Virus record (IMG/VR): IMGVR_UViG_2568526411_000004 | Length of the DNA stretch: 64,000 bases | From: a virus | Lineage: Duplodnaviria; Heunggongvirae; Uroviricota; Caudoviricetes | Reading direction: 5' to 3' (one strand) | Part shown: positions 1 through 64,000 of the stretch, piece after piece | Layout: every line of letters starts with the position of its first letter | How positions within the stretch are numbered: position 1 is the first letter of the stretch | Notes under the pieces: model-generated | Databases searched by the model: none | What the model was told of the DNA's origin: nothing | What the model saw: the letters and a program-made list of their open reading frames with translations, nothing else | Translations under genes and position numbers: made by a program

Positions 1-820
1 GGCACTGTTGCAAATAGTCGGTGGTGATAAACTTATCATCCCCTTTTGCTGATGGAGCTGCACATGAACCCATTCAAAGGCCGGCATTTTCAGCGTGACA
101 TCATTCTGTGGGCCGTACGCTGGTACTGCAAATACGGCATCAGTTACCGTGAGCTGCAGGAGATGCTGGCTGAACGCGGAGTGAATGTCGATCACTCCAC
201 GATTTACCGCTGGGTTCAGCGTTATGCGCCTGAAATGGAAAAACGGCTGCGCTGGTACTGGCGTAACCCTTCCGATCTTTGCCCGTGGCACATGGATGAA
301 ACCTACGTGAAGGTCAATGGCCGCTGGGCGTATCTGTACCGGGCCGTCGACAGCCGGGGCCGCACTGTCGATTTTTATCTCTCCTCCCGTCGTAACAGCA
401 AAGCTGCATACCGGTTTCTGGGTAAAATCCTCAACAACGTGAAGAAGTGGCAGATCCCGCGATTCATCAACACGGATAAAGCGCCCGCCTATGGTCGCGC
501 GCTTGCTCTGCTCAAACGCGAAGGCCGGTGCCCGTCTGACGTTGAACACCGACAGATTAAGTACCGGAACAACGTGATTGAATGCGATCATGGCAAACTG
601 AAACGGATAATCGGCGCCACGCTGGGATTTAAATCCATGAAGACGGCTTACGCCACCATCAAAGGTATTGAGGTGATGCGTGCACTACGCAAAGGCCAGG
701 CCTCAGCATTTTATTATGGTGATCCCCTGGGCGAAATGCGCCTGGTAAGCAGAGTTTTTGAAATGTAAGGCCTTTGAATAAGACAAAAGGCTGCCTCATC
801 GCTAACTTTGCAACAGTGCC
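1..820 (+). mobile_element. IS26: IS26 (IS6 family) copy 1, complete 820 bp, terminal inverted repeats GGCACTGTTGCAAA / TTTGCAACAGTGCC
   Basis: The exact IS26 left end is at 1-14 and the right end at 807-820. It encodes the canonical 240-aa Tnp26. Confidence 0.95.
46..768 (+). CDS. tnp26: IS26 transposase (DDE, IS6 family)
   Basis: The 240-aa protein MLMELHMNPFKGRHFQRDIILWAVRWY... is identical to the second copy at 22354-23076. Confidence 0.95.
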   Translation: MLMELHMNPFKGRHFQRDIILWAVRWYCKYGISYRELQEMLAERGVNVDHSTIYRWVQRYAPEMEKRLRWYWRNPSDLCPWHMDETYVKVNGRWAYLYRAVDSRGRTVDFYLSSRRNSKAAYRFLGKILNNVKKWQIPRFINTDKAPAYGRALALLKREGRCPSDVEHRQIKYRNNVIECDHGKLKRIIGATLGFKSMKTAYATIKGIEVMRALRKGQASAFYYGDPLGEMRLVSRVFEM

Positions 821-849
821 AATATAAGTCTTTTGCAAAAGGAATAAAT

Positions 850-2565
850 ATGTCAGAGGTAGTTACGATTGCCGCCGACGCGGTAAATGCCGTGCTGAGT
901 CAGCCCAGCACAAAAGTAAAACTAATCGTTCAAAAGGCGCTTTCGTACCAAGTTGACGGCGCTGAAACAATGGCTGTTTTTAAACAGCATAAGTGGGATG
1001 GCCGTTCGTCCTTCTTTGTGTATAAAAATTGCTCCTTCCCTGCCGGCTTTCTTCATTTCGTCGCTGCCAATCTTCGCCGTGAGGGGTACAAGGTCAATAT
1101 TGTTCGCAAGCCCTTCCCTGCCCCTTTAGGCCCTGAGCGCCCACAGGTAGACGCTTTTGGTTATGACTCTAAATATGATTACCAACCAGAGGTTATGGAC
1201 AGGTTGGTAAAACATGGCCAAATCATTGCTCAGATTGCTACAGGTGGCGGTAAGTCACGTATTGCCCGTCTTTGTTTCGCTCGTATTGCTCGCCCTACCC
1301 TCTTTCTCACCACGCGCTCAATCCTGATGTATCAAATGAAGGATGCGTTTGAGAAAGATATGGGCATTCCATGTTCTGTCTTTGGTGATGGGCAATTTGG
1401 CAACGTGAACGCTCAAGGTCAGACGACTATCAAAATGATGTCGGTTGGCACAGTACAGACATTCATGAGCAAGTTGGAAGTCACCACAATTCAGGAAGAG
1501 TTCAATGTTCTGTTCAATGCCGTGCAGGAGAAGTTCAAAAAAGAAATTGTGGCATTGAAGGGCAAGTTAGCGAAAGCCAAGAAAAGTACAGCTGAAATTA
1601 CAGCTGCTACAAATGATCTGATTTCTAAACAGCAGGCATGGTTGAAGGCCAACAATCAAGACATGGCCAATAAGGCCAAAGCCAAATTTGACGAAAAGAA
1701 TATCGAGCGTCAAAAAACCATCAAGCTTCTTTCCATGTTCGAGTTCGTAATTTTGGAAGAGGCGCATGAAGCTTCAGGTAATTCTTACTACGAAATCTTG
1801 CGCTATTGTAAGAATGCTCATTACCGCTTGGCATTAACCGGTACGCCGTTTATGCGTGAGAGCGAAGAGTCGAACATGCGTCTAATGGCATGCTCTGGCC
1901 CGATCGCAATCAAAGTCACTGAGGAAATGCTAATTCAGCGCGGTGTACTTGCTAAGCCTTACTTCAAATATATTGAGCTTCGCAAAAAGCCAGATCACCT
2001 TCTCCGCACTACTGGTTGGCAATCGGCATATAGATTGGGTGTCACAGAAAATGAAGAACGCAATTTAGCTATTGTGAGTGAGATTATTCGAGCCAAAGCT
2101 TACGGTTTGACGTCGATGATTCTTGTGCAACATACATCGCATGGCGAGCATTTAAACGAGCTTTTAACGCAATATGGTTTACGTGCTGAGTTCATTAAGG
2201 GTGAAAACAATCAAGCTGAGCGCAAACTAGCGTTGAACAAGCTTGCCAGTGGTTCGGTTGATGCGCTAATTGGTACAACCATTTTGGATGTGGGAGTAGA
2301 CGTTCCAGCTGTGGGTATGATTATTCTTGCGGGCGGCGGTAAGGCTGAAATTGCATTGCGTCAACGTATTGGTCGCGGTTTGCGTGCGAAGAAGATTGGT
2401 CCAAATGTGGCGTTCATTGTCGACTTTACAGACCATTGGAATACACATACCAAAAAACATGCTACGCAGCGACGCGAGATTGTTTTGCATACTAAAGGTT
2501 TCGGAGAGAACATTGTTAATGATTTCAATTTTGAACAATTAGGCTTCACCAGATTGTCTGCATAA
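850..2565 (+). CDS. SF2 DEAH-type DNA/RNA helicase
   Basis: Motif I IATGGGKSR, motif II LEEAHE, motif III LTGTPF and motif VI QRIGRGLR are present. The ATG at 850 has an AAGGA SD; the track start at 808 is a TTG inside IS26. Confidence 0.8.
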   Translation: MSEVVTIAADAVNAVLSQPSTKVKLIVQKALSYQVDGAETMAVFKQHKWDGRSSFFVYKNCSFPAGFLHFVAANLRREGYKVNIVRKPFPAPLGPERPQVDAFGYDSKYDYQPEVMDRLVKHGQIIAQIATGGGKSRIARLCFARIARPTLFLTTRSILMYQMKDAFEKDMGIPCSVFGDGQFGNVNAQGQTTIKMMSVGTVQTFMSKLEVTTIQEEFNVLFNAVQEKFKKEIVALKGKLAKAKKSTAEITAATNDLISKQQAWLKANNQDMANKAKAKFDEKNIERQKTIKLLSMFEFVILEEAHEASGNSYYEILRYCKNAHYRLALTGTPFMRESEESNMRLMACSGPIAIKVTEEMLIQRGVLAKPYFKYIELRKKPDHLLRTTGWQSAYRLGVTENEERNLAIVSEIIRAKAYGLTSMILVQHTSHGEHLNELLTQYGLRAEFIKGENNQAERKLALNKLASGSVDALIGTTILDVGVDVPAVGMIILAGGGKAEIALRQRIGRGLRAKKIGPNVAFIVDFTDHWNTHTKKHATQRREIVLHTKGFGENIVNDFNFEQLGFTRLSA

Positions 2566-2571
2566 GAAAGG

Positions 2572-2602
2572 TTGCCACTTTAATGAGTGGCAATTCTTTT
2601 TG
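2572..2602 (+). terminator. rho-independent terminator after the helicase
   Basis: TTGCCACT-ttaatg-AGTGGCAA stem followed by TTCTTTTTGT. Confidence 0.7.
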
Positions 2603-2657
2603 TGACAAAGGTTTATGTATATAATTACTTGCGACAAGACAGTTTTTAGAGAAAGTT

Positions 2658-2936
2658 ATGCCATCGTTTGATTCAAAGAAGTTCTATGACGAAAAGGGTT
2701 TGGTACGTAAGCCATTCACTGTGACGCAAGAAGCCTCAGAGATTATTGCTCGTTTCGCTGAGAAGTACCCTACCCTTACGCAAGGCGATATTGTCTCGGT
2801 TTTGGCAGGTTTTCTTGAAGATGATCGCATGAGCTATGTAGTTGAAGAGGCTTGTGCTAAATTCGCTGAAGCCAAACCACCAAAAATTCATGCGAGAGCT
2901 GGTGGGCGGCCAAAAAAGAAAACAGAAGATTCTTAA
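2658..2936 (+). CDS. hypothetical protein with AT-hook-like C-terminus (GGRPKKK)
   Basis: 92-aa ORF downstream of the helicase on the same strand. Confidence 0.45.
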   Translation: MPSFDSKKFYDEKGLVRKPFTVTQEASEIIARFAEKYPTLTQGDIVSVLAGFLEDDRMSYVVEEACAKFAEAKPPKIHARAGGRPKKKTEDS

Positions 2937-3172
2937 TACTTTATAAGGTAAAAAATATGATGGTGTGGACTCCTACAATTGAAGCGCGTAAAAATTCTGA
3001 ATAACGATATTGAGTATGCGGGAATCAGGCTTTCCGACAAGGATGTGGAAGTATAAGGACTCATTCTCCGGCAGCCAGTCCTGAAAATATAAGGACGTTA
3101 TAGGAGGTCGGAGATTTAGGAAGGCTATGCATCCGGGGTTGAGCGAAATCTCTAGGACTTCGCTACTCTCTG

Positions 3173-3370
3173 TCAATTTAAAACTATGCGCTTGTTTGTA
3201 TGTTCGATATATGTGCATAAGAGCGCGAGACACACATAAAATATAAACGTCATAGCAAAATACAGCTTTGCAAAACTCAATGACACTTCACCGCTAACTG
3301 TATAAAACACCATTACAGCAAGCATGATTAAAACGAACACATTTATGATAATAATTATTAATGTTTTCAT
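3173..3370 (-). CDS. small hydrophobic two-TM protein
   Basis: 65 aa, strongly hydrophobic; a palindromic operator lies just upstream at 3406. Confidence 0.3.
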   Translation of the reverse strand: MKTLIIIIINVFVLIMLAVMVFYTVSGEVSLSFAKLYFAMTFIFYVCLALLCTYIEHTNKRIVLN

Positions 3371-3405
3371 AGCATCGCACCTTACAAGCTACTGACCGCT
3401 TATGC

Positions 3406-3423
3406 AGTCAGTAGTGACTGACT
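3406..3423. promoter_or_regulatory. palindromic operator, variant AGTCAGT-AGTG-ACTGACT
   Basis: Inverted 7-bp arms with a 4-bp spacer. This is the same half-site as the CAGTCAGTACTGACTG family. Confidence 0.6.
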
Positions 3424-3429
3424 TTTAAA

Positions 3430-4131
3430 TTAGCGTTTTTTCTCGATAGTGAATGTTTTAAACATTTCGACTATTAACGCGGTCACGTCTTCACTTGTAA
3501 AGCTGACCATACCGTGTTTTTCACCTTTCACAAGGTCGCATATATTGAACATTTGTAACATTGCTTTAGTTGAACATGTTTGAGTCGGTGCGGTATTCAT
3601 GCCCGTACTATGATACTGTCTAACGCGTTTAACGTTCTCTAACCCGTCTTTGTTCTCTATAGCAGCACACAAGCAACGTTCAAGCTCAAAATGACGTAAT
3701 TGTTTAAACTCGATTAAATTACGCAAAATAGAACGTGTGTACGGGTCAATCTTCATGCAGTTGTTTTGTGCAATTGCTTGCATGAGCTTGCGACACTTAA
3801 CAATTGCTTTGCTTGCTAAATAACCGTCTTTACCTTTTATATCTTCACTGTAATTACCGATAATGTCAGCGAATGCTTTTAGCTCGATACCTTTAATTAA
3901 ACATTGCTCTATAGTTGCTAAACCTGCATCAGTAGAGAAAAAGTTAATTTCACTTACTATGTCGCGTGATAACGGTTGATGCACCTTGCGTATCTCAAGG
4001 TTCGCAAGAATAGTCTTTTGTATGTTCTTAGCGCGTGCTTTGAAGTTTGTTTTAACTTCTTTTTTAGCAGTAGCAGCGTTTTCTATAGTTGTTTCAGCAG
4101 CTAAAAGATCAAGGTTTGCTTTAGTATTCAT
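3430..4131 (-). CDS. hypothetical protein
   Basis: The ORF track runs 3430-4209. An internal ATG at 4131 (MNTKANLD) has a GAGAT SD; the first ATG lacks an SD and sits on the palindrome at 4222-4240. Confidence 0.5.
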   Translation of the reverse strand: MNTKANLDLLAAETTIENAATAKKEVKTNFKARAKNIQKTILANLEIRKVHQPLSRDIVSEINFFSTDAGLATIEQCLIKGIELKAFADIIGNYSEDIKGKDGYLASKAIVKCRKLMQAIAQNNCMKIDPYTRSILRNLIEFKQLRHFELERCLCAAIENKDGLENVKRVRQYHSTGMNTAPTQTCSTKAMLQMFNICDLVKGEKHGMVSFTSEDVTALIVEMFKTFTIEKKR

Positions 4132-4221
4132 AGTAAAAATCTCACATCGGTTAAGTTGTTTTAGATACCGTCTAACTTTTTCGAGTAAGTTGTTTCGGTA
4201 TGAGTACATATTAGCACAAAA

Positions 4222-4240
4222 TTGACTTGTTACAAGTCAA
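4222..4240. promoter_or_regulatory. perfect 9-1-9 palindrome TTGACTTGT-T-ACAAGTCAA (operator)
   Basis: Seen directly. A related imperfect copy is at 4772-4790. Confidence 0.55.
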
Positions 4241-4365
4241 TTATTAAAAATAATTTGTTTATTTGTTTAAATTTTGATCAAACAAATAAACATGCTTTAA
4301 AATGCAATAAAACGCCCTTTTTAGAGCGTTTTATTCAAAATGGTATGATCTATCGACTATAGTGC

Positions 4366-4692
4366 TTAAATCACTGTTAAGCGTATGTTATGCACGTTTA
4401 ACGCAATGCTACGGTACTGCATAAAGTTAAGCATGTATCTATTAATAAAATCATTCATAAATGCGCTTTTAGATACCTTTAAAACTTTTTTGTGCTTAGT
4501 GATAGCTGTTAAGTATTCAATGCGCTTGTTTTGTCTCTCTATGCACTTATCAGCGTGAACTATTGCGCGTTGCTGTATTAAATGCATGTATGCGCGTTTA
4601 CCTTCTAATACACTATTAAGCAATTCACTATCATTGTTTAATTCATTAGCAAGTTTAGCTATAGCATTTTTACGCATAATTTGAGTTGTCAT
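4366..4692 (-). CDS. hypothetical protein
   Basis: 108-aa ORF with an AGAAGG SD upstream. Confidence 0.5.
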   Translation of the reverse strand: MTTQIMRKNAIAKLANELNNDSELLNSVLEGKRAYMHLIQQRAIVHADKCIERQNKRIEYLTAITKHKKVLKVSKSAFMNDFINRYMLNFMQYRSIALNVHNIRLTVI

Positions 4693-4771
4693 GATAAAAC
4701 CTTCTATTTAGTTAAGTTGTGTTTGTCGGTTTGTTTCGAGCTAACCGACTGAGTGAATAATTGCACCTAAA

Positions 4772-4790
4772 TTGACTTGTTGCAAGTTAA
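4772..4790. promoter_or_regulatory. imperfect copy of the TTGACTTGT-T-GCAAGTTAA palindrome
   Basis: Lies upstream of the 4692 gene start. Confidence 0.45.
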
Positions 4791-5090
4791 TTTTGAACGC
4801 AAAATAATCACTCGTTAAAAATAAAAACGAAATTAGAGTCAAAATCAATGAAAACCTTATGGCACAAGGGTTGGCGCGATTTTTGGGTGATCACGTCCGA
4901 GGCAATTCCTATCAAAAATTGGATTGCCGTGTGGCTCTTCCACGGCGGCACTGAGGCGAGTGGCAGCTCCTTATGCGAGCGTGCGGGTGTTTTAGGAAAA
5001 TTCTATAGTTCAGCCGAGGCAACGCCGTTTTTCACTCTTGGATGGGGCGTGGATCTGCTTTGGATTGTCCTAGGCATGTTGCGTACGATA

Positions 5091-5117
5091 ATAAAAAACC
5101 GCTCAAGTTAGAGCGGT
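5091..5117 (-). terminator. rho-independent terminator (ACCGCTC-aagtta-GAGCGGT)
   Basis: Stem-loop followed by a T-run on the minus strand, downstream of the 5215 gene. Confidence 0.65.
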
Positions 5118-5214
5118 GCAGTCATGTCCATGTTGAGTGAGCATCAGCGCTGTTCTACACAGCATGAAGGCGGTCAATTAAGCTCAACCGCGTTCACTTA
5201 ATCAATGTGTCAGC

Positions 5215-5712
5215 TTAATTGTGCAAGTCGTCGTATGTTGCTTTGCTTCCATCAGAAAATTCTATTACACAATTTTCTAGGTCCACTATCATGCTATCAG
5301 TGCGCTTTAGCTCACTTCGATAATGTTGGATTTCTTCGTCATCTTCTTCATCTATGAGGTCAATTACATGTGCGCAGTAGTCTGTAATGTCGTTAATCTC
5401 TGCAACTGCTGCATATAGCGCTTTGTGTTGTTCGTGATTAAGATGTGATAAATCCATTGTGCTGAAGTATTCGTAGAAGTCCTTAATTGTCAAACCGTCG
5501 ACATACGTATAGTTTTTAGCTGATAGGTTTTTATTATCCGCATCTTCTTTAGAGTGAGAGCTATAGCGAAAAACACCCTCGTCATTCTTGTGACTTGGAC
5601 CGCACAGAGGAGATACGTTGTGTAGATATAAAGATATTATGCACGGTCGATCGAATCCTATAATTACTGCGTCATATCCTGATCTCGCTATACGGTGTGC
5701 TGTAACTTTCAT
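5215..5712 (-). CDS. hypothetical acidic protein (C-terminal DEEDDEE run)
   Basis: 165 aa with an ATG start; the conserved leader lies upstream. Confidence 0.55.
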   Translation of the reverse strand: MKVTAHRIARSGYDAVIIGFDRPCIISLYLHNVSPLCGPSHKNDEGVFRYSSHSKEDADNKNLSAKNYTYVDGLTIKDFYEYFSTMDLSHLNHEQHKALYAAVAEINDITDYCAHVIDLIDEEDDEEIQHYRSELKRTDSMIVDLENCVIEFSDGSKATYDDLHN

Positions 5713-5719
5713 TTTTTAA

Positions 5720-5753
5720 CTCTATGTTGCTTGTTTCGATAGAGCTATTTTCT
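5720..5753 (-). promoter_or_regulatory. conserved early leader GAAAATAGCTCTATCGAAACAAGCAACATAGAG (minus-strand sense)
   Basis: Belongs to the ATCGAAACAA leader family and is preceded by TCCACAAAC...ATTGAGAAAAT promoter-like sequence. Confidence 0.6.
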
Positions 5754-5910
5754 CAATGCGTTTGTGGATATATAACACATGGCTTAGGCGTTGTGTGCAT
5801 GTTGCCTATGGGGGGTGGCCGCGCCGTGGATGTGCCGAGGATTGGCCTCATGAAAAATGCCTAGGCCTGTGCCTAAGTGAAAATTGGATTGGCCTAGGAA
5901 ACAATATGAT

Positions 5911-5939
5911 CAAAAGAAAACCGCTCATACAGAGCGGTT
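5911..5939 (-). terminator. rho-independent terminator (AACCGCTC-ataca-GAGCGGTT)
   Basis: Stem-loop plus TTTTCTTTTG on the minus strand, downstream of the 5947 gene. Confidence 0.65.
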
Positions 5940-5946
5940 CAGAGTG

Positions 5947-6312
5947 TTAGCGTTTAAAGTTTAAGTGTGTCAATTCTTGCATTTGCTCACACATAAATTG
6001 TTGAGCTTCGATATAAGTCGTAAATATTACTTGTCGAGTTATCTTTGAGACTTCATACACAAAGTCATCGGTCTGTGAAAGGTTATACGCTTCAAGTTTT
6101 TCATGCTTATCTGCGTCCACTTTGCAAACGTTTACTAAATAATGAATCTCTTCTTCATTTTCATGCACAGACAAATGAAGCGCATAAGCATCAATTCCAG
6201 AGTTCAACAAGATGATTTGACCGTAATGTACGTTTAACACATCTAAATCAGCTATATGCGAAAAGGTCCAGTCGCTTTTCTTTACTTCATCGTTGCTGTC
6301 ATAAGTTTTCAT
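5947..6312 (-). CDS. hypothetical protein
   Basis: The track start at 6372 is a TTG lying upstream of the promoter and leader. The ATG at 6312 (MKTYDSNDE) directly follows the conserved leader. Confidence 0.55.
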   Translation of the reverse strand: MKTYDSNDEVKKSDWTFSHIADLDVLNVHYGQIILLNSGIDAYALHLSVHENEEEIHYLVNVCKVDADKHEKLEAYNLSQTDDFVYEVSKITRQVIFTTYIEAQQFMCEQMQELTHLNFKR

Positions 6313-6349
6313 AGCTCTATCTCTATGTTGTTTCGATAGAGCTATTTTC
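6313..6349 (-). promoter_or_regulatory. conserved early leader ...AAAATAGCTCTATCGAAACAACATAGAGATAGAGCT-ATG
   Basis: Preceded by AAATTGTTTGTCCAAAATCAGCTTGTGAAAAT, which reads as a -35 TTGTTT, a 17-nt spacer and an extended -10 TGTGAAAAT. Confidence 0.6.
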
Positions 6350-6405
6350 ACAAGCTGATTTTGGACAAACAATTTAAGGACTTGGAGACGTTAAGTCTTT
6401 TTTGC

Positions 6406-6699
6406 TCATATCTTCAACTCCGCTGTGTCGGTTTGTTTTGGATAACAATTGCAGCCTATCGACAATTCCTCACTGACACCGCCCCACTCTGCCACTATAT
6501 CTAGGTCGCTGTGATTGTAGGCTTGATTGTGACCGCAAGGTTTCCATGTATTTAAACCGCGTGGGCGTAGCTTACCTCTAAACATCTTCCAAACAGAGCC
6601 TTTTATAGCGAATGTGCCATCACCGTTTACTTCGTGAACTGTAACTCGGCTACCGTTGCGTGTGCGGTAGTCGCCTGCTTTAGTTATTAGTTGAGTCAT
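6406..6699 (-). CDS. hypothetical protein
   Basis: ATG at 6699 (MTQLITKAGDY) downstream of an ATATCGAAACGAACAA leader; the track start at 6783 is an upstream extension. Confidence 0.5.
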   Translation of the reverse strand: MTQLITKAGDYRTRNGSRVTVHEVNGDGTFAIKGSVWKMFRGKLRPRGLNTWKPCGHNQAYNHSDLDIVAEWGGVSEELSIGCNCYPKQTDTAELKI

Positions 6700-6707
6700 G
6701 ATTAAAC

Positions 6708-6735
6708 CCGTTGTTCGTTTCGATATGTATTGTGA
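6708..6735 (-). promoter_or_regulatory. leader-family element CATATCGAAACGAACAACGGG
   Basis: Variant of the ATCGAAACAA leader. Confidence 0.45.
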
Positions 6736-7240
6736 TATTTCATAGCTGGATATGCACCGCATGGCATAGGCAATATTCATCAATCGCCTATTCCGATTAA
6801 CCGCATGTTTGTGCCGAGGACATGCCAGTTTTTGCGTGGAACATTCCGAGGATTCGCCGTGATATTTTGAATTGGCAGCTGTGAGGAATAGCCTCGGCGC
6901 GAAAATTTTTGTTCCACTTGCCTGTGTGTATGTGTGATTTTTTAGGAAATATTTAGTTCAGGAAATTTGTTGGGATTTTTCATTTTCTCTATAAAGATTT
7001 TAAGTCATGACCATTCCGATGTGAAAACGCTAGAAGAAGTGAAAATGCCCCCCCTTCCCCCCCATAGCCTAAAAAGACATTTACATGAGAAGGAAGGGAG
7101 AAGGCATCTACTTCATCCGCGCCACATCGGAATGCGAACATTCCGTAGTTGGTAAACGCCGACCCTAAGCAAAACGCACCCCTATCGAAAAGCAAGATGG
7201 GTCCACTGCCAGCAGTGAAAACTATCTTGGGTGCAATTGT

Positions 7241-7258
7241 AGTCAGTGCTTACTGATT
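7241..7258. promoter_or_regulatory. degenerate palindrome AGTCAGT-GCTT-ACTGATT
   Basis: Same half-site family, one mismatch. Confidence 0.35.
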
Positions 7259-7721
7259 TTTCAAGTGTAAGAAGTTTGGCTGAAACAATTTTTTAACAAC
7301 AGAATCCACCGCTCCCTTCGGTCGCTCCATGCACATTGCACAACTCCTCTCTCTATGTGTTATTACTCTATAACCGCCTATACACATACTTCCTATTGTT
7401 CTTACTCTCCGTGTATGATGAATTGTCCTTCTAGCTATACTTAGTGAAATCCTTATTGTGTATAGTGTTCAGTATGTACTTATCATTATCCGTGTAGTTG
7501 TTAGAGTTTTTGTCTGTATTGATTGATTGTTTTTAAGATCGTTTGCAATTGTTCTATTGTTTATCAGTTTGATTATTTAGATAGCATTATGAAAATATGC
7601 TGTTTGAGTTAAATTTGCTGTTCTATGGCTTAGTTGTAGATTAGTTGGATTGTTTGTCAGTAAGTTATCTATTCTTTAGTACGTTTTGGAATTTAGTTGT
7701 CTGGTGTTTGAATAGTAAGTC

Positions 7722-7779
7722 CGTATTATCATATTACCGTGTGTATGTATGGTCGTATGGTAATACGGTAATATGATAT
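7722..7779. other. lox-like inverted-repeat site A (TATCATATTACCGT arms around GTGTATGTATGGTCGTATG)
   Basis: About 80% identical over ~55 bp to site B at 56203-56254, which sits next to the tyrosine recombinase gene. Confidence 0.45.
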
Positions 7780-8124
7780 TTCAGCCTAGAGATAAATTGC
7801 CTCATTCTGTGCCTGATAATTTGTTATAGCGTTCAGGTAAAAAATACAGCCTTAAAGTAAATTTGCTATTTGCGCATAGAATCGTTTTAGAGAGCGTTTT
7901 GCTTGTGTTTAGTATGATTCATCATCTTAGTGATAAAAGCGTCTCTAACGCGCGTTTATAAGCGATTATAAGCGGTTTAAGTGAGAGTGTTTGCTTATCT
8001 GGTTTTAGCATGGTTCGGCGGGTAAGTAATGAATTAGTTACAAGTCAGTTTATTTGTATAAAAATACTTATAAATCAATGATGTATAATAATATCTCTAT
8101 AACTGTCTGTTTTTGCTTATTTTA

Positions 8125-8165
8125 GATAAAAAAGAGCCAGCTCTAAAGAGGGGCGTAGAGCTGGC
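8125..8165 (-). terminator. rho-independent terminator (GCCAGCTCTA...AGAGCTGGC)
   Basis: Stem-loop followed by TCTTTTTTATC on the minus strand. Confidence 0.55.
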
Positions 8166-8430
8166 AAAAAGGTGACTTGTGAGACTTTTTTCTCTATCAA
8201 TACACTCGAATATTCTATCTAAAGAGCTTCGTTGTCTTGATGTGAGTATTGTATAAATACCGAGTAGGATTGAGAAGGGGAGGCGTTTATATCGCCTGTC
8301 GTGTTTCCTATTAAACTCATTATAATGATTGCATGTAACGTGAATTGAGTACGGCGTATGTTGACCGCATTAATTGTTCTTGGAGCGATAGGGCTCATTT
8401 ATTTGATGCTCAAAGCCATGAAGTGATTAG

Positions 8431-8474
8431 ACAAAAAGCCCTGAGCATTCAGGGCTATTATTTAGTTATTTTCT
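8431..8474. terminator. bidirectional terminator (AGCCCTGA-gcat-TCAGGGCT)
   Basis: The hairpin is flanked by T-runs on both strands, downstream of the 8546 gene. Confidence 0.65.
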
Positions 8475-8545
8475 AATTGCGCAAATATCTGCTCAAAAAT
8501 GATCGATTTCATAAAAAAAGTGCAAATATTTGCTCAATATTGGTC

Positions 8546-9088
8546 TTAATAGTTTCGGTAAACCTTTCCTTCAGCTACAAGATAATCACTAATTAAAGCG
8601 TCGCGCCCGTAACGTTCATAGTCGAAATAACCTTGAATGTCCTCTGGTATTTCCAAAGCAGAACATTCATCAATTAAATAGCGTCCAAAATCATCGTCAT
8701 TTTCGTAGTCACACACGTAACGATCTTCGTGCCACTCTTTAACGTTTGACCAATCAGCATAGTTGCCTTCAACTAATGCAGCGTATGTGCCAACTTCTTT
8801 AACTTCATCAAGATCAAGGCTTACTAAAAACTCAATTAAAGTTTCAAGCATTTTGAATGATGAGACTTTTATCTCTTCGTTGGCCCAAGTGTCTTCTAGC
8901 TGCCAAAACTCTATCTCTACATCGCCTAACTCATCTATGAAGTCGTCGTATTCATCAAAGTAAAGGTTAAAACCGTGTTGATGCGTAAAGCTGAAGCCTT
9001 CTAAGCGAAAACGTTTCTTGTTATCAGGGTTAGAAAACTTCGCTAAAAACTGCTCTATAGTCACTTGATCGTTAGTTTCGTAAGTCAT
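8546..9088 (-). CDS. hypothetical highly acidic protein
   Basis: 180 aa, rich in D/E (DEYDDFIDELGD, YENDDDFG); ATG start with the conserved promoter and leader upstream. Confidence 0.6.
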   Translation of the reverse strand: MTYETNDQVTIEQFLAKFSNPDNKKRFRLEGFSFTHQHGFNLYFDEYDDFIDELGDVEIEFWQLEDTWANEEIKVSSFKMLETLIEFLVSLDLDEVKEVGTYAALVEGNYADWSNVKEWHEDRYVCDYENDDDFGRYLIDECSALEIPEDIQGYFDYERYGRDALISDYLVAEGKVYRNY

Positions 9089-9092
9089 TTTA

Positions 9093-9125
9093 AAAATCTC
9101 TTTGCTTGTTTCGATGAAGTAATTC
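9093..9125 (-). promoter_or_regulatory. conserved early leader TTCATCGAAACAAGCAAAGAGATTTTTAAA-ATG
   Basis: Preceded by AAATTGTTTGTCCAAAAACCGATTGAGAGAAT (a -35, a 17-nt spacer and an extended -10). Confidence 0.6.
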
Positions 9126-9174
9126 TCTCAATCGGTTTTTGGACAAACAATTTGTGGCTTAGGCGTTGTTATCT

Positions 9175-9205
9175 ATAAAGAAAAACCGCTCACGATGGAG
9201 CGGTT
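9175..9205 (-). terminator. rho-independent terminator (AACCGCTC-acgatg-GAGCGGTT)
   Basis: Same stem sequence as the terminators at 5091 and 5911. Confidence 0.65.
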
Positions 9206-9223
9206 AAATTAGTGGACTTTAAT

Positions 9224-9601
9224 TTAAAGACCATGATCTGTGGTCGTAAAATCACTGTAATAAAGAGCGTTAGTGGCGGTGTCTAAATGTATTTTGGAAG
9301 TCATTTCAAAATATTCTTCACTCTCTTCGCAAACTAATTGATTATATTCGGAGTAACCGTCGGCAATAAGAGCAACCGCCTTTATTACAGCATCTATGAA
9401 CTCTTGCTTGTATTCATCTAGGCGCATAGTGGTTTGTAGCTTTAAACCCGTTTCTGCACTTGTGTAGGTGTTCATGTGCTTATCTGGTTCGCCAATGTAT
9501 ATCTCAGCGAGATAAGGTTGATCTGCGGATATTATTGCGGTCTGAGCCTTATTAGAGAAAAGCTCGTTTACTGCGCGGTATATGGTGACGATTGGTTGCA
9601 T
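9224..9601 (-). CDS. hypothetical protein
   Basis: The ATG at 9601 (MQPIVTIYRAV) follows the leader immediately; the track start at 9670 lies upstream of the leader. Confidence 0.55.
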   Translation of the reverse strand: MQPIVTIYRAVNELFSNKAQTAIISADQPYLAEIYIGEPDKHMNTYTSAETGLKLQTTMRLDEYKQEFIDAVIKAVALIADGYSEYNQLVCEESEEYFEMTSKIHLDTATNALYYSDFTTTDHGL

Positions 9602-9610
9602 TATGTTTAA

Positions 9611-9640
9611 CTCTATTTGTTTCGATAGAGTAATTTTCAC
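9611..9640 (-). promoter_or_regulatory. conserved early leader GTGAAAATTACTCTATCGAAACAAATAGAGTTAAACATA-ATG
   Basis: CTCTAT...ATAGAG inverted repeat around CGAAACAA. Confidence 0.6.
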
Positions 9641-9795
9641 AATTGAAAATAGGGGAGACAAAGGCAACATACGTTGCCTTGTGTGTTAGCCATACTGCAT
9701 GCATTGCATGCAAACGCTGATATTTACATTGGTGCTGATTGAGTTTGCTGTGCATCCAAGTAATGCAACGCACGCCAAGATTATTACTAATGGCT

Positions 9796-10014
9796 TCATG
9801 CCTTCTTGCCTCTTCCCACAAACCAATCAACCGCCTTACAGAGCATTTCGTCTTTGTGCCAATCTTCAATCACACGAGTTTCATCTCGGTCATGTGAGAA
9901 GAGCGGGCCACAGTAGTTGTTCCATGTCATGTATACATATCGCCCATCAAGTAAGCGCAATCTAAAAGTTGGAACCAGGCACACGAAACCGCCGGGCATT
10001 CTTCTGCAAGTCAT
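9796..10014 (-). CDS. small hypothetical protein
   Basis: ATGA overlap with the stop codon of the 10011-10352 gene. Confidence 0.35.
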   Translation of the reverse strand: MTCRRMPGGFVCLVPTFRLRLLDGRYVYMTWNNYCGPLFSHDRDETRVIEDWHKDEMLCKAVDWFVGRGKKA

Positions 10015-10352
10015 GCTGCTTTCTGCTCCGCTTTTTGAATCAATGTGCGGAGGCGCCAGATATACGTTTGCGAATAGCCATTGTCCGTCTTGATCGGTAT
10101 TGTTTTGAATCCGCGTGCCTCAGCTTGCGCAACTAGCTTTTTAGCTCTCTCTAAGCTGCCAATATGCTCTAACGCTGTCTTTGGCTGTGGTAACTTGCCA
10201 CTCTTGCGTAGCCTTGCAATGTTTGAGTTGATCGTTCCTACAGTTCTGTTCAGCTCCTTTGCTATTTCAGCAATTGGAGTGTTATTAGAATGTAAGGTGA
10301 TTAGCTTATTAATTTCACCTGTTGTCCAATAGCGAACCTTTGCAATGCTCAT
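10011..10352 (-). CDS. HTH DNA-binding protein
   Basis: The NTPIAEIAKELNRTVGTINSNIARLRKSG segment looks like a helix-turn-helix. Confidence 0.5.
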   Translation of the reverse strand: MSIAKVRYWTTGEINKLITLHSNNTPIAEIAKELNRTVGTINSNIARLRKSGKLPQPKTALEHIGSLERAKKLVAQAEARGFKTIPIKTDNGYSQTYIWRLRTLIQKAEQKAA

Positions 10353-10382
10353 GGCTTGCCCTCCAATGCATCAAAGCGAACT

Positions 10383-11018
10383 CTAATCTTCATTAATGAC
10401 CTCCTGAGATTTGCCAGCCGTTTTAACCACAATGGAATACACAGGCTCAAAATACTCTCGCGTTCCCTCTTCATCTCCCCATTTGTACCCACCGTAATGC
10501 AAAGCTTCCACTGTTGATTGCGGCATTTTCTTAGGAATTGCGACATACCCATCTGGAATTTGTTTTGCATTATTAATCTGTGCATACAAATCTTGTCTTT
10601 CATCAAGCAATTCAGTGATTCGATCTTGAAGTTGTCCAACTTTAAAATCTTTTGATCTGTTTAATCTTTTTTCTTCAGCCAGTTCATCTAACAAGGAATC
10701 AATTTGTCGATAAAGGTTTTTCCAGTATTTATTAGGGTTTTCGTCATGATCTTTAAGAACCTCCCTAATTAATTGTTCTATATCTTCATCTGACATAAAC
10801 TCCTTGTCACCGTTCGCTTTTTGCTCTGTAAGCTGTCTGTTAATCTCAGCGTCCAGCAAATCACGGGTTGATGGGTGGCCAACCTTCTCACCTACCAGAT
10901 ACCGCAAGCGTTCATTTTCAGCCTGCAACTCAATCAACTCGCACGGCGTACCATGTCGACCGTCATGAAAGCCTGCTTTGTACGCTGCCTCTTTTATTTC
11001 TATTTGTTCATTCATCAC
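10383..11018 (-). CDS. hypothetical coiled-coil protein
   Basis: 211-aa ORF with charged heptad-like segments. Confidence 0.5.
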   Translation of the reverse strand: MMNEQIEIKEAAYKAGFHDGRHGTPCELIELQAENERLRYLVGEKVGHPSTRDLLDAEINRQLTEQKANGDKEFMSDEDIEQLIREVLKDHDENPNKYWKNLYRQIDSLLDELAEEKRLNRSKDFKVGQLQDRITELLDERQDLYAQINNAKQIPDGYVAIPKKMPQSTVEALHYGGYKWGDEEGTREYFEPVYSIVVKTAGKSQEVINED

Positions 11019-11455
11019 ATTAAGCCTTCTACAAAATCTCTAACTTCTTCAAAAACGTCAGTTCTAATGGAGTGTTCTATGCTTACGTTTTCTTCATACA
11101 GCCTTTGCTCTTCATTGAAGCCGTCTCTGCAAAACTTGAGAACCTTCTCTAGTGCCGACATCGCTGAACTAGGAATGGGTTGAGCGTCTATACTTTCCAC
11201 GTCAACAACAATGATGTTTTGCACGTCGTAATCTCTTAGTACTTCATCCAGAAGCGATACAGTCAAATCACTTGAACCTGCAAGTATGCTAGAAAAAATC
11301 TCTATACGATCTTCATTGGATAGCGTGTTAAGCTTCTCTTCATCGCGAAAGAACGCCATGAAGTCATCACGATTAAATGTGTCAGTCTGCATTTGTTTAA
11401 CTCTTGAAAACTTTCTTAAATTAATGATATTGAAAGTTTTTTGGATATTGCGCAT
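11015..11455 (-). CDS. hypothetical protein
   Basis: 146-aa ORF whose start/stop overlaps the neighbouring gene. Confidence 0.45.
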   Translation of the reverse strand: MRNIQKTFNIINLRKFSRVKQMQTDTFNRDDFMAFFRDEEKLNTLSNEDRIEIFSSILAGSSDLTVSLLDEVLRDYDVQNIIVVDVESIDAQPIPSSAMSALEKVLKFCRDGFNEEQRLYEENVSIEHSIRTDVFEEVRDFVEGLM

Positions 11456-11491
11456 TGGGGGTTAAGTTGCCAATGCGCAAAGCTTTATGCC

Positions 11492-12118
11492 TTAACCTGT
11501 GTACGGCTCAAGTTGCACATCGAAAACTTTCATTTCGAAATCCAACTCATCTGGAGTAAAGAAGTGTTCACTGTAAAGCCGGGCAGCTTCCGCCTGTGTT
11601 TCAGCCTTAATTTGAACTATCGCTGACGCTTTAAATTGCCACGTTGGTATTTTTGGCTCTTCAAGCGTAACGGGTCTGTTTGCAAACAATTTCATGTCAT
11701 GCGATGCGTTCGAGTCATCCAAAAACTTAACTACAGTTCGGTCTTCGCTGAGTTCGACAGTTTGGAATTGATCTACTATTGCCCAGTTATGCCCATCGCC
11801 ATCAATGAGTTGAATAAGCCTAATTTCAGTTTCAGGACTAGGGCCTAGCAAATTTTTACTCCACTTGATCGTCTCTGAGCCAACGGTGCCATAATCTGCC
11901 TGTTTTAATGCCTGCCAAAGTTTCATTATTGGTCCAACCTTTGTAATGCTCACTTCATCGTATATGCCTGAGTAAAAACCTTCCTCAAGAACAATCTTAA
12001 TCGGTCCTTCCGCGTAGGTTTCATCTTCCAAATACTCACGCGCCTGTTGAAGCGTGTCGACGGTCTTTTCGCCACAACGTTGTGTGTCTTTTTCAATCCA
12101 TTTAACTAAATATGGCAT
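11492..12118 (-). CDS. hypothetical protein
   Basis: 208-aa ORF. Confidence 0.5.
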   Translation of the reverse strand: MPYLVKWIEKDTQRCGEKTVDTLQQAREYLEDETYAEGPIKIVLEEGFYSGIYDEVSITKVGPIMKLWQALKQADYGTVGSETIKWSKNLLGPSPETEIRLIQLIDGDGHNWAIVDQFQTVELSEDRTVVKFLDDSNASHDMKLFANRPVTLEEPKIPTWQFKASAIVQIKAETQAEAARLYSEHFFTPDELDFEMKVFDVQLEPYTG

Positions 12119-12194
12119 TTATCCTTCCACCTCTATCGCTTCAGGATCTATCGTCCCGTCTAAATTTGTGTTGCTTGTTTCTGTGCCTAAATCA

Positions 12195-12671
12195 TTAATC
12201 TGCTTCATTGCTCATTACCTTTTCTGCAATGCTTTTCTTCAATACCTTGCGGGCTTGTCTCATTGCGTATTTAGCTCTACTGTCACAATGATGGTTCGCT
12301 AAATAGCGGTTATCGGTTAATTTCGTATGACCTTTAACGTGTCGACATCTGAGCTTTAGTTCATACATTTTGGCGGTGTCTAATATGTGATTTAGAACAA
12401 CTGCAATGTCAGGACGAACCTTGCACTTACCGCTAAGGCAGAAGAGAACACCCTCGTTGTCTACTTGAATTAAAACCTCATCACCTTTTGAGATAAGCCC
12501 GGCATTGATAGACGCCTGCAAAGAGTTAGCTACGCCTTTAAATTCCGCCTCGTAGCTGTCTTTAACAACGCCTTTAATAATGTTCCCACCCGCACGTTTG
12601 CCTCTGTCTGACGCGCACCAGTATCCAAACCCAGCGGCGCCAGTTTTGTGACAAAGCGAGGCATCAGTCAT
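12195..12671 (-). CDS. rnh: RNase H (RNase HI-like)
   Basis: MTDASLCHKTGAAGFGYW resembles the RNase HI N-terminus (FTDGSC.GNPG); HVKGHTKLTDNRYLANHHCDSRA resembles VKGHAGHPENERCDELA. The start is set at the ATG at 12671. Confidence 0.6.
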   Translation of the reverse strand: MTDASLCHKTGAAGFGYWCASDRGKRAGGNIIKGVVKDSYEAEFKGVANSLQASINAGLISKGDEVLIQVDNEGVLFCLSGKCKVRPDIAVVLNHILDTAKMYELKLRCRHVKGHTKLTDNRYLANHHCDSRAKYAMRQARKVLKKSIAEKVMSNEAD

Positions 12672-13200
12672 TAATGTCACTAGCATAAGAGTGGTCCAAC
12701 TCTTCAAAAACAAGGTCGTCTAACTGCTCTTCTTTGAATCCAAAGTTATTAACAAGGCATTGACGAGCGGTTGCTTCATTTTTGAATATGCAAATTTGCT
12801 TTGAATCATCCAAAATGTATTCAAGACCGTTAATTGATACGCCTTCAATATGTCGACCAACACGAACAGGTGGCGCAACTTTAAATAATGGATCTGCGCC
12901 AATGAATACTTCATCAGGAATGTTGTTCCAGTTACGACGAAGAATGTCGAACTCACCTTCGTTCCAATAGTTCAAAAATTCCATTGCGTCATCGGTGCCA
13001 TCCACATTGTCACTTAATATGTATTGGATAACAGCAAGAGCCGGGTCGTTAGTGCGCTCTTTTATTTCGACGATTAGATTTTCTTTGGCGGACTTAAACT
13101 CTTCCTCAATGATTGCGTGATCTTCGAGTGGTTGACTGCCAATGTTTTCATGTGCGCGAGTGGCTGATTCAAACGCATATACAAGGTCAATTAGGCTCAT
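12664..13200 (-). CDS. hypothetical acidic protein
   Basis: 178-aa ORF. Confidence 0.5.
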   Translation of the reverse strand: MSLIDLVYAFESATRAHENIGSQPLEDHAIIEEEFKSAKENLIVEIKERTNDPALAVIQYILSDNVDGTDDAMEFLNYWNEGEFDILRRNWNNIPDEVFIGADPLFKVAPPVRVGRHIEGVSINGLEYILDDSKQICIFKNEATARQCLVNNFGFKEEQLDDLVFEELDHSYASDIND

Positions 13201-13793
13201 ACCGCTTCCTCCTCGCGTTTTTCAGCTATGCATTCTTCTAAGTGTTGAATTGCACTTACTTTTGAATCAAAAGGCCCTTGCCAACAATCATTGAAATGAA
13301 TGTCCCATTCGACCACGCCATGTTCTACAAATCTTTGAAGCTGAACCCGACCGTAAAATGGCACATCATGCGCCCACCAAATTTCGTTATCGTCGGTGCC
13401 AAATTCGATCTTAGAGTTTTGCGCCACTGCTTCAGCTTTATAGACGCCTTCAGCGTGTTTAATTAGATTTATTACAGGAGTTCCTTTTGGAAACCACGTT
13501 TGCCCAATCATGCAATCGTTTTCCAGCGTTAAAGCCTCCACGATTGGAACTGGGCCAGCTTTCAATCGCATTATTACGTCAATAACATTTTGCGAATCTT
13601 CGTCAAACTCAATCCACCCTTTGTCGTAAACTCCAAAATGGTATTGTTCGTTTTTTAAATCATTTGCCACTTGCGAATTAACAACTTCAAATCCTGTTTT
13701 TGATTTGACAAACTCTAAAAAACTTACTGTCGTGTCGTTATGTAATTTTTTTAGAGATGAAAGCACGCTATATAGCTGATAAGAATGTGACAT
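13197..13793 (-). CDS. hypothetical protein
   Basis: 198-aa ORF with an ATCGAAACATACAGG leader-like element upstream. Confidence 0.5.
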   Translation of the reverse strand: MSHSYQLYSVLSSLKKLHNDTTVSFLEFVKSKTGFEVVNSQVANDLKNEQYHFGVYDKGWIEFDEDSQNVIDVIMRLKAGPVPIVEALTLENDCMIGQTWFPKGTPVINLIKHAEGVYKAEAVAQNSKIEFGTDDNEIWWAHDVPFYGRVQLQRFVEHGVVEWDIHFNDCWQGPFDSKVSAIQHLEECIAEKREEEAV

Positions 13794-13863
13794 TTTTCGT
13801 TATCCAGTAGTTAAGTTAGGAGACGGGCTGTACATAAGCACAGCCTGTATGTTTCGATATGGA

Positions 13864-15066
13864 TTAGAAATTAACTACACGTTCGTCTTTGTTAAGGTAG
13901 CTGAAGGTCGGACTTGCCTGAACGGTCACAACCACGTCATGCTCCTTGTCAGTCAAGGTAAAGACACGCGTTTTAGGGTCAAACTCACACTTGACGTCAT
14001 TTGGTTTAACAATGCGGTGATATGGCTCAAGCTCAATAAATTTATCTTCAGCCATAAAGCCGATGCACTGTTTAGCATCGCCGTTTTCGTCTTCCCAAAG
14101 TTTGCCATCGTCGGTTTTTCGGAAACCATTAGGTCGAATCATTAAACGGAACTCAAATGTATCGTCTGTCATCATTCGTTCGATGTAGTCCGCATCAAAG
14201 TAAGTGAAGTCAAATGAATCCGAAACGTCATAACCTTTGTAGGTTGCTTCTTTTTGAAGGCGAATATCATCATAAGAAATGGTAGGTTTAATATTTAAAA
14301 ACTTGCCTAGATCGCGGACTGAAATGTTTTGACCTTCTGATTTATTAATTTCCTTAATTAAGATGGTCAACATATCCATGTTGAACATTGAGAAACGCCC
14401 TACGTATTCAAGAATTTCGTCGATGCGATCTTTGTTTATTAGTACGTCGTTTGCATATTCGCGAATGGTTGACTCGCTGATGCTGCCAAAGTGTATGTTG
14501 TAATAAACACGACCCGGACGGTTATGGAAGTACTCATAGCGCGAGCTGCGAGAATCCGCATTCATAGTGAGAATGAAAAGTGTGTGCATTGGGTACATGC
14601 CATCAAGAAGTGTTAGCATGTCATTAACTTGTTCTGGCTTGGTGTAAACCTTGTCGAACTCATCAATGAAAACAATTTTTTGTTGGTTAATTTTTTGAAG
14701 GAAGCCTTTGTAGTCATCACCGACATAGGCTTCACTTTGTAAAATGCAAATACCGCCACTTTTCACAAAATCAACGCATAGCTTTTTAGCTAATAGAGTT
14801 TTACCTGTACCCTTAAAACCTTCAAGCATGATAGTTGTGGGTATTTCTGTGCGCTCATTGAAGGTTTCCATGATGCGGTCTTGATGTTGGTAGGCGTTAC
14901 CATACGCTTTCGGAATTAATGTAAGCGGGTTGGTGATTTGAAGGTAGAAACCGAGCTTGTCATGAAAACATAAGCGGTAAAAACCAGCAGGCAAGCTATC
15001 AATAGCGACGCCACTTACATCTGGAGCTAAGTGATAAGTGTCGTTTTGGCGAAGATATTGTGTCAT
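13864..15066 (-). CDS. AAA+ ATPase
   Basis: Walker A GFKGTGKT, Walker B IVFIDEFDK, sensor 1 TMN and arginine NRPGR are present. The N- and C-terminal domains are unassigned. Confidence 0.7.
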   Translation of the reverse strand: MTQYLRQNDTYHLAPDVSGVAIDSLPAGFYRLCFHDKLGFYLQITNPLTLIPKAYGNAYQHQDRIMETFNERTEIPTTIMLEGFKGTGKTLLAKKLCVDFVKSGGICILQSEAYVGDDYKGFLQKINQQKIVFIDEFDKVYTKPEQVNDMLTLLDGMYPMHTLFILTMNADSRSSRYEYFHNRPGRVYYNIHFGSISESTIREYANDVLINKDRIDEILEYVGRFSMFNMDMLTILIKEINKSEGQNISVRDLGKFLNIKPTISYDDIRLQKEATYKGYDVSDSFDFTYFDADYIERMMTDDTFEFRLMIRPNGFRKTDDGKLWEDENGDAKQCIGFMAEDKFIELEPYHRIVKPNDVKCEFDPKTRVFTLTDKEHDVVVTVQASPTFSYLNKDERVVNF

Positions 15067-15132
15067 GGTTGCGACTCTCTGTTAAGTTAAATGTATGATA
15101 GATAAATAATTTTGGGGTTAAATGCTGGCGTC

Positions 15133-15540
15133 TCACTTTGCCAGCTTTAATTCCTCGACCACATGTTTGATTTGCTCGCATGCATATTCGCTTTGACCTT
15201 CAACCGCATGACGTAGGTGAGTGAATGCTTCCATTACTTCAGCCATTCGTTTGCGGTTTTCTCCGCGCAAGTGTCCTTGCAGTGCAAAAAGCTCTTCTGA
15301 AAGACGTTTCAAATCGCTCGAATCGATTAAATTTCCTTTGATTTCGCCTAAGTAGCCTTCAATCGCGTCTTTATCGATTACTTCGTCTTCTAAGTCTTCA
15401 ACCCGCTCAATAAGCTTTTGTTGAGTTGCGAGGCATAAGCATCCGTTAAGACGAAACTCTTCACGCGGAGTCATTGCAGAATAAATAATATGAGAGTCAT
15501 TAAAATCACTAAATAGTGACTGATCTATACATATGTTCAT
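15133..15540 (-). CDS. hypothetical protein
   Basis: 135-aa ORF; a palindromic operator lies upstream at 15598. Confidence 0.5.
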   Translation of the reverse strand: MNICIDQSLFSDFNDSHIIYSAMTPREEFRLNGCLCLATQQKLIERVEDLEDEVIDKDAIEGYLGEIKGNLIDSSDLKRLSEELFALQGHLRGENRKRMAEVMEAFTHLRHAVEGQSEYACEQIKHVVEELKLAK

Positions 15541-15597
15541 GCGCTTATCTCTTAATACGGTGAGATAAATATATAAAATACATCGCGGATTATAAAC

Positions 15598-15611
15598 AGT
15601 CAGTACTGACT
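15598..15611. promoter_or_regulatory. palindromic operator AGTCAGTACTGACT followed, in the minus-strand sense, by TTTATAAT
   Basis: Perfect palindrome. Confidence 0.65.
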
Positions 15612-15751
15612 GATCAATTGGAATTGTGATTATTTATAAAAAAATGCGTTTTAAGCGCTTTTAGATAAAAAGGGTGTAATTTATTAACCGTGACGAACAA
15701 ACGCGATATACGAGAAAATACGCGCATTAAAAAGGGCAATTTAATTGCCCT

Positions 15752-16141
15752 TTACCATGCATTCTTTGTGTTTGTGACCATTTTCTTTGGCGCTTCGACT
15801 TTAGAGGTTGTTATAGGGTTCTTTCTTTGAACGCCCTCTACATTTAAAAAGTCAAAACTTACGCGCCACTCAAGACCCGGATTGGCACTATCGCTCGTTT
15901 CAACTACCGTTGCTGTTTTGGTGTTTATTTTGGTGATGCGAACTCGTCGATTGACGCCCTTTCGGGAATCAACAAAAGTTGCATATCGCCCAACTTCAAT
16001 ACTGTAATCTATACGAGATTCTATTTCTTGCTTTACCCCTTCTTGAAGTTGGAAAAGGGCCTCTGTAGATAATTTCTTCAAAACACTTAAATTCATAATT
16101 GGCACCCGAATTTGAGGAAGGCGAACCCTCCTAATCATCAC
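15752..16141 (-). CDS. hypothetical protein
   Basis: 129-aa ORF. Confidence 0.45.
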   Translation of the reverse strand: MMIRRVRLPQIRVPIMNLSVLKKLSTEALFQLQEGVKQEIESRIDYSIEVGRYATFVDSRKGVNRRVRITKINTKTATVVETSDSANPGLEWRVSFDFLNVEGVQRKNPITTSKVEAPKKMVTNTKNAW

Positions 16142-16144
16142 TGA

Positions 16145-17098
16145 TTAAAGCTCTGGAAATAATTCGCTTTTGATCTTCATCAAAAGAAGAGAGTTTGGAT
16201 TAGGCACTAAGCGACCCTGTTCATCTTTCAAGGCAATTTTGAGCATCGGTAACATTTGCATCATCTGACCGCTCTGTGCGCTTGCAGTACCAGGAGAGTA
16301 AGGCTTTGCAAGAAGATTTGAATACAAGTTACCCGTTTTCTTTGTTGTGATATAACCGTCTTTCAACAAAACGCCAAAAGTACGATGCATAACAACATTT
16401 AATTCACCGCCATTCTTCAACCATGTGAAGAGTTGAACGATTTTTTCAGCAACCTTCTTTTGAGTCGTAATAGACGAACCTGAACCCGGACGCGCATTAA
16501 GAATGTTTAACAATTCTTGCTGTCTAGCTTTTAAAGCTTCTGGATCTTTTTCAAGTAATTCAGCATCTTCAACTTCAAGTAGAAGGTGGTCATAAGCATC
16601 GTCGCCTAATCGAGACAACAAAACAGCCGATACTTTGCTATTTTGATATGTTGTTCGATAAGTAGACGGTGAAGCTTCGCGCTGATTCTCTTGATTTTTA
16701 GCGGCTTCAGTCTCTTTTTTAGTCTTTTTAGACTTCTTTTCGACCTTCTTCTCTTCAGTGGAAACTTCTGTAACCGCTAAAGATAAGTCGAGTGCGGATG
16801 CATCAAAATCAGTATCTTCAATCAGACCTTCGAGAGTATCTTGTGGTTCAGTCGCTACTTGTTCAGTTTTAACTTCTGTTTGTGTGGCAACCTCTTCAAC
16901 TAAAGATGCATCTAATTGAAGATCTTCAATGGATAAAGCAGCGTCGTCTATGCTTGCTTCGGTCGTTTGAGCTGTAGAACCTTGACCATCAAGAACATTG
17001 ATTAAATCAGTTAAATCAGTTGTTTCATCAAAAAGCTGTTCAAGAAAAACTTCATCTTGTTGAATGTTTGCTTGAGCTGTCATGTTTACCTCATTCAT
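16145..17098 (-). CDS. hypothetical protein with ~120-aa highly acidic N-terminal region and Lys-rich linker
   Basis: 317 aa. The ATG at 17098 follows the conserved promoter and leader (TTTTTTGTCCAA...CATAAT...ATCGAAACAA). Confidence 0.6.
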   Translation of the reverse strand: MNEVNMTAQANIQQDEVFLEQLFDETTDLTDLINVLDGQGSTAQTTEASIDDAALSIEDLQLDASLVEEVATQTEVKTEQVATEPQDTLEGLIEDTDFDASALDLSLAVTEVSTEEKKVEKKSKKTKKETEAAKNQENQREASPSTYRTTYQNSKVSAVLLSRLGDDAYDHLLLEVEDAELLEKDPEALKARQQELLNILNARPGSGSSITTQKKVAEKIVQLFTWLKNGGELNVVMHRTFGVLLKDGYITTKKTGNLYSNLLAKPYSPGTASAQSGQMMQMLPMLKIALKDEQGRLVPNPNSLLLMKIKSELFPEL

Positions 17099-17125
17099 TG
17101 CGTTGTTTCGATGAATGAATTATGA
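17099..17125 (-). promoter_or_regulatory. conserved early leader TTCATTCATCGAAACAACGCA-ATG
   Basis: Leader-family member. Confidence 0.55.
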
Positions 17126-17201
17126 CTAACCGCCGTTGGACAAAAAATAGATTTTGATGGCGAGCTGCAAAGGTCGCCTTGAGCAAGATTTGGTCAACTT
17201 A

Positions 17202-17912
17202 CTAAGCGCAATTCAACTCTTCGTTTTTAAGTGGAGCATCATATGAAACGGGCTTAAACGTATTACAGCATTCGTAAATGCTTGTTGAGCCTACTGGATC
17301 TGAGATCACTAGCGTTCCATCTTGACGTTGCATGAAATTACCCGTGTGGAGGTCGGGAAATGCATCGGAATTTTGCTTCAAAAATTTAGCCATTGTTAAA
17401 AAACTCATGCTAAGCGATGGGTGATCTTTTAAATGGTCATCAAACGCCAAATCCATTAAGCAAGTGATATTTCGCTCATGGCGGTCATCAATAAAGCTAC
17501 AACCATTTAGAATGCGTAATTTTTTACAAATACGATTCACCAATGAGCGATTAGGCCCCTTAACAGGTAGCTTATGAAGTCGTTCAACCTCATACAAGTA
17601 CATCGGTACAGGCATGGTTTTGGGTTGAGTAATAGCAGTCTTGCTAATGTTTTTGCCAACAATAAATTCACCCACTTTGCCAAAGTCCCGGATAGGCCGA
17701 GTGAAATGATTACTCTCGCGAGATAGAGAGTAGGGGCCAAACAATGACTCATAACCCATAGCGTCAATACTTAGTTTTAAAACCGTATCTGAATTACCGC
17801 TTTCGTAGACACCTGAGAACTGTCCACGCGCAATCAATTTTTTCCCTTTGAGTGCGCTATGAGTGTTTCTAACCGTCTTCACGCTTTGATCGTTTAAAAT
17901 AAAAATGTTCAT
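17202..17912 (-). CDS. protein-kinase-like fold protein
   Basis: Gly-rich loop ARGQFSGVY, VLKL lysine, catalytic-loop-like DLHTGNFMQRQDG and ISDPVG (DFG-like). Confidence 0.45.
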   Translation of the reverse strand: MNIFILNDQSVKTVRNTHSALKGKKLIARGQFSGVYESGNSDTVLKLSIDAMGYESLFGPYSLSRESNHFTRPIRDFGKVGEFIVGKNISKTAITQPKTMPVPMYLYEVERLHKLPVKGPNRSLVNRICKKLRILNGCSFIDDRHERNITCLMDLAFDDHLKDHPSLSMSFLTMAKFLKQNSDAFPDLHTGNFMQRQDGTLVISDPVGSTSIYECCNTFKPVSYDAPLKNEELNCA

Positions 17913-18000
17913 ATTCTCTTAGACTTAACAAATTCAATCTATTAGATACTTTTTTAGTTGGAGACTAAACGCGAGGGGGTTATTTGCCAGTCTGGAAATT

Positions 18001-18252
18001 TCAAAATTGATGATCTAAATAATCTGCATATGCAACTGATTTTCTACTCTTTTCCATTAATAGCAGAATTATTTTACTACGCAAACTTATTGGAATAGGG
18101 CGTTCTTCCGCCATCCATTGTCTTACTCTGCTTGAGTCCACATCAATCGCGCGAGCCAATTCTGTTTGCCATTGAGTGCCGTAAAGTATCTCACCTGCCT
18201 GTTTTAACTCTTCGGGCGACATGCGAGAGGCTTCAGAATCAAGGTTATCCAT
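18001..18252 (-). CDS. Cro/YdaS-like HTH regulator
   Basis: TQWQTELARAIDVDSSRVRQWMAEERPIP matches an XRE/Cro-type HTH. The ATG at 18252 is used; the track start is a TTG. Confidence 0.55.
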   Translation of the reverse strand: MDNLDSEASRMSPEELKQAGEILYGTQWQTELARAIDVDSSRVRQWMAEERPIPISLRSKIILLLMEKSRKSVAYADYLDHQF

Positions 18253-18440
18253 GTTCAATCCTATGATTTGTCAGCCGATAAAGAAAAAGCAATTAGATTT
18301 TTCCAATTGCCTTTCCCCCAACTTAACTAAGTTATCTCATCGTTTTCCTATCTTTCGATAGGCTCGAAACAAACAAACAAGATAAAGAGAGTTTTACAAC
18401 TCATTGGATAAATATAACCGCATGAATCGCTAGGGTCAAG

Positions 18441-18716
18441 TTACAATTGGTCAATCAAATATTTGTATCGTTCAAAATTCTCAGTAGAACTTTCAAGGTC
18501 TTCGGTTAGGAAAAACCAAACTTCGTTAAATATATCCAGCTTCTTTTGAACTTCAGCCTTTATCATATGAGTAGCCATGCCGATTACAAGCAAAACCACC
18601 GCGCCTATCCAGAAAGGCGGGAAAAACAAACAAAGAAACCCAATAATCAAACATCCGTATGAAATGCGCTTAGTGTTTCTAAAGCTCTTTGTTTCGATTG
18701 ATATGTTTTCTTGCAC
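18441..18716 (-). CDS. small membrane protein
   Basis: Two hydrophobic helices. Confidence 0.4.
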   Translation of the reverse strand: MQENISIETKSFRNTKRISYGCLIIGFLCLFFPPFWIGAVVLLVIGMATHMIKAEVQKKLDIFNEVWFFLTEDLESSTENFERYKYLIDQL

Positions 18717-18870
18717 TTCTGATAAGAGGCTTTTAAATTCTTCTTCGCCTACAAGGTGTTTAAATATAATCTTTAAGCGTCATAATCACAGGTTAAATTT
18801 CAAGGACTTGGACATATATTACAATGATTCCTTCGTGACTTGAAATTTAACTTGTGGCTATTGGGCCAGA

Positions 18871-19404
18871 TCACACAATCTTATAAAAACCGCGATCTAA
18901 GCCTGCAAAGAAACACTGCATCATTACATCGACGTCATAGTCGGCTGCGTGAGCTGCATTGGGGTCATAATCAATATTGAGCGCAAAACAAAGTTCGCCC
19001 AATTTCGGTGATTTTCCATCAAAAGTAGCCCATCGACCATTTTCCATCGTACAGAACTGACGAACAGGCGGTAATAAGGATCCAACGCGTCTAAGCTCTG
19101 CTTGCGTAAAGGGCATATCAAAGTCAATGTTATGAGCAATTACTACGTCAGCTGTGCTTAAAAGGTGATGCACAGTTGGCGCAACTTGTTCCCATTTAGG
19201 GCAACCTAAAAGCTGGCTATAATCAATTCCGTGAACAGCCTGAGCTTTGGGGTCGATCGGTCGTTCTGGATCGATGCGTTGTACGTATTTATCAACGAGC
19301 TGTCTTGTGTCTGAGTCATAAGACAAAATTGCAACTTCAATAATGCGATGACCGTCGGCTTGCTCTAAACCTGTAGTCTCGGTATCAAAACCACGTAAAA
19401 TCAT
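18871..19404 (-). CDS. DnaQ-like 3'-5' exonuclease (DEDDh)
   Basis: Exo I FDTETTG, exo II HNIDFD and exo III HAADYD motifs. Confidence 0.75.
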   Translation of the reverse strand: MILRGFDTETTGLEQADGHRIIEVAILSYDSDTRQLVDKYVQRIDPERPIDPKAQAVHGIDYSQLLGCPKWEQVAPTVHHLLSTADVVIAHNIDFDMPFTQAELRRVGSLLPPVRQFCTMENGRWATFDGKSPKLGELCFALNIDYDPNAAHAADYDVDVMMQCFFAGLDRGFYKIV

Positions 19405-19676
19405 TCTGAAACGCCTTCCTCAGTAATCGTATTTTTAGTTGAATAAGGGAAAGTAAACTGCAAAGTGTTGATAACTGCCTTGATAGTGTTTTGAGCTATT
19501 CGAATTTCATCTGGATTATCAAGCAAAATCTTCTCTTTGCCGGTGTTGAGAATAATATGCTTTGGCTCTTGACCTTCTTCGCTTTGAACAATGCCAGTTA
19601 AGCGATTTAAAGTGTCTTCAAACCAAACTTCGGTTTCCTGAAGCATTTCTAAGTGACTTCTTGCTATATTTTTCAT
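19401..19676 (-). CDS. hypothetical protein
   Basis: 91-aa ORF with an ATGA overlap to the exonuclease gene. Confidence 0.45.
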   Translation of the reverse strand: MKNIARSHLEMLQETEVWFEDTLNRLTGIVQSEEGQEPKHIILNTGKEKILLDNPDEIRIAQNTIKAVINTLQFTFPYSTKNTITEEGVSE

Positions 19677-19710
19677 TGCATAACCGCCTATTGCTTAATG
19701 GTTTATTGAT

Positions 19711-19728
19711 TCAGTCAGTGATGACTGA
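19711..19728. promoter_or_regulatory. palindromic operator variant TCAGTCA-GTGA-TGACTGA plus an extra half-site at 19731-19740
   Basis: Half-site family with a 4-bp spacer. Confidence 0.55.
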
Positions 19729-19771
19729 TCTCTGACTGAATTGTAAAACATCAATACTGGCTTATCAGCTA

Positions 19772-20593
19772 TTACTTAACGTTTACGAGTGGAGTTGCGC
19801 TATTTGAAGGGAGTAAAACAGTGTGAGTGCCTTGTTGAGCAAAGGCTTGTTGTGCTTCAATTTCCATCTTTTTGATTAGCATTGGCGTGAGTGACGCACC
19901 AACAATACGGTTGGCTTCAGCTTCAGCACGAGCTTTGGTTAAAGTAACTTGGGCTTGAGCATCTGCAAGGTGTTGCTCTTCTTTTTTACGTGATATATCA
20001 AATTCAATTTGAGCGGCACGAGTAATTGCTTGTTCCAATTTTTCGTCAGTAACAAGAGCGCGGACAGAAGCACCAGCAATGGTAAATGTATTGGGCATTT
20101 CTTTATCTAAAGACTTCTGTAATGAAGCTACAACATCAGCCGCGATTTCATCACGCTTTAGATGAATTTCGCTGGAATCATATTTTGCCGTTGCTTTGAA
20201 AACCGCTTCAAGTGCATGGCGTTTAACAAAGCGTTCGCCCACCACTGTGTCGCCGTCTTTATTTGCCCCCAAGTCACCAGCTAGTTTAGAAAGTGTGTCA
20301 GCGACTTTATTTGGCTGAATCATGTAACGAATGTCCATATCGACTTCTTGCATCGATACATTATCTTTCGTCTTCGGGTGAATGTTTTCAAGTGGAACGG
20401 TAGTTTCACGGACGCTAATTACCTTTAGGTCACGAGTGATGGTTTGATACACACCCGGAGCCAATTCGTCCATTTTCATTTTGCCGAAAACCGATTCAAC
20501 ACCTACGTGACCAGTTTCAACCTTTGAACAACCAGTAAAAGCCATTGTCATGCCGACAGTGAGAGCTATAAGGATTGAGCTTTTTAACTTCAT
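19772..20593 (-). CDS. SPFH/band-7 domain lipoprotein
   Basis: Signal peptide plus lipobox (AFTGCS). The central region looks like a prohibitin/HflKC-type domain with a coiled-coil C-terminus. Confidence 0.55.
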   Translation of the reverse strand: MKLKSSILIALTVGMTMAFTGCSKVETGHVGVESVFGKMKMDELAPGVYQTITRDLKVISVRETTVPLENIHPKTKDNVSMQEVDMDIRYMIQPNKVADTLSKLAGDLGANKDGDTVVGERFVKRHALEAVFKATAKYDSSEIHLKRDEIAADVVASLQKSLDKEMPNTFTIAGASVRALVTDEKLEQAITRAAQIEFDISRKKEEQHLADAQAQVTLTKARAEAEANRIVGASLTPMLIKKMEIEAQQAFAQQGTHTVLLPSNSATPLVNVK

Positions 20594-20594
20594 G

Positions 20595-20777
20595 TTAAGT
20601 TCCTATAGTCGCATAAACGTAAATAGCCAAAAGTACAGTGATAACGACTAAGATTTGCCATCTGTACTTGTTCAAGTGACTAAACGCCAATTTGCGAATT
20701 TTTGTGTTAAATGCCGCTGTCACAAACGCAACAACGACAAGGATGATTAAAAGTGTTTTGAAGAGAATTGAGATCAT
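20595..20777 (-). CDS. 60-aa two-TM membrane protein (possible minimal NfeD-like partner)
   Basis: Hydrophobic; translationally coupled to the SPFH gene. Confidence 0.35.
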   Translation of the reverse strand: MISILFKTLLIILVVVAFVTAAFNTKIRKLAFSHLNKYRWQILVVITVLLAIYVYATIGT

Positions 20778-21007
20778 TTCTTCTTAGGCTGAGCTTTGCG
20801 TTTAACTTTGGATTTGAGGATGATCTTTTCGATTTCATTCTTGTTAGCAAGAATGAACGATTTAACATCCACATCATCAATGAAAGCAGGCAATTCAGAC
20901 TCGACATACGCATGGTTAATACGGAGAGCTTCTTCATGCTTTACATATTCATCGTAAGTGCGGTGAAGTGTGCCGTCAGATGCTTGATGTACCGTAATAC
21001 GTGGCAT
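20774..21007 (-). CDS. hypothetical small protein
   Basis: 77 aa with a Lys-rich C-terminus. Confidence 0.4.
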   Translation of the reverse strand: MPRITVHQASDGTLHRTYDEYVKHEEALRINHAYVESELPAFIDDVDVKSFILANKNEIEKIILKSKVKRKAQPKKK

Positions 21008-21009
21008 TT

Positions 21010-21726
21010 TTAAGCTCCTGCCTTCAGATCAGTGCCGAAACCACGTTCTTTAAGAAAGTTGGTCACTTCATCACGAAGGGTTTGGGTGCCCATGTCTTCA
21101 AAAGTTTGAGTGATTTGCTTAACAACATCTTCCAAAGCAACACCGCGTTCCTGAAGGGCCATGAAATTCAGAGCGGTCAACTTAATTAACTCTTTGATAT
21201 ATTCAGCTTCCGAGTATTTGTTTTCGTCGCCGTTGTTTAAAGCTACGCTTAAACCGCTCAAAACGCCCACGCTTTGTTGCGTGCGAAGTAATAACTCATC
21301 AAGATTTGGCACTACAAAGCGATGCATTTTTTCGCTCGCTGTATATGCTTGATCTAACGTATTGATGTTTACCGCTTGGATTTTGTTACCACCTGAAGCC
21401 ACAAAATTTGCATGTTTTGGAAGTGCTTGATTTGCTCCCGCTGTACTAATTTTGCCTTCAGCTTTTGTTGCTTTGCCTAGAAGACCTAAACTTGAAATTA
21501 CCCCACTATCTGTAATTTGCACTCCAGCTCCACCCACAGGGCCAGCAGCGAGGTTAGCATTCGAAACAAAAAATTGATTTGCAGCTGCTTTAGTTTCAGT
21601 TGTCGCGGCTTTATCAGTAGAAGGATTGAGTTCAGCTGGTCGTAAACCATCTTTGGTCATTTCTAAAACTACCACTTGGCCCATTCCAGATTTTTCAATT
21701 TCCTTTGCAAAACAGTGAAGGCACAT
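21010..21726 (-). CDS. hypothetical protein
   Basis: 238-aa ORF; a possible internal start is at MGQVVVLE. Confidence 0.5.
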   Translation of the reverse strand: MCLHCFAKEIEKSGMGQVVVLEMTKDGLRPAELNPSTDKAATTETKAAANQFFVSNANLAAGPVGGAGVQITDSGVISSLGLLGKATKAEGKISTAGANQALPKHANFVASGGNKIQAVNINTLDQAYTASEKMHRFVVPNLDELLLRTQQSVGVLSGLSVALNNGDENKYSEAEYIKELIKLTALNFMALQERGVALEDVVKQITQTFEDMGTQTLRDEVTNFLKERGFGTDLKAGA

Positions 21727-21817
21727 CTTTTGTATTCCTAAAATTAATTTTGAACTTCATAAAAGCACCGCTAAACGGTTGTAGCGTTCCCTTGTGTGCT
21801 TTTATGGCGAAAAGTAT

Positions 21818-21831
21818 AGTCAGTACTGACT
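21818..21831. promoter_or_regulatory. palindromic operator AGTCAGTACTGACT followed, in the minus-strand sense, by TATACT
   Basis: Perfect palindrome. Confidence 0.65.
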
Positions 21832-21878
21832 GATTTAATGGCAAATATTTTTCACAAAAACAATTAACCAAACATTAT

Positions 21879-22217
21879 TTAATCAGTTGCGATCGTAATC
21901 ATCCGCAGAGCAATGCGCTCAACCTCTCTAAGAGGAAGTGCTTCGGGATTCTCGTGTATGACATTGGTGTTTGACGAAAGGAAACCCCAATCGCCGTCCG
22001 TCAAACACTTTGTTTTACCCGCAAACTCAAGCATCCAAAGATCATTTTGAGCATCGTAATAGAACCCATCGCGAAATTCGCGAAAGTAAAACTTAGCATC
22101 ATCACTGTTAAAGCTATGTTCTGTTAAATATTTAATCGCTTGAGACGCAACTAAACGACTAATTTTTTCTTTTGGTTGGGTCCAATACCAATCAAGCTTC
22201 ATTGCGGTAGTGTGCAT
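21879..22217 (-). CDS. hypothetical protein
   Basis: 112-aa ORF. Confidence 0.45.
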   Translation of the reverse strand: MHTTAMKLDWYWTQPKEKISRLVASQAIKYLTEHSFNSDDAKFYFREFRDGFYYDAQNDLWMLEFAGKTKCLTDGDWGFLSSNTNVIHENPEALPLREVERIALRMITIATD

Positions 22218-22301
22218 ATTATCTACCAGCTGCTATCCGAAGATGATGAACTGCTACTGTCATACGATGAGCCGCCGTCTGAGCTGTACGATGAAGAACT
22301 C

Positions 22302-23121
22302 GGCACTGTTGCAAAGTTAGCGATGAGGCAGCCTTTTGTCTTATTCAAAGGCCTTACATTTCAAAAACTCTGCTTACCAGGCGCATTTCGCCCAGGGGAT
22401 CACCATAATAAAATGCTGAGGCCTGGCCTTTGCGTAGTGCACGCATCACCTCAATACCTTTGATGGTGGCGTAAGCCGTCTTCATGGATTTAAATCCCAG
22501 CGTGGCGCCGATTATCCGTTTCAGTTTGCCATGATCGCATTCAATCACGTTGTTCCGGTACTTAATCTGTCGGTGTTCAACGTCAGACGGGCACCGGCCT
22601 TCGCGTTTGAGCAGAGCAAGCGCGCGACCATAGGCGGGCGCTTTATCCGTGTTGATGAATCGCGGGATCTGCCACTTCTTCACGTTGTTGAGGATTTTAC
22701 CCAGAAACCGGTATGCAGCTTTGCTGTTACGACGGGAGGAGAGATAAAAATCGACAGTGCGGCCCCGGCTGTCGACGGCCCGGTACAGATACGCCCAGCG
22801 GCCATTGACCTTCACGTAGGTTTCATCCATGTGCCACGGGCAAAGATCGGAAGGGTTACGCCAGTACCAGCGCAGCCGTTTTTCCATTTCAGGCGCATAA
22901 CGCTGAACCCAGCGGTAAATCGTGGAGTGATCGACATTCACTCCGCGTTCAGCCAGCATCTCCTGCAGCTCACGGTAACTGATGCCGTATTTGCAGTACC
23001 AGCGTACGGCCCACAGAATGATGTCACGCTGAAAATGCCGGCCTTTGAATGGGTTCATGTGCAGCTCCATCAGCAAAAGGGGATGATAAGTTTATCACCA
23101 CCGACTATTTGCAACAGTGCC
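22302..23121 (-). mobile_element. IS26: IS26 copy 2, complete, inverted relative to copy 1
   Basis: GGCACTGTTGCAAA at 22302-22315 is the reverse complement of the right end; TTTGCAACAGTGCC is at 23108-23121. The flanking 8-mers AAGAACTC and ACTACAAC differ, so there is no simple TSD. Confidence 0.95.
22354..23076 (-). CDS. tnp26: IS26 transposase
   Basis: The 240-aa protein is identical to the one encoded at 46-768. Confidence 0.95.
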   Translation of the reverse strand: MLMELHMNPFKGRHFQRDIILWAVRWYCKYGISYRELQEMLAERGVNVDHSTIYRWVQRYAPEMEKRLRWYWRNPSDLCPWHMDETYVKVNGRWAYLYRAVDSRGRTVDFYLSSRRNSKAAYRFLGKILNNVKKWQIPRFINTDKAPAYGRALALLKREGRCPSDVEHRQIKYRNNVIECDHGKLKRIIGATLGFKSMKTAYATIKGIEVMRALRKGQASAFYYGDPLGEMRLVSRVFEM

Positions 23122-23157
23122 ACTACAACTATCATAAAGATCCAAAACCAGCCGTCG

Positions 23158-23580
23158 TTATGTATCATTGCGTTTCTCTCCTCTCAAAATTGCAATAACG
23201 TCATCAAACTGCTTAAAAAACATGGATTGACCAATACAAGTCATGTCAGCCCTTGCAAGCGCCGAATTAATACGATTTTGAAGTTCGTCCACTTTTAATT
23301 GTTGTTCCTGCCAAGCCTCCCATTGCAAACCAATTGCTAAAGGAACTGATCTTCCTTGTCGGCTTGGTATATACAATTTTCCATTATGAAAAAATGCCGT
23401 TGTTCTATGCTTCTGAATATGGCGAATAAAACGCAATTCATGATCTTGAGTTGCGCCATAATCTTTCAGTTTTTCATAATAAATACGTTCGCCATCCACA
23501 ACATACGAGGCGCACGACAAGCATTGATCAGTCTGCTCTCGGCAAACGGGGCATGATTGGAAATTTTTAAACTCACTCAT
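23158..23580 (-). CDS. Cys-cluster (zinc-finger-like) protein
   Basis: CPVC...C..C near the N-terminus. The ATG at 23580 overlaps the upstream gene's stop. Confidence 0.45.
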   Translation of the reverse strand: MSEFKNFQSCPVCREQTDQCLSCASYVVDGERIYYEKLKDYGATQDHELRFIRHIQKHRTTAFFHNGKLYIPSRQGRSVPLAIGLQWEAWQEQQLKVDELQNRINSALARADMTCIGQSMFFKQFDDVIAILRGEKRNDT

Positions 23581-23776
23581 GGCTGGCTCCTTTAAATGCC
23601 CCAATCATCGCCTTGTACATCTCTCTGCGCTTTCTATTTGTTTCAGGATGCACATCACTTCCTTTAACTGGGTTCATGTAGCAGTGAGCAGCATTAAGCA
23701 TTTTTTGTGTAGGCTCTTTAGGCACTAGAACATAGTCACCGCTTTCAAGCATTTTGATTTGCTCATCAACAAGCAT
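23573..23776 (-). CDS. hypothetical small protein
   Basis: 67 aa, within a translationally coupled chain. Confidence 0.35.
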   Translation of the reverse strand: MLVDEQIKMLESGDYVLVPKEPTQKMLNAAHCYMNPVKGSDVHPETNRKRREMYKAMIGAFKGASHE

Positions 23777-24002
23777 GGTCTTTATCCTCCAAAATGCCTT
23801 TGAGGACCCTGTAGAAGCCTAATAGCTCATCATCAGAATATTCACGTAGATCACCACACGCATAGATGGCTTCACTAAGCTTTAAGAGCTTTAGTTCATT
23901 TGCATCAATCTCAGCCTGTCGACTTTGTTTTCCCGCTTCAAATGCATCTACACCTGTGTAATTCAAATTCTTTTTTGCCCAATTCAAAAATTCTTGATTC
24001 AT
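23766..24002 (-). CDS. hypothetical small protein
   Basis: 78 aa. Confidence 0.35.
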   Translation of the reverse strand: MNQEFLNWAKKNLNYTGVDAFEAGKQSRQAEIDANELKLLKLSEAIYACGDLREYSDDELLGFYRVLKGILEDKDHAC

Positions 24003-24307
24003 TCCCCGCCTCCGTATATTGATTCGTGGACAGCCACGTCTTGCTGCAATTCCTTGATCTCGTCTTTGCTTACTCCAGCAAACTCAGAACCGAACGAAAT
24101 CAAATAAGCCAAGTGATCTTTTGCTTTCGACAATCCGCCAAGCTGCGCTATACGATCCAAAGACTCCACTAGACGCTTGAGGTCTTTCAAATTAATGAGT
24201 CCGTCCGCTTGCTTATAGATGACATGAGTAGAACCATCTATTGCGGCTTCAATAACCTCTCTCGCCTTCTTAAGTCCAAAATCCTGAATAAATTTAACAG
24301 CATTCAT
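23999..24307 (-). CDS. hypothetical protein
   Basis: 102 aa. Confidence 0.4.
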   Translation of the reverse strand: MNAVKFIQDFGLKKAREVIEAAIDGSTHVIYKQADGLINLKDLKRLVESLDRIAQLGGLSKAKDHLAYLISFGSEFAGVSKDEIKELQQDVAVHESIYGGGE

Positions 24308-24501
24308 CTTTCACGCTCCTTGCCGGTGCCTTCACAGCTACCGCATGGGATTGAGTCACCATTAGGTCGGCACGAGTCATACCAACCTGAACCATTGCAG
24401 GCTGTACAAGGTACTAATTTGTTTCGATACACATGCTTGAAGTAATGCTCAGTACGAGCGGCTTTTCTGGTTTTAAAATCATGCTTTGCCATTTTCGTCA
24501 C
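24304..24501 (-). CDS. small zinc-ribbon protein (CxxC...CxxC)
   Basis: CTACNGSG...CGSCEGTG resembles a DnaJ-type zinc finger. Confidence 0.4.
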   Translation of the reverse strand: MTKMAKHDFKTRKAARTEHYFKHVYRNKLVPCTACNGSGWYDSCRPNGDSIPCGSCEGTGKERER

Positions 24502-24874
24502 CCTTTATGATGACCAATCCTTTAATGGTCTGTTTGAGGGTTTGATTTTCAGCCTCAATCTCGCGAGTTTTTGCGTACTGCTTGTCAAATGCATCTTTCC
24601 AATACTGCAAGTCGTCTCTAACGTTTTTAAGCCCTTCGGCTTTTCCGCGTGCGTAACCTTTATTACGCTCACGACGAACCAATTTGTGCCAGCTGAGATC
24701 TTCATTAACCCACATGCGAAGGAAGTCAAATAAACGACCTTCTTTTGTATGAATGACCTCTACAAAAGGAATGCGTATTAAAAGAAGGTCTTGCGGCTTT
24801 TTTCTATCACCCAAAGTCCAGCCTTTCTTTATCCCCAAAGGCGATTGGTGATTTGTAAATCTAATAACGATCAT
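24479..24874 (-). CDS. possible PD-(D/E)xK / VRR-NUC-like nuclease
   Basis: The D...EVIHTK arrangement is only weakly motif-like. Confidence 0.3.
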   Translation of the reverse strand: MIVIRFTNHQSPLGIKKGWTLGDRKKPQDLLLIRIPFVEVIHTKEGRLFDFLRMWVNEDLSWHKLVRRERNKGYARGKAEGLKNVRDDLQYWKDAFDKQYAKTREIEAENQTLKQTIKGLVIIKGDENGKA

Positions 24875-25110
24875 TTCTTTTCCTCTTCAAGTTTCTCGAC
24901 CGCGATGCACTTAAACACCTTCTTACCTACAAAGAACCCGCCTAGACGTTCACATTCAGAGGCGATCATTGAGTGTGTGTAGTTGTGACACATGAACCAC
25001 GCAACAATGAATCCCAATAAAAACCAAGCCATCTTGCTCATCCAAAAACTCGAATCAAAATTGCGATGCACATAATCACCGCGCCAATAACAGCTAAACC
25101 GACCAACCAC
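24871..25110 (-). CDS. small membrane protein
   Basis: 79 aa with a hydrophobic helix. Confidence 0.35.
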   Translation of the reverse strand: MVGRFSCYWRGDYVHRNFDSSFWMSKMAWFLLGFIVAWFMCHNYTHSMIASECERLGGFFVGKKVFKCIAVEKLEEEKK

Positions 25111-25208
25111 AAAGAGGGGAGGGTATTGATATTCATAGAAACCCCGTTATATAAATTGATAAAAATGGCAGCTTACGCTGCCACTTCCTTGTTAATTACT
25201 TACGCTTG

Positions 25209-25415
25209 TTAGCCACCAAGACGCGTTACACGATTCGATAAGCTATAAACCGAGGTGCTTAAAGAACTAATAGCGGACGCATTCGCGTCAGCACTTTGTT
25301 TAAGCTGCTTGATTTCTTCACCCTGCGCCGTAACAGTGTTTGTGAGCGCTGTCACTTTTGCAGTAAGGTCGGTTACTTGCGCTTGTAATTGTTGGACCGC
25401 TGCGTCACTCATCAT
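25209..25415 (-). CDS. small coiled-coil protein
   Basis: 68 aa, Ala/Gln/Thr-rich heptads. Confidence 0.35.
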   Translation of the reverse strand: MMSDAAVQQLQAQVTDLTAKVTALTNTVTAQGEEIKQLKQSADANASAISSLSTSVYSLSNRVTRLGG

Positions 25416-25504
25416 TAACTCCTTTTGATTCTGAGTGTTTGCGCTTCAACTTCTTTATTGAAGCTCTGTTAAATTGGGGTCTCAATGACCTCAGATTGAT
25501 TCGC

Positions 25505-26188
25505 CTACTGGCGTGTTTCAGTGGCAAACTCAATCCCATTCATGGAATCAGGCTTGCTTGAAACTGTTTCCTTTGCATCCAATTTGGCAATTAGCGAAAT
25601 CCGTGCTTTGTGCCAGCATGAATGACAAAGAGAAATACGTTTATTAAGATCAAGGACGTCGCGTTTGAGATACCAATGCGGCACTCGTAAACGACCATCC
25701 ATAAACAGGCCCAAAACAATCGTGTTTAGCTTTTCAATGAAAGCTTTACAGCACTTGGCTGAGCCTTCTTTTTTGACCAAAGGAATACCCGGCTGAACAA
25801 GCATTACCCCCGTGAAATATTTGTTTTGGACTTCAAAGCATTTGTTCAAATACGCTTCCAAGCGCTGAGACTGTTCATCGCTTAAACCGTCTGTCACGGC
25901 AGCGAGGGTGTACATCATCAGGTCAATAGGCGTGCGATCTGTAATGACTGGTTCGAGTTTGCTCTCGCCCATGAAGTGTTCAACGTATAAATCCTCAAGG
26001 CGGGCAATCATATGCTCTTGGATCTTCATTCGATCATCGAATGAGTAGGTCTGATTCGATGAATCAAACCCAATCTCACGTTGCCATCCTGTGATGTCAC
26101 TTTTCAGAAAAATAGCACCGTGCTTTTCCGCGTATGCTTGAGCAAGCGCTGTCTTACCAGTACGGTGACTTCCACAAAGACCAAACAT
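25505..26188 (-). CDS. P-loop nucleoside/nucleotide kinase (dNMP-kinase-like)
   Basis: Walker A GSHRTGKT and a DRTPID motif like the ERS/DRS motif of dNK-fold kinases. Confidence 0.45.
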   Translation of the reverse strand: MFGLCGSHRTGKTALAQAYAEKHGAIFLKSDITGWQREIGFDSSNQTYSFDDRMKIQEHMIARLEDLYVEHFMGESKLEPVITDRTPIDLMMYTLAAVTDGLSDEQSQRLEAYLNKCFEVQNKYFTGVMLVQPGIPLVKKEGSAKCCKAFIEKLNTIVLGLFMDGRLRVPHWYLKRDVLDLNKRISLCHSCWHKARISLIAKLDAKETVSSKPDSMNGIEFATETRQ

Positions 26189-26646
26189 TATTCTGTACCT
26201 GTGCTTCCGAAGCCGCCTTCACCGCGTTCAGTTGATGAATCAAATTCATCTACAACAGTCATCGCTAGTTGGAATGTTGGCAAAACAACATATTGAGCAA
26301 TGCGTTCACCCGGCTTTAATACAAATGGCTTGTCGCCGTTGTTGCGGAGACACGCTTTAATTTCACCTTGATAGTCGCTATCAATAACGCCAGTGCCATT
26401 CGCTAAAACAATTCCATGTTTAACGCCTAGCCCTGAACGTGGGTACAGCATGCCCACCAAGTTTTTGTTTTTTAGGTGAATGGCGATGCCAGTTGATACG
26501 AGTAATTGTTCTCCCGGATTCAACGTTACTTCAGCGTCAAGGCATGCACGTAGATCCAAACCCGCAGAGCCTTGAGTGGCATATACAGGCGCACCAAACT
26601 CACTTAATAAGCGGTCATCTAAAATTTTTACTTCCACTGGAACCAT
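26188..26646 (-). CDS. dut: dUTPase
   Basis: 152 aa with AGLDLRA, RSGLGVKHGIVLANGTGVIDSDYQGE and a C-terminal GGFGSTG motif. Confidence 0.9.
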   Translation of the reverse strand: MVPVEVKILDDRLLSEFGAPVYATQGSAGLDLRACLDAEVTLNPGEQLLVSTGIAIHLKNKNLVGMLYPRSGLGVKHGIVLANGTGVIDSDYQGEIKACLRNNGDKPFVLKPGERIAQYVVLPTFQLAMTVVDEFDSSTERGEGGFGSTGTE

Positions 26647-26939
26647 CAGTTAATTTCCTTCTTTACATCTTCAATGGTTAAATTTTGAGGCGCTGTGATT
26701 AGCTTGCTTAAAGCTGCGCCAACAGTACGAGCGCGAGCAGCTTCGGCATTTGCTTCATCTTGTTTGAATAAGATTTTTGCTGCTTCTTCGCCGTGATTGT
26801 TTGCTTCGCGAAGTTTTTGTTCTTCCAAAGCGCTTAGTTCTTCAACTTGCTTGGTGATATTTCCAATAATCAAGTCGACCGATTTCTGTGGCTGTGGGCT
26901 TGACTCATTTGAGCCGAATAACCATTTCCAAAAGCTCAT
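26646..26939 (-). CDS. hypothetical protein
   Basis: 97 aa. Confidence 0.4.
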   Translation of the reverse strand: MSFWKWLFGSNESSPQPQKSVDLIIGNITKQVEELSALEEQKLREANNHGEEAAKILFKQDEANAEAARARTVGAALSKLITAPQNLTIEDVKKEIN

Positions 26940-27796
26940 GCTGCTTCCTTAAATTGAAGTTCGATTAATTTTCGATGCTGTACAAAGCCATCGAAATTCC
27001 CATGTAGATGTTTGTTTTGCCATTCGCCTTTGAACAACTTCACTAACCACGGATTGCGAATATCTGGTGTGGCTTGGTGTTCAAATGGAGAGGCATGTAG
27101 CGGCTCAGAACCCACTAGCTTTTCGCAAAGGCGAATATCCTTTTGGATGTCTGGCGCTTTACCGTCATGCCGCAAGTAGGACACACGACAACAACGAGCC
27201 GCCGACACTTGCAACAAAATGTCGGTTGGATACTTTTCGCGTTCTTCATCCAGAATGTACGGAAGGTGCCACTCATTAGGGGCCAATAAGACAGGTATTG
27301 ATTTTTCTAGCGCAGCCTTCATTAATGCAGTTAAGGCAAAAATGGTTGGGTCCGCATCTTCGTGATGGCGTAGCTCAAAAAAGTTATCGAAGCTTGTCGC
27401 TGTTAAAACCACTTCAATAAATTGGAAAGGTTCTAAAATGCGATTAACAACTTGTTTGTGCAGACCAAGATCGTCAGCCATGAAACGTGCGGTATTTACT
27501 GCATTTTTAGCAGCTTCCAACCATGCTTCACGCGCAAGCTCCTTTTTGTACTCATTCACCTCTTCCCAAGCTTGCATACCAGCTTGGTTTTTACCCCAAT
27601 GAACAGGCATTGCCGGATTTGCTTCAACTTGGTTAATCAACTTGATAACAGGGATGGCACGCGAGCTTGAAGCATTGCGACTAAATACGCGGTGGGTCAT
27701 CACTTCACTGTGAATAAAGCGCGGATAACGCAGCTGAAAGGTAGTAATTCGCTTACCTTCATGGCTGCAAGAATCCGCAATAATTTTGACTTGCAT
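26936..27796 (-). CDS. thyX: flavin-dependent thymidylate synthase ThyX
   Basis: ThyX motif HRVFSRNASSSR (RHRxxSxNxxSxR). Confidence 0.8.
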   Translation of the reverse strand: MQVKIIADSCSHEGKRITTFQLRYPRFIHSEVMTHRVFSRNASSSRAIPVIKLINQVEANPAMPVHWGKNQAGMQAWEEVNEYKKELAREAWLEAAKNAVNTARFMADDLGLHKQVVNRILEPFQFIEVVLTATSFDNFFELRHHEDADPTIFALTALMKAALEKSIPVLLAPNEWHLPYILDEEREKYPTDILLQVSAARCCRVSYLRHDGKAPDIQKDIRLCEKLVGSEPLHASPFEHQATPDIRNPWLVKLFKGEWQNKHLHGNFDGFVQHRKLIELQFKEAA

Positions 27797-27866
27797 TGTT
27801 GGGTAACACTCACTTTTTAAAAAGAGGTGACTAATGCCACCCCTCGTTCTCTGAGCGTTAAAGTAT

Positions 27867-27880
27867 AGTCAGTACTGACT
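27867..27880. promoter_or_regulatory. palindromic operator AGTCAGTACTGACT (followed by TATACT) in the divergent thyX / doc-module region
   Basis: Perfect palindrome. Confidence 0.65.
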
Positions 27881-28026
27881 GATCTTTTGGAGTTTATTTT
27901 CAGCAAAATAGGCTTATTTTTAGCCAGTTGTTTTATGTTTACGAATAAACAGTTAAAATGAACCATGACATTCGATCGACGCAATGAATTGACATTGGAT
28001 CGACGTTTGTTAAAGAGGTTAATTAC

Positions 28027-28389
28027 ATGAAAAGATTTAGCGAGTTTTTAGCTGAGCGTAAAAACAAATCTAAAAGCGAAAGAATTTTAGAGCTTCAAAG
28101 AGTTTTTAAATCAACTCCTGAAGTTAGCGAAGAAGAGAAGGAACGCTTAGTTAAAAGATATTTGTCACAACACGCCAGCATTAAAGAGGCGGTTGAAGTT
28201 ATGACGTCTTTAAAGCTTTCTCAGGAGTATGCGAAGGTTATGGATGAAATTCATAACGATGTGTTGGCTCGCGCGGCTGTAGCAATGGAGTTAAATGCAT
28301 CTCCTGCTTCTGAGCGTTTGGTGCGCGGAGTTGCTCGCAGTGTTATTCGTGATCATCACGAGGAACTCGAACGTCTGGCTTATAAGTAA
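28027..28389 (+). CDS. putative antitoxin partner of the Doc toxin (not Phd-like)
   Basis: 120-aa helical, charged protein. Its stop overlaps the doc start (TAATG). Confidence 0.4.
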   Translation: MKRFSEFLAERKNKSKSERILELQRVFKSTPEVSEEEKERLVKRYLSQHASIKEAVEVMTSLKLSQEYAKVMDEIHNDVLARAAVAMELNASPASERLVRGVARSVIRDHHEELERLAYK

Positions 28390-28808
28390 TGTATGATCCA
28401 GCGCCATTAATTAACGCAACGCTTGTTGAAGCGATTCATAGCGAGATTTTAGACAGCGTAGAAGGAGGCATGAGAGGTCCAACTAATTATGGTCTTCTCG
28501 AAAGTGCTTTAAATAGAGTTCAGCAGTATGTTTATTATGACGGTTTGAATGACATTTATGAGATTGCGGCATGGTATGGGATTTCTATTTCCACTCAACA
28601 TGCATTCTCAGACGGCAATAAGCGAACTGGATTAACCGTAATGTTGACTTACCTTCGTATGCAAGGCGTCTATATCGAGCCTAATCAAGATCTTGATGAC
28701 ATGATGGTTGATATTGTGCAAAGCGCACAATCAACAGAAGATGGAAATCATAAAGAGATTGCTGAGGCTTTAGCTGAGTATCTCTATCAGTATGTTCATC
28801 AGTTATAG
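28389..28808 (+). CDS. doc: Doc/Fic-family toxin
   Basis: Fic/Doc motif HAFSDGNKRTG (HxFxDGNKR). Confidence 0.8.
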   Translation: MYDPAPLINATLVEAIHSEILDSVEGGMRGPTNYGLLESALNRVQQYVYYDGLNDIYEIAAWYGISISTQHAFSDGNKRTGLTVMLTYLRMQGVYIEPNQDLDDMMVDIVQSAQSTEDGNHKEIAEALAEYLYQYVHQL

Positions 28809-28837
28809 AAAAGGCGCATTAAGCGCCTTTTCTTTTA
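28808..28837. terminator. bidirectional terminator (GGCGC-attaa-GCGCC flanked by A- and T-runs)
   Basis: Lies between the convergent doc and nrdB genes. Confidence 0.7.
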
Positions 28838-29827
28838 CCATGCTAACGCACCGCCAGTTTTGTAGTCTGTTACGCGTGTTTCAAAGAAATTCTTTTCGGC
28901 TGTATTAGGCTTAGAGAACTCTTCTACCCACGGAAACGGATTTACCACACCAGGATAAGGCACAAATGGCGCTCGAATTTGAGCGGCGCGTTTATTAGCT
29001 AAATATTTAATATACAGTTCAATCGCTTCTGGATTGGTAACGCCTTGATGAATATATTGACCCCAACTAATTTCCATTTTGGTAGATTCATCAATGATTT
29101 TAGCCGCATCTTCCCAAAATGAAGAAGTAAACACTTCAGGATTTTCAATACGCAATGTTTCAATCATGTTCAAGAACAGATCAAGATGCGTTCCTTCTTC
29201 ATCACGTTGAATATAGCGAATCATATCCGCAGAACCCAACATCTTACCTTTGAAAGCAAGTAGATAAAATCCTAAGAATCCTGAGAAGAAATACTCGCCC
29301 TCAAGCATGACGTTAGAAATGCAAGCAAGGGCAAAACCACGCGCTGAGAACTGATCTCCCAAGATGCGTGATTGACGCAAAATAAACTCGTTTTTCTTCG
29401 CCAAAATACCATCGCGTTCAAATGTCATATAGACACTCATTGGGTCCGCTGAGACCGTTTCGATGAGTTTGGCATAAGACTCTACATGGTTGGCTTCCTC
29501 CCAAGCTTGACGGGACAAACATATGGCAACTTCCGGTGAGGTCACATGTTTTGCAATATTTTGGTTGATATTGTGAAATTGAATGCCGTCAAGGTTCGAT
29601 AAAAACGCAAGGCTCTTGTCATACAATCGACGTTCCGCTTCGGTAAGCTTGTCTCGATAGCAAATGCCTTCATTACTCAAGTCGACCACTTCGGGGAACC
29701 AATTGTTATCCTTCATGCGTTGATGAATGTCTCTGGCCCATGTGTGTTTCATCGGGCTGATCGCCATAAGGTCATCCTTTGGCCCTAAAATTAAGCGTCG
29801 ATCATTAATTCGGTTTGCGTATGTCAT
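28835..29827 (-). CDS. nrdB: ribonucleotide reductase small subunit (class I)
   Basis: 330 aa with the EEANHVESY iron ligands typical of R2. Confidence 0.85.
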   Translation of the reverse strand: MTYANRINDRRLILGPKDDLMAISPMKHTWARDIHQRMKDNNWFPEVVDLSNEGICYRDKLTEAERRLYDKSLAFLSNLDGIQFHNINQNIAKHVTSPEVAICLSRQAWEEANHVESYAKLIETVSADPMSVYMTFERDGILAKKNEFILRQSRILGDQFSARGFALACISNVMLEGEYFFSGFLGFYLLAFKGKMLGSADMIRYIQRDEEGTHLDLFLNMIETLRIENPEVFTSSFWEDAAKIIDESTKMEISWGQYIHQGVTNPEAIELYIKYLANKRAAQIRAPFVPYPGVVNPFPWVEEFSKPNTAEKNFFETRVTDYKTGGALAW

Positions 29828-29873
29828 TTCTTTATTCCATGAAAGAGGGGCGTTAAAAACACCCCTGCATAAT

Positions 29874-29891
29874 AAGTCAGTAGTGACTGAC
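29874..29891. promoter_or_regulatory. palindromic operator variant AGTCAGT-AGTG-ACTGACT
   Basis: Upstream of nrdB. Confidence 0.55.
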
Positions 29892-29906
29892 TATATTAAC
29901 CTAAAA

Positions 29907-32297
29907 TTATTGGCAACTTTCGCAATCAGGCTCGAAAATCGAACACAATTTGGCTTGTTGGTGAGCTTCTGCATCACTCAATGTCGCCCCTTGAGCCACT
30001 GCTGATTTCAATGCTTCAATGACGTCATCTTTTGCCGATGCTGAATCTTTGGTAGCTGATTGGCCACGTAGGTAGTAAGTGGTCTTCAAACCCTTGCGGT
30101 GAGCTTCGGTGTAAATGAGGTCTAAGTCTCTACCAGTTGTTCCTTGCTTAGCGAACAAGTTAGTTGATTGAGACTGACAGATCCATTTTTGTCGAACAGC
30201 TGCGGCTTTAATAATCCATAGCTGATCAACATAGAACGCCTCTTTAAGTAAGTGATAGTTTGTTCCAACATGACGCACCGATGGGTCAATCACTTTGTAC
30301 ACGCCACCTAAGTTCGTTTTATAGAACTGAAGCAGGAATGGCACTTCTGTGCATTGGGTTGTACCGGCAATGTTTGAGATCGTTGCCGTTGGTGCAATTG
30401 CCATGATGTTTGAGTTGCGCATGCCTTTCTTGACTTTCTCGCGCAAGGCTTCCCAATCGAAACGACGTGGGCGATCAAAGAAAGGCTTGCCATCTTCCAT
30501 CTTCTTAGCAGTGTCAATTGGCAAGATGCCTTGTGACCACTTAGAACCTTCAAATGAAGGATATGACCCAAGCTCTTGCGCTAGATCTGCTGAGGCTTCA
30601 ATTGCAAAGTAAGAAATTGCCTCAAACAATGCGTCTGCTTGTTCAAGATGTTGATCACTTTCAAAATCTACACCTTGTTTTACTAGCCACTCGTAATAAC
30701 CCATTACACCTAAACCAATTGGGCGGTGACGAAGGTTAGAGAGTTTGGCGCGTTCTGATGGGTAGTAGTTTACGTCAATCACCGAGTCGAGATTTCGGAT
30801 GGCCAAACGAACTGCTGTACGCAATTTTTCTAATGGATTATCGCCCGACATTACAACGGCTAGGTTGATTGAGCCAAGATTACAAACAGCTGTTTCTTCT
30901 TTAGATGTATTTAGCGTGATTTCGGTACACAAGTTACTGTGGTGAATTACCCCCACATGCGACTGAGGGTTACGGCGGTTACTCTCGTCTTTGAATGTAA
31001 TCCACGGGTGGCCCGTTTCAAACAAGTTAGAAAGAATATGACGCCACACTTTAATTGCAGGCAATTGGAACTCAAATTCACCAAGCGCTTCAAGCTCTTC
31101 ATAACGGGCTTCAAATTCTTCGCCATACAACTCATGAAGCTCAGGGAATTTATGCGGAGAGAAGAACGACCACATTGCTTCCGGGTCTTCTTTGCGTTTC
31201 ATTAACAAATCAGGAACCCAAGCGGCAGGGAATACATCATGCGCACGAAGTCGGTCATCACCAGCTTCCTTCTTGAGTTCACAGAAGGACATGAAATCAG
31301 GATGCCAAGATTCAAGATAAGGCGCCACAGAACCTTTACGTTTACCGCCTTGATTTACCGCGACAGCTGTATTGTTTTGAACTTTGATGTAAGGCACAAC
31401 ACCGCTAGAGATACCATTTGTACCAATGATGATTTCATTTTCACCACGCACAGGTGTCCAATCTGTGCCGATACCACCAGCAAACTTAGACAATAAAGCT
31501 GTTTCTTCAATGGCTCCAAAGATTGAAGCATAACGACTGTCACCAAGTTCGGCTGTGATCGTGTCTGATACTTGGTTTAAGTAACAGCTAGACAACTGAG
31601 GGCGTAATGTACCGGCATTGAAAAGCGTTGGTGTTGAAGAGATATAGTTCAAAGTTGAATACATTTCATAGTATTCAAGAGCGCGCGCCGTGCGGTTTTC
31701 AGGCTTTTCTTTAATTGCGACACCCATTGCTACACGCATCCAGAAATGTTGCGGCAATTCGATAATTTCACCTGAAGTTTTACCAGTCGCTTTTTCGTAC
31801 TTAACATCGCGATTTTTGCGAATAAAGTAACGGTCTTTTAGAGTATCTAGTCCTAAATAACCAAACAGCAAATCACGCTCTGGCTTGATTGCGGCATTAA
31901 TTCTATCTAGGTCGTAGCTTTGCAATAAAGCAGGGTCGAGAAGGTTGCAAGAAACACCCCCCTGAATGTAATCCTTAATGTGAGGATATTTAAAACCACC
32001 ACCATCGACCTTTCCTTGCTCGCCGCATACAAGTTTGTATAAATCTAAGAGCAATAAGCGAGCCGCTACAAATGAAGCATCTGTCATGGTTGCAGAAGTT
32101 AGTTTAGATGCTGCGCTAATTAAAGCTTCTTGAATGTCGCTTGTTTTAATACCGTCATAGATAAGCATAATTGCATTATCAATAACTAATTGAGGTGGCA
32201 CGTTTGTGTTTTTTGTGGCCCAAATTACCGCTTTCTCAATTTTTTCTTGAGAAAAAGGCTCCGTAGAGCCGTTGCGTTTGGTTACACGGTTGGTCAT
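29907..32297 (-). CDS. nrdA: ribonucleotide reductase large subunit (class Ia)
   Basis: 796 aa with an ATP-cone-like N-terminus, the NLCTEI active-site motif and a C-terminal CESCQ cysteine pair. Confidence 0.9.
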   Translation of the reverse strand: MTNRVTKRNGSTEPFSQEKIEKAVIWATKNTNVPPQLVIDNAIMLIYDGIKTSDIQEALISAASKLTSATMTDASFVAARLLLLDLYKLVCGEQGKVDGGGFKYPHIKDYIQGGVSCNLLDPALLQSYDLDRINAAIKPERDLLFGYLGLDTLKDRYFIRKNRDVKYEKATGKTSGEIIELPQHFWMRVAMGVAIKEKPENRTARALEYYEMYSTLNYISSTPTLFNAGTLRPQLSSCYLNQVSDTITAELGDSRYASIFGAIEETALLSKFAGGIGTDWTPVRGENEIIIGTNGISSGVVPYIKVQNNTAVAVNQGGKRKGSVAPYLESWHPDFMSFCELKKEAGDDRLRAHDVFPAAWVPDLLMKRKEDPEAMWSFFSPHKFPELHELYGEEFEARYEELEALGEFEFQLPAIKVWRHILSNLFETGHPWITFKDESNRRNPQSHVGVIHHSNLCTEITLNTSKEETAVCNLGSINLAVVMSGDNPLEKLRTAVRLAIRNLDSVIDVNYYPSERAKLSNLRHRPIGLGVMGYYEWLVKQGVDFESDQHLEQADALFEAISYFAIEASADLAQELGSYPSFEGSKWSQGILPIDTAKKMEDGKPFFDRPRRFDWEALREKVKKGMRNSNIMAIAPTATISNIAGTTQCTEVPFLLQFYKTNLGGVYKVIDPSVRHVGTNYHLLKEAFYVDQLWIIKAAAVRQKWICQSQSTNLFAKQGTTGRDLDLIYTEAHRKGLKTTYYLRGQSATKDSASAKDDVIEALKSAVAQGATLSDAEAHQQAKLCSIFEPDCESCQ

Positions 32298-32342
32298 TTT
32301 GTTTCCTTGTTGCGTTACGTTGTGTGGCTTTCGCCACGAGAA

Positions 32343-32663
32343 TTACCAAACAAATGCTTTTGTTCGGGGTTTATCTGAAGCAAGCGGAGCAGCCTTTTCA
32401 GGTTCGATTTCGTCGACGCCGATCACCACTGCTGCTTTTCCGTCTTTGACAATGTTTGAGAACAGTGATTTCGCCCAAGCATTCGCCATAGGGTCTATAG
32501 AGTCCCATTCATCCATGTAAATCGCCTTTGATGACGGCTTGGCGGGTGTAGAGGTCACCCATACGTCTTTACCTTGTCTTGCTAAGTCCTTTGTGAGCTG
32601 ATCTATAAGCTTTTGATTGAAGGCAAACCTTCCCATGCTGCGAGGTCTGTGAAGAATCACCAT
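32343..32663 (-). CDS. hypothetical protein
   Basis: 106 aa. Confidence 0.4.
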   Translation of the reverse strand: MVILHRPRSMGRFAFNQKLIDQLTKDLARQGKDVWVTSTPAKPSSKAIYMDEWDSIDPMANAWAKSLFSNIVKDGKAAVVIGVDEIEPEKAAPLASDKPRTKAFVW

Positions 32664-33262
32664 GCCACCCCACCAGTTCGAGGGGTATCTTTTGTGATGC
32701 CCACTGATTCATCTGAGGCTTCTTCAAGCTCTTTTTCTAGCTCTTCAGGTGTTTTCTTTGGCGTTATGGGTGGAACGATAATTGAGTCACGTTCAAAATA
32801 GCCATCCCATGATTCAGCTTTTTTATTCCGCAACGAGTCATAATCAACTCGACTTACCAACGAAGAAATTGCACTTGCGCTTGCTTTGACTGAAAGGTCT
32901 GCCGCACTTACTCTCGATGTGAGATTTGATAAGCTGTTTGTTAGCTCGTTTGCGCCTAATGGAGCAGGGCAGATAACTGGTCGAAAAATCGTTTGCGAAT
33001 CACATCTTATCGTTACTCTTAGCTCATCCTCCCAGCTCTTGCGAGTGCGAACAACTTCGCTTTGAACCTTAAAGCAATGACAATTCAGGCATTGAGAGGA
33101 AATGAAGCCTTCGTTTACCGCTATTTTCATAGCCTTACTTTTGGAGTAACTAAGTGCGGCTTCAATATCTCTTTCGAGGGGGTCTAACCGAACGGTAACA
33201 CGAGCGGGATTTCCTTCTGCAAAGAGTTTTAGTTTGTCATTGCTCATCTGTTGGTGATCCAA
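32657..33262 (-). CDS. hypothetical protein
   Basis: 201 aa. Confidence 0.45.
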   Translation of the reverse strand: MDHQQMSNDKLKLFAEGNPARVTVRLDPLERDIEAALSYSKSKAMKIAVNEGFISSQCLNCHCFKVQSEVVRTRKSWEDELRVTIRCDSQTIFRPVICPAPLGANELTNSLSNLTSRVSAADLSVKASASAISSLVSRVDYDSLRNKKAESWDGYFERDSIIVPPITPKKTPEELEKELEEASDESVGITKDTPRTGGVAW

Positions 33263-33312
33263 AAACCTAATAAATAAAATATTAAGGCGACAAATCGCCG
33301 CCTTAATAGTAT

Positions 33313-33326
33313 AGTCAGTACTGACT
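33313..33326. promoter_or_regulatory. palindromic operator AGTCAGTACTGACT followed by TATACT
   Basis: Perfect palindrome. Confidence 0.65.
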
Positions 33327-33344
33327 GATCTAGTGCCTAATTTT

Positions 33345-33938
33345 TTAATTTAGTTGGGCATTTTTTAACTGCTTGAGCATCTGAATTGCAGATTTAAACT
33401 CGTCGGTGTCCAAACCTGCCTTAATCGCGAAAGTAGCATCTGCCAAATGTTCGTTACTACTTAATGGCTCTAGTACGCCTTTGATTTTTCGCATTGGCCA
33501 TTTAGCTTCAGGATGAGCATTCATTGCAGCTTCGATCATTTCGCCCTTTGTTGCGGTTTTAATGCCGGTTCCAGCTAATTTTACTTCGGTCGGTGTGACT
33601 TGAATTAAAGGAAGCGGACAACTAGACAAAACCCCAATGCAAATACCGTAAGAAACCATTGCTCGCGCTGACTGAGAGCCAACAGGAACTTCGCAAATAG
33701 CAAATGAAGCACCCTTACAAGCTTCTTTTAAACCATCATGAAGCGATTTTGCCCGGCGTAAGTCATCACTGTTTTTGCGAACAACTTTTTTAGTTGCCTT
33801 GTTCTCTTCAGATTTAATTAAGTTCATGCTCACAACAGAGAATGAAAGATCTGGATCATCCAAATTCACATCGGCAACTACGATTCCGAAATTCTTTAAT
33901 GATGGGTCAATCCCGATTACGCGTACTGTATTACTCAT
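33345..33938 (-). CDS. RuvC-like Holliday junction resolvase
   Basis: N-terminal VIGIDPSLKNFGIVV matches the RuvC catalytic-Asp motif. Confidence 0.6.
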   Translation of the reverse strand: MSNTVRVIGIDPSLKNFGIVVADVNLDDPDLSFSVVSMNLIKSEENKATKKVVRKNSDDLRRAKSLHDGLKEACKGASFAICEVPVGSQSARAMVSYGICIGVLSSCPLPLIQVTPTEVKLAGTGIKTATKGEMIEAAMNAHPEAKWPMRKIKGVLEPLSSNEHLADATFAIKAGLDTDEFKSAIQMLKQLKNAQLN

Positions 33939-33941
33939 TTT

Positions 33942-34574
33942 TTACCACACTGCCACATTGTTTTTTAAACTTTGAATCTTTTGCTCGCGCACACAGCGGA
34001 GCTTCTTGATTTCCGCTTTTGCCTCTTGGATTGATTTGATCGCTGGTCTAAATGACAAGCTGTCGAAAACTTCCGTCAGCGTTTCATGCAATCCGTTAAA
34101 AAGCTGACGGCCACGATTTATATCAACCATGATTTCTGCAAAATCGGCAGCAAAAGCGGGTCTGAAGCGGAGGTGAATTAAATCAAGGATGTCCTCTTGA
34201 ACTTTCCAAAAGTCCATTTGCTCAATGAGGCTTTCATTTATGCCAGCCTTAAACAAAAGGAATGATTCTCCACCCAAAAACTCTCGCTGCGTCCAAGAGT
34301 CCGTACCGCTTTTATAGATTTTTCGAACCTGAATATTCCCACCCTGAGCCAACATAAACTCGTTAGCAAATGACAGAGGGGAAAATTCAGAGTCGTTAGC
34401 ATTCATATCAAGTTCAGCATTCATTTGATGCACAACGCCAGAAAGGATTTCCTTCACTTTTGAAGCGAGTTTTGCATCCTCATTTGCGCACAAATTCAAA
34501 TGCTGCTGAATTAAACTGTCCTCCTTTTCTAGCTGAGCGAGGACTTCATCCTCAATAGCTTCATAGATGTTCAC
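33942..34574 (-). CDS. hypothetical protein
   Basis: 210 aa. Confidence 0.45.
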   Translation of the reverse strand: MNIYEAIEDEVLAQLEKEDSLIQQHLNLCANEDAKLASKVKEILSGVVHQMNAELDMNANDSEFSPLSFANEFMLAQGGNIQVRKIYKSGTDSWTQREFLGGESFLLFKAGINESLIEQMDFWKVQEDILDLIHLRFRPAFAADFAEIMVDINRGRQLFNGLHETLTEVFDSLSFRPAIKSIQEAKAEIKKLRCVREQKIQSLKNNVAVW

Positions 34575-34674
34575 AAATGCTCTCCTTGCAATTAATGTGT
34601 GAATTTGTATGCCCTTAACGAAAAACGCGCTAATACGCGCAATCTGTGCGTATTAGCGGTATGTTTAGACGGGA

Positions 34675-36627
34675 TTAAACGAGATTTGCACCGCTCACAG
34701 TTGAGTAACCATTTTCCTTAGTGACTACCACAACATCGTCAATCCAATCTCGCAGCTCTGAATGCGACACAACGATCACGGTGCCTCGTTCTCGTGCTTT
34801 TCGCTCAAGCACACCCATAAGACGTTCAAGACCTGATTTATCCAATGCATCATCAATTTCGTCACCGATGAACAAACTAATCGGCTTGGTTGCGCGACTA
34901 GCAACCAGATCTTGCAGTGCTAAAGCGGTAGCTAAACGAACCTTACGTTTTTCACCGCCGCTCAAACCTTTAAATGACTCTCCGCCCGTATTGTCACGGA
35001 CATCGATTGTGAATTTTTCTTTAAGCTCTTTTTTGCTGTTAAGCGTCAAGGTCGACCAAACCGCATGAGTGTTGCCGTCAGTAAGTGCGCCGAGATAGTC
35101 TTCGGTTCGCTCATTCAAGAACGGCGTAACTGTATCGAGAATATGAGCGCGCACACCTGATGGGCCATAAATCAAAACCGCATGTTCATGTAATTCAACT
35201 AACGCTTGCAATTCCTGCACTTCCTGATCAATTGCAGAGTTCTTTGCGATGTAATCCGCAATTTTTGCTTGTTGGTCAGCTTCCATTGCTGAGAATGGAT
35301 TCGCCTCATTCATTACATCTTTTGCGCGCTTTTTGATTCTTTCAATGTCCTTGAGATTGCGGTCAATCTCAGAGCTTGACGAAGTAAATGCAGCAATTGC
35401 GCCTTCAACAGCAGCCTTGTCAGCATAGAGCTTGCGAACGTCCAGCGAATTGTTTTGAAGGAAGTCATTGAGGTTCTTCTCAGCCGCTTCAAATTCAGCT
35501 TTCACCTGTTCCATTTCGGCTTTGGCTTTCAGCGCATCTTGTTTTGCAACTTGGGCTTGATTCATTTGAACCGACCGCGCTTGCTGTAAATCACTAGCGC
35601 AAAATTCTTTACCGCACTGTGTGCAAGGCGTACCAACTAAACCGTCAATGCCTCGAATTTTGGTCGCTAAATTATTTAAATTAGTTTTAAGAGAAGAATA
35701 ATTATTATTAGTGATGCGGTACTTGATACCCAAGTCATCACGGATCTGAGTTAATTTCTTTGCCTCATTAACTAAATCTTCCGCTTTACTAATCGCGGTT
35801 TCAATACTTTGTTTCTCGGCATTGAGAGCGTTAATGTCGGTATTGCCCATTTGGACTTTGATGTCTTCAATAGCCTTCTTCAGCGGTAACGCTTCGCTCA
35901 ACACAGCTCTAGCGCGTGACTCTTTTGTGTCGTCAAACTGCTTTAATTTCGCTTGTGTCTCAGCCAGTTGACTCTGCATGGTCGCAAGTACCGTCGCAAA
36001 ATTATCGCGTATTGTGAGCTTATTTGAGAGCTTCGCTTTAACTTCGGCTAACTTACGTTTTGCAATGGTGTGCGCTTGCTCTAAAACCTGAATGCCAGCC
36101 GCCTCTTCAATTAAGACTTTCAGGTTTTTATCCGTAAGGGCGGGGAGGTTTGGCATCATTTCCTGACCCGCATATACGGATGACATAAAGACATCTAGCG
36201 TAGAACCAACAATATCAACTACAAGCTCCTGAGTTTCTTTATCAGTGCCTTTCGTGATGTTGCCATTAGGTAACTCATTGCCGTAAATATCGGTTTTTAA
36301 GACAATCAGCGCGTTTTTGTGTGTCGCATGTTTGCGGTGACGAGCGATTTTGTAACACTGTCCATTGTCATGAATCGTGAGTTCGACCGCACAATCCTTT
36401 TTGGCCGTCTTATTAATGACTAAATCTCCTGTAACGTCTCTTGCGGTAGTTCCGTAGAGGCACCAACATAAAGCGTCAACAATGGATGACTTACCTGAAC
36501 CATTTGAGTCTGCGGATGAGTTGTCTTTGTTTTCACCTTGCACCAACAATAATCCACGATTAGCTAAATCAAGACGGGCTTCGCCAATCGTTAAGAAGTT
36601 ATTAATCTTGAGTGTTAAAAATTCCAT
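34675..36627 (-). CDS. SbcC/Rad50-like ATPase (gp46-like)
   Basis: Walker A NGSGKSS, a long coiled-coil with a CxxC hook (CTQCGKEFC), the LSGGEKRK signature, and LFIGDEIDDALD Walker B / D-loop. Confidence 0.85.
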   Translation of the reverse strand: MEFLTLKINNFLTIGEARLDLANRGLLLVQGENKDNSSADSNGSGKSSIVDALCWCLYGTTARDVTGDLVINKTAKKDCAVELTIHDNGQCYKIARHRKHATHKNALIVLKTDIYGNELPNGNITKGTDKETQELVVDIVGSTLDVFMSSVYAGQEMMPNLPALTDKNLKVLIEEAAGIQVLEQAHTIAKRKLAEVKAKLSNKLTIRDNFATVLATMQSQLAETQAKLKQFDDTKESRARAVLSEALPLKKAIEDIKVQMGNTDINALNAEKQSIETAISKAEDLVNEAKKLTQIRDDLGIKYRITNNNYSSLKTNLNNLATKIRGIDGLVGTPCTQCGKEFCASDLQQARSVQMNQAQVAKQDALKAKAEMEQVKAEFEAAEKNLNDFLQNNSLDVRKLYADKAAVEGAIAAFTSSSSEIDRNLKDIERIKKRAKDVMNEANPFSAMEADQQAKIADYIAKNSAIDQEVQELQALVELHEHAVLIYGPSGVRAHILDTVTPFLNERTEDYLGALTDGNTHAVWSTLTLNSKKELKEKFTIDVRDNTGGESFKGLSGGEKRKVRLATALALQDLVASRATKPISLFIGDEIDDALDKSGLERLMGVLERKARERGTVIVVSHSELRDWIDDVVVVTKENGYSTVSGANLV

Positions 36628-37736
36628 TACTCAGCAACCTCCATGCGCGCTTCTGTCAAAATTGATTGGCACAGCGCATCAAGTTGAGGGCTGTTTAACG
36701 GCGAGTTAGTAATAAATTGAGTTACGGACGACTCAATTGACGCGCCAGCTTTTACCGCTGCGTTTGCACGTTGAACGTCTGCAACTGGTTTGGACGCAAT
36801 GATCGTCACACCTTGAGCGCCAATATCTGTAAGGTATTTGCGGAACTGCTCAATTTCGATTTGTTTAACGATCTTGATTTTTGCGCGGACATAGTTACCA
36901 GGCACAACAGCTTGAATGTCTAATTCATCCATTGAGCCATCAATTTCAACAAAGGCAGGTAAATGGGATTTGTACCAACGCACATCGGTGTTATTTACAA
37001 CTAAGAATCCTGCTTTATGGCCAACGTCAGACCATGTGTAGTGAGCCAATGCACCTACCGAATAAACAGTTTCGCTAAGTTGTTTGTGATGATGGTAGTG
37101 ACCGCTAAATACGAGCTTAAATCCATATTGCTCAAGATCACTTGCGGTAAGTCCATGCTCAGGTAATCCCGCAATAACGCCGTCTACAGGCGCATGAATC
37201 ATTAACGTCCAATCACTTATGCTTTCCATAGAGCGCAAAGGCGGAGGGGATGGCATTGATTCGATGTGCTTTTTAGCCTTTTCTATCTCGTCTTTAAGCC
37301 CTTTTACGCTTTCAATCCACGGTATCATCACAACACGATCATCATTGAAGAAAGTAGGCTTATTAACGATTTGACAACCGATACCTTCTAATGCTGTTAC
37401 TGCAGAGCCGGTGCGTGTGACATGACGATCTTCAAGATCATGGTTGCCAGCTAATATACGAATGATAAAACCTTCTTCAATCAATTGGCGGTAAACATCA
37501 AGCGTAGGGTTTAGTACTGAGGGCGCAATCTGCCCGCGCACATGAAATAAATCACCTGTGTGATAAATAGTGTTGCCGCCTGCGCTTTTAACTTCTGCTG
37601 CAAGACGGCGAACTTCGTTTAAACACCCTTCTAAACGGTTATTGATACCGTTAGCAGTAGTGTGTGAAAACGCACTCCAATTATGGTGATGCGAATCTGA
37701 CTGAATGCCATAAGGTTTCATAGATATAGTTTCCAC
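36627..37736 (-). CDS. SbcD/Mre11-like nuclease (gp47-like)
   Basis: Phosphoesterase motifs GDLFH, GNHD and GHYHHH. Confidence 0.85.
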   Translation of the reverse strand: METISMKPYGIQSDSHHHNWSAFSHTTANGINNRLEGCLNEVRRLAAEVKSAGGNTIYHTGDLFHVRGQIAPSVLNPTLDVYRQLIEEGFIIRILAGNHDLEDRHVTRTGSAVTALEGIGCQIVNKPTFFNDDRVVMIPWIESVKGLKDEIEKAKKHIESMPSPPPLRSMESISDWTLMIHAPVDGVIAGLPEHGLTASDLEQYGFKLVFSGHYHHHKQLSETVYSVGALAHYTWSDVGHKAGFLVVNNTDVRWYKSHLPAFVEIDGSMDELDIQAVVPGNYVRAKIKIVKQIEIEQFRKYLTDIGAQGVTIIASKPVADVQRANAAVKAGASIESSVTQFITNSPLNSPQLDALCQSILTEARMEVAE

Positions 37737-37766
37737 AAAATTGTGTGATAATTATAGACATAAATA

Positions 37767-37780
37767 AGTCAGTACTGACT
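37767..37780. promoter_or_regulatory. palindromic operator AGTCAGTACTGACT
   Basis: Upstream of sbcD. Confidence 0.65.
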
Positions 37781-37782
37781 GA

Positions 37783-38181
37783 TTATTTTGCCATATAAAA
37801 ATGATGGTTGCCTATTTGACCAACATATTTGAGTTGTTTTTCCCAGCCTCGCTTACGATGTGAGAAAAAATGAGTAACACCGCTGTACCGTACTGGAACT
37901 GAAAATCGACCATTTAAGGCTTGTTCTGCAATTCGTTTTGAATCTTCCCAAGCTTCTTTTTCTTTTGGCTTTCCGCTGCTGTTGAGCGTTCTACCGCTTA
38001 CCTTACTTGCAGTCCATGAGAATTGATGTTTTCTAAGGACTTCCTGACAAATTTTACTATTGTCGCCTTCAGCGCGGTTAAGGGTGGTAATTGCAACTAA
38101 CTCTTTGCCTAGCTTTGGTTCACCTCGTGCTTCGTGGTAAATGTTCAAAGCTAGGCATGTCAGCGCGGATGTCAAAATCAT
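37783..38181 (-). CDS. SleB/CwlJ-family cell wall hydrolase
   Basis: The NIYHEARGE motif. The start is set at the ATG that overlaps the upstream stop (TAATG); the N-terminus is signal-like (MILTSALTCLA). Confidence 0.6.
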   Translation of the reverse strand: MILTSALTCLALNIYHEARGEPKLGKELVAITTLNRAEGDNSKICQEVLRKHQFSWTASKVSGRTLNSSGKPKEKEAWEDSKRIAEQALNGRFSVPVRYSGVTHFFSHRKRGWEKQLKYVGQIGNHHFYMAK

Positions 38182-38429
38182 TATGGTCGAACTCCTTGTC
38201 GTATTTTCTTCACAGCTGAAAGCCAATTTTTCTCGGCTCTATGGCAAGAAGGAGAAACAGGAGCGGGGAGAGAAAAGCCCGTTTTTGGGTCTTTCAAGAC
38301 AACGTGACCGCCTTTACTTTGGCGATATGTCCAACCTTCCTTAATTAAGGCTTTAGCTGCTCGGTCAATCGTGCGATTGTTAGAAATGTTCATATCTTTA
38401 AACTCTTTGTTTGTTTCAGATATGAACAT
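38181..38429 (-). CDS. small basic protein with weak HicA/YcfA-like resemblance
   Basis: The EGWTYRQSKGGHVVLKDPKTG segment matches the pattern only loosely. Confidence 0.25.
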   Translation of the reverse strand: MFISETNKEFKDMNISNNRTIDRAAKALIKEGWTYRQSKGGHVVLKDPKTGFSLPAPVSPSCHRAEKNWLSAVKKIRQGVRP

Positions 38430-38463
38430 TTTAAAAGTAAGTCATTGGTGACTGAATAATAGG

Positions 38464-38844
38464 CTACTTAATTTTGAGTGATTTTTCAAGATTGCCGTGA
38501 AAACGCTCTGAATTGATCATGAATTTGTTCATGTTTAAACGTTTGTACAAGCCTTTTGATGTGCTGTGTGGTTCGCAGTTCTCGAGAAAGTGGCTTAAAG
38601 GGGTGAGGTAGTAAGTGCATTTCTTGTTTACGCGGTGAACTACCCCAATTGCATCAATTGAGTTGTTAATACAATGACTGATGATAATAGGTTCAAAAAG
38701 CCATGAGTTGGTCTTTAAATCAATATTGCGATTCTTAGCTCCTGATCTCATGGCCAAGTAGATAGATTTGCCGCCTTGCGTGTAAACCATGCCGACTTGT
38801 TTGCCGTTGATTGAGTGTGGTTTTCTCATGAAAATAACCCCCAA
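38464..38844 (-). CDS. hypothetical protein
   Basis: 126 aa. Confidence 0.4.
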   Translation of the reverse strand: MGVIFMRKPHSINGKQVGMVYTQGGKSIYLAMRSGAKNRNIDLKTNSWLFEPIIISHCINNSIDAIGVVHRVNKKCTYYLTPLSHFLENCEPHSTSKGLYKRLNMNKFMINSERFHGNLEKSLKIK

Positions 38845-39344
38845 TTAGGATTTGTTCTTTTTGAATAATTAGGATTTGTTCTTTTTGGATTTGGAACTTC
38901 GGGTTGATCTACACTTTCTTTGGTGAGCGCAAAATACGCCCCAAGAAAGCACAGCACTTCTCTGGCTTTTGAGCCACCAACAGCCCCTTCTATCTTTCCA
39001 ATCAGCTCTCCCGCTCTAAACGAGTTATTAAAAAATACAGTGTACTCCTCGCGTTCACATTTATGATGAGTGGCATCATTGTGTTCGCGCATGTAGGTGT
39101 GAATTTCATCAAGGGCATAGCTGTACAGCTCCCCAACATTGAAATGCTCTTCATCATTGGATAATTTCACTTCGGGTCGCTGAGAGCCTAATTCTGGTAC
39201 GTCTCGACGCGTGTGACCTTTGACATAAGCCATCTTAGTTCTGTCTAACGTGGAGATAATCATTAGACGGCTGTTTTCATACTCGTTTCTAAATCGGTAT
39301 TCTAAGACGCTTAGCTCAGCATTTAGATTCGGGATGTATTTCAT
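38826..39344 (-). CDS. WGxWS-tail family protein (paralog 1; tail KRTNPNYSKRTNPNWGLFS)
   Basis: N-terminal region homologous to the 39341 gene. The start at 39344 forms an ATGA overlap with the upstream stop; the track start is a TTG. Confidence 0.5.
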   Translation of the reverse strand: MKYIPNLNAELSVLEYRFRNEYENSRLMIISTLDRTKMAYVKGHTRRDVPELGSQRPEVKLSNDEEHFNVGELYSYALDEIHTYMREHNDATHHKCEREEYTVFFNNSFRAGELIGKIEGAVGGSKAREVLCFLGAYFALTKESVDQPEVPNPKRTNPNYSKRTNPNWGLFS

Positions 39345-39778
39345 GACCAAGCTCCCCAATTTGGATTGTTGCGTTTCGGAACGGGTGGATCTCGAAAGAA
39401 CTTCAAAACCGCATTTTTATAATAAAAACCAACTGTTCTAGTTAGTTTCGTCTCTAACATACACATTTGACTGTCATCGTTAAAATAAAGAGGCGATGCC
39501 CACCAAATATATTCGGCCTTTCCAGCTACATCTCTTTTGACTTCCTCAATGAAAGTCTTTCCATTGGCGAACAGCTCTTCTTTATCTGTGTTTTCAGATG
39601 TTAAAAGGATTGTTTCCATTGGAGGCGCATGTGGTTCTCGCCAATTATAGAGACCCTTCAAAAAAGCCATTTTGGTTTCATTTGCATTGCTTAAAAACAT
39701 TAAACGGTAAACATAATTGCCTTGTTGAAAAAGATGCTCAACAACGTTTAGATCTGGCTCTAACTGTTCTTCTAACAT
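39341..39778 (-). CDS. WGxWS-tail family protein (paralog 2; tail KRNNPNWGAWS)
   Basis: Paralog of the 38826 gene; TAATG overlap with the upstream gene. Confidence 0.5.
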   Translation of the reverse strand: MLEEQLEPDLNVVEHLFQQGNYVYRLMFLSNANETKMAFLKGLYNWREPHAPPMETILLTSENTDKEELFANGKTFIEEVKRDVAGKAEYIWWASPLYFNDDSQMCMLETKLTRTVGFYYKNAVLKFFRDPPVPKRNNPNWGAWS

Positions 39779-40176
39779 TATGCCCAGCTCCCCCATTTGC
39801 CTTTGTAGCGTTCCGCTCGCTCGCGATCTGCGCGAGCTTTCATTTCTTTTCTAATCGCTTCCTGTTTTGCGGCTTCTTGAGCTTCTTTATGATATTTGTC
39901 GAAAATTTCTTTGGCTTCTAGCTTTGTGTAGACGGTAACTGGATATCTTTTCTTTAACTCCGGCACTTCAAAAACAATTAAGTCGATAATTGCGTTGACG
40001 GTTTCGTCAAATGTACTTGCCAAACCACCAAACTTACCCGCTCGAAATTTTCTCAACCACAATAAGTAATCAACACCTTCAAAATCGGAGTCATTCTGAA
40101 GCATGAGAATAAGTTCAGCCGGTGTTCGCCCTTTGTATTTCCCTTCAGGAAACTTCTCATCAAATTTTATAGTCAC
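39778..40176 (-). CDS. WGxWS-tail protein (tail KGKWGSWA), unrelated body
   Basis: 132 aa with a charged coiled-coil segment. Confidence 0.5.
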   Translation of the reverse strand: MTIKFDEKFPEGKYKGRTPAELILMLQNDSDFEGVDYLLWLRKFRAGKFGGLASTFDETVNAIIDLIVFEVPELKKRYPVTVYTKLEAKEIFDKYHKEAQEAAKQEAIRKEMKARADRERAERYKGKWGSWA

Positions 40177-40526
40177 TCTATTCGCCTTAAATAAATAACT
40201 GTTGATTTCTTCATTGCGCTTGCGATGTGTGGCCCGTAAAGCTTTAAGGTTAATTTATATAAGCGCTCTGCGCTTCTGCATTTGTCTTCGCTGTCAATTT
40301 CGGTGTGATTATCAGCACCGTAATAAGCGCATAGCTCGCCAAGCTTCCCGACAATTACACGATCAACAATCGCTAAACCTTCGATCATTTTAGTTTTTGA
40401 ATTTTGGAGATACACTCGATCACCAGCGGCAAGTTTCTTTGACCATGTAACCCCCAAACGAATTGTATTGAAGTGATCATCCATGCCTTGTAGTGGTGGT
40501 ACAAAATCCAAAACATAATGTTTCAT
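40173..40526 (-). CDS. hypothetical protein
   Basis: The track's GTG start at 40559 lies inside the terminator hairpin; the ATG at 40526 is preferred. Confidence 0.4.
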   Translation of the reverse strand: MKHYVLDFVPPLQGMDDHFNTIRLGVTWSKKLAAGDRVYLQNSKTKMIEGLAIVDRVIVGKLGELCAYYGADNHTEIDSEDKCRSAERLYKLTLKLYGPHIASAMKKSTVIYLRRIE

Positions 40527-40530
40527 AAGC

Positions 40531-40579
40531 AAAACCGCCCTAATAAAAATGTTATTCACACTTTTAGTTTAGGGCGGTC
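40531..40579 (-). terminator. terminator-like hairpin (ACCGCCCTAA ... TTAGGGCGGT) with T-run on the minus strand
   Basis: Downstream of the recA-like gene. Confidence 0.5.
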
Positions 40580-40598
40580 TAACTATTACTCCTGAGAA

Positions 40599-42095
40599 TT
40601 ATTTATCGGACTTGGGTAAGAAAGCTTTTAACTGCTCCATGCCATTAGGTTCTGCGTTTAACTTGGCTACAAGCTCTTTGACAAAGTACTTCTTGCCATC
40701 TGTCCATGTAACACGAGGCTTGTTGTATTCAATCCAACCGCGCTTAATTAAATGATCAAGCATAGCGGCGATATGATCGAAGTAAGCCACATCAAATTCG
40801 TTGTACATCATGCGTAAATTGCACTCTTGGAACGGTCGAGTGAATTTTGTTTTGACGCATTGAACGGTAATGTTTTGGCCCACAAATTCCTTTTCACCAA
40901 CTTCGTCTTTGTCCATGATTTTTTGACGACCTAAAGCCAAGCGTGCAGAAGCGTAAAACTCCATTGCTTTTCCGCCTGGTGTGCAGTTGTGAACAATGAA
41001 GCCATTGTCTTTGTTGCCCGCAAGGAAGTTGTGATTGCCCTCAATGGTAATGTCATACATGCGGGTGTCTAACTTCTTACCGCCTTCGCGAACCTCTGTG
41101 ACGACAGCATAGGCGGTTTTGTGCTTATGAGTAACAAGGTGATAGCCAACCTTCACATCCTCTGCGTTAATCCAGCCACACTCGCGAGTAAGAATTTTGT
41201 GATCGTTTGTTGCTGTAACCGCAGATACGCCATTCTTCGTTTCAGGTGTAGTTGCTCGAATGTGAATCCAACGCTTGTCGGTATCAGCGATAGAGCCATT
41301 GTCATGCCAATCAACGATAAATTTAGGCTCAATTTCACCTGTTGTTTCGTTGTATGACCACACTTCCTTGTTGATCTTGTTCTTAACGATTTCCTTGATT
41401 GTTGCAGTTGTGCCATCAACAAAGGGAATTTGAACGTCACCACGTAAACAGCGAGGATCACCAAACATAACACCCGGCTTTAAGCGCATTTGGTTGAGAT
41501 ATACGAATGTCGCGCTAAACTCTTCAGCTCGGTGACTCATGGTTTTTAACGTAGAAGACGTTACACGAGCCAGCGCCGTAGTGTCATTCATGGTGTATTC
41601 ATCAATTTCTTTGCCAGCTTGCGATTTAGGTAATGCAGCAGCAATAGAGTCAAATACAACTAAAATTGGCGCATCATCAGGAATAGCTTTAGATGCACGA
41701 ATTAACTGGCACGCTTTAGCGGCAAGTGTGTTTCCTTCCTCCCATGTTGCAGGCTTCGCGTAAATCCAATATGGACGCTGTGTGTTAAGACCGAACCCTT
41801 CAGCCAAACGAACATCGAAAGAGCGTTCCCAGTCAATGAAGATTGCACAGCCACCCATTTTCTGAGCGCGAACCATCCATTCAGTAGCGTCAGCAGTTTT
41901 ACCAGTAGATGATTCGCCAAATACTTCAACCATTCGACCAAATGGCAAACCGCCTTCGTAGCTTCCTGAAATAATGCGGTTTAATTCAGGGTTGCCCGTA
42001 TCAATCCAACGAGTGACCGCTTGTTCTGCATGGTTATCACCGATTGCTTTGAATAATGCGTCATTTAGTGCGTCGATTTGTGCTTGTGCTGTCAT
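40599..42095 (-). CDS. RecA-like recombinase (UvsX/RecA family) interrupted by a mini-intein
   Basis: Walker A GESSTGKT and RecA-like FVYLNQMRLKPGVMFGDPR | intein | CTPGGKAMEFYASARL. The start is the ATG at 42095 (MTAQAQ). Confidence 0.8.
   Translation of the reverse strand: MTAQAQIDALNDALFKAIGDNHAEQAVTRWIDTGNPELNRIISGSYEGGLPFGRMVEVFGESSTGKTADATEWMVRAQKMGGCAIFIDWERSFDVRLAEGFGLNTQRPYWIYAKPATWEEGNTLAAKACQLIRASKAIPDDAPILVVFDSIAAALPKSQAGKEIDEYTMNDTTALARVTSSTLKTMSHRAEEFSATFVYLNQMRLKPGVMFGDPRCLRGDVQIPFVDGTTATIKEIVKNKINKEVWSYNETTGEIEPKFIVDWHDNGSIADTDKRWIHIRATTPETKNGVSAVTATNDHKILTRECGWINAEDVKVGYHLVTHKHKTAYAVVTEVREGGKKLDTRMYDITIEGNHNFLAGNKDNGFIVHNCTPGGKAMEFYASARLALGRQKIMDKDEVGEKEFVGQNITVQCVKTKFTRPFQECNLRMMYNEFDVAYFDHIAAMLDHLIKRGWIEYNKPRVTWTDGKKYFVKELVAKLNAEPNGMEQLKAFLPKSDK
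40986..41450 (-). other. 155-aa mini-intein (Hint domain, no endonuclease domain) within the RecA-like gene
   Basis: It begins CLRGD after ...FGDPR and ends ...FIVHN before +1 Cys (CTPGG). Removing it restores a RecA-like FGDPRCTPGG core. Confidence 0.7.
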
Positions 42096-42105
42096 GTCTT
42101 TAATC

Positions 42106-43170
42106 TCAATTAGTTTGTGTCGGTAATGCTTGTTTGAACGGTTGAACAAAGTTATCAATTACGTTCAAAATGGATGCGAAGTTCAGCTCCGCGCATATGT
42201 CAATGAACTTGTCTAAGTCAAAGTTGCCTTTGTCTATTTCAAGGTGTTGCTTCTCTAAAGGATGTGGGTTGATCAGCTGCATGATTTTCATATTTCGAAT
42301 GAAGATCGAACGACCTTGACCGATATATGCGTCCATGTGTTTTTTCAGCTGTTTCTTGTGTTCCTTCTCGTTCTCTTCGTCACTTAGAGAGTCGTCACGT
42401 TGATAATGGAATAAGTTTTTCCATTGCTCTTTCGTGTAGGGAGAAGTGCCTTTCCACAATGAGCGTTGAGCTTTATTGGCTGGTTTAATTTCGCCACTTT
42501 CGCAACGTTGAATGAATTTACCAACCGAACCATGTTCAGCTAGAAATAACGGCGCTGTTGCTTCACCAATACCGCCAACTCCCGGTATGCAGTCAGAAGA
42601 ATCGCCTTGAAGAGCTTTGCCCTCCAAAAACGCTAGTGGAGTTTTATAGCCAGTCTTTTCAACAAAATTTTCAAAGGTAATAACCTTCTCATTTCGTTTG
42701 TCACGCAAATCTTGCCAACGCACACCACGACGTATGAGTTGCACCCAATCTACGTCGCCTGACGCAAGTAAGATTTCTTGATCTGGATTTTTCATGATTT
42801 GCTTTACTAAGATTCCAGCTAAGTCATCAGCTTCATGAATGTATGAAAGAATCTGCGTAATGCCTAAAGCAGATAGAGCCGCTTTGATAAACGGTAACTG
42901 CGCTTTGTAAGCTTCTTTATCAGCGACCTTTTCAGGTGTATCAGCAACGCGCTTAATTTTGTATTCAGGGCACATATCAAAGCGAAATTGAGCTTTTCCA
43001 TCCCATAGCACATAGATTGTTGCTAACGGGTTGCGGATGCGTAATTCGCGCACTGTACGAAGAAAACCGTACACTGCCTGAGTTTGCATAACACCCGAAT
43101 GCAGTTTTGTAGCGTGATGAGCTGCGTAACCAATAGAGTTCGCATCAATTAAAATCGTTAAATGTGGCAT
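42106..43170 (-). CDS. 5'-3' exonuclease / flap endonuclease (FEN, T4 RNase H / T5 D15-like)
   Basis: N-terminal PIN-like domain (ILIDANSIGY) and H3TH GDSSDCIPGVGGIG. Confidence 0.85.
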   Translation of the reverse strand: MPHLTILIDANSIGYAAHHATKLHSGVMQTQAVYGFLRTVRELRIRNPLATIYVLWDGKAQFRFDMCPEYKIKRVADTPEKVADKEAYKAQLPFIKAALSALGITQILSYIHEADDLAGILVKQIMKNPDQEILLASGDVDWVQLIRRGVRWQDLRDKRNEKVITFENFVEKTGYKTPLAFLEGKALQGDSSDCIPGVGGIGEATAPLFLAEHGSVGKFIQRCESGEIKPANKAQRSLWKGTSPYTKEQWKNLFHYQRDDSLSDEENEKEHKKQLKKHMDAYIGQGRSIFIRNMKIMQLINPHPLEKQHLEIDKGNFDLDKFIDICAELNFASILNVIDNFVQPFKQALPTQTN

Positions 43171-43226
43171 ATTTGATACCCTCTGACGAAGAAGCCACCT
43201 TGCGGCGGCTTCTTGTTGATTAACCG

Positions 43227-44114
43227 TTAAACTGGAATATCGAGGTCTAATAACGCTTCTAAATCAGTGTTAAGGTTGATCGGGGCATGCTCAACCGTTT
43301 GAGGTTGTGCAGGCTGAGTAACTTCGGTATACGAAATTTCCTCTGCGGTCTGTTGATATGCAGGTTGCGCAGCGCCGCCAGCAGCTAAGCCAATTGCAGC
43401 AGGTGCAGTACGAGGCGTATCGTTGCTTTGAGCGGGCGGTAACAAACCTACAACTTGTTGAACGTGTCCTAACGAGCGTTGTAAACGTTCGTCATTTTCT
43501 TGAGAAACATATTCATCAAGATTGTTAAGTTTTTCGTAAACTTGTGGAGGAACTGGTTTGGTTTCGGCATCTGGTAAAACAGTGTATTTGGTGTTCATAC
43601 CTGAGCCGTTTCGGTTAATCACAATGACTTGTGAACCGTTAGGATCAAATAAACGCGCACCCCATTTAGCCAATACATCAAAGATTGCGCTAAATACTGT
43701 TTTAGGCACTTCTAAGATTTGCGGATCGTTTGGACGGTCAGAATCTAAAGCCAAAACGTTCATTAAATAAGTTTGGCGTGAACCACACTCTTTTAATGCT
43801 TCGACTTGAGCTTCTGTTGTAGCTATGTTAGCAGCTTGTTTTAAAGCGCCACAGATCGGGCAATCCTTGCCAAATGTCTTATCTAAACAAACATAAGTAG
43901 ACTGTAGATCACCGTTTGCATCTTTAATAAAGTGCATACCGAAATCGTGGAACCACACGTCTTGCTTACCTTGCTTCCAACCCCACCCCGGAAGTAATAC
44001 ATAACGATTCGACCCATCTTTAGGTTTGAGAGTTTTCTCACGCGAGCGAATAGCGTTTTGCTTATTTGCTGCGGTTTCCATTAATTTAGCTGGGTCTAAA
44101 ACGAATTGAGTCAT
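43227..44114 (-). CDS. putative ssDNA-binding protein (gp32-like)
   Basis: Cys/His cluster (H..C..CPIC), acidic C-terminal tail DLEALLDLDIPV, and a position between the FEN and replication genes. Confidence 0.4.
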   Translation of the reverse strand: MTQFVLDPAKLMETAANKQNAIRSREKTLKPKDGSNRYVLLPGWGWKQGKQDVWFHDFGMHFIKDANGDLQSTYVCLDKTFGKDCPICGALKQAANIATTEAQVEALKECGSRQTYLMNVLALDSDRPNDPQILEVPKTVFSAIFDVLAKWGARLFDPNGSQVIVINRNGSGMNTKYTVLPDAETKPVPPQVYEKLNNLDEYVSQENDERLQRSLGHVQQVVGLLPPAQSNDTPRTAPAAIGLAAGGAAQPAYQQTAEEISYTEVTQPAQPQTVEHAPINLNTDLEALLDLDIPV

Positions 44115-44233
44115 GTTACAATTTCCTTGAGTAGCTTTGCGTTGATTGCTTTGTTGCTTTGAGACTTGTTAAAACTTGCGAATCGCTTCATTTCGACGTG
44201 CTGCGATTCGCTTGTTTTAACGGTTGATAGTAT

Positions 44234-44247
44234 AGTCAGTACTGACT
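44234..44247. promoter_or_regulatory. palindromic operator AGTCAGTACTGACT followed by TATACT
   Basis: Perfect palindrome. Confidence 0.65.
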
Positions 44248-44264
44248 GATCTTTTCAATAAGAA

Positions 44265-45371
44265 TTATTGGGTATATGTACGATTTAATGAGCGAGCAGC
44301 GTTTTCAACCGCGGCCATCGAATCGTCATTATGATTATCTTGATTTAATATCCGCATCTGACCTTGTAGCTCGGCGCGCAAACTAGATCCGCGTTGAATT
44401 AACATGTCACGACGATGTACAAGCGCAAACACATTTCCCTTATGGATGTTGGCGTATTGCGTTGCCGTAGCATGTACGTCATAAGCCAGTTCCCATGTTG
44501 GGTCTCTGCGAATATAAGCGTCAATGAGACGTTCAGTAGGCTTTTCACCTGCTTTAATAAGTGATTTACGGTACACCTGAAACAACGTAGCTTCTACATG
44601 TTCGAGCTGTCGCTTCGCCAGTGCTTGCTGATGATCTGCGAGAGCTTGTTGAGCTGACCAGTAAGCCATTAATGAAGGTTGAGCTGTCATACATTGGTCA
44701 ATTGTGACATCGGAAATCGCTGTTTCTATCTGAAATGCGTGTACATCCGGCTTGTATTTCAGGTTTTCTAATGTGATACCTAATTTTCCGACATATCCCG
44801 TTGCTCGCTTTTGTTGAGCCATTGCTGATGTTTGTTGCGCAGGGCTTGGAGCAGCTTGCTCAGCAATAGGTTGAGGATTTTTAGGAGCAGTTGCGATAGG
44901 TGGTACGACGCTAGTATTAGCAGGAGCGGCGGATGGAGTAGAAGCGGTCGTAGCAAATATTTGATCAACAACTTTTTGATCTGCATCATTGTCCACCCTT
45001 TCTGGAACTGGCGGTTGTAACGTAGTCTGCTGTTGTGGTGGGGGTGTTTGAGTCTCTGGTTCTAATTCAACTTTTCCTTCAGCGTGTTTAAGCATTCCAC
45101 CAACATTAAAATTGGCGAACATAGCTTGAGGTGTTGATGCAACAGGGGTTGGCTCAGGAGTAATAACTTGCTGCACTGGCGGCTCAGGTACCGCTTGAGG
45201 CTGTGGAGAAGGTGCGGTCACTGTTTGTTGAACTACTTGAGGCTGTGGTTCTGCTGCTGGTGCAGAAGGTTGCTCAGCTGGCGTAGAATGCATTTCGCCA
45301 AGCATGTCTAATTCTTCAAATAGTTTGTCTAAGTCCTGTTCTGTTGCGAAATCTTGTGTTTGAGTTGTCAT
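44265..45371 (-). CDS. hypothetical Pro/Gln-rich protein
   Basis: 368 aa with a central low-complexity P/Q/T region. Confidence 0.55.
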   Translation of the reverse strand: MTTQTQDFATEQDLDKLFEELDMLGEMHSTPAEQPSAPAAEPQPQVVQQTVTAPSPQPQAVPEPPVQQVITPEPTPVASTPQAMFANFNVGGMLKHAEGKVELEPETQTPPPQQQTTLQPPVPERVDNDADQKVVDQIFATTASTPSAAPANTSVVPPIATAPKNPQPIAEQAAPSPAQQTSAMAQQKRATGYVGKLGITLENLKYKPDVHAFQIETAISDVTIDQCMTAQPSLMAYWSAQQALADHQQALAKRQLEHVEATLFQVYRKSLIKAGEKPTERLIDAYIRRDPTWELAYDVHATATQYANIHKGNVFALVHRRDMLIQRGSSLRAELQGQMRILNQDNHNDDSMAAVENAARSLNRTYTQ

Positions 45372-45425
45372 AAATACCTCTGCGTTAAAAATAAGGTGTC
45401 ACTATAAAATTATTAAACGAAAAGT

Positions 45426-45445
45426 CAATCAGTAGTGACTGACTT
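45426..45445. promoter_or_regulatory. palindromic operator variant AATCAGT-AGTG-ACTGACT
   Basis: One mismatch. Confidence 0.45.
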
Positions 45446-45455
45446 TTCAGATAAA

Positions 45456-48400
45456 TCAACTTAATACTTCAGCCACTTTTTCAAAGGCTAAAGTAAGGTC
45501 TGGTAATTTTGAAGGGTCAAACGGTAATTGAGCTGGACTAATCCCGCATACGATTGTTGCATCAAGCGTTGGGTCATAAACCGCTGTAGCATTCAGTTCT
45601 GATATTCCACCTTTAACCGACGGTAAGAACTTTTTGGCCACCGAAGATCCTAGCGCAACAATAATGCTCGGTTTTACGAGTTTTATCTCTTCTTCCAAGT
45701 ACTTACTACAGTTGTTAATCTGCGAGTTAGTAAGAAACTTATCTGATTTACGCGCTTTCACCATAGTTGTGTAATAACCATCACTAGGATTTAAGCCAGC
45801 GTCTTTAATTGCCTGTTTAAGATAAGTTGAGACATCACCGACCATAAGTTTGTCTTGTTTGTCCTCATCGACGTTAGGACAATCTGTGACAACCATAAAC
45901 TTAACTTTGTTACCACAGCGCATAGTAGGGTGCTTTTTACCTTTCAAATCACAAGCGTCACACTGTTTGTATTCTTGAGCCACCATAATGATGCGACTCT
46001 TTAAATGCTGCTCGGTTAGATCAGCAACACGGTCAGCTTTTACAGTATCAATGATAATGCCGGGCAATAAGTCCATTTGAGCCTTGCGACGGTCGACGTG
46101 TCGTGCAGGTAATTGAGTAGGCTCAACACTCGCTAAAGCGCCAATTGCATTAAGCGATTCAACCACTTTGCTGTTTACCTTTGTTTTAGGCTGTGCTGCT
46201 GCTTCTTGGAACTCAAAGAGACTATCAAAACGTTTTTTAATTGGCGCATCGTCGTCATAGCCCCAAACGGGTGTTTTGTCGCGTTTATACTTAACAATCT
46301 TCAAGTCACGATGCTTTTCGCGTAATTTCACAATAGCGCGCGCCGTTGTCTCTGACACACCCTTTACAGCGTTAAAAGGTGCAAGAATGTTGTGATTGTC
46401 TAAAATGGTGTAACGATCAGAAGATAAGTTAATATCGGGCGGCAATACTTCGATACCGCATTCGCGCGCATCCTTTACCAACCCCTTCAATTTGTCTTCG
46501 TCTACGATTGATAAAGAGGCTGCGAAATACTCAGCAGGGTAGTGGACACGAACGTATGCACACCATACCGAGATAATCGAATAAGCCGTTGCGTGACTTT
46601 TGTTGAAACCATAGCCAGCAAAGGCTTCGATCTTGTCAAAGATGCGACCGGCTTCTCCTGGTTCTACTCCTGATTTAGCAACGGCGCCATCAATGAACTT
46701 TTGACGCATTTTAGCCATTTCATCTACATTCTTTTTACCCATTGCTTTACGGAGTTTATCCGCTTCAGCATTTGTAAAACCTGCAAAATCCACAGAGACT
46801 TTCATTACCTGTTCTTGATAGATTATGACGCCTAGCGTGTCTTTGAGTGCTTCAACCATATTAGGATGATCGTAACTTACTGAACGCATACCCTGACGCG
46901 TAGCAACATAATCATCTAAAAGTCCTGAATCCATCGGACCCGGACGATACAACGCGGTTGCAGCTGAAATATCATCAAAGGTCATTGAACCGCCTTTCGC
47001 AATATCTTTAAGCAGCTGCTTCATGCCTCCTGATTCAAACTGGAACACGCCCGTAGTATTACCGTTTGCGAAAGCTTGCAATGTTTTTGGGTCATCTAAT
47101 GGAATTTCTAAGTAATTTAGATAAATACCATGACGTTCTTTAATATAATCACGGGCGATATTCAGCGTATCTAAAGTGGACAAACCGAGTAAGTCCATTT
47201 TGACCAAACCGCAATCTTCTACAACGCGTTTATCCCAATTGACCACAGTGTCTTCAGATCTTCGCTCTAATACAGCGCGATTCACAATCGGCTCACCTGC
47301 AACAACAATACCGGCAGCGTGTTGGCCAAATGACTTCATTGTGCCTGCAAGTTTGACCGCGTGCTTCCAGATCTCAGGATGTGCTTTTTTAAATTTCTCT
47401 AATTCAGGAACCGCTTTAGCTGACTCTTCCAAAGACATTGTTTGGCCATGATCTTTGAGTACGAATTTTGAAGCTGTGAGTTCAAGAGGTGTTAAACCAC
47501 TTAGACGACCAACATCACGTAGCGCTGACGCAGAGGCTAAGGTCGAATAGTTGGAAATACCCGCTACGTAGTCTTTACCGTATTTATCAATCAAATACTC
47601 AACGACCTTATGACGACGTGAAGAGGCAAAGTCCAAGTCAGCATCGGGTAAGTCTAAACGTTCAGGGTTAATAAAACGCTCAAAGATCAAACCGAATCGA
47701 ATTGGATCGACGTCGGCAATACCGATTAGATACGCAACAAGTGAACCATTAACCGAACCACGTCCCGGACCTACAATCACACCATTGTTTTTCGCCCATG
47801 TAACAAGGTCTTCAACCATAAGGAAGTAAGATTCAAAACCCATGTTTTTAAGCGTTTTTAACTCATAGCCTAAGCGTTCTTTGTAAACGGTATCGAGTAA
47901 ATTTTTAGGTGGCAAATAGCCTAAGACGGGCTTGCTAAAACGTTTTTTCCAACCCTCAACGCATAACTCGCACAACTTCTTAAACTCATCATTAGCGAGT
48001 TTAGGCAATGAAACTGGTTGTTTTTCAAACTTGTACTGGCACTTTTGCACTACTTCTTCGCAGTTCTTAATGCCATTTGTCCAAATTGCAGTTACCGATT
48101 TAGGGTCAAGTACAGTGCGATTAAACTTAATTCCGCGTGCAATAGCAGCTTTAGTGCGGTCTATGATTGCGCTAGGCTCTACAAATGCAAATTCCTTAAC
48201 ATACTGACGACTGCGAAAAGGTGCATCTAACTGCGTGTTACTCGCAATGGCACTCATCACATCCATCGTACTAGCGTCTGCATTATCTAAGTAGCGGAAA
48301 GGGTAGGTGACAAGTGGCTTGCAGCCCAATGAGCCAACCAGCTCGATTGCGCGCTTATTCATTTTGTCGAAAAGGGGAGTGTTTATAGGGCAAAGTTCCG

Positions 48401-48911
48401 CATAGAAATCTTCACCAAAACGCGCTTTGAGTTGACGAGCTATATTTTCATAGTCTGGATGACTACACATACCGAACATATCGCCTGTAGATATGATGAC
48501 GTCTTCTAACTCAAGCAAGTCTTTTAAACACGAGCGTGGATTGTAATAAAAGCGCTCTGGAGTATTTGCTTCGGTCAATAGCCTAAGCAGCCCTTTGAAT
48601 CCAACCTCAGTCTTCGCGTAAACCTTACAGATAAACGACAGATTTTCTTTAGGAATCTCTTGAGATTGTTTTGTAGGTCGACGGTAGGTAGGGTCGTCAT
48701 AAACACGTACACGCACGCCAGCAATTGGTTTTATGCCTTCTTTCTCAGCTTTGTAAGTGAACTGAATTAACGCATGCACGCTCATATCATCCACTAAAGC
48801 CACCGATTGATAACCCAACTCCTTCGCTTTCTCAATGATATGATCAACTTGAAGCATTGACTGACCAATCGAGAAGTCCGACTGTACGGAAAGGGCATGA
48901 TTAATATTCAT
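45456..48911 (-). CDS. dnaE: DNA polymerase III alpha-like (DnaE, PHP N-terminus) with C-terminal UDG-fold domain
   Basis: 1151 aa with a PHP N-terminus and polIII alpha core motifs. The C-terminal ~190 aa resemble a family-4 UDG with a degenerate GExPG motif. Confidence 0.85.
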   Translation of the reverse strand: MNINHALSVQSDFSIGQSMLQVDHIIEKAKELGYQSVALVDDMSVHALIQFTYKAEKEGIKPIAGVRVRVYDDPTYRRPTKQSQEIPKENLSFICKVYAKTEVGFKGLLRLLTEANTPERFYYNPRSCLKDLLELEDVIISTGDMFGMCSHPDYENIARQLKARFGEDFYAELCPINTPLFDKMNKRAIELVGSLGCKPLVTYPFRYLDNADASTMDVMSAIASNTQLDAPFRSRQYVKEFAFVEPSAIIDRTKAAIARGIKFNRTVLDPKSVTAIWTNGIKNCEEVVQKCQYKFEKQPVSLPKLANDEFKKLCELCVEGWKKRFSKPVLGYLPPKNLLDTVYKERLGYELKTLKNMGFESYFLMVEDLVTWAKNNGVIVGPGRGSVNGSLVAYLIGIADVDPIRFGLIFERFINPERLDLPDADLDFASSRRHKVVEYLIDKYGKDYVAGISNYSTLASASALRDVGRLSGLTPLELTASKFVLKDHGQTMSLEESAKAVPELEKFKKAHPEIWKHAVKLAGTMKSFGQHAAGIVVAGEPIVNRAVLERRSEDTVVNWDKRVVEDCGLVKMDLLGLSTLDTLNIARDYIKERHGIYLNYLEIPLDDPKTLQAFANGNTTGVFQFESGGMKQLLKDIAKGGSMTFDDISAATALYRPGPMDSGLLDDYVATRQGMRSVSYDHPNMVEALKDTLGVIIYQEQVMKVSVDFAGFTNAEADKLRKAMGKKNVDEMAKMRQKFIDGAVAKSGVEPGEAGRIFDKIEAFAGYGFNKSHATAYSIISVWCAYVRVHYPAEYFAASLSIVDEDKLKGLVKDARECGIEVLPPDINLSSDRYTILDNHNILAPFNAVKGVSETTARAIVKLREKHRDLKIVKYKRDKTPVWGYDDDAPIKKRFDSLFEFQEAAAQPKTKVNSKVVESLNAIGALASVEPTQLPARHVDRRKAQMDLLPGIIIDTVKADRVADLTEQHLKSRIIMVAQEYKQCDACDLKGKKHPTMRCGNKVKFMVVTDCPNVDEDKQDKLMVGDVSTYLKQAIKDAGLNPSDGYYTTMVKARKSDKFLTNSQINNCSKYLEEEIKLVKPSIIVALGSSVAKKFLPSVKGGISELNATAVYDPTLDATIVCGISPAQLPFDPSKLPDLTLAFEKVAEVLS

Positions 48912-48942
48912 TACATTCCTTTAGCAATTTAATAAGTAAAAA

Positions 48943-49632
48943 TTAATTAGATTCAAATAACTTAGGATTAGCTATGAGTTTTGACTCAGACTCAACGGCG
49001 ATTTCAAATGCCTGAAAAATCTTGAAAGCTAATGATGTGTGACTGCCAGCTGTACCATCTGACCACTCAAGACGGCTCATATACTCGCTCTTCAATTGTG
49101 CGCGTGTTACACCGCCCTTAATTAACATTTCAATAAGGATTGCAAGCCACTTTGGGCCAGTCTTTTCAAGTGGATTAACACCAGCTGTAAGGTCTTTCTT
49201 GATACGGTCGACTAAACCAGTCTTACAAAGCTGTACCGCAAACGACTGTGCTTTCACTGGAAGCTCTGCGATTAGAGTGTTTTGATCGTCTGTTAATTTA
49301 AATTCGACCTTCTCAACCTTAGTTTTGCGCGGCACTTTCATTTCAGGCATAGGCATTTCTTTGCGTTCAGCTGCTTTTTCAGCCATTTCTTGCTTCATAC
49401 GCTCTTCAATGCGCGCTCTCGCTTCTTTCTTGGCCTTTTCGTGTTTTTTCAAATAGTCCTCAACGTTAATTACGCCCTTAATGCGATTTAACGTCTCTGT
49501 TACCGCTGGAATACATTGTTCAAATGCTGGACACTCTTTGCATACCGCACTTTCATGAGAAAAACATGAGACGGCACCAAAACAAGCGGGCGCATTCAAT
49601 GCAGCTTTTTTATGTTCATTTTCGTGTGTCAT
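48943..49632 (-). CDS. hypothetical protein with N-terminal Cys cluster
   Basis: 229 aa. Confidence 0.5.
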   Translation of the reverse strand: MTHENEHKKAALNAPACFGAVSCFSHESAVCKECPAFEQCIPAVTETLNRIKGVINVEDYLKKHEKAKKEARARIEERMKQEMAEKAAERKEMPMPEMKVPRKTKVEKVEFKLTDDQNTLIAELPVKAQSFAVQLCKTGLVDRIKKDLTAGVNPLEKTGPKWLAILIEMLIKGGVTRAQLKSEYMSRLEWSDGTAGSHTSLAFKIFQAFEIAVESESKLIANPKLFESN

Positions 49633-49707
49633 TAATTCGCTCTCTTTTGCGCATACAGCGCTTTAAACCGTTTAACTGATGTTTGTTAGCTGACTAACTT
49701 AAAAGCG

Positions 49708-50406
49708 TCACATAAGCTCATTGCTAAGCAATTTGCGGATCTCTTTTGCTGCTTCGTCGATTAGCACCAACTCCTTATTGTTTCTTGCTGTGCGTTTAAC
49801 ACAGCGCACAATAAATGCGAGATTGAGAGGCTTTACCATCGCTTTGTAGTGGGAGCTGTGAAATTGAAGCGCAAACTCTCTTTTGGCATATTGAGCCTCA
49901 TACTCGCGCTCAAATTCTTGGTCTGGATGAATAACCTGTTTAAGCAGCGCTACGGCCAAAGGACTTAATTGCTTTTGCACGTAGCTAAGAAGGTTGGATA
50001 GATCCACTTGTTCTAATGAGTTTTCCTGCTCTACGTCCAAAAAGACTTCGGCATCTACCGGCTCGCTTTCGTGATGATTCGCAAGGTCAAAGAAAGAGAC
50101 TGTATTAATCGAACGGTCGCCAACAGCATTTTCGATAATGCGATTAATACGGTTATATGCCGACTTTACGAAGTAGGTCGAGAAACGAAAATTTTGTTTC
50201 TCATCAAAGCCTTTGATCGTTTTCACGAAAACTTCAAAAAGTAGGTTGTGAATGTCTTCGCCGTCTTGAAGTTCGATCGGAACCTGCATCCCTGCGCTTT
50301 GCATATTGGCAACACGTTTTAAAATGTTGCTTGTTACTTTGTTGATTAAGCCAACATGCTCTTTGTAGAGTTCGTTTACTGATTTATTCATGCCGCTATC
50401 TCCCAA
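49708..50406 (-). CDS. sigma-70 family sigma factor
   Basis: Region 2 signature FDEKQNFRFSTYFVKSAYNRINRII (FD..G.RFSTY..WIR). Confidence 0.6.
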   Translation of the reverse strand: MGDSGMNKSVNELYKEHVGLINKVTSNILKRVANMQSAGMQVPIELQDGEDIHNLLFEVFVKTIKGFDEKQNFRFSTYFVKSAYNRINRIIENAVGDRSINTVSFFDLANHHESEPVDAEVFLDVEQENSLEQVDLSNLLSYVQKQLSPLAVALLKQVIHPDQEFEREYEAQYAKREFALQFHSSHYKAMVKPLNLAFIVRCVKRTARNNKELVLIDEAAKEIRKLLSNELM

Positions 50407-50420
50407 AGAAGTGTTCGGAA

Positions 50421-51620
50421 TTACCCGAACACTCGCTGCGCAATTCCCTTCACAATTTCGTAATCGCGGGAAGATTGTTTGTTGGCATAAGCTAAAGAGA
50501 TACCCGTATTCATAGAGCCGCGCATCACACCTAATTTCGCCGCATAGATTAGAGAGCGCAAAGAAATCGTATCGCTAATTTCTTTATTGCTATAAGCAGC
50601 GCGCACCTTAGTTGCAAACTCAACTAGATTTTTCGCATCTATTGGGTCAATTTGTGTGTGACGTACAATGGCTTTTGCTTCATCTTCTTTAGACATGTAA
50701 TGCTTTTCCATCACCATGCCAAAGCGGTCATAGTTCGCCGTGTTTTGAATGGTTGTTCCTGAATACAAACCTGTTTCATCACCCGTACCATTGGTGTTAC
50801 CCGTCGCACAGAAGCGGAAATTTGGATGAGGTTTGATAATGCGATTTTCAGGGTCAGCTTCTTTAATGTTGAGCGGCTTACCTTCCATAACAGCTTGATA
50901 AACAGACAATACACTTGGCTGCGCAAAGTCATATTCGTCAGCAAGATATAACCAGCCATGCTTCATCGCTAACGCCAACGGCCCAAGTTGGAAAGTCATG
51001 TTTCCATCAACTACAGTCCACATGCCGACGATATGTGCTTCTTCTGTATTGGCGGTGTGCTGAATACGAACGACTGGTCGACCAGTTCTTGCAGCCACCT
51101 GATCAATAAGTTCTGTTTTACCAGTACCTTTGTGGCCCCAAACATAAAAAGGAATATTCAGTTCAAGCGCGATAAGGGTATTTTTCAACACATCAATTTC
51201 AAAAACGTATGTGTTGTTAATTTCAGGCACCATGTCTGGTGATGATGAGTTCTCAATACAAGATACTGGGATTGGATCACCCTGTGCGTTTTTACCTTCT
51301 GGGCCAGAGATTTCAAAAATTTCATGTAAATTACGCGCAACTAAGGTGTCTTTAGCGACGAACGAACCCGGCTTTTGAATTACCGAACTTGGTTGAGCTG
51401 GCTGAGCTGCCGCTTGTTCTTGAGCCTTTTTCTTCTGCTCTTCCGCTTTCATTCTGATGCGCTCGATTAAAGCTGGCGATTGGGTCGGTGCATTAGGATA
51501 AGAAGATTTATAATTCTCAAAAGTCACCTTTGGGTGATCAGTATTAAGGTGATGAGGTATAGAATGCACTTGAGCTTTACAAATTTCGCATGCGATTGTT
51601 TCATTTTGATTTACAGTCAT
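50421..51620 (-). CDS. MoxR/CobS-like AAA+ ATPase
   Basis: Walker A GHKGTGKT and Walker B LYLADEYDF. Confidence 0.7.
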   Translation of the reverse strand: MTVNQNETIACEICKAQVHSIPHHLNTDHPKVTFENYKSSYPNAPTQSPALIERIRMKAEEQKKKAQEQAAAQPAQPSSVIQKPGSFVAKDTLVARNLHEIFEISGPEGKNAQGDPIPVSCIENSSSPDMVPEINNTYVFEIDVLKNTLIALELNIPFYVWGHKGTGKTELIDQVAARTGRPVVRIQHTANTEEAHIVGMWTVVDGNMTFQLGPLALAMKHGWLYLADEYDFAQPSVLSVYQAVMEGKPLNIKEADPENRIIKPHPNFRFCATGNTNGTGDETGLYSGTTIQNTANYDRFGMVMEKHYMSKEDEAKAIVRHTQIDPIDAKNLVEFATKVRAAYSNKEISDTISLRSLIYAAKLGVMRGSMNTGISLAYANKQSSRDYEIVKGIAQRVFG

Positions 51621-51705
51621 TTTTTAAATCTCACAAAGATAGATTTTGACAAAACTTTGTCTTTTGAATATGCGTGAATGATACTAATATCTTCTAGGAA
51701 AAGAT

Positions 51706-51719
51706 AGTCAGTACTGACT
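51706..51719. promoter_or_regulatory. palindromic operator AGTCAGTACTGACT
   Basis: Perfect palindrome. Confidence 0.65.
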
Positions 51720-51759
51720 GATTATTTAAATAACCCCAACTGACTATCTTGCTCACGAA

Positions 51760-53817
51760 TTACTTGAGAAGTAATGAGCGAAGCTCGCCAATAACCGTGT
51801 TAGGTAAGTCGGCAACAGATCTCAAAACGACATTTTTTGGATAGAACTCTTTTACGCTTTGCGTATTGATTCCAATTCCAATAACTTCAAATCCTGAGCG
51901 AGAAATTTCCTGAACGGTTGTTTTGAGGTGTTTGTTTAGCGTTGGGGTCGGGCCGCTACCATTTGGATTACCATCACTTAACACCATAATGATTTTCCGT
52001 GCTTCTTTTTGAGCGCTTAGCCGCTGTGCCGCAATTTGAAGACACTCCCCATCAACATTCGTGTTTAAGAACCTAACATGAGGCAACCATGCAAAACGAT
52101 GGCGGTTTTCGAGCGTTAAGCGCTCATTAAACCCTTTAATGACTGGCATATATAAACCTTCCGTTCTTGTGTATCGAATCGTTTTGCCATTATGCGTAAA
52201 GCTTTCTTTTGCGTGTGGATCACCGTTTTTAGTTGTGAATCCAATAACTTCATGATTAATGTTGAGACGGTCAAGAACAGATGACATTGCATATGACGCT
52301 TGAGAGGCTGTGTTAATGCGTTCGCCCTTCATTGAACCTGAACAGTCAATTAAGAGGGTTACAGCGACATCTTTGGAACGATTCTCTTGTTTGCGACGGA
52401 ATATACGGTCGTCTCTAACAGCTAAACGAGAAAGTGACGCCTGGTTAATTTTTCCTTGCCGTAAACCGTTCTCCCATGTTCTTGCTGATCGAGCAACCAT
52501 AAGACGTTCCAAATCTTTTTGAATTGTTCCCGTAATTTTATTGGTTGCTCTATCTAAATCATCCATAAAGGACGATTTGTAATTTCTGCCAATTTTTAAT
52601 GTTTCGATAACGTCATATCTGTTTGTATAAACGAGATATGGCGCAGTGCAAGCAAAGTCTTTTGCTTCATTGCTTAACTGAACGGCAAACGAGGCGTCAA
52701 AATCATTCGCTGACTCCTTGTCGATCTCTTGCAAAATCGCCTTAGCGTCTAAATTAAGCTTTCTTAATTCCTTTTTCTTTTCTGACGTCTGATTCTCAGA
52801 GTCGCTAGACTCGTTGCCTTCATTGCTGTCGCCCTTACCATTCGATTTGTCAGACTTATTTTGGTGGCGCTCACTTTTACCATCTGATTCGTTCCCACCA
52901 TCCTCATCTTCGGATTGACCGCCTTTACCTCCATCACCTTGTTCGTCTTGCTCATCAGCATCGCCTGAAGACTCACCGGCACCATCTTCTTCAGAATCGC
53001 CATCATCTCCCTCACCAGCGCCTTGCTGACCGTCTGCATCTGAACCTTCATCTTCGTCAGAATTTCCGCCACCTGAGCCGCCTGGTTGCTCATCTTCATC
53101 TTCGTTAGATTGACCATTTCCTTGTTGATCACATTCTTCTTCCTGTTGTTGATCTTGCGGGGGTTGTTTCTCGTCTTCGGGACTTTTTAGAGCTTTGTAA
53201 ATTTCTTTAGCTAAGCGAACGGCATCCTGAGACGACTGCATTGATTGAAGTTGTGGCGCAAGGTGTTTGATGGCAGCATGAATATTTGGCAACAAATGAA
53301 TCTTGTCGCGCATATAAATTTCAAAAGTTGATTGACCCGAAAGGCTGCGGAGATATGGAGTGGCCAAGATACCCATAATCTTTGTTTCATCAACATCGGG
53401 ATGCGCCATAACTTCTTTAAATTTCGGAGTAATCATCTCTTCTAAAAAGAAGTGTGCGGTGTGATCTAAGTTAGAACCAGAACCTCTAAATTTTTCAGCC
53501 ATGCATTTTTCGATGCGGGCGTCTTCTAAAATATTTGCGAGACTTTTTAAAAGGTAATCGCCAACGCTATTTAGGGCTTTAAAATCAGAGAAAAGAACAT
53601 GTGCAACCTCATGATCTAAGAATCCCTGTATTGCTCTTATAAGTTCTTCTGATGCATTGTCCGAAAGGTACGGTAAATTGATAGAAATCGGATTTCCATT
53701 AATGTCAGACTTGACGTATGCTTCCATACCTATTTGAGTTACTTCAATTTTTTTCTCAATGAGAGCATTTGTGATTGCAACGATAGCGTTGCGTAAATTA
53801 GCAATGCGATTGTTCAT
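51760..53817 (-). CDS. CobT-like vWA-domain protein with long acidic/Gly-rich low-complexity insert
   Basis: vWA MIDAS LLIDCSGSM; central D/E/G/S-rich region. Confidence 0.65.
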   Translation of the reverse strand: MNNRIANLRNAIVAITNALIEKKIEVTQIGMEAYVKSDINGNPISINLPYLSDNASEELIRAIQGFLDHEVAHVLFSDFKALNSVGDYLLKSLANILEDARIEKCMAEKFRGSGSNLDHTAHFFLEEMITPKFKEVMAHPDVDETKIMGILATPYLRSLSGQSTFEIYMRDKIHLLPNIHAAIKHLAPQLQSMQSSQDAVRLAKEIYKALKSPEDEKQPPQDQQQEEECDQQGNGQSNEDEDEQPGGSGGGNSDEDEGSDADGQQGAGEGDDGDSEEDGAGESSGDADEQDEQGDGGKGGQSEDEDGGNESDGKSERHQNKSDKSNGKGDSNEGNESSDSENQTSEKKKELRKLNLDAKAILQEIDKESANDFDASFAVQLSNEAKDFACTAPYLVYTNRYDVIETLKIGRNYKSSFMDDLDRATNKITGTIQKDLERLMVARSARTWENGLRQGKINQASLSRLAVRDDRIFRRKQENRSKDVAVTLLIDCSGSMKGERINTASQASYAMSSVLDRLNINHEVIGFTTKNGDPHAKESFTHNGKTIRYTRTEGLYMPVIKGFNERLTLENRHRFAWLPHVRFLNTNVDGECLQIAAQRLSAQKEARKIIMVLSDGNPNGSGPTPTLNKHLKTTVQEISRSGFEVIGIGINTQSVKEFYPKNVVLRSVADLPNTVIGELRSLLLK

Positions 53818-53834
53818 AATAGATCCTTAGCGAT

Positions 53835-53852
53835 TCAGTCAGTGATGACTGA
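53835..53852. promoter_or_regulatory. palindromic operator variant TCAGTCA-GTGA-TGACTGA
   Basis: Upstream of the cobT-like gene. Confidence 0.55.
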
Positions 53853-53976
53853 TTATTTATGATCATATTATGACGATTTAGAGTTGGGGTGTATAGAGTT
53901 TTGTTTGGCTTCAGCAAGAGGGCGACAAATCACCGCCTCAATCTTGCTAACTTCACTAATGATATTCTTATAAAAA

Positions 53977-54177
53977 TTATGGATTTATCACTCTAACTAT
54001 ACTTTTTGGAGCGCAGGTATTAATTACCTCAATGTCCCCTAAATTCAGATGCTTATAGCGCTTTATAGTGTAAAACCCGTCATTTAGCAGTGTTTCTACA
54101 CCTTCTGTTTTTTCTAAAATTTCAGCAAGTTCATCCAAGTCTACAGTTTGGAATTGATCATTCAATGTCACAGTCAT
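53977..54177 (-). CDS. small hypothetical protein
   Basis: 66 aa. Confidence 0.3.
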   Translation of the reverse strand: MTVTLNDQFQTVDLDELAEILEKTEGVETLLNDGFYTIKRYKHLNLGDIEVINTCAPKSIVRVINP

Positions 54178-54404
54178 TTAAATCACCATTCTGATTTATC
54201 AAGATTTTGAAGAGGCTATTAATATACGTCTCATCATTTCAGCCCCGTATATTATAGTTTGGGTTCGCTCAAAAGCTTTTAATAAAATCAGTCAGAAGTG
54301 ACTGTTTGAACATTTAAAAGCCAGTTGTTGATCGTATTCATAAATTCTCCTTATGTGATAATTAACAAAACTTAATACAGTGTGAAGTTTTGTAAGTTGA
54401 TGGG

Positions 54405-54468
54405 GTTTATATAAACTGTTAATTTTTAGACAATTTATATAAACGGTTAATTTTAAATAGTTAATTTT
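54405..54468. repeat. iteron-like direct repeats (TTTATATAAAC x2, GTTAATTTT x3)
   Basis: Seen directly in the ~600-bp noncoding region upstream of the HTH / recombinase / par module. Confidence 0.5.
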
Positions 54469-54778
54469 GGACTTTCTACATTGCCATATTGTAATTTTTT
54501 CCTTTTTTGACTAAAAAAAATAACAAAAAATCTGGAAAAAATTAGTCCATTCAATCGAATACACTTTGCATTCGCTGCATCTAGTTTGTAAACTTGGGCG
54601 TATATAATTCACGAGTGACTGATTTTTTCTATAAAATTAGTCCCCCCACCACCTATAATAGTGCTGTAATTCAAAATCAGTCAGTTCTGAGTATATATTT
54701 GGTCTCATGTTCTGGATTATTACAAAGTGAATTACGACTCATCATAGGAAAAATTTAACTCTGTATTTGGAGAGGCAA

Positions 54779-55243
54779 ATGGCTAAAAATCGCAACAATA
54801 TGAACGTGGCAGAATATCTCGCAGACTTAATCGAGAATTCTCCTAAAAGCCAGCGTGAGATTGCTGAGGAAATAGGTTTTAAACGCCCTAACGTTTTATC
54901 GATGATTAAGAGTGGTGAAACTCGCTTACCGATCGATAAAATCAAGCCTACCGCTTTAGCATTAGGCGAAAACCCTACTCGCCTTCTTATACGCGTTCTA
55001 AAAGAATATGCACCGGACTTAATTGATGTTGTCGAGTCAATCACTGGGCAAACTCCATTAACCCCTAACGAAATTAATATCGTCAAAACTATTCGCAGTG
55101 TAACTATGGAAGACCCTTCTTTTTATGGAGACACTCGTGACAAGTTTGTTGACGTAATTAAGGAAATGGAAAGCGAGACAATTAAGCACCGCGCTGAGCT
55201 TCAAAAAAATAAGGAGGAATCGGCATTCAGATCTCAGAAATGA
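54779..55243 (+). CDS. XRE-family HTH transcriptional regulator
   Basis: SQREIAEEIGFKRPNVLSMIKSGE HTH; ATG with a GGAGAGG SD. Confidence 0.7.
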   Translation: MAKNRNNMNVAEYLADLIENSPKSQREIAEEIGFKRPNVLSMIKSGETRLPIDKIKPTALALGENPTRLLIRVLKEYAPDLIDVVESITGQTPLTPNEINIVKTIRSVTMEDPSFYGDTRDKFVDVIKEMESETIKHRAELQKNKEESAFRSQK

Positions 55244-55278
55244 AACAAGTGTAAATACCTCATTTGCCTTCCCTAAAA

Positions 55279-55316
55279 ATGCCCGAATCAGATCGGGCAT
55301 TATTTTATGTTTTTTA
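55279..55316 (+). terminator. rho-independent terminator (ATGCCCGA-atcaga-TCGGGCAT + T-run)
   Basis: After the HTH gene. Confidence 0.75.
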
Positions 55317-55607
55317 AATACTTGGCTAACTTTTCGCATATTCACTTCCTCTTACTTTTTCCCAAACTTGAAAACGTTACAAATTCAAATTTAGCACAGC
55401 TTATCCATTAAAATCCATCATTAAAATAGCTGCATATTCAGAAAAGTCTGTATACGTCGAATGATGACGCACTTTCGTTGTTTCGTCCATAAAAAATATA
55501 ATAAAAGGCTTCTTTTATTACATTTTTTATTTTTCGACATGTGGTAGACTGTTTTTATATCCTTTCCGTTTTTGGAAAAATGTAATAAAAAATTATTTGG
55601 TCGATTT

Positions 55608-56195
55608 ATGGCAAGAACAACAACTGGAAAAGCCCCATATGTGTCAGAAGATGATCTTGAGATTACTTTAGCCACTCAAACGGGCGTAAATGCATTACGG
55701 AACAAATGTGTTTTGTATTTCTCACACTTCCTTGGGCTTCGCGCTAAAGAATTATCAATGTTAAAGGTCGGCGATGTTTACGATGTGAAGAAGGGTAAGC
55801 TGAAGGATATTATTCGATTGCTCGGTAATATTACTAAAGGCAACCGCTACCGAGAGGTATTCCTGGTCAATCCAATCGCTAGATCACTGGTAGAAGAATA
55901 CATAACAAAAGAAAGACCAAAGGATCCAGACGCACCTTTATTTTTATCGCAGAAGGGCGGTCCATTCTCACCAAATAGCATGGTGACCATGATTAATAAC
56001 TGTTATAAGAAGGCTGGTATTCAAGCAACCAGCCATTCCGGTCGACGTTCCTTTGCCACAAGGCTAATAAGAAAGGGCGGTGATATTTATTCAATTCAAC
56101 AATTGATGGGGCATAGCTCAATCCTGACCACGCAAAAATATTTTGCATCGGATCCGGAATTGCTCCGCAGTATAGCCGAGAAATTAAACGACTAA
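55608..56195 (+). CDS. small tyrosine recombinase (catalytic domain only; FimB/FimE-like size)
   Basis: The HSGRRSFATRL (HxxR) and LMGHSSILTTQKY (catalytic Tyr) motifs. An alternative start is at 55572. Confidence 0.8.
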   Translation: MARTTTGKAPYVSEDDLEITLATQTGVNALRNKCVLYFSHFLGLRAKELSMLKVGDVYDVKKGKLKDIIRLLGNITKGNRYREVFLVNPIARSLVEEYITKERPKDPDAPLFLSQKGGPFSPNSMVTMINNCYKKAGIQATSHSGRRSFATRLIRKGGDIYSIQQLMGHSSILTTQKYFASDPELLRSIAEKLND

Positions 56196-56202
56196 GCGTA
56201 TT

Positions 56203-56254
56203 ACCGTATTACCATGTGTGTGTATAGTCATATGATAATACGGTAATACCAATA
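56203..56254. other. lox-like site B: 18-bp inverted arms GTATTACCGTATTAYCAT around a ~16-bp spacer
   Basis: Immediately 3' of the recombinase gene; related to site A at 7722-7779. Confidence 0.5.
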
Positions 56255-56396
56255 TGTATTTTAAATACTATCTTTATGGTCTTATTTACAACTTAGCATC
56301 ACGTCTTACAGCGCTTCTAGTTTACAACTTCTATTCAATTCACTAGAATGATTCTGTTTTATAGGCGTTTATGCCAACTTAACTAAGGAAATTTTG

Positions 56397-57074
56397 ATGA
56401 TTATCGTGTACGCCAATACAAAAGGCGGCGTGAGCAAAACAACTCTTGCCACATCTACTGTGGCCGCGCTGCACCAAAGAGGTAACACTGTTATCGGTAT
56501 TGACCTAGATGCCAACAAAGGCTCTTTCGAATGGAGCCAAGCACGAGAAGCCGAAAACGAAGTAGAAAACGGTAAATTTTTTCATTTAACAGGCAATATC
56601 GAAGACGAAGCTCGTCGCTTAAATGAAGAATATGATTACGTCGTAATTGACACGCCGGGATATGACTCTGCCGAAATGCGCTCGGCTCTTTTAGCTGCGG
56701 ACGTTATTGTTTCGCCTCTTAAAGTTGGAGCTCAAGATCTCAAAGGGCTTTATACGCTTTTGGATTTAGTTGATTTGATCAATGACACTGTTCGCAAACC
56801 GGCTGGCGAGAACCCAATTGTCGTGCATCCTGTTATTACCCAAGCTCCTGCGGCCGATAATTCAGTTGATTTACGCGACACCATTAAAGCACTTGAAGCG
56901 ATTCAAAACGAAGCCCCACGTCTTCAAACAATTATGCGTTTACGTATGCCATATAGCCGCGCTTATCGAAACAACGTCGGCATTACTGAAATGGAAATGG
57001 ACGTAAACAATCGAGTTGCAATTAAAGAATTTGAACAGTTACTTGAGGAGATCATTGAAAATGGCAAACGATAA
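56397..57074 (+). CDS. parA: ParA partition ATPase (type Ib, no N-terminal HTH)
   Basis: Deviant Walker A KGGVSKTT. Confidence 0.85.
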   Translation: MIIVYANTKGGVSKTTLATSTVAALHQRGNTVIGIDLDANKGSFEWSQAREAENEVENGKFFHLTGNIEDEARRLNEEYDYVVIDTPGYDSAEMRSALLAADVIVSPLKVGAQDLKGLYTLLDLVDLINDTVRKPAGENPIVVHPVITQAPAADNSVDLRDTIKALEAIQNEAPRLQTIMRLRMPYSRAYRNNVGITEMEMDVNNRVAIKEFEQLLEEIIENGKR

Positions 57075-57477
57075 AAATGCACCATTGCCTCAGCGTGCAG
57101 CACGCGAAGCTAAAGAGTCTATCTTAAATTCCGCTCCTGTAGCAGCTCAACCTTTAGCGCCAAAAGTTGAAGCTCCGCAAGTAGAAGAACCTGAAGCTGA
57201 AGTGGTTGAAGTTCAACAAAAAGCAACTGAAGCGACTAACTTTCTAAACGACGCAGCACCGTGGCGTAAAAAGTCCACAATGTCTGAAGAAGAGTTGATG
57301 CTTGCAACCAAGAAGTTTTCAGCAAACCTTCCGATGGAATTATATTTAAGACTCAACTTTATTGTTGCTATTGAGCAGTTAAATAGTCCAAAAAAACTTG
57401 ACATGACGCAGATTGTGACTAAAGCTCTAATGGAGAGTACAGAAAAGACTCTCAAAAAAATGGGTTACAAGGTCTAA
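57061..57477 (+). CDS. small ParB/ParG-like centromere-binding protein
   Basis: 138 aa, immediately downstream of parA and overlapping it. Confidence 0.5.
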   Translation: MANDKNAPLPQRAAREAKESILNSAPVAAQPLAPKVEAPQVEEPEAEVVEVQQKATEATNFLNDAAPWRKKSTMSEEELMLATKKFSANLPMELYLRLNFIVAIEQLNSPKKLDMTQIVTKALMESTEKTLKKMGYKV

Positions 57478-57490
57478 GAAAGCCATTTGA

Positions 57491-57517
57491 GAAAGTCGCC
57501 TTTGGGCGGCTTTTTTA
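57491..57517 (+). terminator. rho-independent terminator (GTCGCC-tttg-GGCGGC + TTTTTT)
   Basis: After the par operon. Confidence 0.7.
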
Positions 57518-57518
57518 T

Positions 57519-57550
57519 GCAAAGAAAAGGCCCTGAGATAATCAGGGCCT
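57519..57550 (-). terminator. terminator hairpin AGGCCCTGA-gataa-TCAGGGCCT (minus-strand)
   Basis: Convergent terminator for the 57663 gene. Confidence 0.6.
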
Positions 57551-57662
57551 TGTAAGACTACAGATGCAGAATGAATTATAGGAGTAAGTTCAATATTTTA
57601 ATGTATTTTTGAGAAATGATTAATAGTAAATACTAAATAATAATAGAATTGCCAAAATAGTC

Positions 57663-58067
57663 CTAGAATAGTGTATTTTTCTGGATGCGCCCGCTTCTGA
57701 GCCAAAAATCTTTATTGGCTCTGACAAATTCATCTTCTGTAAAAATGCGGTTTACCCACCAAGAAAAGAAGTTGTAGTCATCCGCTTCGAGTTGTATAAC
57801 CGCATTATACGCAGGAGGCACATGCACCGTGATTGTTGTGCCCCTGTCGTCATATCTTATGCGAACAATTGGTGACGTTTCTAAGTCAGTTTTAGCGCTT
57901 ATTTCAACGATAATAGCGTTATCTCGATGATTTTGAATCATCGAGTATTCAGCTTTAAATACGTTCAAATACGCGGTAGCAAGTTGTCTTGCGGCAGCGA
58001 GTACGTCTAATCTGATCTGAAGCATTCGAGTCACCACAGGCTCATTGTTCAGATCTATTTTTAACAT
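57663..58067 (-). CDS. hypothetical protein
   Basis: 134 aa. Confidence 0.45.
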   Translation of the reverse strand: MLKIDLNNEPVVTRMLQIRLDVLAAARQLATAYLNVFKAEYSMIQNHRDNAIIVEISAKTDLETSPIVRIRYDDRGTTITVHVPPAYNAVIQLEADDYNFFSWWVNRIFTEDEFVRANKDFWLRSGRIQKNTLF

Positions 58068-58081
58068 TTATTAGATGATTT

Positions 58082-58696
58082 CTATAGATACATTACAAAA
58101 TCAACGTCAATTTCATCCGTAATCAATCGTGAATATCCAGACAACAATTCACGCCATGTTTTGCCGAAAGCACGATAAACTTCAGACTCTAAGTCATCCA
58201 GTGGGACATGTTGGCCATTCTCAACTTTCCAAAAAGCATTGATCGTTCTTGAGCTAGGAATTAATGAATTAATAATACTTGTGGCCAAAGCCGTGTTTGG
58301 ACAAACCTTAATCGCCTGCTGGTATGACATGGTTTCTATCTGAAAAGAAGAATAGTGCGTTTCCATTCCGAACAAAAAGGCATGTTGATAGGTCTGACTT
58401 AATTTTTGCAAACCTTCTTTTAATTCGCTTGTGAGTAAAAAGTTTTCGTTTGGTTCGACATAATCACGCAAAGGTGACGTTAAAACATTTTCTAACTCTG
58501 CAAACTGCACCTGACGCACTAAATAATTAATATCTCGGTCTATATCTACATCGGGATAGTCTGATTTAATAATTTTTCGGAAAGCTAAGAATTGAGCCGG
58601 AATAACCGTATCAACCTCTGCCGTCCACATATCTGTTTTAGAAATTAATGAATTTTCAAGTCTTGGCAAAACACCAGGAACATCTTTTAAAAGCAT
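58082..58696 (-). CDS. hypothetical protein
   Basis: 204 aa. Confidence 0.5.
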   Translation of the reverse strand: MLLKDVPGVLPRLENSLISKTDMWTAEVDTVIPAQFLAFRKIIKSDYPDVDIDRDINYLVRQVQFAELENVLTSPLRDYVEPNENFLLTSELKEGLQKLSQTYQHAFLFGMETHYSSFQIETMSYQQAIKVCPNTALATSIINSLIPSSRTINAFWKVENGQHVPLDDLESEVYRAFGKTWRELLSGYSRLITDEIDVDFVMYL

Positions 58697-58775
58697 GAAA
58701 AAACTCCATGTGCCTACATGGAGTTTAGTATAGTTAGACAGTGCTGAAAAACTTGGAATTATTTGCTTAGGCTAA

Positions 58776-59411
58776 TCAAACTGCCTTTGCCTTTTCGGTT
58801 TGATCAAATGGTTTTTTCATCACATGCTGCATGATGATGTCCGTCACATGCTTTAAATCGGATGCTGTATTAAACGACGCAAAAACCATATCACAAGAGC
58901 CGTCAGTGGTTGATGATTTAAGCCAGTTTTGCTCAACTTCCAACATAGACGCCATACGGTCAGTTAAATCTGTTAATTCATTAGCGCTCGCCATTTGAAT
59001 GCGATTCATAAACCGTTCAGCTTGTATTACCGAGCTTATGTCAAGGTAGATCGACAAATATCGCATTTGATTACCTTGAAGATATTTTACAAGCTTACGA
59101 CGACCGACGGGTTCAATCACTATCAAAGAGTCAAACGGCGCATCTATTGCTTGAATGATCTCTTTCTTGCGCACACCGTACATGACGCCACCATGCACGT
59201 TAAACTCAATAAACTCGTCTTTGTTAATGGCATCGCTGAATTGCTCTTTGGTCAAGAAGTGGTAATGGACACCATTTTTCTCGCCTTCACGCGGTTGTCG
59301 AGTTGTGCAAGTTACGATTCGCCCAAAACCGCCATTCTCAATAAGGTGTTTCGCGAGAGTCGATTTCCCCGAACATGTTTTTCCTGAAATTATTAAAATC
59401 ATTTTATTCAC
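58776..59411 (-). CDS. gmk: guanylate kinase
   Basis: P-loop ISGKTCSGKST and Gmk motif TTRQPREGEKNGVHYHF. Confidence 0.65.
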   Translation of the reverse strand: MNKMILIISGKTCSGKSTLAKHLIENGGFGRIVTCTTRQPREGEKNGVHYHFLTKEQFSDAINKDEFIEFNVHGGVMYGVRKKEIIQAIDAPFDSLIVIEPVGRRKLVKYLQGNQMRYLSIYLDISSVIQAERFMNRIQMASANELTDLTDRMASMLEVEQNWLKSSTTDGSCDMVFASFNTASDLKHVTDIIMQHVMKKPFDQTEKAKAV

Positions 59412-59414
59412 CTT

Positions 59415-59804
59415 TTAATCGCGGTCTAGGCATTTCCAGCCTCTAAAGTTTAAATTTGAATAAGGCGCACAGTCGCCCCAAGCGTAATATTCATATTCAG
59501 GGCCAGTAGAGCGCTTTTTCTTTGCCGCCGAGCTGCTTACATATGATGTGCGAGCGGGTGTCGTTGGCTTCGTTACTACTGGCTTGCTAACGGTCGGCTT
59601 ATAGCTTGTTCTCACTGGCGTTGTAGATATTGAGCGAATTGCCGAAGGGCGTGAAACCGAAACAGATCGCGCAGAAGATACCGACGCACGGGCAGAAACT
59701 GCCGCGTGTGCCGATGGTGCAAAAGTAGCTATGCTTGCCGCTGTTAAGATTGCAGCCGCAACAACTAACAACGCTGATTTATGCTTACCTTGTATTTTTC
59801 GCAT
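59415..59804 (-). CDS. secreted Ser/Thr/Pro-rich protein with signal peptide
   Basis: The N-terminal hydrophobic segment ends AHA; the rest is low-complexity. Confidence 0.4.
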   Translation of the reverse strand: MRKIQGKHKSALLVVAAAILTAASIATFAPSAHAAVSARASVSSARSVSVSRPSAIRSISTTPVRTSYKPTVSKPVVTKPTTPARTSYVSSSAAKKKRSTGPEYEYYAWGDCAPYSNLNFRGWKCLDRD

Positions 59805-59809
59805 TGTAT

Positions 59810-61213
59810 TTAACCTACCTGTACGTTTTTAATCGCGTTATCAAATTGCTCATAAATGCGCGCTAGATCGTCTGCAACCGTTTTGTCTAAGCGATAACAG
59901 TCTTCAACCATGCGTGGCAAAAACAACGAATAATTAGGACTGCTCGCTGAAGGTTTTAGAATCGTGTTCGAACGCACAGTAATGATTCGACCAATCCAGT
60001 CTTCCGGGTTTGCGTCCAATTCGTCACGTAATTTTTCATTTTTAACGGCGACGTCGACAATTAATTGACCGCACGCTGACTTGCAACTTAATGCCCCTGC
60101 CCTTCCTTCATTTTTCGATCCAGCCTTGCCTTCATTGATACCCACGACTTCTAACTCACAGTCAGCCTCAAGCTTTAATTTGATTTGTTCTTTACTTGTG
60201 CCGTCTTTCCAAATTGCTGTTGAGTTTTTAATAACCGTGCCTTCTTTTCCTAATAGCAGCTTCTCTTCACAGTGCTTATATGCTTCGCTTAGGCTATTTA
60301 CAATACGGGTCTCGATGATGCGAATGTATTTACCGCCCTTAACCATGTTAAACAGTGCGCGAAAACGATTAGCGTATGGCGCCTTAAATACCCCTTTTGG
60401 CACTACCGCCTCAAAAGGGATGAAATCCCACACTTTATAAATTGGACGCTCATTCTCGGCAAATTTACCGCCCTTCAAGACGCTATTAAGAATGCCATTG
60501 CCAATCTCTCGTGGAAGCTCTACACCATCACGCTCGACAAGTAGCTCGCCGTGATACTGGAAGTTAGGCTGAAGTAAAAGCTCCGCTTCTTCTACGATGT
60601 CTTTAAACTCATCCATAGGGAATTGAGAGCCTTGACGAGAGACAAATGAAAGTAGTTCATTTGCACGTTTATTTCCGTTCGCGTACATGCCGTCTGCTTT
60701 CTCTTGTGAGAAAACGCCTTTGCCCCATGTCCACGTATCAAATTTTGCATCTTTAGGCAAAGAACAACGTTGATATGGAAATTCAGGAATTAAGCCTTTG
60801 CATGCTTTATTGATTGTTGATTCACTAAAGCCTGCGCGTAAGTCTTTACGCAAAATTCGAATAAATAGATCGCCTGACTTTTCGCTCAATTGAGCCAGCT
60901 GACAACGAACCGCTTCGCGAGCTGCATTGCCTGTAAGTTCACGTTTTTCTAGTGCGTATATGATTTCTAAAGTATCCGCTTCGTCAAACCATAGCTCACC
61001 AGTGCCCTTTGCATCTTTATCCGGGAGAATACCAAATATGCGGAATGGGTTATAAGCAAGTGAACACACTTCTTTAAATAAAGGATTGCTTATGTAGTGG
61101 CTCACCATTTCCAGTTTTTTATTTTTAGAACTCTCTTGAGCTATTTCATTGAGCGCCTGACACACAAGGTCGCTATTGAATGTTTGTGTTAAGACTGGCT
61201 CCAAAGTTGCCAT
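59810..61213 (-). CDS. ATP-dependent DNA ligase
   Basis: Nucleotidyltransferase motif I EKADGM (KxDG); 467 aa. Confidence 0.7.
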   Translation of the reverse strand: MATLEPVLTQTFNSDLVCQALNEIAQESSKNKKLEMVSHYISNPLFKEVCSLAYNPFRIFGILPDKDAKGTGELWFDEADTLEIIYALEKRELTGNAAREAVRCQLAQLSEKSGDLFIRILRKDLRAGFSESTINKACKGLIPEFPYQRCSLPKDAKFDTWTWGKGVFSQEKADGMYANGNKRANELLSFVSRQGSQFPMDEFKDIVEEAELLLQPNFQYHGELLVERDGVELPREIGNGILNSVLKGGKFAENERPIYKVWDFIPFEAVVPKGVFKAPYANRFRALFNMVKGGKYIRIIETRIVNSLSEAYKHCEEKLLLGKEGTVIKNSTAIWKDGTSKEQIKLKLEADCELEVVGINEGKAGSKNEGRAGALSCKSACGQLIVDVAVKNEKLRDELDANPEDWIGRIITVRSNTILKPSASSPNYSLFLPRMVEDCYRLDKTVADDLARIYEQFDNAIKNVQVG

Positions 61214-61241
61214 TTGTTACTCCAATTTTTACATTGGCCCG

Positions 61242-61499
61242 TTATAAACGGGCCAGATAATCACGCTCAATGCGCTCTATATTTGAAACTCTTTGCTGAG
61301 CTATCAGCTCAACGCCACTTGCTAAATCAGCAACCATTGCTCTGATTTGCTCATCGTCTAAATGCTTCGCCGCAGCAAAGTTACCCAACTCATCACCCAT
61401 CAATTTTTTAAGGGCGTTAATGATGTCTTTTCGTGTTGCGCCTTTAGTTCGCTTAACCTCAGCAACTTGGCAACTTAATATTTGATATAAATCAGTCAT
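61242..61499 (-). CDS. hypothetical protein
   Basis: 85 aa. Confidence 0.4.
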   Translation of the reverse strand: MTDLYQILSCQVAEVKRTKGATRKDIINALKKLMGDELGNFAAAKHLDDEQIRAMVADLASGVELIAQQRVSNIERIERDYLARL

Positions 61500-61519
61500 A
61501 AATTACCTACCACTAATAC

Positions 61520-62119
61520 TCAAACACTTAATTGTTGTCGCTTTGCTTTGGCAATATCTATTAATGACATACCTTTTTTAACAGTCAGTACTGACTGATC
61601 TTTATGTGATGATAAAGGTTTCTCAGTGGAATTTAAAGCGGATTGTTGATTTTCCGACTTCATTTCCTTAGCAATGCGACTATTTATGGCGTCTGCAATC
61701 GAACCAACTTCGAATGTATTTACTGGCTCTGACGGCGTAAGAGTTGGCTTTTTAATGTCGTTTTTAATTACGATATCGGAAATTTTAATACCGTATTGAG
61801 CTGCGTTGTGACGCACGTTCTGGCGCATCTTAACTCGGTTGATGTAGTAGATCGCTGCACCATTCCGCTTCTCTTCTTGGCGCATAGTCAACGCCTGACA
61901 AACTTTATTGCATATTGCAGCTGAGCAACCAGACTCAACAGATGGAAGCAATTTACCCGCCTCTATCTCGCGTATGCGATTTAAGCACGAAGCATAAGCT
62001 GGGCGATAACCAGAAGCGCCACAATATTCAAGGTAAAAAGCATTGTCCCCTTGAGCAGAAGCTTCAACAGGGTAAATTGCTGTATCGACGAATGGCACTA
62101 TTTCTATACGATTATTCAT
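61520..62119 (-). CDS. hypothetical Cys-containing protein
   Basis: 199 aa. A palindromic operator lies within its 3' end. Confidence 0.45.
   Translation of the reverse strand: MNNRIEIVPFVDTAIYPVEASAQGDNAFYLEYCGASGYRPAYASCLNRIREIEAGKLLPSVESGCSAAICNKVCQALTMRQEEKRNGAAIYYINRVKMRQNVRHNAAQYGIKISDIVIKNDIKKPTLTPSEPVNTFEVGSIADAINSRIAKEMKSENQQSALNSTEKPLSSHKDQSVLTVKKGMSLIDIAKAKRQQLSV
61583..61596. promoter_or_regulatory. palindromic operator AGTCAGTACTGACT lying inside the 3' end of the 61520-62119 ORF
   Basis: Perfect palindrome ~90 bp upstream of the 61499 start. Confidence 0.55.
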
Positions 62120-62201
62120 TGAATACTCATTGTTTGTTTCGGTATGGTCATTTTATTAAGCGACAGTAGGGGTTTAAATAGATGCGGTTTGATAGCCATA
62201 A

Positions 62202-62624
62202 TTAACTCCAACTACCCCAAACCAAACTCTTGCCTTCCGTCTCATATCTTGAGCTTGCTTTTGACACCAAGATTCTTATCTTGGCTTCAGTCAAAAACTT
62301 GCCGATTCGTTGAACAATGTCCTCAGTCGATAGCATTGAGTTGTTTTTAAATGCAGATAGTCCAAACTGAATTGCTTTGGAGCCTGCAAATTTTTCGTCT
62401 TTTCCTAATTTTTCCACCTCAAGCGCAATGTGATTTATCCCCTCATTAATGCGGCAGACAAAACTATTGTCTGTGATCTTGAATTTGCCATTTGCTTTCT
62501 GATTGACAATAAAATCAAAAACCACACATTTGTTAGGGTCGTCACCGACGCTAACAAGATGGATGGATCTAGTTGTAGAAAAGTCATGGCTCATGTATGA
62601 ACCGCCAGTTTTAAGCCTGATCAT
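62202..62624 (-). CDS. WGxWS-tail protein (tail LVWGSWS)
   Basis: The ATG at 62624 forms an ATGA overlap with the upstream stop; the track start is a GTG. Confidence 0.5.
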   Translation of the reverse strand: MIRLKTGGSYMSHDFSTTRSIHLVSVGDDPNKCVVFDFIVNQKANGKFKITDNSFVCRINEGINHIALEVEKLGKDEKFAGSKAIQFGLSAFKNNSMLSTEDIVQRIGKFLTEAKIRILVSKASSRYETEGKSLVWGSWS

Positions 62625-63136
62625 GACCACGCACCCCACTTGGAGCCATAGCTTTCTTGGATACGTTTCGCTTCTGATGCTTTTGATACTGGCACAGTCG
62701 GCATTGCGTATTGGTCATCCATAACCCCAAAAAGGTATTCAAGGTAGTCATCTGCCAAAAATTGACTTAATGTCGCCTTCATTATTCTGTTTGCGTTAAA
62801 TTCGATCATATGTGGTCTTCTCACCACAATTTCGTGTGCGCAAAGGTCTCTAAATTTTCCAAATAGCGTGTTTGCCAATTTGCGTTCTTCAGGCGTGTGT
62901 GAGGTGTAGCCTTTTGATTTTTTCTCATCAATCACTTTTGAAAGATGCTCTTTGGCTGAGCGCGCATCCTTAAAAAGATAAACCACTTCTTGAAACCGCC
63001 CGGATAACTTCCCGTAATATCCTCTAACCCAACCCGCGCCAGTTTGGGTGTTATACGCATGGATAAGCATATAATCTTTGCCGCCCGAACTTGAGTCACA
63101 GATCATGTATTCAACCATTTCGATTTTAAGGGTCAT
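62621..63136 (-). CDS. WGxWS-tail protein (tail SKWGAWS)
   Basis: 171 aa. Confidence 0.5.
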   Translation of the reverse strand: MTLKIEMVEYMICDSSSGGKDYMLIHAYNTQTGAGWVRGYYGKLSGRFQEVVYLFKDARSAKEHLSKVIDEKKSKGYTSHTPEERKLANTLFGKFRDLCAHEIVVRRPHMIEFNANRIMKATLSQFLADDYLEYLFGVMDDQYAMPTVPVSKASEAKRIQESYGSKWGAWS

Positions 63137-63147
63137 TTGATCGCTTC

Positions 63148-63504
63148 CTATCTTGTAGTTACATCGCCAGAAAGGGTTTCAATATCGCCCTTGATCACAC
63201 GCGCTCGAACATCGCCAGTAACGGTCTCAATATCACCAGTAACGTCGCCACAAGTCACGTTGCCCGATACTGTGCTAATGTCGCCCACATTGCCTTCAAT
63301 TCTGACATTTCCACTTGTAGTATCCACTGAATCACAATCGCCATTTATCACAACTTCAATTTTTGGCGAAAGGCCCTGAACGCAACCTCCATCAATGAAA
63401 ATGCCATCGTCTTGAATGACCACGTTTGAGCCGTGATAACTTTTACCATTGATCTTTATTTCAGATGGCTTTCTGTTAAATAATTTAAGAAACCTTTGAA
63501 TCAT
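63148..63504 (-). CDS. beta-helix repeat protein (bactofilin-like repeats)
   Basis: Repeated xxGNVxxGDVxG units. Confidence 0.4.
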   Translation of the reverse strand: MIQRFLKLFNRKPSEIKINGKSYHGSNVVIQDDGIFIDGGCVQGLSPKIEVVINGDCDSVDTTSGNVRIEGNVGDISTVSGNVTCGDVTGDIETVTGDVRARVIKGDIETLSGDVTTR

Positions 63505-64000
63505 TTTTTGACTCCATATTGTAGCTTGAGAGTTACCGCGCTCATTTCATTGACGACAATTGCCGATCTGTAGAGTGAGCGCACCATTTCTGGTGGAATT
63601 TCATTAGGGTCTTTGCCGGGAGGGAGGATGGCTATTCGTACAGTGATGCCACATTTACGAACCATTAGAGCTGCTTCGATTGCATCTTGAATTGCTCGTC
63701 GCTCTCCATCCCACATAAAGGTCAAGCGTTGCAAACCAGCCTCTTTGAGCTTTAACAGTTCTGCGAATTGTGTTTCTTCATCGCCGTATGAAAGGTGTTT
63801 ACCGAACGAACCAATGACACCGACATTGCAAAGTGCGTCATCTTCTGAAAAGGCTTGATGTATAGCCATGACGTCAAAAGCGCCTTCACCCATCGCAATA
63901 TCTACGCATCCATACGCGTTATTACCGTTGTAAAGAAAGGCAGCTGTAGACGCATAACCTGAAGGAAAAAGATATTTCTTCTCAGCTAAGCCTGTAATGT
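63501..64000 (-). CDS. DnaG-like primase, Toprim domain (partial; 5' end beyond window)
   Basis: Toprim EGxxD (MGEGAFDVMAIHQA) and GKDPNE. The reading frame stays open to the window edge. Confidence 0.55.
   Translation of the reverse strand, partial: ITGLAEKKYLFPSGYASTAAFLYNGNNAYGCVDIAMGEGAFDVMAIHQAFSEDDALCNVGVIGSFGKHLSYGDEETQFAELLKLKEAGLQRLTFMWDGERRAIQDAIEAALMVRKCGITVRIAILPPGKDPNEIPPEMVRSLYRSAIVVNEMSAVTLKLQYGVKK

Follow-up and report, generated by a model that had tools for sequence, protein, structure and literature searches.

An inverted IS26 pair in an Acinetobacter baumannii phage-plasmid is probably a mark of backbone deletions

What history leaves two complete, identical copies of IS26 in inverted orientation inside a phage-type replicon? 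We addressed this question for a stretch of 64,000 nucleotides, here called the window, in which a repeat search found a single inverted repeat pair, with arms of 820 nt at positions 1 to 820 and 22302 to 23121 that are 100% complementary and separated by 21,481 nt. Copy 1 (1 to 820, plus strand) is complete and 100% identical to copy 2 as well as to the IS26 annotated in NZ_CP031445; its IRL is base 1 of the window and its IRR adjoins the leader of a helicase gene. Copy 2 (22302 to 23121, minus strand), also complete, points its IRR toward the segment at 821 to 22301 and its IRL toward position 23122 onward. The transposase gene tnp26 (64 to 768, plus strand; 234 amino acids) matches PF13610, DDE_Tnp_IS240 (E = 2.4e-48, 164 bits), and its DNA is 100% identical to the coding sequence annotated WP_001067855.1, "IS6-like element IS26 family transposase," in NZ_CP031445. 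The 14-bp terminal inverted repeats, GGCACTGTTGCAAA and TTTGCAACAGTGCC, lie at 1 to 14 and 807 to 820 in copy 1 and at 22302 to 22315 and 23108 to 23121 in copy 2. With a length of 820 bp, 14-bp repeats, and one 234-amino-acid DDE transposase, both copies are IS26 of the IS6 family, and the description of two complete, identical, inverted copies in an earlier note on this DNA was accurate. The first base of the window is also the first base of IS26, so nothing to the left of copy 1 is covered by the data.

The backbone that carries the pair is that of an approximately 107-kb A. baumannii "AB subgroup 2" phage-plasmid of Rep type R3-T9/GR30, the pABUH5-114 type. Identity to NZ_CP031445, which is typed as AB / AB_subgroup2 in Table S1 of Pfeifer et al. 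2022 (PMC9600943), is 99.99 to 100% over 62 kb. Window positions 821 to 22301 correspond to NZ_CP031445 37356 to 58836 with 2 SNPs, the other relatives compared giving the same result for this segment, and positions 23122 to 64000 correspond to 66621 to 107499, colinear and at 100% identity; the full map to NZ_CP031445 consists of two colinear blocks plus IS26 and nothing besides. The bracketed 21,481 bp (821 to 22301) run from the helicase gene to a hypothetical gene, are colinear with IS-free relatives, and include ardA and genes for an AAA ATPase, an SPFH protein, and a 3′-5′ exonuclease. To the right of the pair (23122 to 64000) are dut, thyX, RNR, SbcCD-like, recombinase, dnaE, integrase-like, parA, and ligase genes, while the structural genes and rep of the relatives map outside the portion matching the window. 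All non-IS26 DNA in the 64-kb window is backbone; no foreign DNA or resistance gene, including msr(E)/mph(E), was found in it. With up to 3 mismatches allowed, the palindrome TCAGTCAGTACTGACTGA is present at 14 sites against 0 expected, 4 inside the IS26 pair and 10 outside. The earlier note had argued from motifs shared inside and outside the pair that the bracketed DNA is native to a phage-plasmid acted on by IS26, and the shared palindrome and the near-identity to NZ_CP031445 agree with it on each point. Its view of a phage-plasmid in IS26 traffic as a surprise is not new, since IS26-bounded msr(E)-mph(E) relatives have been published (PMC9600943).

Comparison with relatives locates a loss at copy 2. 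This copy marks the precise point at which 2,475 bp of backbone (CP026705 31238 to 33712) are absent: in 24 PLSDB relatives, the sequences of window positions 20302 to 22301 and 23122 to 25121 occupy a single strand and stretch over 6,475 bp rather than 4,000 bp. The lost stretch comprises genes for a ProQ-C-like and a toprim-domain protein and one hypothetical gene, together with the first 380 bp of another. Of the last, a WP_004716719-type gene, a 79-bp 3′ remnant cut by copy 2 persists at 22223 to 22301 (minus strand) and forms the left deletion edge, window position 22301 being CP026705 33713, within the coding sequence at 33333 to 33791. The right edge is the outer flank of copy 2, ACTACAAC (23122 to 23129). 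The inner flank is AAGAACTC (22294 to 22301), so that no 8-bp target duplication is present at copy 2, just as the earlier note had reported. Simple IS26 insertions in the relatives do keep such duplications, GAGCGCAT in CP031445 and an 8-bp overlap in CP026705. Intramolecular replicative transposition of IS26 is known to yield deletions or inversions in which the flanking repeats disappear (Varani et al. 2021, PMC7986276). With a block missing exactly from the IS end, a truncated gene, and no duplication, copy 2 is, as read from the sequence, the product of an IS26 adjacent deletion (transposition in cis), and it would lack a target duplication because of that 2,475-bp deletion. IS26 would have landed in or beside the 2,475-bp stretch and then undergone intramolecular replicative transposition in cis.

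These observations bear directly on the inversion and the cointegrate that the earlier note had proposed, neither involving loss of backbone. Both would account for copies that are inverted and identical and for a copy 2 without a direct repeat. However, the segment at 821 to 22301 and the DNA at 23122 to 64000 keep the strand and order that they have in NZ_CP031445 and 24 other plasmids, and comparison with IS-free relatives leaves them separated only by the missing 2,475 bp, so the proposed inversion is not supported. The flanks that an inversion would leave are also absent: the outer flank of copy 2, ACTACAAC, reads GTTGTAGT when reverse-complemented, whereas copy 1 has AATATAAG as its inner flank. 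An inverted segment was likewise rejected for the window, with the caveat of a flipped isomer in contig JFET01000021.1. A cointegrate, or a pseudo-compound transposon, would show copies in direct orientation flanking foreign DNA or a resistance gene, with an 8-bp duplication outside them; here the copies are inverted, and the 64 kb contain only backbone and IS26. A single inversion or cointegrate is therefore highly improbable, and would survive only if the join of 22301, IS26, and 23122 were misassembled and the right neighbor of copy 2 were the ParB-like gene (beginning CTTATATT). We instead regard the inverted pair, with a probability of about 0.7, as the mark of IS26-driven backbone deletions.

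We used a lineage SNP at position 21985 to trace sister draft assemblies. At this position the window has C and all 27 PLSDB relatives have A; the SNP is nonsynonymous in a 112-amino-acid ORF at 21879 to 22217 (minus strand), and the protein carrying it matches 11 draft contigs. One of these, JMOI01000030.1, is 23,121 bp, exactly as long as window positions 1 to 23121, and its first 11,243 bp equal window positions 23121 to 11879 at 100%. In other isolates, contigs 23,121 bp and 22,133 bp long show the segment bounded by IS26 at both ends and are silent on the ParB-like gene. In JFET01000021.1, the 22301|IS26 junction continues through the IS to CP031445 position 24495; this fourth IS26 junction falls within a minor-capsid gene, with the flank CGTTAGGT at the IS26 left end. 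The junctions IS26|821, 22301|IS26, and minor-capsid|IS26 occur in no PLSDB plasmid, and the sole other PLSDB candidate for IS26|23122, NZ_CP031445, is without it; the IS26 junctions are lineage specific. Among the four flanks CGTTAGGT, AATATAAG, AAGAACTC, and ACTACAAC, no two are identical or reverse complements, and the two IRR junctions (821 and 22301) and two IRL junctions (23122 and minor-capsid) bound exactly two retained segments.

This arrangement suggests that copy 1 probably has the same history as copy 2 and that its unseen left flank is CGTTAGGT, within the minor-capsid gene. The inversion proposed earlier would place GAGTTCTT at that position, which is unlikely because the sister-assembly IS26 left-end junction other than 23122 has the flank CGTTAGGT. 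If the minor-capsid junction holds, copy 1 would have replaced 12,860 bp (~12.9 kb) that encode the capsid, portal, and terminase proteins and two proteins with a ParB N-terminal domain. The minor-capsid link and the 12.9-kb loss rest on one sister contig, in which the path through the 820-bp repeat may be the assembler's choice. The resulting derivative would be ~93.2 kb, keeping Rep, ParA, and the tail genes, and would no longer make phage heads. The window is likely the first 64 kb of an IS26-remodeled deletion derivative of the ~107-kb A. baumannii AB-subgroup-2 phage-plasmid.

Two other histories of the pair deserve weighing against deletion at both copies. Copy 1 could be a simple insertion in the 30-bp gap between the ParB-like and helicase genes, with AATATAAG as its duplication; its left flank would then end in CATAAATATAAG, the head/packaging module would be intact leftward, deletion would have occurred at copy 2 only, and the minor-capsid junction of the sister would stem from a third copy of IS26 or from a mis-join. 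In IS-free relatives AATATAAG (821 to 828) lies 1 nt after the start codon of a ParB/RepB/Spo0J gene, and this ParB-like gene is immediately upstream of the sequence at 821 in 24 of 24 contigs read and in 27 of 27 PLSDB relatives. That is the context such an insertion would have met, relatives do have IS26 insertions with intact duplications, and the window holds no direct evidence on the left flank of copy 1. Yet the sister lineage with the same SNP and the same 22301|IS26 junction has its backbone|IS26-left-end junction at the minor-capsid gene, and a ParB|IS26 junction would make three left-end junctions, needing a third right-end junction, of which none was seen. We consider a simple insertion unlikely.

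A true inversion history is doubtful to a slightly greater degree. One IS26 would have entered and transposed in trans, giving a second, inverted copy and an inverted 21.5-kb segment; later adjacent deletions would have taken the 12.9-kb and 2.5-kb blocks, erasing the flank signatures, and the orientation in the window would either have been restored afterward by homologous recombination or be an arbitrary product of assembly. An inverted IS pair is just what transposition in trans yields (PMC7986276), one intermolecular acquisition of IS26 suffices, and in JFET01000021.1 the segment is inverted relative to the tail module. Against this, such a history calls for four events and a flip, at least as many as deletion alone would take, no flank signature of an inversion is left, and the window is assembled in the ancestral orientation. 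An inversion followed by two deletions and a flip yields the same sequence, and after both deletions this history and the deletion-only route are inseparable by sequence alone.

Homologous recombination between the two inverted IS26 copies would allow the 21.5-kb segment to turn over, and JFET01000021.1 shows the flipped arrangement. All four junctions are common to both flip isomers, and short reads cannot discriminate the orientations; if the window was assembled from short reads, neither the orientation of the segment nor the pairing of 22301, IS26, and 23122 is secured.

Copy 1 may also have altered expression of the gene beside it. The ResIII/DEAD-box helicase gene (850 to 2565, plus strand) has its ATG 29 bp past copy 1, the distance that the earlier note had given. 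In CP031445, the motif GATCAGTCAGTACTGACTTATACT at 37321 to 37347 is directed toward the helicase and, by analogy with the family motif, appears to be its native promoter; a generic sigma-70 scan at this native site returned nothing. Copy 1 would sit ~8 nt downstream of the −10 element of this promoter, cutting it off, so that the helicase, if expressed at all, would now depend on read-through from tnp26. No promoter-like site was found at the new IS26/helicase junction.

The significance of this locus is mainly corrective. An inverted IS26 pair without target duplications does not by itself mean inversion or plasmid fusion, IS-free relatives reveal an ordinary IS26 adjacent deletion, and the orientation of a segment between inverted 820-bp repeats in short-read contigs is not to be trusted. 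Such deletions are ordinary IS26 behavior in a family already known to attract IS26. A broader interpretation, to which we give slightly less than even odds, is that IS26 turned the transmissible phage-plasmid into a headless plasmid of ~93 kb, through deletion of the capsid-portal-terminase block, that persists or spreads clonally in a hospital A. baumannii lineage (at least 11 assemblies) while its 21.5-kb early-gene segment flips. If true, this would be a datable, IS-bounded transition from phage-plasmid to plasmid in the AB group. Confirmation of the head-module loss would make it a clean case in which an IS has disabled the phage half of an Acinetobacter phage-plasmid common in the clinic, and would bear on how often such elements still spread resistance genes as virions.

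The features described here can be set beside several known systems. IS26-mediated inversions in clinical plasmids were reportedly described by He et al. in mBio in 2015 and are mentioned in PMC7986276; the present element resembles these in its inverted IS26 pair around native DNA but differs in that it has no reverse-complement 8-bp flanks and that its segment keeps the uninverted orientation in the window. Harmer and Hall are said to have worked on IS26 adjacent deletion with release of a translocatable unit. As in IS26 cis deletion (PMC7986276), a complete IS26 occupies a backbone point that is contiguous in relatives, a block is lost from the IS end, a gene is truncated, and no 8-bp duplication is present; nothing is different in kind, although no deleted circle was seen and the place within the 2,475 bp where IS26 first inserted is irrecoverable.

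Among P1-like elements, phage-plasmids that lost phage genes have turned into plain plasmids (Pfeifer and Rocha 2024, PMC10879196). If the inference from the sister contig holds, the present element is similar, with capsid, portal, and terminase lost and Rep and ParA kept in at least 11 assemblies. In the P1-like work the loss was not pinned to an IS, whereas here, in an AB-type element, the loss would be bounded by IS26. The closest comparison is with four AB subgroup 2 plasmids carrying IS26-flanked msr(E)-mph(E), NZ_CP031445, NZ_CP040426, NZ_CP026705, and NZ_CP027122 (PMC9600943), which share the same backbone at 99.99 to 100% identity and the same IS26. Two of the three insertion sites in these relatives fall within the 2,475-bp stretch deleted here. 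Where checked, they have direct IS26 arrays, resistance genes, and intact 8-bp duplications, while the element in the window has an inverted IS26 pair, backbone loss, no resistance gene in its 64 kb, and no duplications.

In a repeat search of the window, one inverted pair stands out, with 820-nt arms at 1-820 (+; copy 1) and 22302-23121 (-; copy 2) that are 100% complementary and have 21,481 nt between them. The IS26 terminal repeats GGCACTGTTGCAAA / TTTGCAACAGTGCC are present on both arms, each arm encodes a 234-aa DDE transposase (window 64-768 matches PF13610 in a domain search, E = 2.4e-48), and the annotated IS26 copies of NZ_CP031445 are base-for-base the same as both. These results bear out the description in an earlier note, made by a model from the sequence alone, of two complete, identical, inverted IS26 copies. 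That note also correctly observed that copy 2 has no direct repeat, with AAGAACTC bordering it on one side and ACTACAAC on the other, and that copy 1, which is followed by AATATAAG, sits 29 bp before the helicase start codon (ATG at 850). The window opens exactly on IS26 base 1, and the flank analysis of the window covers three flanks, the left flank of copy 1 lying outside.

For window 821-8000, matches at ≥99.9% identity came from 27 Acinetobacter baumannii plasmids (104.6-113.7 kb), while the phage collection searched with the backbone returned zero matches. On the 27 plasmids, genes for portal, terminase, major capsid, tail, and holin proteins accompany those for a RepB-family initiator and ParA; the plasmids' Rep, WP_000095317.1, defines type R3-T9/GR30, exemplified by pABUH5-114 (PMC9927589). 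Table S1 of Pfeifer et al. 2022 (PMC9600943) lists NZ_CP026705, NZ_CP027122, NZ_CP031445, and NZ_CP040426 as AB-group subgroup 2 phage-plasmids with msr(E)/mph(E), and the paper records IS6/IS26 transposases beside resistance genes. With four such plasmids listed there, the movement of IS26 into this family of phage-plasmids is already published and not new. In a literature search, R3-T9 and the deletion lineage led only to the typing paper. This is a very common element, its helicase protein being found in 3,630 blocks of an assembly collection; a ParB-like gene lies upstream of the helicase in 24/24 contigs read out of these blocks, a count that is uninformative for the lineage of the window. 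Neither a tRNA nor an Rfam scan of the window gave a match.

A whole-window BLAST search against NZ_CP031445 (112,216 bp) returned, besides IS26, two colinear blocks on the same strand: window 821-22301 corresponds to 37356-58836 with 2 SNPs, and window 23122-64000 corresponds to 66621-107499 at 100% identity. The bracketed DNA is therefore native, as had been proposed, and neither foreign DNA nor a resistance gene was found in the 64-kb window. The sequences on either side of copy 2 keep their order and strand in IS-free plasmids but are 2,475 bp apart there (a 4,000-bp query flanking copy 2 spans 6,475 bp in 24 records), and copy 2 therefore replaces 2,475 bp. The missing DNA (CP026705 31238-33712) holds a Phage_ProQ_C-like gene, a gene annotated in RefSeq as "toprim domain," a single hypothetical gene, and 380 bp from the start of WP_004716719, a gene that survives as a 79-bp remnant at 22223-22301. 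A missing duplication beside missing backbone is the textbook result when IS26 transposes replicatively, intramolecularly, and in cis, a process known as adjacent deletion (Varani et al. 2021, PMC7986276). The window thus shows an unexceptional IS26 adjacent deletion, in a family whose carriage of IS26 was known before. A right junction of copy 2 in common with NZ_CP031445 was considered and ruled out by the full map; the transposon there is 953 bp away and carries its own duplication, GAGCGCAT.

The earlier note had explained the pair by IS26 inversion or by a cointegrate with a resistance plasmid. A single IS26 inversion, arising by intramolecular transposition in trans, requires reverse complementarity between the inner flank of copy 1 and the outer flank of copy 2, and likewise between the outer flank of copy 1 and the inner flank of copy 2. 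The second relation predicts GAGTTCTT to the left of copy 1; the first fails: AATATAAG differs from GTTGTAGT, the reverse complement of ACTACAAC. Furthermore, the comparison with an IS-free relative that the note called for shows the 2,475-bp loss at copy 2 and no inversion of the bracketed segment (821-22301, segment C), which is colinear with its right-hand neighbor as in IS-free relatives. A cointegrate would be expected to leave directly oriented copies around foreign DNA, an arrangement that the two copies do not have. What stands of that interpretation is native DNA and an IS26 active in the phage-plasmid, but neither proposed mechanism is supported.

We searched for the junctions of this lineage elsewhere. 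The helicase-side junction IS26|821 (H), 22301|IS26 (X), and G1|IS26, a junction in the minor-capsid gene of a sister contig, are absent from PLSDB plasmids; IS26|23122 (Z) is not in NZ_CP031445, the sole other candidate; and exact junction searches of viral, genome, and metagenome contig collections gave no matches. A private SNP at 21985 (C in the window, A in 27/27 relatives) is non-synonymous in a 112-aa ORF at 21879-22217, and an exact look-up of the variant protein returned 10-11 draft contigs, the longest of 86,737 bp. No further lineage-specific protein variants were found near Z or G1, where differences were synonymous or belonged to relatives. Sister contig JMOI01000030.1 is exactly as long as window 1-23121 (23,121 bp), and over its first 11,243 bp it is 100% identical to window 23121-11879; 7 similar places fall outside the matches listed. 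JFWZ01000022.1 (22,133 bp) has the size expected for segment C with partial IS26 at both ends, and its retrieved end starts with 315 bp of IS26. JFET01000021.1 (62,075 bp) shares the X|IS26 junction; past the IRL of that IS26 it continues as CP031445 15400-24495 (tail genes and an HK97-gp10-like gene), and the backbone match stops within the minor-capsid gene, 88 bp in from its 3′ end, with flank CGTTAGGT.

Taken together, the lineage would have two IRR junctions (H and X) and two IRL junctions (Z and G1), bounding exactly two retained segments: segment C, from H to X (21,481 bp), and segment A (70,091 bp), which starts at Z and runs via rep and the tail genes as far as G1. In its simplest form, the closed circle would consist of A, C, and two IS26 copies (93,212 bp) and would lack, besides the 2,475 bp at copy 2, a block of 12,860 bp (CP031445 24496-37355) that carries most of the minor-capsid gene, major capsid, portal, terminase, thioredoxin, an ABC-type ATPase, two ParB N-terminal domain genes, and others. 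Among the four flanks compared, no pair is identical or reverse-complementary; none of the IS26 ends therefore retains its original partner, the pattern expected from deletions. Segment A would supply Rep and ParA, both kept, and the derivative should replicate as a plasmid. If this closure is true, it would be unable to build or fill capsids. We assign a probability of about 0.6 to this double-deletion circle with head-module loss, a reading drawn from one sister contig rather than from the window. Loss of the head module, if real, would be a more interesting consequence of IS26 activity here.

The orientation of segment C differs between the assemblies. JFET01000021.1 reads G1-IS26-rc(X), and segment C is thus flipped relative to segment A in that contig; the window reads X-IS26-Z, with segment C in the ancestral orientation. 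The flip isomers have all four junction sequences in common and differ only in linkage through the 820-bp IS, and reads or inserts shorter than 820 bp do not separate them. Breaks in an assembly graph typically give contigs that start exactly at an IS boundary, as the window does. Homologous recombination between the two inverted copies may generate both isomers; alternatively, the assembler may have chosen one of them. A true IS26 inversion combined with two deletions and a flip would yield the same sequence as two insertions and two deletions; given parsimony and the window as assembled, we rank the deletion-only route first.

Copy 1 may also affect helicase expression. An 18-nt palindrome, TCAGTCAGTACTGACTGA, occurs at 14 sites in the window versus 0 expected (3404, 15596, 19711, 21816, 27865, 29873, 33311, 37765, 44232, 45425, 51704, 53835, 54288, and 61581) and at 28 in a whole relative. 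Its consensus, GATCAGTCAGTACTGAC-TATACT, lies mostly before leftward genes, TATACT usually following the palindrome on the strand that the genes behind it use, and a representative copy reads TTGAAA, 18 nt including the palindrome, and TATACT. The palindrome looks like one operator in the spacer of many promoters, in which case a single regulator would control most of the element. In IS-free relatives, a copy at CP031445 37321-37347 faces rightward to the helicase. Since its -10 ends 8 nt short of the point now occupied by copy 1, the insertion would part the helicase from its apparent regulated promoter. A scan for a hybrid promoter at the IS26|helicase junction called 0 sites, and the outward -35 of IS26 (TTGCAA, 808-813) was rejected as part of one, there being no suitably spaced -10; the native helicase promoter site is likewise uncalled by the generic sigma-70 scan. 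Read-through from tnp26, on the same strand, would be the only visible source of helicase transcription.

Other repeats were also observed. Arrays of 8-bp period (GTATTACC / GGTAATAC type) at 7714-7781 and 56189-56248 are 87% alike; one lies between an integrase-like gene and parA and is a candidate centromere or resolution site, and the other falls within segment C in a 1.7-kb stretch (~6800-8500) without an ORF of ≥100 aa. A family of 46- to 68-nt repeats starting TTGTTTCGATAGAGCTATTTTC (5727-5794, 6324-6391, 9102-9169, 9617-9662, and 17103-17148) is confined to the bracketed segment, where it immediately precedes several small leftward genes, ardA (8546-9088) among them, and may be a shared leader or regulatory element of early/anti-restriction genes.

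On three independent occasions, an IS26-bounded msr(E)-mph(E) unit has inserted into the same backbone in related plasmids, at NZ_CP031445 60367-65667 (L001), NZ_CP040426 ~10.2-14.7 kb (L010), and NZ_CP026705 17.5-24.2 kb (L011), one of the units also carrying an aphA1 fragment. Within the NZ_CP031445 unit, two partial, inverted pieces of IS26 (546 bp at 61184-61729 and 298 bp at 64550-64847) are signs of earlier IS26-on-IS26 events. In NZ_CP031445, the IS26-msr(E)-mph(E)-IS26 unit interrupts the toprim gene and keeps its duplication, GAGCGCAT, as a simple IS26-mediated insertion; in CP026705, an IS26 array lies in the RNR alpha gene with flanks that overlap by 8 bp; and pPB364_1 has a third insertion site, in the gene beside toprim. 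Since two of these three independent sites fall within the 2,475 bp deleted in the window, that stretch is evidently dispensable and repeatedly hit. According to Pfeifer et al. 2022 (PMC9600943), the insertions in AB-like elements cluster in one locus.

What the first reader, a model, noticed from the sequence alone, without database searches (positions are those of the whole stretch)
3406..61596. Genome-wide palindromic operator AGTCAGT(N0/N4)ACTGACT in about 15 promoter regions
The perfect 16-bp palindrome CAGTCAGTACTGACTG recurs at least nine times: 15598, 21818, 27867, 33313, 37767, 44234, 51706 and 61583, plus a near-copy. The same half-sites with a 4-bp spacer (AGTG, GTGA or GCTT) occur at 3406, 7241, 19711, 29874, 45426 and 53835. 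Almost every site is intergenic and directly upstream of a leftward operon. In the transcribed orientation each is followed by a -10-like TATACT or TATAAT. The operator therefore covers the spacer and -35 region. That geometry suits a dimeric repressor (0 and 4 bp spacings) or a phage-specific promoter recognised by the encoded sigma factor at 49708-50406. The sites span both the early cluster and the replication block.
Basis: seen in the sequence. Interest (0 to 1): 0.8.

Follow-up and report, generated by a model that had tools for sequence, protein, structure and literature searches.

The report
Genome-wide repressor operator of phage-plasmid
A 14-16 bp palindrome sits between genes about 30 times in an Acinetobacter baumannii phage-plasmid and is most likely the binding site of one plasmid-encoded Cro/CI-type repressor that keeps the phage genes silent; related plasmids, including Salmonella Typhi pHCM2 and Yersinia pestis pMT1, carry their own versions.

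Summary
The motif is real. The window has 17 sites (0-2 in shuffles) and the whole 112-kb replicon about 32; 29 of those 32 are non-coding (p 6e-23). The window is an "AB-group" A. baumannii phage-plasmid. Against an 80-88% relative the arms are conserved in 195/196 cells, and substitutions fall at the centre. In a relative with variable half-sites the halves vary independently (20/38 sites mismatched), which rejects an RNA hairpin. Only a subset of sites abut a -10 (13/29), so not all are promoters. Related lineages (pABTJ2 type, RHEph10, pHCM2, pMT1, pKpn) have their own AGTnAn dyads at orthologous junctions. The best candidate reader is the XRE-family regulator at 54779-55243: it is autoregulated, syntenic across the supergroup, and one recognition-helix residue tracks one operator base. 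Phage SSU5 lacks both this gene and the sigma-like gene but keeps the dyads, which argues against an activator or sigma promoter. Binding is untested. Most likely this is a dimeric-repressor analogue of the P1 C1 / mycobacteriophage L5 dispersed-operator systems, and it appears undescribed.

The parts
3405..3420 (-). Dyad site CAGTCACTACTGACTG (transcribed orientation). It lies 9 nt after the stop of ORF 3430-4209 and about 34 nt before ORF 3173-3370.
   Evidence: arms conserved in the 80-88% relative
7240..7255 (-). Dyad site CAGTAAGCACTGACTA, flanked by TTGAAA-N17-TACAAT. It lies in a stretch without an annotated gene.
15597..15612 (-). Perfect 16-bp dyad CAGTCAGTACTGACTG, 56 nt upstream of ORF 15133-15540. 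A TATAAT lies 3 nt downstream.
19712..19727 (-). Dyad site CAGTCATCACTGACTG (centre variant), 35 nt upstream of ORF 19401-19676.
   Evidence: the ortholog in the relative has a CT centre
21817..21832 (-). Dyad plus abutting -10-like TATACT, 90 nt upstream of ORF 21010-21726.
27866..27881 (-). Dyad plus TATACT, upstream of the thymidylate synthase gene (26936-27796). A terminator-like hairpin lies 22 nt downstream.
29874..29889 (-). Dyad between the RNR alpha (29907-32297) and RNR beta (28835-29827) genes. TATTAT follows, and a hairpin starts 8 nt after the dyad. The pABTJ2 lineage has a dyad at the orthologous junction.
33312..33327 (-). Dyad plus TATACT, followed after 3 nt by a strong terminator hairpin (-16 kcal/mol).
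37766..37781 (-). Dyad 1 nt after the upstream stop codon and 44 nt before the metallophosphoesterase gene (36627-37736).
38439..38454 (-). Degenerate dyad CAGTCACCAATGACTT, 9 nt after the upstream stop codon.
44233..44248 (-). Dyad filling the 18-bp spacer of TTGAAA-N18-TATACT, upstream of the gp32-like SSB gene (43227-44114).
45426..45441 (-). Dyad CAGTCACTACTGATTG, 14 nt after the DnaE stop codon and 54 nt before ORF 44265-45371.
51705..51720 (-). Dyad between the CobT-like (51760-53817) and CobS/MoxR-like (50421-51620) genes. The same junction carries a dyad in pHCM2, pKpn, pMT1 and an E. coli plasmid.
53836..53851 (-). Dyad CAGTCATCACTGACTG only 18 nt upstream of the CobT-like start codon, too close for a promoter placed after it.
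   Evidence: the ortholog has a GT centre
54289..54304 (-). Dyad CAGTCACTTCTGACTG in the divergent control region, 111 nt upstream of the 66-aa ORF (53977-54177).
54606..54621 (-). Weak half-dyad CAGTCACTCGTGAATT in the control region. It is below the core-PWM threshold, so its membership is uncertain.
54678..54693 (+). Plus-oriented dyad CAGTCAGTTCTGAGTA filling the spacer of TTCAAA-N18-TATATT, 85 nt upstream of the XRE regulator gene. This is the putative autoregulatory operator.
61582..61597 (-). Perfect 16-bp dyad inside the 3' end of ORF 61520-62119 and 82 nt upstream of ORF 61242-61499.
54779..55243 (+). XRE (Cro/CI-type) helix-turn-helix regulator, 154 aa (WP_001107553.1). It is the proposed dyad reader and master repressor. 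It lies on the minority strand with the resolvase and parA genes.
53977..54177 (-). 66-aa ORF transcribed divergently from the regulator. A small ORF occupies the same position in every lineage of the supergroup. Its function is unknown.

Best explanation
The repeat is a duplex-DNA operator made of two 6-bp half-sites (AGTCAG / CTGACT) around a 2-bp centre that the protein does not read. A dimer of one plasmid-encoded Cro/CI-type (XRE) regulator binds it; the most probable reader is the 154-aa protein encoded at 54779-55243.

About 30 copies sit in the short gaps between genes of a ~110-kb A. baumannii phage-plasmid. At roughly 40% of sites the dyad occupies positions -26 to -11 of a sigma-70-type promoter (the spacer, touching the -10), so a bound dimer would exclude RNA polymerase. 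The remaining sites have no recognisable promoter and would act as roadblocks or extra silencing points.

In the plasmid state the regulator would hold the replication, nucleotide-metabolism and virion genes off, and would also limit its own expression through the dyad in its own promoter. The maintenance genes repB, parA and the resolvase gene carry no dyad and would stay on.

Shown here: the site anatomy, distribution, conservation, independence of the half-sites, overlap with promoters, and co-variation with the regulator. Inferred: that this protein binds the sites, and that binding represses.
For: - Enrichment and placement.
- One register with a free centre, and arms under strong purifying selection: 195/196 cells conserved against ~85% background, p 5e-13.
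- Half-sites vary independently and often cannot pair, so duplex DNA is what is read. In RHEph10, pair 6-13 is mismatched in 20/38 sites and all 15 sites with a left A have a right G.
- The dyad lies in the spacer of sigma-70-like promoters in the window (TTGAAA-N18-TATACT at 44233; TTCAAA-N18-TATATT at 54678) and in GC-rich relatives (TTGCGA-N17-TAGAAT; TTGACG-N17-TACCAT).
- Five sampled lineages have their own AGTnAn dyad at orthologous junctions.
- The XRE gene is syntenic across the supergroup (CobT - small ORF <> XRE - integrase) and always has a dyad in its own promoter. In pHCM2, pMT1, pKpn and an E. coli plasmid that dyad lies immediately after the -10, over the start site, which is a purely repressive position.
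- The residue three positions after the turn glycine is Arg/Lys where half-site base 4 is C (window, L204, L149) and Asn/Gln where it is A (pKpn, pHCM2/pMT1, pABTJ2, RHEph10). The window protein is as similar to pKpn (43%) as to L204 (40%).
- Profile match to PDB 8BNY 'Immunity repressor protein', E 1.2e-4, followed by dimeric controller proteins.
- SSU5 is 95% identical to pHCM2 but lacks the XRE-integrase block and keeps about 14 dyads, so the protein is dispensable for lytic growth.
Against: - No binding or expression data exist for any member.
- The co-variation rests on seven lineages that are not fully independent.
- Most Acinetobacter sites lack a -35, and more than half lack a convincing -10. 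In the pABTJ2 lineage the -10-like flank is simply part of a longer AT-rich palindrome (21 sites in gene orientation, 28 in the mirror).
- The element is asymmetric in a way a plain symmetric dimer does not explain. Positions 6-7 vary while their mirror positions 8-9 are invariant, and the flanks follow gene direction (11/12 independent sites, p 0.003).
- The structure model is mediocre (pLDDT 64) and the fold matches are not statistically significant.
- The pABTJ2 paper reported that these plasmids lack a phage repressor and are not inducible.
Confidence: 0.6

Rival explanations
1. The dyads are phage-specific promoters that need a dimeric activator bound in place of the -35 (as at the Lpa-dependent late promoters of P1), or are recognised through the sigma-like protein encoded at 49708-50406.
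For: Most Acinetobacter sites have no -35. Seven sites share a perfect dyad plus TATACT at a fixed offset. The flanks follow gene direction. The sigma-like gene is conserved in the AB lineages and RHEph10 and is annotated as a sigma factor there. Generic sigma-70 promoter matches are depleted in the window, 16 found against 35 expected.
Against: A sigma factor reads two different elements 16-18 bp apart, not a 14-bp dyad. Where hexamers are recognisable they are host-like, with the dyad in the spacer. At the XRE promoters of the enterobacterial plasmids the dyad lies over the start site. SSU5, pHCM2 and pKpn have AGTAAG dyads but no sigma-like gene between CobS and DnaE. SSU5 also lacks the XRE gene yet is an infectious phage. 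Several sites lie 3-18 nt from the start codon. The sigma-like ORF reaches only sub-threshold sigma-70 region 2 scores.
Confidence: 0.13
2. The dyads are loading or binding sites of the conserved ParB-family protein, which would act like KorB of plasmid RK2 (a partition protein that also represses transcription from dispersed palindromes).
For: The sites are 14-16 bp palindromes. Two ParB N-terminal-domain proteins belong to the core genome of all four compared replicons. A dyad lies in the helicase/ParB divergent region in every lineage.
Against: Only the CTPase-type N-terminal domain is detected, with no ParB helix-turn-helix. The segments most likely to read DNA (AKEIGLxDNxRYGxDD, and the C-terminal strand QTHQIMRFKV) are identical in the window and pABTJ2 lineages although their dyads differ at 3 of 7 half-site positions. 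Placement inside promoter spacers is unlike parS sites or KorB operators.
Confidence: 0.1
3. The element works as an RNA or single-strand hairpin: an intercistronic stabiliser, processing site, terminator, or target of an RNA-binding protein.
For: It is palindromic, lies just after stop codons, shares the orientation of transcription, and has a 4-nt loop-like variable centre. A terminator hairpin follows some sites.
Against: The half-sites do not covary and frequently cannot pair. The hairpins are weak (-3.4 to -9.3 kcal/mol), lack U-tracts and have modest z-scores. No Rfam family matches. The sequence of the arms is conserved, not just their ability to pair.
Confidence: 0.04

Closest known systems
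Mycobacteriophage L5 / cluster A repressor gp71 with operators and 'stoperators'
   Same: There are more than 20 repressor sites spread over the genome, in promoters and in short intergenic gaps, with an orientation that follows transcription. The site sequence and the repressor co-evolve into different immunity groups (PMC9283540).
   Different: L5 sites are asymmetric 13-mers bound by a monomer with two DNA-binding domains. Here the site is a symmetric dyad and the candidate is a classical one-HTH XRE protein that should bind as a dimer. No block to elongation has been shown. The hosts are proteobacteria and the element is a plasmid.
Phage-plasmid P1 C1 repressor network
   Same: The element is a plasmid prophage silenced through about 22 operators dispersed over the genome (PMC8546580).
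   Different: C1 operators are asymmetric 17-mers, and C1 is a different protein controlled by Coi, Lxc and Bof. P1 late genes use a separate activator (Lpa), whereas here the same dyad is also found throughout the late genes.
Lambdoid / 434-type Cro and CI operators
   Same: The operator is a 14-bp two-half-site dyad with an uncontacted centre, read by an XRE helix-turn-helix dimer. The gene pair is divergent, with several operators between the genes. The first residue of the recognition helix sets base specificity (434 Gln28; background knowledge).
   Different: Lambdoid operators are confined to one or two control regions. Here about 30 copies are distributed at nearly every transcription-unit junction. 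The protein has no LexA-like cleavage domain.
KorB-OB system of IncP plasmid RK2
   Same: A palindrome is repeated about 12 times around a plasmid and gives global repression of backbone genes (background knowledge).
   Different: KorB is a ParB-family CTPase whose operators lie upstream of or far from promoters. Here the sites lie inside promoter spacers, and the ParB-like protein does not co-vary with the dyad.
Lpa-dependent late promoters of P1
   Same: A -10 hexamer is combined with an inverted repeat in place of the -35 (background knowledge; the source paper could not be retrieved here).
   Different: That repeat is centred near -22 and is an activator site at about 11 late promoters. 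Here the centre is at -18.5, many sites have no -10, and a member without the candidate protein still grows.

Membership tests
Cro/CI (XRE) dimeric repressor-operator system | Operator made of two inverted half-sites with a centre the protein does not read | tested here: met
   One ungapped register fits all sites. The arms are conserved in 195/196 cells and the centre changed in 7/28.
Cro/CI (XRE) dimeric repressor-operator system | Duplex DNA is read, so half-sites vary independently | tested here: met
   There is no left/right covariation, and 20/38 sites are mismatched at pair 6-13 in RHEph10.
Cro/CI (XRE) dimeric repressor-operator system | Operator overlaps the core promoter | tested here: inconclusive
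   This is clear at a subset of sites (13/29 in the window-type replicon, 6/38 in RHEph10, and all XRE promoters examined) but not at the majority.
Cro/CI (XRE) dimeric repressor-operator system | An XRE-type HTH protein is encoded in cis, is autoregulated, and has a recognition helix that co-varies with the operator | tested here: met
   Pfam HTH_19/HTH_3 hits are sub-threshold. The profile hit to 8BNY is E 1.2e-4. A dyad is present in the gene's own promoter in 5 lineages. The R/K versus N/Q residue tracks base 4.
Cro/CI (XRE) dimeric repressor-operator system | Protein binds the operator and represses | not testable with these tools
   This needs EMSA or footprinting, ChIP-seq and reporter assays.
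L5-type stoperator system | More than 20 dispersed sites in short intergenic gaps, oriented with transcription | tested here: met
   There are about 32 sites, 29 of them non-coding. The flank orientation follows the gene strand in 11/12 independent sites.
L5-type stoperator system | Asymmetric 13-bp site bound by a monomer with two DNA-binding domains | tested here: not met
   The site is a symmetric dyad. The candidate has one HTH, and its model has no second DNA-binding domain at usable confidence.
L5-type stoperator system | Blocks transcription elongation | not testable with these tools
   Sites 3-18 nt from start codons are compatible with this, but nothing was measured.
P1 C1 operator network | Asymmetric 17-bp operator ATTGCTCTAATAAATTT and a C1-family repressor | tested here: not met
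   The sequence and symmetry differ. No protein here was annotated or detected as C1-like in the Pfam or PHROG scans.
Promoter of a phage-encoded sigma factor | Bipartite, non-symmetric -35 and -10 elements at 16-18 bp spacing that differ from the host consensus | tested here: not met
   The conserved block is a 14-16 bp dyad, and the flanking hexamers, where present, are host-like. Relatives without the sigma-like gene keep the dyads.
Intrinsic terminator / structured intercistronic RNA | Stable hairpin kept by compensatory changes, plus a U-tract for terminators | tested here: not met
ParB-parS / KorB-OB | ParB-family protein with a helix-turn-helix whose specificity residues match the palindrome | tested here: not met
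   Only the ParB_N domain is detected, and the candidate DNA-reading segments are invariant across lineages with different dyads.

The most novel reading that the evidence does not exclude
A whole supergroup of ~100-120 kb siphovirus-type phage-plasmids uses one small XRE repressor and a 'one operator per gene junction' layout to silence the entire phage genome. The supergroup includes the Acinetobacter AB group, Rhizobium RHEph10-like phages, and enterobacterial pHCM2, pKpn, pSLy3 and Y. pestis pMT1. Immunity specificity would be switched largely by a single recognition-helix residue (Arg/Lys or Asn/Gln) paired with one operator base. Operator, promoter and the preceding unit's terminator would be physically overlapped, so that each short transcription unit is both insulated and individually repressible.
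Probability: 0.3. Interest if true: 0.7.

Novelty: new variant of a known kind. Interest (0 to 1): 0.55.

Why it matters
AB-group, pHCM2-, pKpn- and pMT1-type phage-plasmids are common in clinical A. baumannii, Klebsiella, Salmonella Typhi and Y. pestis, and they carry resistance or virulence cargo. The window's own family has IS26 insertions, and a sister record carries msrE/mphE. No phage has ever been recovered for the AB group, and the literature searched here describes no regulator for either the AB or the SSU5 groups.

Identifying the likely master repressor and its complete operator set turns several questions into simple experiments:
- what keeps these elements quiescent;
- whether they can be induced;
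- which of them are mutually immune.

It also offers a compact operator-repressor pair with natural specificity variants.

Tried and rejected
- **Near-identical phage in GenBank:** none found. The replicon was identified through the plasmid collection instead.
- **Exact-motif scans of public collections:** one multi-copy IMG/VR contig was found, and everything else was single chance hits. A scan with the 14-mer AGTCACAAGTGACT was too unspecific, although two useful loci were rescued with a local HMM.
- **Literature:** none of the five lineage-specific dyad strings occurs in any held paper. The P1 genome paper and the SSU5 cocktail paper are not held.
- **N4-spacing model:** rejected.
- **RNA hairpin or terminator model:** rejected.
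- **Right half-site acting as a -35 with a -10 seventeen bp downstream:** examined by eye on the aligned sites; no conserved hexamer was found there.
- **'Terminator follows the dyad' as a general rule:** true for only 11 sites in three genomes, against 3 on the mirror side.
- **XRE homolog in SSU5:** absent by tblastn, by HMM, and with the pHCM2 protein as query. SSU5_121 is a FljA-type protein, not a homolog.
- **Comparing only the two Acinetobacter lineages:** this could not separate the XRE and sigma-like candidates, since both are 28-30% identical.
- **Structure prediction of the regulator:** only moderate confidence, and the fold matches are not significant.

Full report
**What the window is.** The window matches at 100% identity a set of 105-114 kb non-mobilizable Acinetobacter baumannii plasmids. 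These plasmids encode a siphovirus-type virion module, a DnaE polymerase, gp32-like SSB, RNR, ligase, CobS/CobT-like proteins, RepB, ParA and a small recombinase. This is the 'AB group' of phage-plasmids of Pfeifer et al. 2021, which has two subgroups and no known phage (PMC7969092). No GenBank phage is closely similar.

- CAGTCAGTACTGACTG with up to 2 mismatches occurs 14 times against 0.01 expected.
- A core PWM finds 17 sites in the window against 0-2 in shuffles, and about 32 in the full replicon, including the late genes outside the window.
- Of the 32 sites, 29 are non-coding although at most 12.9% of the replicon is non-coding (p 6e-23).

The details need correcting. The perfect 16-mer occurs twice; the 14-mer AGTCAGTACTGACT occurs eight times.

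**One element, not two spacings.** In the transcribed orientation every site fits one ungapped alignment, aaaRAT-CAGTCA-sy-ACTGACT-r. The motif is internally periodic, (CAGT)2(ACTG)2, so N0 sites also match the N4 pattern with 1-2 mismatches. Only half of the CAGTCACTACTGACT sites have the upstream AGT that the N4 reading needs. In an 80-88% identical relative (IMG/VR contig 3300012075_000001), the orthologs of the 'N4' sites 19712 and 53836 carry CT and GT centres in the same register.

**Selection acts on two arms.** Across 14 orthologous site pairs, positions 0-5 and 8-15 are conserved in 195 of 196 cells, against about 85% identity in the surrounding sequence (p 5e-13). Positions 6-7 changed in 7 of 28 cells. 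This is the footprint of a protein reading two half-sites around a centre it does not contact.

**DNA, not RNA.** Rhizobium phage RHEph10 is a syntenic relative with 38 dyads (GTC-ARTMAATATTGAYT-GAC), and its half-sites come in variants. The left and right variants combine freely. Pair 6-13 is mismatched in 20/38 sites, and all 15 sites with a left A have a right G. Pair 2-17 is mismatched in 25/38. No pair shows compensatory covariation. As RNA, the window's dyads would fold only weakly (-3.4 to -9.3 kcal/mol, no U-tract), and no Rfam family matches.

**Relation to promoters.** The dyads lie 1-17 nt after the upstream stop codon (exactly 9 nt in five cases) and 3-118 nt before the next start codon. 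The asymmetric flanks follow gene direction, including at the two plus-strand units (helicase and the XRE regulator). Among sites not used to build the PWM, 11 of 12 agree (p 0.003).

Seven sites combine a perfect dyad with TATACT at a fixed offset, which puts the dyad at -26 to -11. Examples are TTGAAA-N18-TATACT at 44233 and TTCAAA-N18-TATATT at 54678. In GC-rich relatives, where AT-rich hexamers stand out, the same layout is plain: TTGCGA-N17-TAGAAT (L106) and TTGACG-N17-TACCAT (L113 and RHEph10), with the dyad filling the spacer.

This holds for only a subset, however: 13/29 sites in the window-type replicon (mirror control 6) and 6/38 in RHEph10 (mirror control 3). Several sites lie 3, 14 or 18 nt from a start codon, and in RHEph10 many lie 0-6 nt from a Shine-Dalgarno sequence. 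A promoter cannot fit there.

**A family of operators.** The diverged sister subgroup (true pABTJ2 size, e.g. NZ_CP094284.1) has about 30 copies of ATTAT-TAGTAAGC|GCTTACTA-ATAAT at orthologous junctions: terminase/portal, before and after the capsid gene, tape measure/tail, and RNR alpha/beta.

| Lineage | Dyad |
|---|---|
| Window type | AGTCAG·TA·CTGACT |
| L106, L204, L149 | AGTCAC·nn·GTGACT |
| pABTJ2 type | AGTAAG·CG·CTTACT |
| RHEph10 group | ARTMAA·TA·TTGAYT |
| SSU5, pHCM2, pMT1, pKpn, E. coli plasmid | rGTAAG·nn·CTTACy |

Sources. All share the skeleton AGTnAn. The CobT/CobS junction carries a dyad from Acinetobacter to Yersinia.

**Which protein reads it?**
- *Sigma-like ORF (49708-50406).* It scores only sub-threshold for sigma-70 region 2. 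It is absent from SSU5, pHCM2 and pKpn, which nevertheless have dyads.
- *Cro-like ORF (18001).* Its recognition helix is almost identical in the two Acinetobacter subgroups despite their different dyads.
- *HTH at 10011.* It has no homolog in the sister subgroup.
- *Core ParB-like protein.* Only a ParB N-terminal domain is detected, and the segments most likely to read DNA are invariant across lineages.
- *XRE regulator at 54779-55243.* It is the candidate that fits. It sits on the minority strand with the resolvase and parA genes, divergent from a small ORF and the CobT operon, and three dyads lie in the 600-bp gap. This synteny holds in pABTJ2-type plasmids, RHEph10, pHCM2, pKpn, an E. coli plasmid and pMT1. 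Its own promoter always contains a dyad. In the enterobacterial plasmids that promoter is TTTACA-N17-TAATAT with the dyad directly after the -10, over the start site, which is a repressive position. A profile of the family matches PDB 8BNY 'Immunity repressor protein' (E 1.2e-4) and the dimeric controller proteins C.BclI and C.AhdI. The moderate AlphaFold model (pLDDT 64; 70-81 in the HTH domain) resembles Stl, HigA, DdrO and ClgR, but without statistical significance.

**Co-variation.** The HTH segment is invariant within each dyad group and differs between groups. The residue three positions after the turn glycine is Arg or Lys in the three lineages whose half-site has C at position 4 (window KRPN, L204 EKPN, L149 PKPN). 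It is Asn or Gln in the lineages with A there (pKpn KNPN, pHCM2/pMT1/E. coli KNAN, pABTJ2 NQ-N, RHEph10 TQSN). From background knowledge, this column corresponds to Gln28 of 434 repressor, the first base-contacting residue of the recognition helix, and Arg/Lys-guanine and Asn/Gln-adenine are the usual pairings. The window protein is about as similar to pKpn's (43%) as to L204's (40%), so the pattern is not simply overall relatedness. With seven lineages it remains suggestive rather than conclusive.

**Repressor or activator?** SSU5 is about 95% identical in DNA to pHCM2 up to the start of CobT. The small ORF, XRE and integrase block is then missing from SSU5, and no homolog is found anywhere in SSU5. 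SSU5 is an isolated infectious phage and keeps about 14 dyads. The protein is therefore not needed to express dyad-linked genes, which fits a repressor and argues against an essential activator. In the window-type replicon the maintenance genes repB, parA and the resolvase gene have no dyad, while replication, nucleotide-metabolism and virion units do. That distribution is expected of a lytic regulon but does not by itself give the sign of regulation.

**Comparison with known systems.** In function this most resembles the dispersed-operator networks of P1 (22 C1 operators; PMC8546580) and of mycobacteriophage L5 (more than 20 operators and 'stoperators' in short intergenic gaps, oriented with transcription; PMC9283540). 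It is not a member of either family, because those sites are asymmetric and are bound by unrelated or monomeric proteins. In its chemistry it is a Cro/CI-type dyad operator, but multiplied about 30-fold over the genome. Searches for the motif strings, and for regulation of AB- or SSU5-type phage-plasmids, found no description.

**What remains unexplained.** Three features are unexplained:
- the asymmetry within the dyad (positions 6-7 free, positions 8-9 fixed);
- the orientation bias of half-site variants in RHEph10;
- the role of sites that have no promoter.

Nothing about binding or expression has been measured.

Noticed in passing
window 27866-27935, 29874-29930, 33312-33375; also NZ_CP031445.1 26975 (after the capsid gene), L101 38480, RHEph10 472: At a minority of sites (11 in three genomes, against 3 on the mirror side) a strong terminator hairpin starts 0-8 nt (up to 22 nt) after the dyad. 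A start predicted 7 nt after the abutting -10 would fall at the base of, or inside, the hairpin's 5' arm. Upstream transcripts would then terminate while locally initiated ones could not form the hairpin. The arrangement after the capsid gene (dyad - TACAAT - hairpin) is the same in Acinetobacter and Rhizobium elements.
   Followed up: partly
window 1-820 and 22302-23121: There are two IS26 copies. The first is inserted about 14 bp from the plus-oriented dyad that precedes the helicase gene in other family members (NZ_CP031445.1 37327-37342). In this plasmid the helicase gene (808-2565) is therefore cut off from its dyad-bearing control region. A sister record carries IS26-msrE-mphE-IS26 at the second position.
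   Followed up: partly
window 54406-54426 and 54434-54454 (partial third copy 54461-54468): Two 21-bp direct repeats, TTTATATAAAC(T/G)GTTAATTTT, lie in the divergent control region between the 66-aa ORF and the XRE regulator gene. They are unrelated to the dyad and could be the site of a second regulator.
   Followed up: no
window 49708-50406 (-) and 48943-49632 (-): A diverged sigma-70-like ORF (region 2 only at sub-threshold scores) and a conserved 229-aa partner lie between the CobS-like gene and DnaE. Both are present in the AB subgroups and RHEph10 but absent from SSU5, pHCM2 and pKpn. No candidate promoter motif for this protein was found.
   Followed up: partly
SSU5 (L122/L123), about 21 sites, e.g. 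30448, 42728, 82467, 88369, 94524: SSU5 has a second repeated module, GATAAT...AAG-AAAACAAnTTGTTTA, placed 10-20 nt upstream of the ribosome-binding sites of many early or accessory genes. This is a promoter plus a different 15-bp dyad downstream of the -10, which implies a second regulator.
   Followed up: partly
SSU5 41776-42761 versus pHCM2 locus L268 19466-22600: SSU5 lacks the small ORF, XRE regulator and integrase block that is present in its 95%-identical plasmid relative pHCM2, and has a tRNA-Asn region there instead. This may explain why SSU5 was isolated as a plaque-forming phage.
   Followed up: partly
window 45456-48911 (-): The DnaE-type polymerase carries a C-terminal uracil-DNA-glycosylase-superfamily domain (Pfam UDG, residues 1002-1133). 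In the pABTJ2 lineage the two parts are separate genes with an intervening NUMOD4 (homing-endonuclease-type) gene.
   Followed up: no
NZ_CP031445.1 36674-37354 (outside the window; L001): The core ParB-like protein combines a ParB N-terminal (CTPase-type) domain with a C-terminus that reads like a ribbon-helix-helix (…THQIMRFKVP.E.VD…NAGDAL…). A dyad always lies just upstream of its start codon.
   Followed up: partly
window 26001-46000: Generic sigma-70 promoter matches are depleted (16 found against 35.3 +/- 7.2 in shuffles), and the two best matches both coincide with dyad sites.
   Followed up: no
Y. pestis pMT1 locus L271 7505-10261: In pMT1 the XRE regulator and integrase module lies directly next to the caf1 (F1 capsule) operon.
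   Followed up: no

Follow-up and report, generated by a model that had tools for sequence, protein, structure and literature searches.

Look-alike putative early promoters with a shared transcribed leader, and a candidate antisense small RNA, in an Acinetobacter baumannii phage-plasmid

At least six early genes of a ~107-113 kb Acinetobacter baumannii phage-plasmid, the anti-restriction gene ardA among them, appear from their sequence to start from look-alike promoters, and their predicted messages all begin with AUCGAAAC. On balance we favour (probability about 0.55) a reading in which these are composite early cassettes whose leaders are targeted by one antisense RNA, with a cis-acting layer in some of them. 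The window, that is the whole stretch of DNA analysed, spans 64,000 nucleotides of this element. The genes behind the units are ardA (8546-9088, minus strand; ArdA Pfam match 8.8e-12) and small, mostly acidic ORFans, which we infer to be early from ardA and from gene position. The six units and a borderline seventh copy are as follows (PWM, matrix score; E, nhmmer value).

5710..5775, minus strand: promoter-leader unit of g5712, a 165-aa acidic ORFan (PWM 48.9, E 2.5e-3); TG 5755-5754, -10 GAAAAT 5752-5747, +1 A 5740, ATG 5712; ATCGAAACAA at 5740-5731; arms AGCTCTAT/ATAGAGTT inside 5746-5718.
6310..6375, minus strand: promoter-leader unit of g6312, 121 aa and acidic (PWM 39.5, E 1e-4); -35 TTGTTT 6372-6367, -10 GAAAAT, +1 6337, ATG 6312; 9-bp arms AGCTCTATC/GATAGAGCT inside 6343-6313.
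6697..6760, minus strand: promoter-leader unit of g6699 (E 9e-4); -10 CACAAT just 4 nt before ATCGAAACG (6724-6716), a 2-bp deletion compared with its relatives; no hairpin.
9086..9153, minus strand: promoter-leader unit of ardA (PWM 42.0, E 0.014); -35 TTGTTT 9150-9145, TGaGAGAAT, +1 9115; no inverted repeat, fold 0.0 kcal/mol either way.
9599..9661, minus strand: promoter-leader unit of g9601, 125 aa and acidic (PWM 39.4, E 0.016); -35 TTGTCT 9661-9656, TGtGAAAAT, +1 9626; arms ACTCTAT/ATAGAGT inside 9631-9610.
17081..17147, minus strand: promoter-leader unit of g17083, 312 aa and kept in all lineages (PWM 25.4, E 2e-5); TTTTTT-17-CATAAT, +1 17112; arms of different sequence, CATTCAT/ATGAATG (17117-17092).
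62126..62155, minus strand: borderline seventh copy (PWM 12.3, E 0.34), TAAAAT-gaccat-ACCGAAACAAACAATGAG, ahead of an ORF at 61520-62119 and outside the IS26-bracketed segment.

The repeated unit proposed in the first-pass annotation exists and is not a chance pattern: when up to two mismatches are allowed, CTCTATCGAAACAA is found six times against 0.6 expected, and none of 100 shuffles reaches six. Exact ATCGAAACA occurs ten times in the window, nine of them on the minus strand, and all promoter-leader copies lie on that strand. A PWM scan gives four strong copies, with the A of ATCG at 5740, 6337, 9115 and 9626 (scores 39-49), and a medium one at 17112, no other score exceeding 13. An nhmmer profile made from three distant relatives only and then run on the window recovered these five and the copy at 6724, with the borderline match at 62143. 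Nine copies had been claimed, of which these six hold; those at 13793 (E 5.9), 4692 and 18252 (no match to the profile in either case) have only (A/C)TCGAAAC in common with the family and were rejected as members. The gap between TTGWGARAAT and CTCTATCG, given as seven nucleotides, is in fact 2 nt, and the block AAATTGTTTGTCCAAAA, described as part of the unit, is found in just two copies (6337 and 9115) and partially in 17112. The IS26 copies said to bracket the segment do lie at 1-820 and 22302-23121, but relatives with no IS26 at that place also contain the backbone and the promoter-leader elements; the bracket is incidental.

We scanned 44 different [AG]TCGAAAC sites, drawn from six related genomes, for the offset of a -10 element. 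In 29 of the 44 an nAnnnT hexamer precedes ATCGAAAC at exactly 6 nt, compared with 0-7 at any other offset, and this fixed spacing therefore places the motif at +1 to +8 of the transcript. From this geometry we infer a start at the A of ATCGAAAC by host RNA polymerase; the large ORFs of the window yielded no phage RNA polymerase. Positions +2 to +7 are invariant in all 26 sites of the logo and T-34 is conserved in 25, with TG at -15/-14 in the strong copies, whereas the -10 hexamers and flanking positions vary widely around the constant 8-mer. The earlier description of sigma70-type promoters, often with an extended -10, and a conserved transcribed leader is thus supported. The predicted leaders are 25-30 nt, A/C-rich and unstructured (0.0 kcal/mol when folded from +1). 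Long leaders carry 5'-terminal helices that start at the predicted +1 and have loops of varying length, a pattern indicative of RNA and not of a protein dimer site.

The supposed weak copy at 18252 proved to be an inverted, plus-strand copy of the leader inside a predicted small RNA gene. This locus, its neighbours and the two other rejected leaders are arranged as follows.

18405..18439, minus strand: predicted small-RNA promoter, 10/12 consensus match, conserved in relative L178; TTGACC 18439-18434, 17-nt spacer, TATATT 18416-18411.
18280..18404, minus strand: candidate ~120-nt antisense small RNA (predicted extent 18404-18283), predicted to comprise, in order, a 5' hairpin, unpaired seed 1 CUUGUUUGUUUGUUUCGAG (18381-18363), hairpin CCUAUC-GAAA-GAUAGG (18362-18347), seed 2 AACUUAGUUAAGUU (18333-18320) and a terminator hairpin with U-tract (18314-18280).
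18363..18381, plus strand: inverted whole-leader copy, CTCGAAACAAACAAACAAG, continuing ATAAAGAGAGTT.
18252-18001: HTH gene adjoining the inverted copy.
18441-18716: unannotated ORF, its stop codon directly before the small-RNA -35.
4727..4747, minus strand: hairpin CGGUU-AGCUCGAAACA-AACCG in the g4692 leader (rank 3 of 42,648 windows; -38.0), presenting GCUCGAAACAAAC, 13 nt exactly complementary to seed 1; rejected as a promoter-type copy because the predicted +1 is ~17 nt upstream.
13804..13858, minus strand: g13793 leader (-30.7), with ATCGAAACA at 13858-13850, a stem-loop next and a 3' part CUCCUAACUUAACUACUGG (13822-13804) complementary to seed 2; rejected as a promoter-family member, with no proper -10 at 6 nt.

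The inverted copy is neither preceded by a correctly spaced -10 nor followed by an ORF, and it extends to the full leader including the SD complement. The candidate RNA has no Rfam match, no sequence or Rfam relationship to P4 CI or P1 c4 was found, and of 27 plasmids nearly all leave it without annotation. In four lineages (window/L178, L182, L180/L181 and L196) whose sequences differ, the same syntenic slot after an RNase_T exonuclease gene contains 70-140 nt of non-coding DNA between a predicted promoter and a predicted terminator, and a small membrane-protein-like ORF precedes the slot in the window, L180 and L182, the ones read. All four RNAs fold better than shuffles (z of -4.8, with -4.76 for the window, -3.0, -4.4 and -2.3). 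Double compensatory changes are seen at six base pairs, and the seed stays single-stranded, in a comparison of just four independent types and three alignable sequences; against this, part of the seed is paired in the window MFE structure. Every leader is exactly complementary to the small RNA from +2 for 7-16 nt, and in the three lineages other than the window's the seed matches the leaders of that lineage itself; counting against this, the match of L182 with its two leaders is imperfect. Cognate duplexes are more stable than non-cognate ones for L180/L181 (-25.5 versus -17.5 to -19.8) and L196 (-23.4 versus -11 to -16), but the duplex energy of the window-type RNA lacks lineage specificity. 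Window leaders rank within the top ~20 of 42,648 windows for pairing with the small RNA; counting against the pairing, ~15 coding-region sites equal the short leaders in pairing, and among the control leaders some come to -19 to -20 kcal/mol.

Leaders and small-RNA locus occur together in 27 plasmids. Five p1OC068-type plasmids have no small-RNA locus, and the one of these that was examined has no leader family except for one imported cassette; the sister lineage, which does without the leader motif, is without the small RNA. Cassettes are exchanged at intrinsic terminators and at the units themselves.

5098..5117, minus strand: intrinsic terminator after g5712, ACCGCTC..GAGCGGT plus T-tract.
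5918..5940, minus strand: intrinsic terminator after g6312.
9184..9205, minus strand: intrinsic terminator after g9601.

Replacement breakpoints fall at 9648/9211 and 6718/5924: homology with relative L124 stops inside the g6699 motif at 6718 and resumes at 5924, at the g6312 terminator, and it resumes again at 9211 by the g9601 terminator. In L168-type relatives the stem of the terminator reaches as far as -13.

These breakpoints at the elements, together with the unstructured leaders and the ideal start context of T-1/A+1, would also suit an arrangement with no trans factor, in which the leader serves transcription start and escape optimally and, being unstructured, enhances translation, its copies are homogenised by recombination of cassettes in PeSL-like concerted evolution, and the inverted copy arises as a by-product. 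Conserved regulatory linkers of a similar kind are known in PeSLs, and the cassette that moved with its leader into the p1OC068 lineage presumably works there without the small RNA. We regard this as unlikely: an 8-mer invariant amid varied flanks and -10s points to selection and not gene conversion, the homologous sister-lineage promoter works with a different +1 sequence, and the inverted copies lie within conserved promoter-terminator units that show compensatory changes and carry seeds matched to their lineage.

A DNA operator is an improbable alternative. Here the -4 to +10 block (CTYT-ATCGAAAC-RA) would bind a repressor protein, as an asymmetric site of the P1 C1 type, blocking RNA polymerase at all early promoters, and the inverted copy would be the operator of the HTH regulator itself, whose gene adjoins it. 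Some ~14 conserved bp do overlap +1 at many promoters, the motif is restricted by lineage, and it is absent from other consensus promoters in the same region and is therefore a regulon mark rather than a general promoter mark. The conserved CC at -27/-26, left unexplained by the antisense-RNA model, could be a second contact. However, the orientation and position of the motif are absolutely fixed relative to the -10, second motif copies in long leaders lie at variable distances (24-31 nt), and the inverted copy is a full leader with SD complement set between promoter and terminator in all four lineages. L180, L181 and L182 have the RNA with no HTH gene called downstream, and no regulator with the right pattern of presence and absence was found.

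The CUCUAU...AUAGAG repeat is present at 5740, 6337, 9626 and 17112 and absent from 9115 (ardA) and 6724. Its pairing co-varies in relatives, and across 27 non-redundant sites matched arms pair better than mismatched ones (p about 2e-4), a signal restricted to -12 to +4; 19 of the 27 lack such a hairpin, leaving about a third of units with one. In the 6337 copy the 3' arm spans AGAG and runs right up to the AUG. The 5' arm occupies -9 to +2, directly after the -10 hexamer, and is therefore missing from the promoter's own mRNA, so that the hairpin would act only on read-through RNA. There, opening SD to AUG costs 6.2-14.3 instead of 0.9-3.9 kcal/mol in four of six copies, and a g6312 leader transcribed from -6 would fold at -12.6 kcal/mol. 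The stretch from the upstream gene g6699 to the g6312 promoter is free of terminators, but terminators do precede most units, which counts against a read-through layer. The arm energies are alike in sense and antisense, and a cis repeat acting in RNA therefore stays a candidate. The first-pass model, in which this hairpin sequesters the SD in the promoter's own mRNA and a RegA-like protein or RNase acts on it, fits the co-varying repeat in four of six copies and its 3' arm but is very improbable, since its geometry is self-contradictory given a start at ATCG, no upstream promoter common to the copies was found, ardA and most sites have no hairpin, and we found no evidence for an RNase site and no RegA-type family among the proteins scanned; what stands of shared control is the candidate antisense RNA.

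The units resemble the promoter-early stem-loops (PeSLs) of T4-type phages (Arbiol et al. 2010, PMC2839356; Comeau et al. 2014, PMC4122927). Both combine a terminator with a strong sigma70-like early promoter and stand before ORFans of a hyperplastic region, the stem-loop can extend into the -35/-10, and breakpoints between relatives lie at the modules; the present module differs in phage group and host, in its invariant 8-nt initial transcribed sequence and in its predicted matching antisense RNA gene. The cis layer recalls the translational control of T4 e, soc, 49 and I-TevI (reviewed in PMC3014915, citing McPheeters et al. 1986). In the gene e class, likewise, an RNA helix sequesters SD/AUG, the proximal promoter lies in the DNA for the 5' strand, and proximal transcripts without that strand are translated while read-through ones are silent; the T4 promoters are late and the logic temporal, whereas here they are sigma70-type and early, the helix is in a minority of units and read-through is only postulated. 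T4 RegA (PMC3014915), a protein that binds at the AUG, similarly acts as one factor on the initiation regions of many early mRNAs; here the conserved element is at the 5' end. Ahead of ardA, a dedicated strong promoter that would be on at entry and then shut by an element-encoded repressor is a familiar arrangement. On conjugative plasmids, ardA and other leading-region genes show transient 'zygotic' expression, controlled by protein repressors or single-stranded-DNA promoters. The present element is a phage-plasmid, in which no conjugation genes were seen, and its candidate repressor is an RNA. The c4 antisense RNA of P1/P7 was reportedly described by Citron and Schuster in 1990. RNA-based immunity by P4 CI RNA is summarised in PMC4825925. 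As in these systems, a small structured element-encoded RNA would pair with early transcripts and keep early or lytic functions off, and seed-target matching could define immunity specificity; here many promoters would give the same 5'-terminal target, where those systems have one or two sites within one operon, and the RNA has its own predicted promoter and terminator instead of being processed from the target transcript.

In the antisense-RNA reading, each unit would join an intrinsic terminator to a sigma70-type promoter with a short A/C-rich leader, and these linkers coincide with the cassette breakpoints as T4 PeSLs do. Host RNA polymerase would start at the A of ATCGAAAC to give unstructured leaders, in which +2 to +8 (UCGAAAC), the A/C-rich stretch and the SD region form the target of a small RNA holding an antisense copy of the complete consensus leader. 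Where the -9 to +2 segment is the complement of the SD region in its own unit, read-through transcripts from upstream may be translationally silent and those of the proximal promoter alone translated. Each early mRNA would be covered by the pairing at its 5' end and SD, suggesting that one small RNA switches the whole early gene set off, in the established plasmid-prophage or in a superinfecting relative, while entry into a naive cell would bring a burst of expression.

Between 4700 and 18400 the window matches, at 100% identity, a group of non-mobilizable Acinetobacter baumannii plasmids of 104-114 kb, in which HK97-type capsid, portal and terminase genes are annotated along with ParB, ArdA, a DEAD-box helicase, thymidylate synthase and ribonucleotide reductase. 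The element is a phage-plasmid. The first-pass annotation remarked that all promoter copies lie within an IS26 bracket; the coordinates are true (IS26 at 1-820 and 22302-23121), but the bracket is irrelevant, since the sequence between the two copies is normal backbone and keeps synteny with relatives that showed no IS26 at matching positions. The IS26 at 1-820 abuts the 5' end of a DEAD/DEAH helicase gene (808-2565) that is shorter in the window and in NZ_CP031445 than in p1OC068, and in a sister plasmid of the family IS26 brackets msr(E)/mph(E). Elsewhere in the window lie a RecA-like gene with intein-splicing/HINT domains (40599-42158) and a PolIII-alpha gene with a C-terminal uracil-DNA-glycosylase-superfamily domain (45456-48911). 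Because the close plasmids are identical, divergent relatives were fetched via homologues of the g5712 and g17083 proteins. A 109.7-kb IMG/VR contig (loci L122, L124 and L178) has three strong copies of the promoter-leader element, and in more distant Logan assemblies (L168, which is the same as L180, and L170, L174, L181 and L195) it stands before many genes, with 9-13 sites per 20 kb. Plasmids of the p1OC068 type, a sister lineage, have one cassette with its element in common and otherwise no such family. An exact-pattern scan of 185,579 species genomes (one per species) gave 41 single chance-like matches, none of them in Acinetobacter; viral and metagenome scans returned solely the 109.7-kb relative, and no relevant paper on the motif turned up in the literature.

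The repeat is real, and it has six copies in the window rather than the nine originally claimed, named here by predicted +1:

5740, minus strand: strong copy, before g5712
6337, minus strand: strong copy, before g6312
6724, minus strand: copy before g6699
9115, minus strand: strong copy, before ardA
9626, minus strand: strong copy, before g9601
17112, minus strand: medium copy, before g17083

All elements of the family lie on this strand. At up to two mismatches CTCTATCGAAACAA matches six times in the window against 0.6 expected, and exact ATCGAAACA occurs ten times, nine of them on the minus strand. A PWM sets the four strong copies (each with A at +1) and the medium one apart from all else, and a profile made, against circularity, from 20 sites of three distant relatives only recovers 17112, 6337, 6724, 5740, 9115 and 9626 (E 2e-5 to 0.016), with a borderline seventh copy at 62143 (E 0.34). 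The remaining claimed copies fall away: that of 13793 scores E 5.9, and those of 4692 and 18252 are not found. The seven-nucleotide spacing ('N7') assigned to the unit was wrong, the actual gap being 2 nt, and the AAATTGTTTGTCCAAAA block is present in two copies and partly in 17112, and not in the rest. The genes behind the copies are ardA (Pfam 8.8e-12) and small ORFans, and the products behind the four strong copies have a pI of 4.1-4.9. Sequence searches of Pfam, NCBIfam and the PDB gave nothing for g5712, and its AlphaFold model (pLDDT 64.5) had no PDB fold match. In the 6724 promoter the CACAAT-ATCG gap is 4 nt, against 6 nt in related loci (L166 8461, L124 12288, L167 9161); this 2-bp discriminator deletion (6724-6734) may weaken or shift the start.

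The position of the repeat relative to the promoter is fixed. Among 44 unique sites of the [AG]TCGAAAC motif that opens the leader (six genomes, coding sites included), nAnnnT lies exactly 6 nt upstream in 29, other offsets giving 0-7, and nAnnAT does so in 27. The -10 hexamers themselves vary (GAAAAT, CATAAT, CACAAT, TATTAT, CAAAAT), and TG is found at -15/-14 in 5740, 6337, 9115 and 9626. At 26 non-redundant sites, T-34 is conserved in 25 and TTGnnn in about half, T predominates at -1 and -3, A occupies +1 in 24, +2 to +7 are invariant in all 26 and +8 is C in 25. A simple consensus scan does not call the family promoters (8/12 matches). We infer that the motif forms +1 to +8 of the RNA, because T-1/A+1 at the seventh position after the -10 fits the textbook start context. 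Long leaders, whose predicted helices start from this +1 and enclose loops that differ in length, count as independent support for this start:

g4209 leader, window: helix AUACCG...CGGUAU
L168/L170/L174 leaders: helix of AUCGAAAC with GUUCGAUAA or GUUUUGAU

The reading as a sigma70-type promoter plus conserved leader, first proposed on inspection, is well supported at the sequence level by the fixed 6-nt gap to the -10, the TG and T-34. A promoter for a phage single-subunit RNA polymerase (CTCTATCG resembling CACTATAG) was rejected, because no RNA polymerase is found among the window's large ORFs (PolIII alpha, NrdA, SMC-like protein, CobT, RecA, ligase) and the -10 hexamers vary as sigma70 elements do. 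Two further candidates were set aside: lambda nut/boxA or boxB-like sites, as the 'GCTCT' part is upstream of +1 and variable between copies, and integron attC-like sites, for which no core-site pattern fits. Two features are explained by none of the models, namely a CC at -27/-26 in 22-23 of the 26 non-redundant promoters (e.g. TCCA at 6362-6365), which in L168-type relatives falls within the loop of the upstream terminator, and a C-rich patch near -47 (GCCTAAGCCA). Within 15499-15618, the palindrome CAGTCAGTACTGACTG is overlapped by a promoter close to consensus, TTGATC-17-TATAAT (15617-15589), and has a related repeat 90 bp away; since this promoter does not have the ATCGAAAC leader, only some promoters are marked by it. 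Another palindrome, AATTGACTTGTTACAAGTCAATT (4217-4242 and 4770-4795), overlaps the -35 of the g4209 and g4692 promoters, has a third, weaker copy in a non-coding region (8028-8050), and is likely a protein operator distinct from the leader motif.

The promoter-leaders belong to exchangeable cassettes bounded downstream by terminators. Terminators of the form AACCGCTC-N5/6-GAGCGGTT come after cassettes in the window, where the following were located:

5098-5117: intrinsic terminator
5918-5940: intrinsic terminator
9184-9205: intrinsic terminator

The stem of the upstream terminator reaches as far as -13 in L168-type relatives, and in L168 and L170 the stem-loop overlaps the -35/spacer. Compared with L124, homology stops at 9648 and returns at 9211, with two other cassettes in place of g9601; a second break runs from 6718, inside the motif, until 5924, and here two small ORFs replace g6699 and g6312. 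These breaks place the joints at promoter-leader and terminator, and the gene content of the region varies strongly between lineages. The arrangement resembles the PeSLs of T4-type phages, in which an early promoter and terminator stem-loop precede ORFans in a variable region with breakpoints at the elements. By this comparison the cassettes are an analogue of PeSLs and not a member of the class, because the host element is an HK97-fold Acinetobacter phage-plasmid, unlike the T4-type myoviruses that carry PeSLs and in which recombination gives rise to mini-circles. The GC-rich spacers upstream of three promoters (4800-5097, 5757-5917, 6736-7000) share the patches CCAATCCAATTT, TCCTCGGCACA and GCCTAWGCCATG..TATATCCA, and the 64 nt at 5869-5932 recur with 100% identity in the lytic Acinetobacter phage Phab24, within a CDS annotated as hypothetical. 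Between ardA and the 6724 promoter lies a stretch of ~1.5 kb without convincing ORF (6900-8436), 79% conserved in L124 (10574-12294). Homopolymer runs of C/G occur in it at about 7047-7063 and an inverted repeat at 7718-7787, and its GC skew shifts strongly; it might function as an origin or packaging site, or encode a long non-coding RNA.

We next consider the inverted repeat, which had been taken for an SD-sequestering hairpin, possibly under a RegA-like repressor or RNase. The repeat exists in four of the six copies and is not due to chance, but the hairpin is absent from RNA starting at the +1 that the first-pass annotation itself proposed: folded from +1, the 5740, 9115 and 9626 leaders give 0.0 kcal/mol, and hairpins of -5.6 (5740), -12.6 (6337), -5.9 (9626) and -7.5 (17112) kcal/mol would form only in RNA starting at least 6 nt upstream, so the proposed start and the hairpin are mutually exclusive. 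The ardA copy (9115) has no hairpin. Over 27 non-redundant sites, -9 to +2 pairs better with its own SD region than with those of others (-4.75 vs -3.43 kcal/mol, permutation p 1.8e-4), reaching -6 kcal/mol or below in 8 of 27 against 13% of mismatched pairs (p 0.013), and the effect is limited to left windows covering -12 to +4. The arms differ between sites:

Arm pairs of different sites: CTCTAT/ATAGAG; TGCTTTAT/ATAAAGCA; CATTCAT/ATGAATG; GACTCT/AGAGTT
5' arm of the 6337 unit: AGCUCUAUC

An operator for a dimeric protein was rejected, given the variable spacing (loops of 8-15 nt) and differing arm sequences. A strand test of RNA versus DNA action was uninformative (sense -4.75, antisense -4.74, p 0.91). 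In read-through RNA the predicted cost of opening SD to AUG rises by 5-11 kcal/mol at four copies, from 0.9-3.9 to 6.2-14.3. The 6337 unit has no terminator between it and g6699; 5740 and 9115 each have one ahead of them, and a hairpin resembling a terminator before 9626 was seen by eye and not called by the scan. In T4 genes e, soc, 49 and I-TevI the DNA that contains the proximal promoter also encodes the 5' strand of a helix sequestering the SD, and only the proximal transcripts are translated (PMC3014915). Four of the six window copies are alike in having a predicted SD/AUG helix whose 5' strand lies upstream of the start from the proximal promoter. The hairpin is real in a subset of copies and, if it acts at all, would act on read-through RNA; the model first proposed for it is very improbable, and no RegA-like Pfam match was found among the 19 proteins scanned.

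What had been counted as the copy at 18252 lies on the plus strand (18363-18381), without promoter or ORF of its own. On the opposite strand it falls within a predicted transcription unit:

18439-18411, minus strand: predicted small RNA promoter, TTGACC-17-TATATT, 10/12 consensus matches
near 18404 to near 18280, minus strand: candidate small RNA from predicted +1 to U-tract end, terminator hairpin at the 3' end
Order within the RNA, 5' to 3': 5' hairpin, CUUGUUUGUUUGUUUCGAG, hairpin CCUAUC-GAAA-GAUAGG, AACUUAGUUAAGUU, terminator hairpin with U-tract
18252-18001: HTH gene, following the small RNA unit
Syntenic slots of L182, L180/L181 and L196: predicted promoters TTGACT/TAAATT, TTGACA/TATTTT and a TATAAAT-like TATAAT

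The reverse complement of nucleotides 11-42 of the candidate is CTCGAAACAAACAAACAAGATAAAGAGAGTT, a complete leader running from +2 up to an SD-like end. A predicted promoter and terminator are found in four lineages: in L178 the seed (the unpaired stretch complementary to the leaders) and hairpin are identical to the window and the flanks differ, and in L182, L180/L181 and L196 a promoter, 70-140 nt and a strong terminator occupy the syntenic slot after an RNase_T exonuclease gene. Each of these syntenic candidate RNAs has a seed matching the leaders of its own lineage (the reverse complement of the L180 seed is CTCGAAACGCACAACGCACCAACCAAAAAGGT, the leader GTCGAAACGCACAACGCG; the 5' end of the L196 RNA pairs with CAAACGAAAGGT at the SD). 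For every leader the complementarity is exact from +2 over 7-16 nt, which is the invariant stretch. Cognate duplexes are favoured over non-cognate ones by 6-10 kcal/mol for L180/L181 and L196, that is for two of the four RNA types, and the window type shows no such preference. Compared with shuffled sequences the candidates fold more stably (z -2.3 to -4.8), and the three alignable sequences show six double-compensatory pairs with the seed unpaired. Of 42,648 windows scored for pairing with the small RNA, the window's leaders come within the top ~20, a score that about 15 coding sites equal. Another unpaired part of the RNA pairs with CUAACUUAACUA, which occurs in the g13793, g4692 and g4209 leaders. 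The locus is found only in the 27 plasmids of the window type, NZ_CP026705 among them, and nearly all of these leave it unannotated; p1OC068-type plasmids have TTGAAC-CCTATCAATAGATAGG-TTAATAT in the slot, with no antisense leader. An unannotated 91-codon ORF with a hydrophobic stretch (18441-18716, minus strand) ends directly before the -35 of the small RNA promoter, and comparable small ORFs precede the RNA in L180 (4105-4404) and L182 (5988-6281), membrane-protein-like in all three. A link between a Cro-like half-site CTATC and the palindrome CCTATC-N4-GATAGG is unsupported, because p1OC068-type plasmids, which are without the leader family, carry the palindrome arms too; there CCTATC-AATA-GATAGG lies in the -35/-10 spacer of the promoter of the HTH gene (L002 23720-23750, L179 3925-3960) and may be a protein operator.

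One nearest precedent is the c4 RNA of P1/P7. The other is the CI RNA of P4 (PMC4825925). The candidate resembles this kind in being a predicted independent non-coding unit, complementary to early transcripts and co-varying between lineages, and differs in having no homology to a described RNA family; Rfam gave no match at gathering score in the window and none at E<=1 in 4000-19000, so it is not a member of c4 or another curated family.

Complementarity, synteny, co-occurrence and limited covariation make this candidate antisense RNA the best-supported common control on present sequence comparisons. An intrinsic function of the leader combined with concerted evolution, in which no trans factor takes part, is an unlikely alternative. 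Slightly less likely again is a DNA operator for a protein repressor, comparable to P1 C1, at the early promoters: such an operator is expected in either orientation and at varying position, whereas all promoter sites are in sense orientation and exactly at +1, and a regulator with a fitting pattern of presence and absence, sought among the loci compared, was not found.

The system would combine known kinds of control, and we give the whole model, of PeSL-like cassettes with T4 e-type cis control and an antisense small RNA, a probability of about 0.55. The small RNA would be a literal antisense copy of the consensus leader, controlling most early (anti-defence/establishment) genes, and a seed change such as GUUUCGAG to GUAACGAG would abolish its repression of the leaders. 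Lineage-specific seed/leader pairs would define RNA-based immunity groups, and new cassettes would enter the regulon by recombining behind a resident promoter-leader linker. Taken jointly, the proposals that most early genes are given the same 5'-terminal mRNA sequence, that one antisense-leader RNA acts over all of them, that seed and leader confer lineage immunity and that cassettes enter by recombination are more tentative, and we hold them to fall somewhat short of an even chance.

Clinical A. baumannii commonly harbour these phage-plasmids of ~110 kb, which bring resistance genes with them. The way in which ardA and the small acidic proteins would be expressed on entry into a new cell and then silenced bears on how the phage-plasmids pass host restriction and defence, and also on which relatives exclude each other. 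The comparison extends the PeSL idea, of recombination-prone regulatory linkers, past the T4-type phages. If the small RNA model is true, this would be a compact and testable case of regulon-wide RNA control via a common 5' leader, offering a handle to derepress or block establishment, and the leader alone could flag early anti-defence cassettes in related elements.
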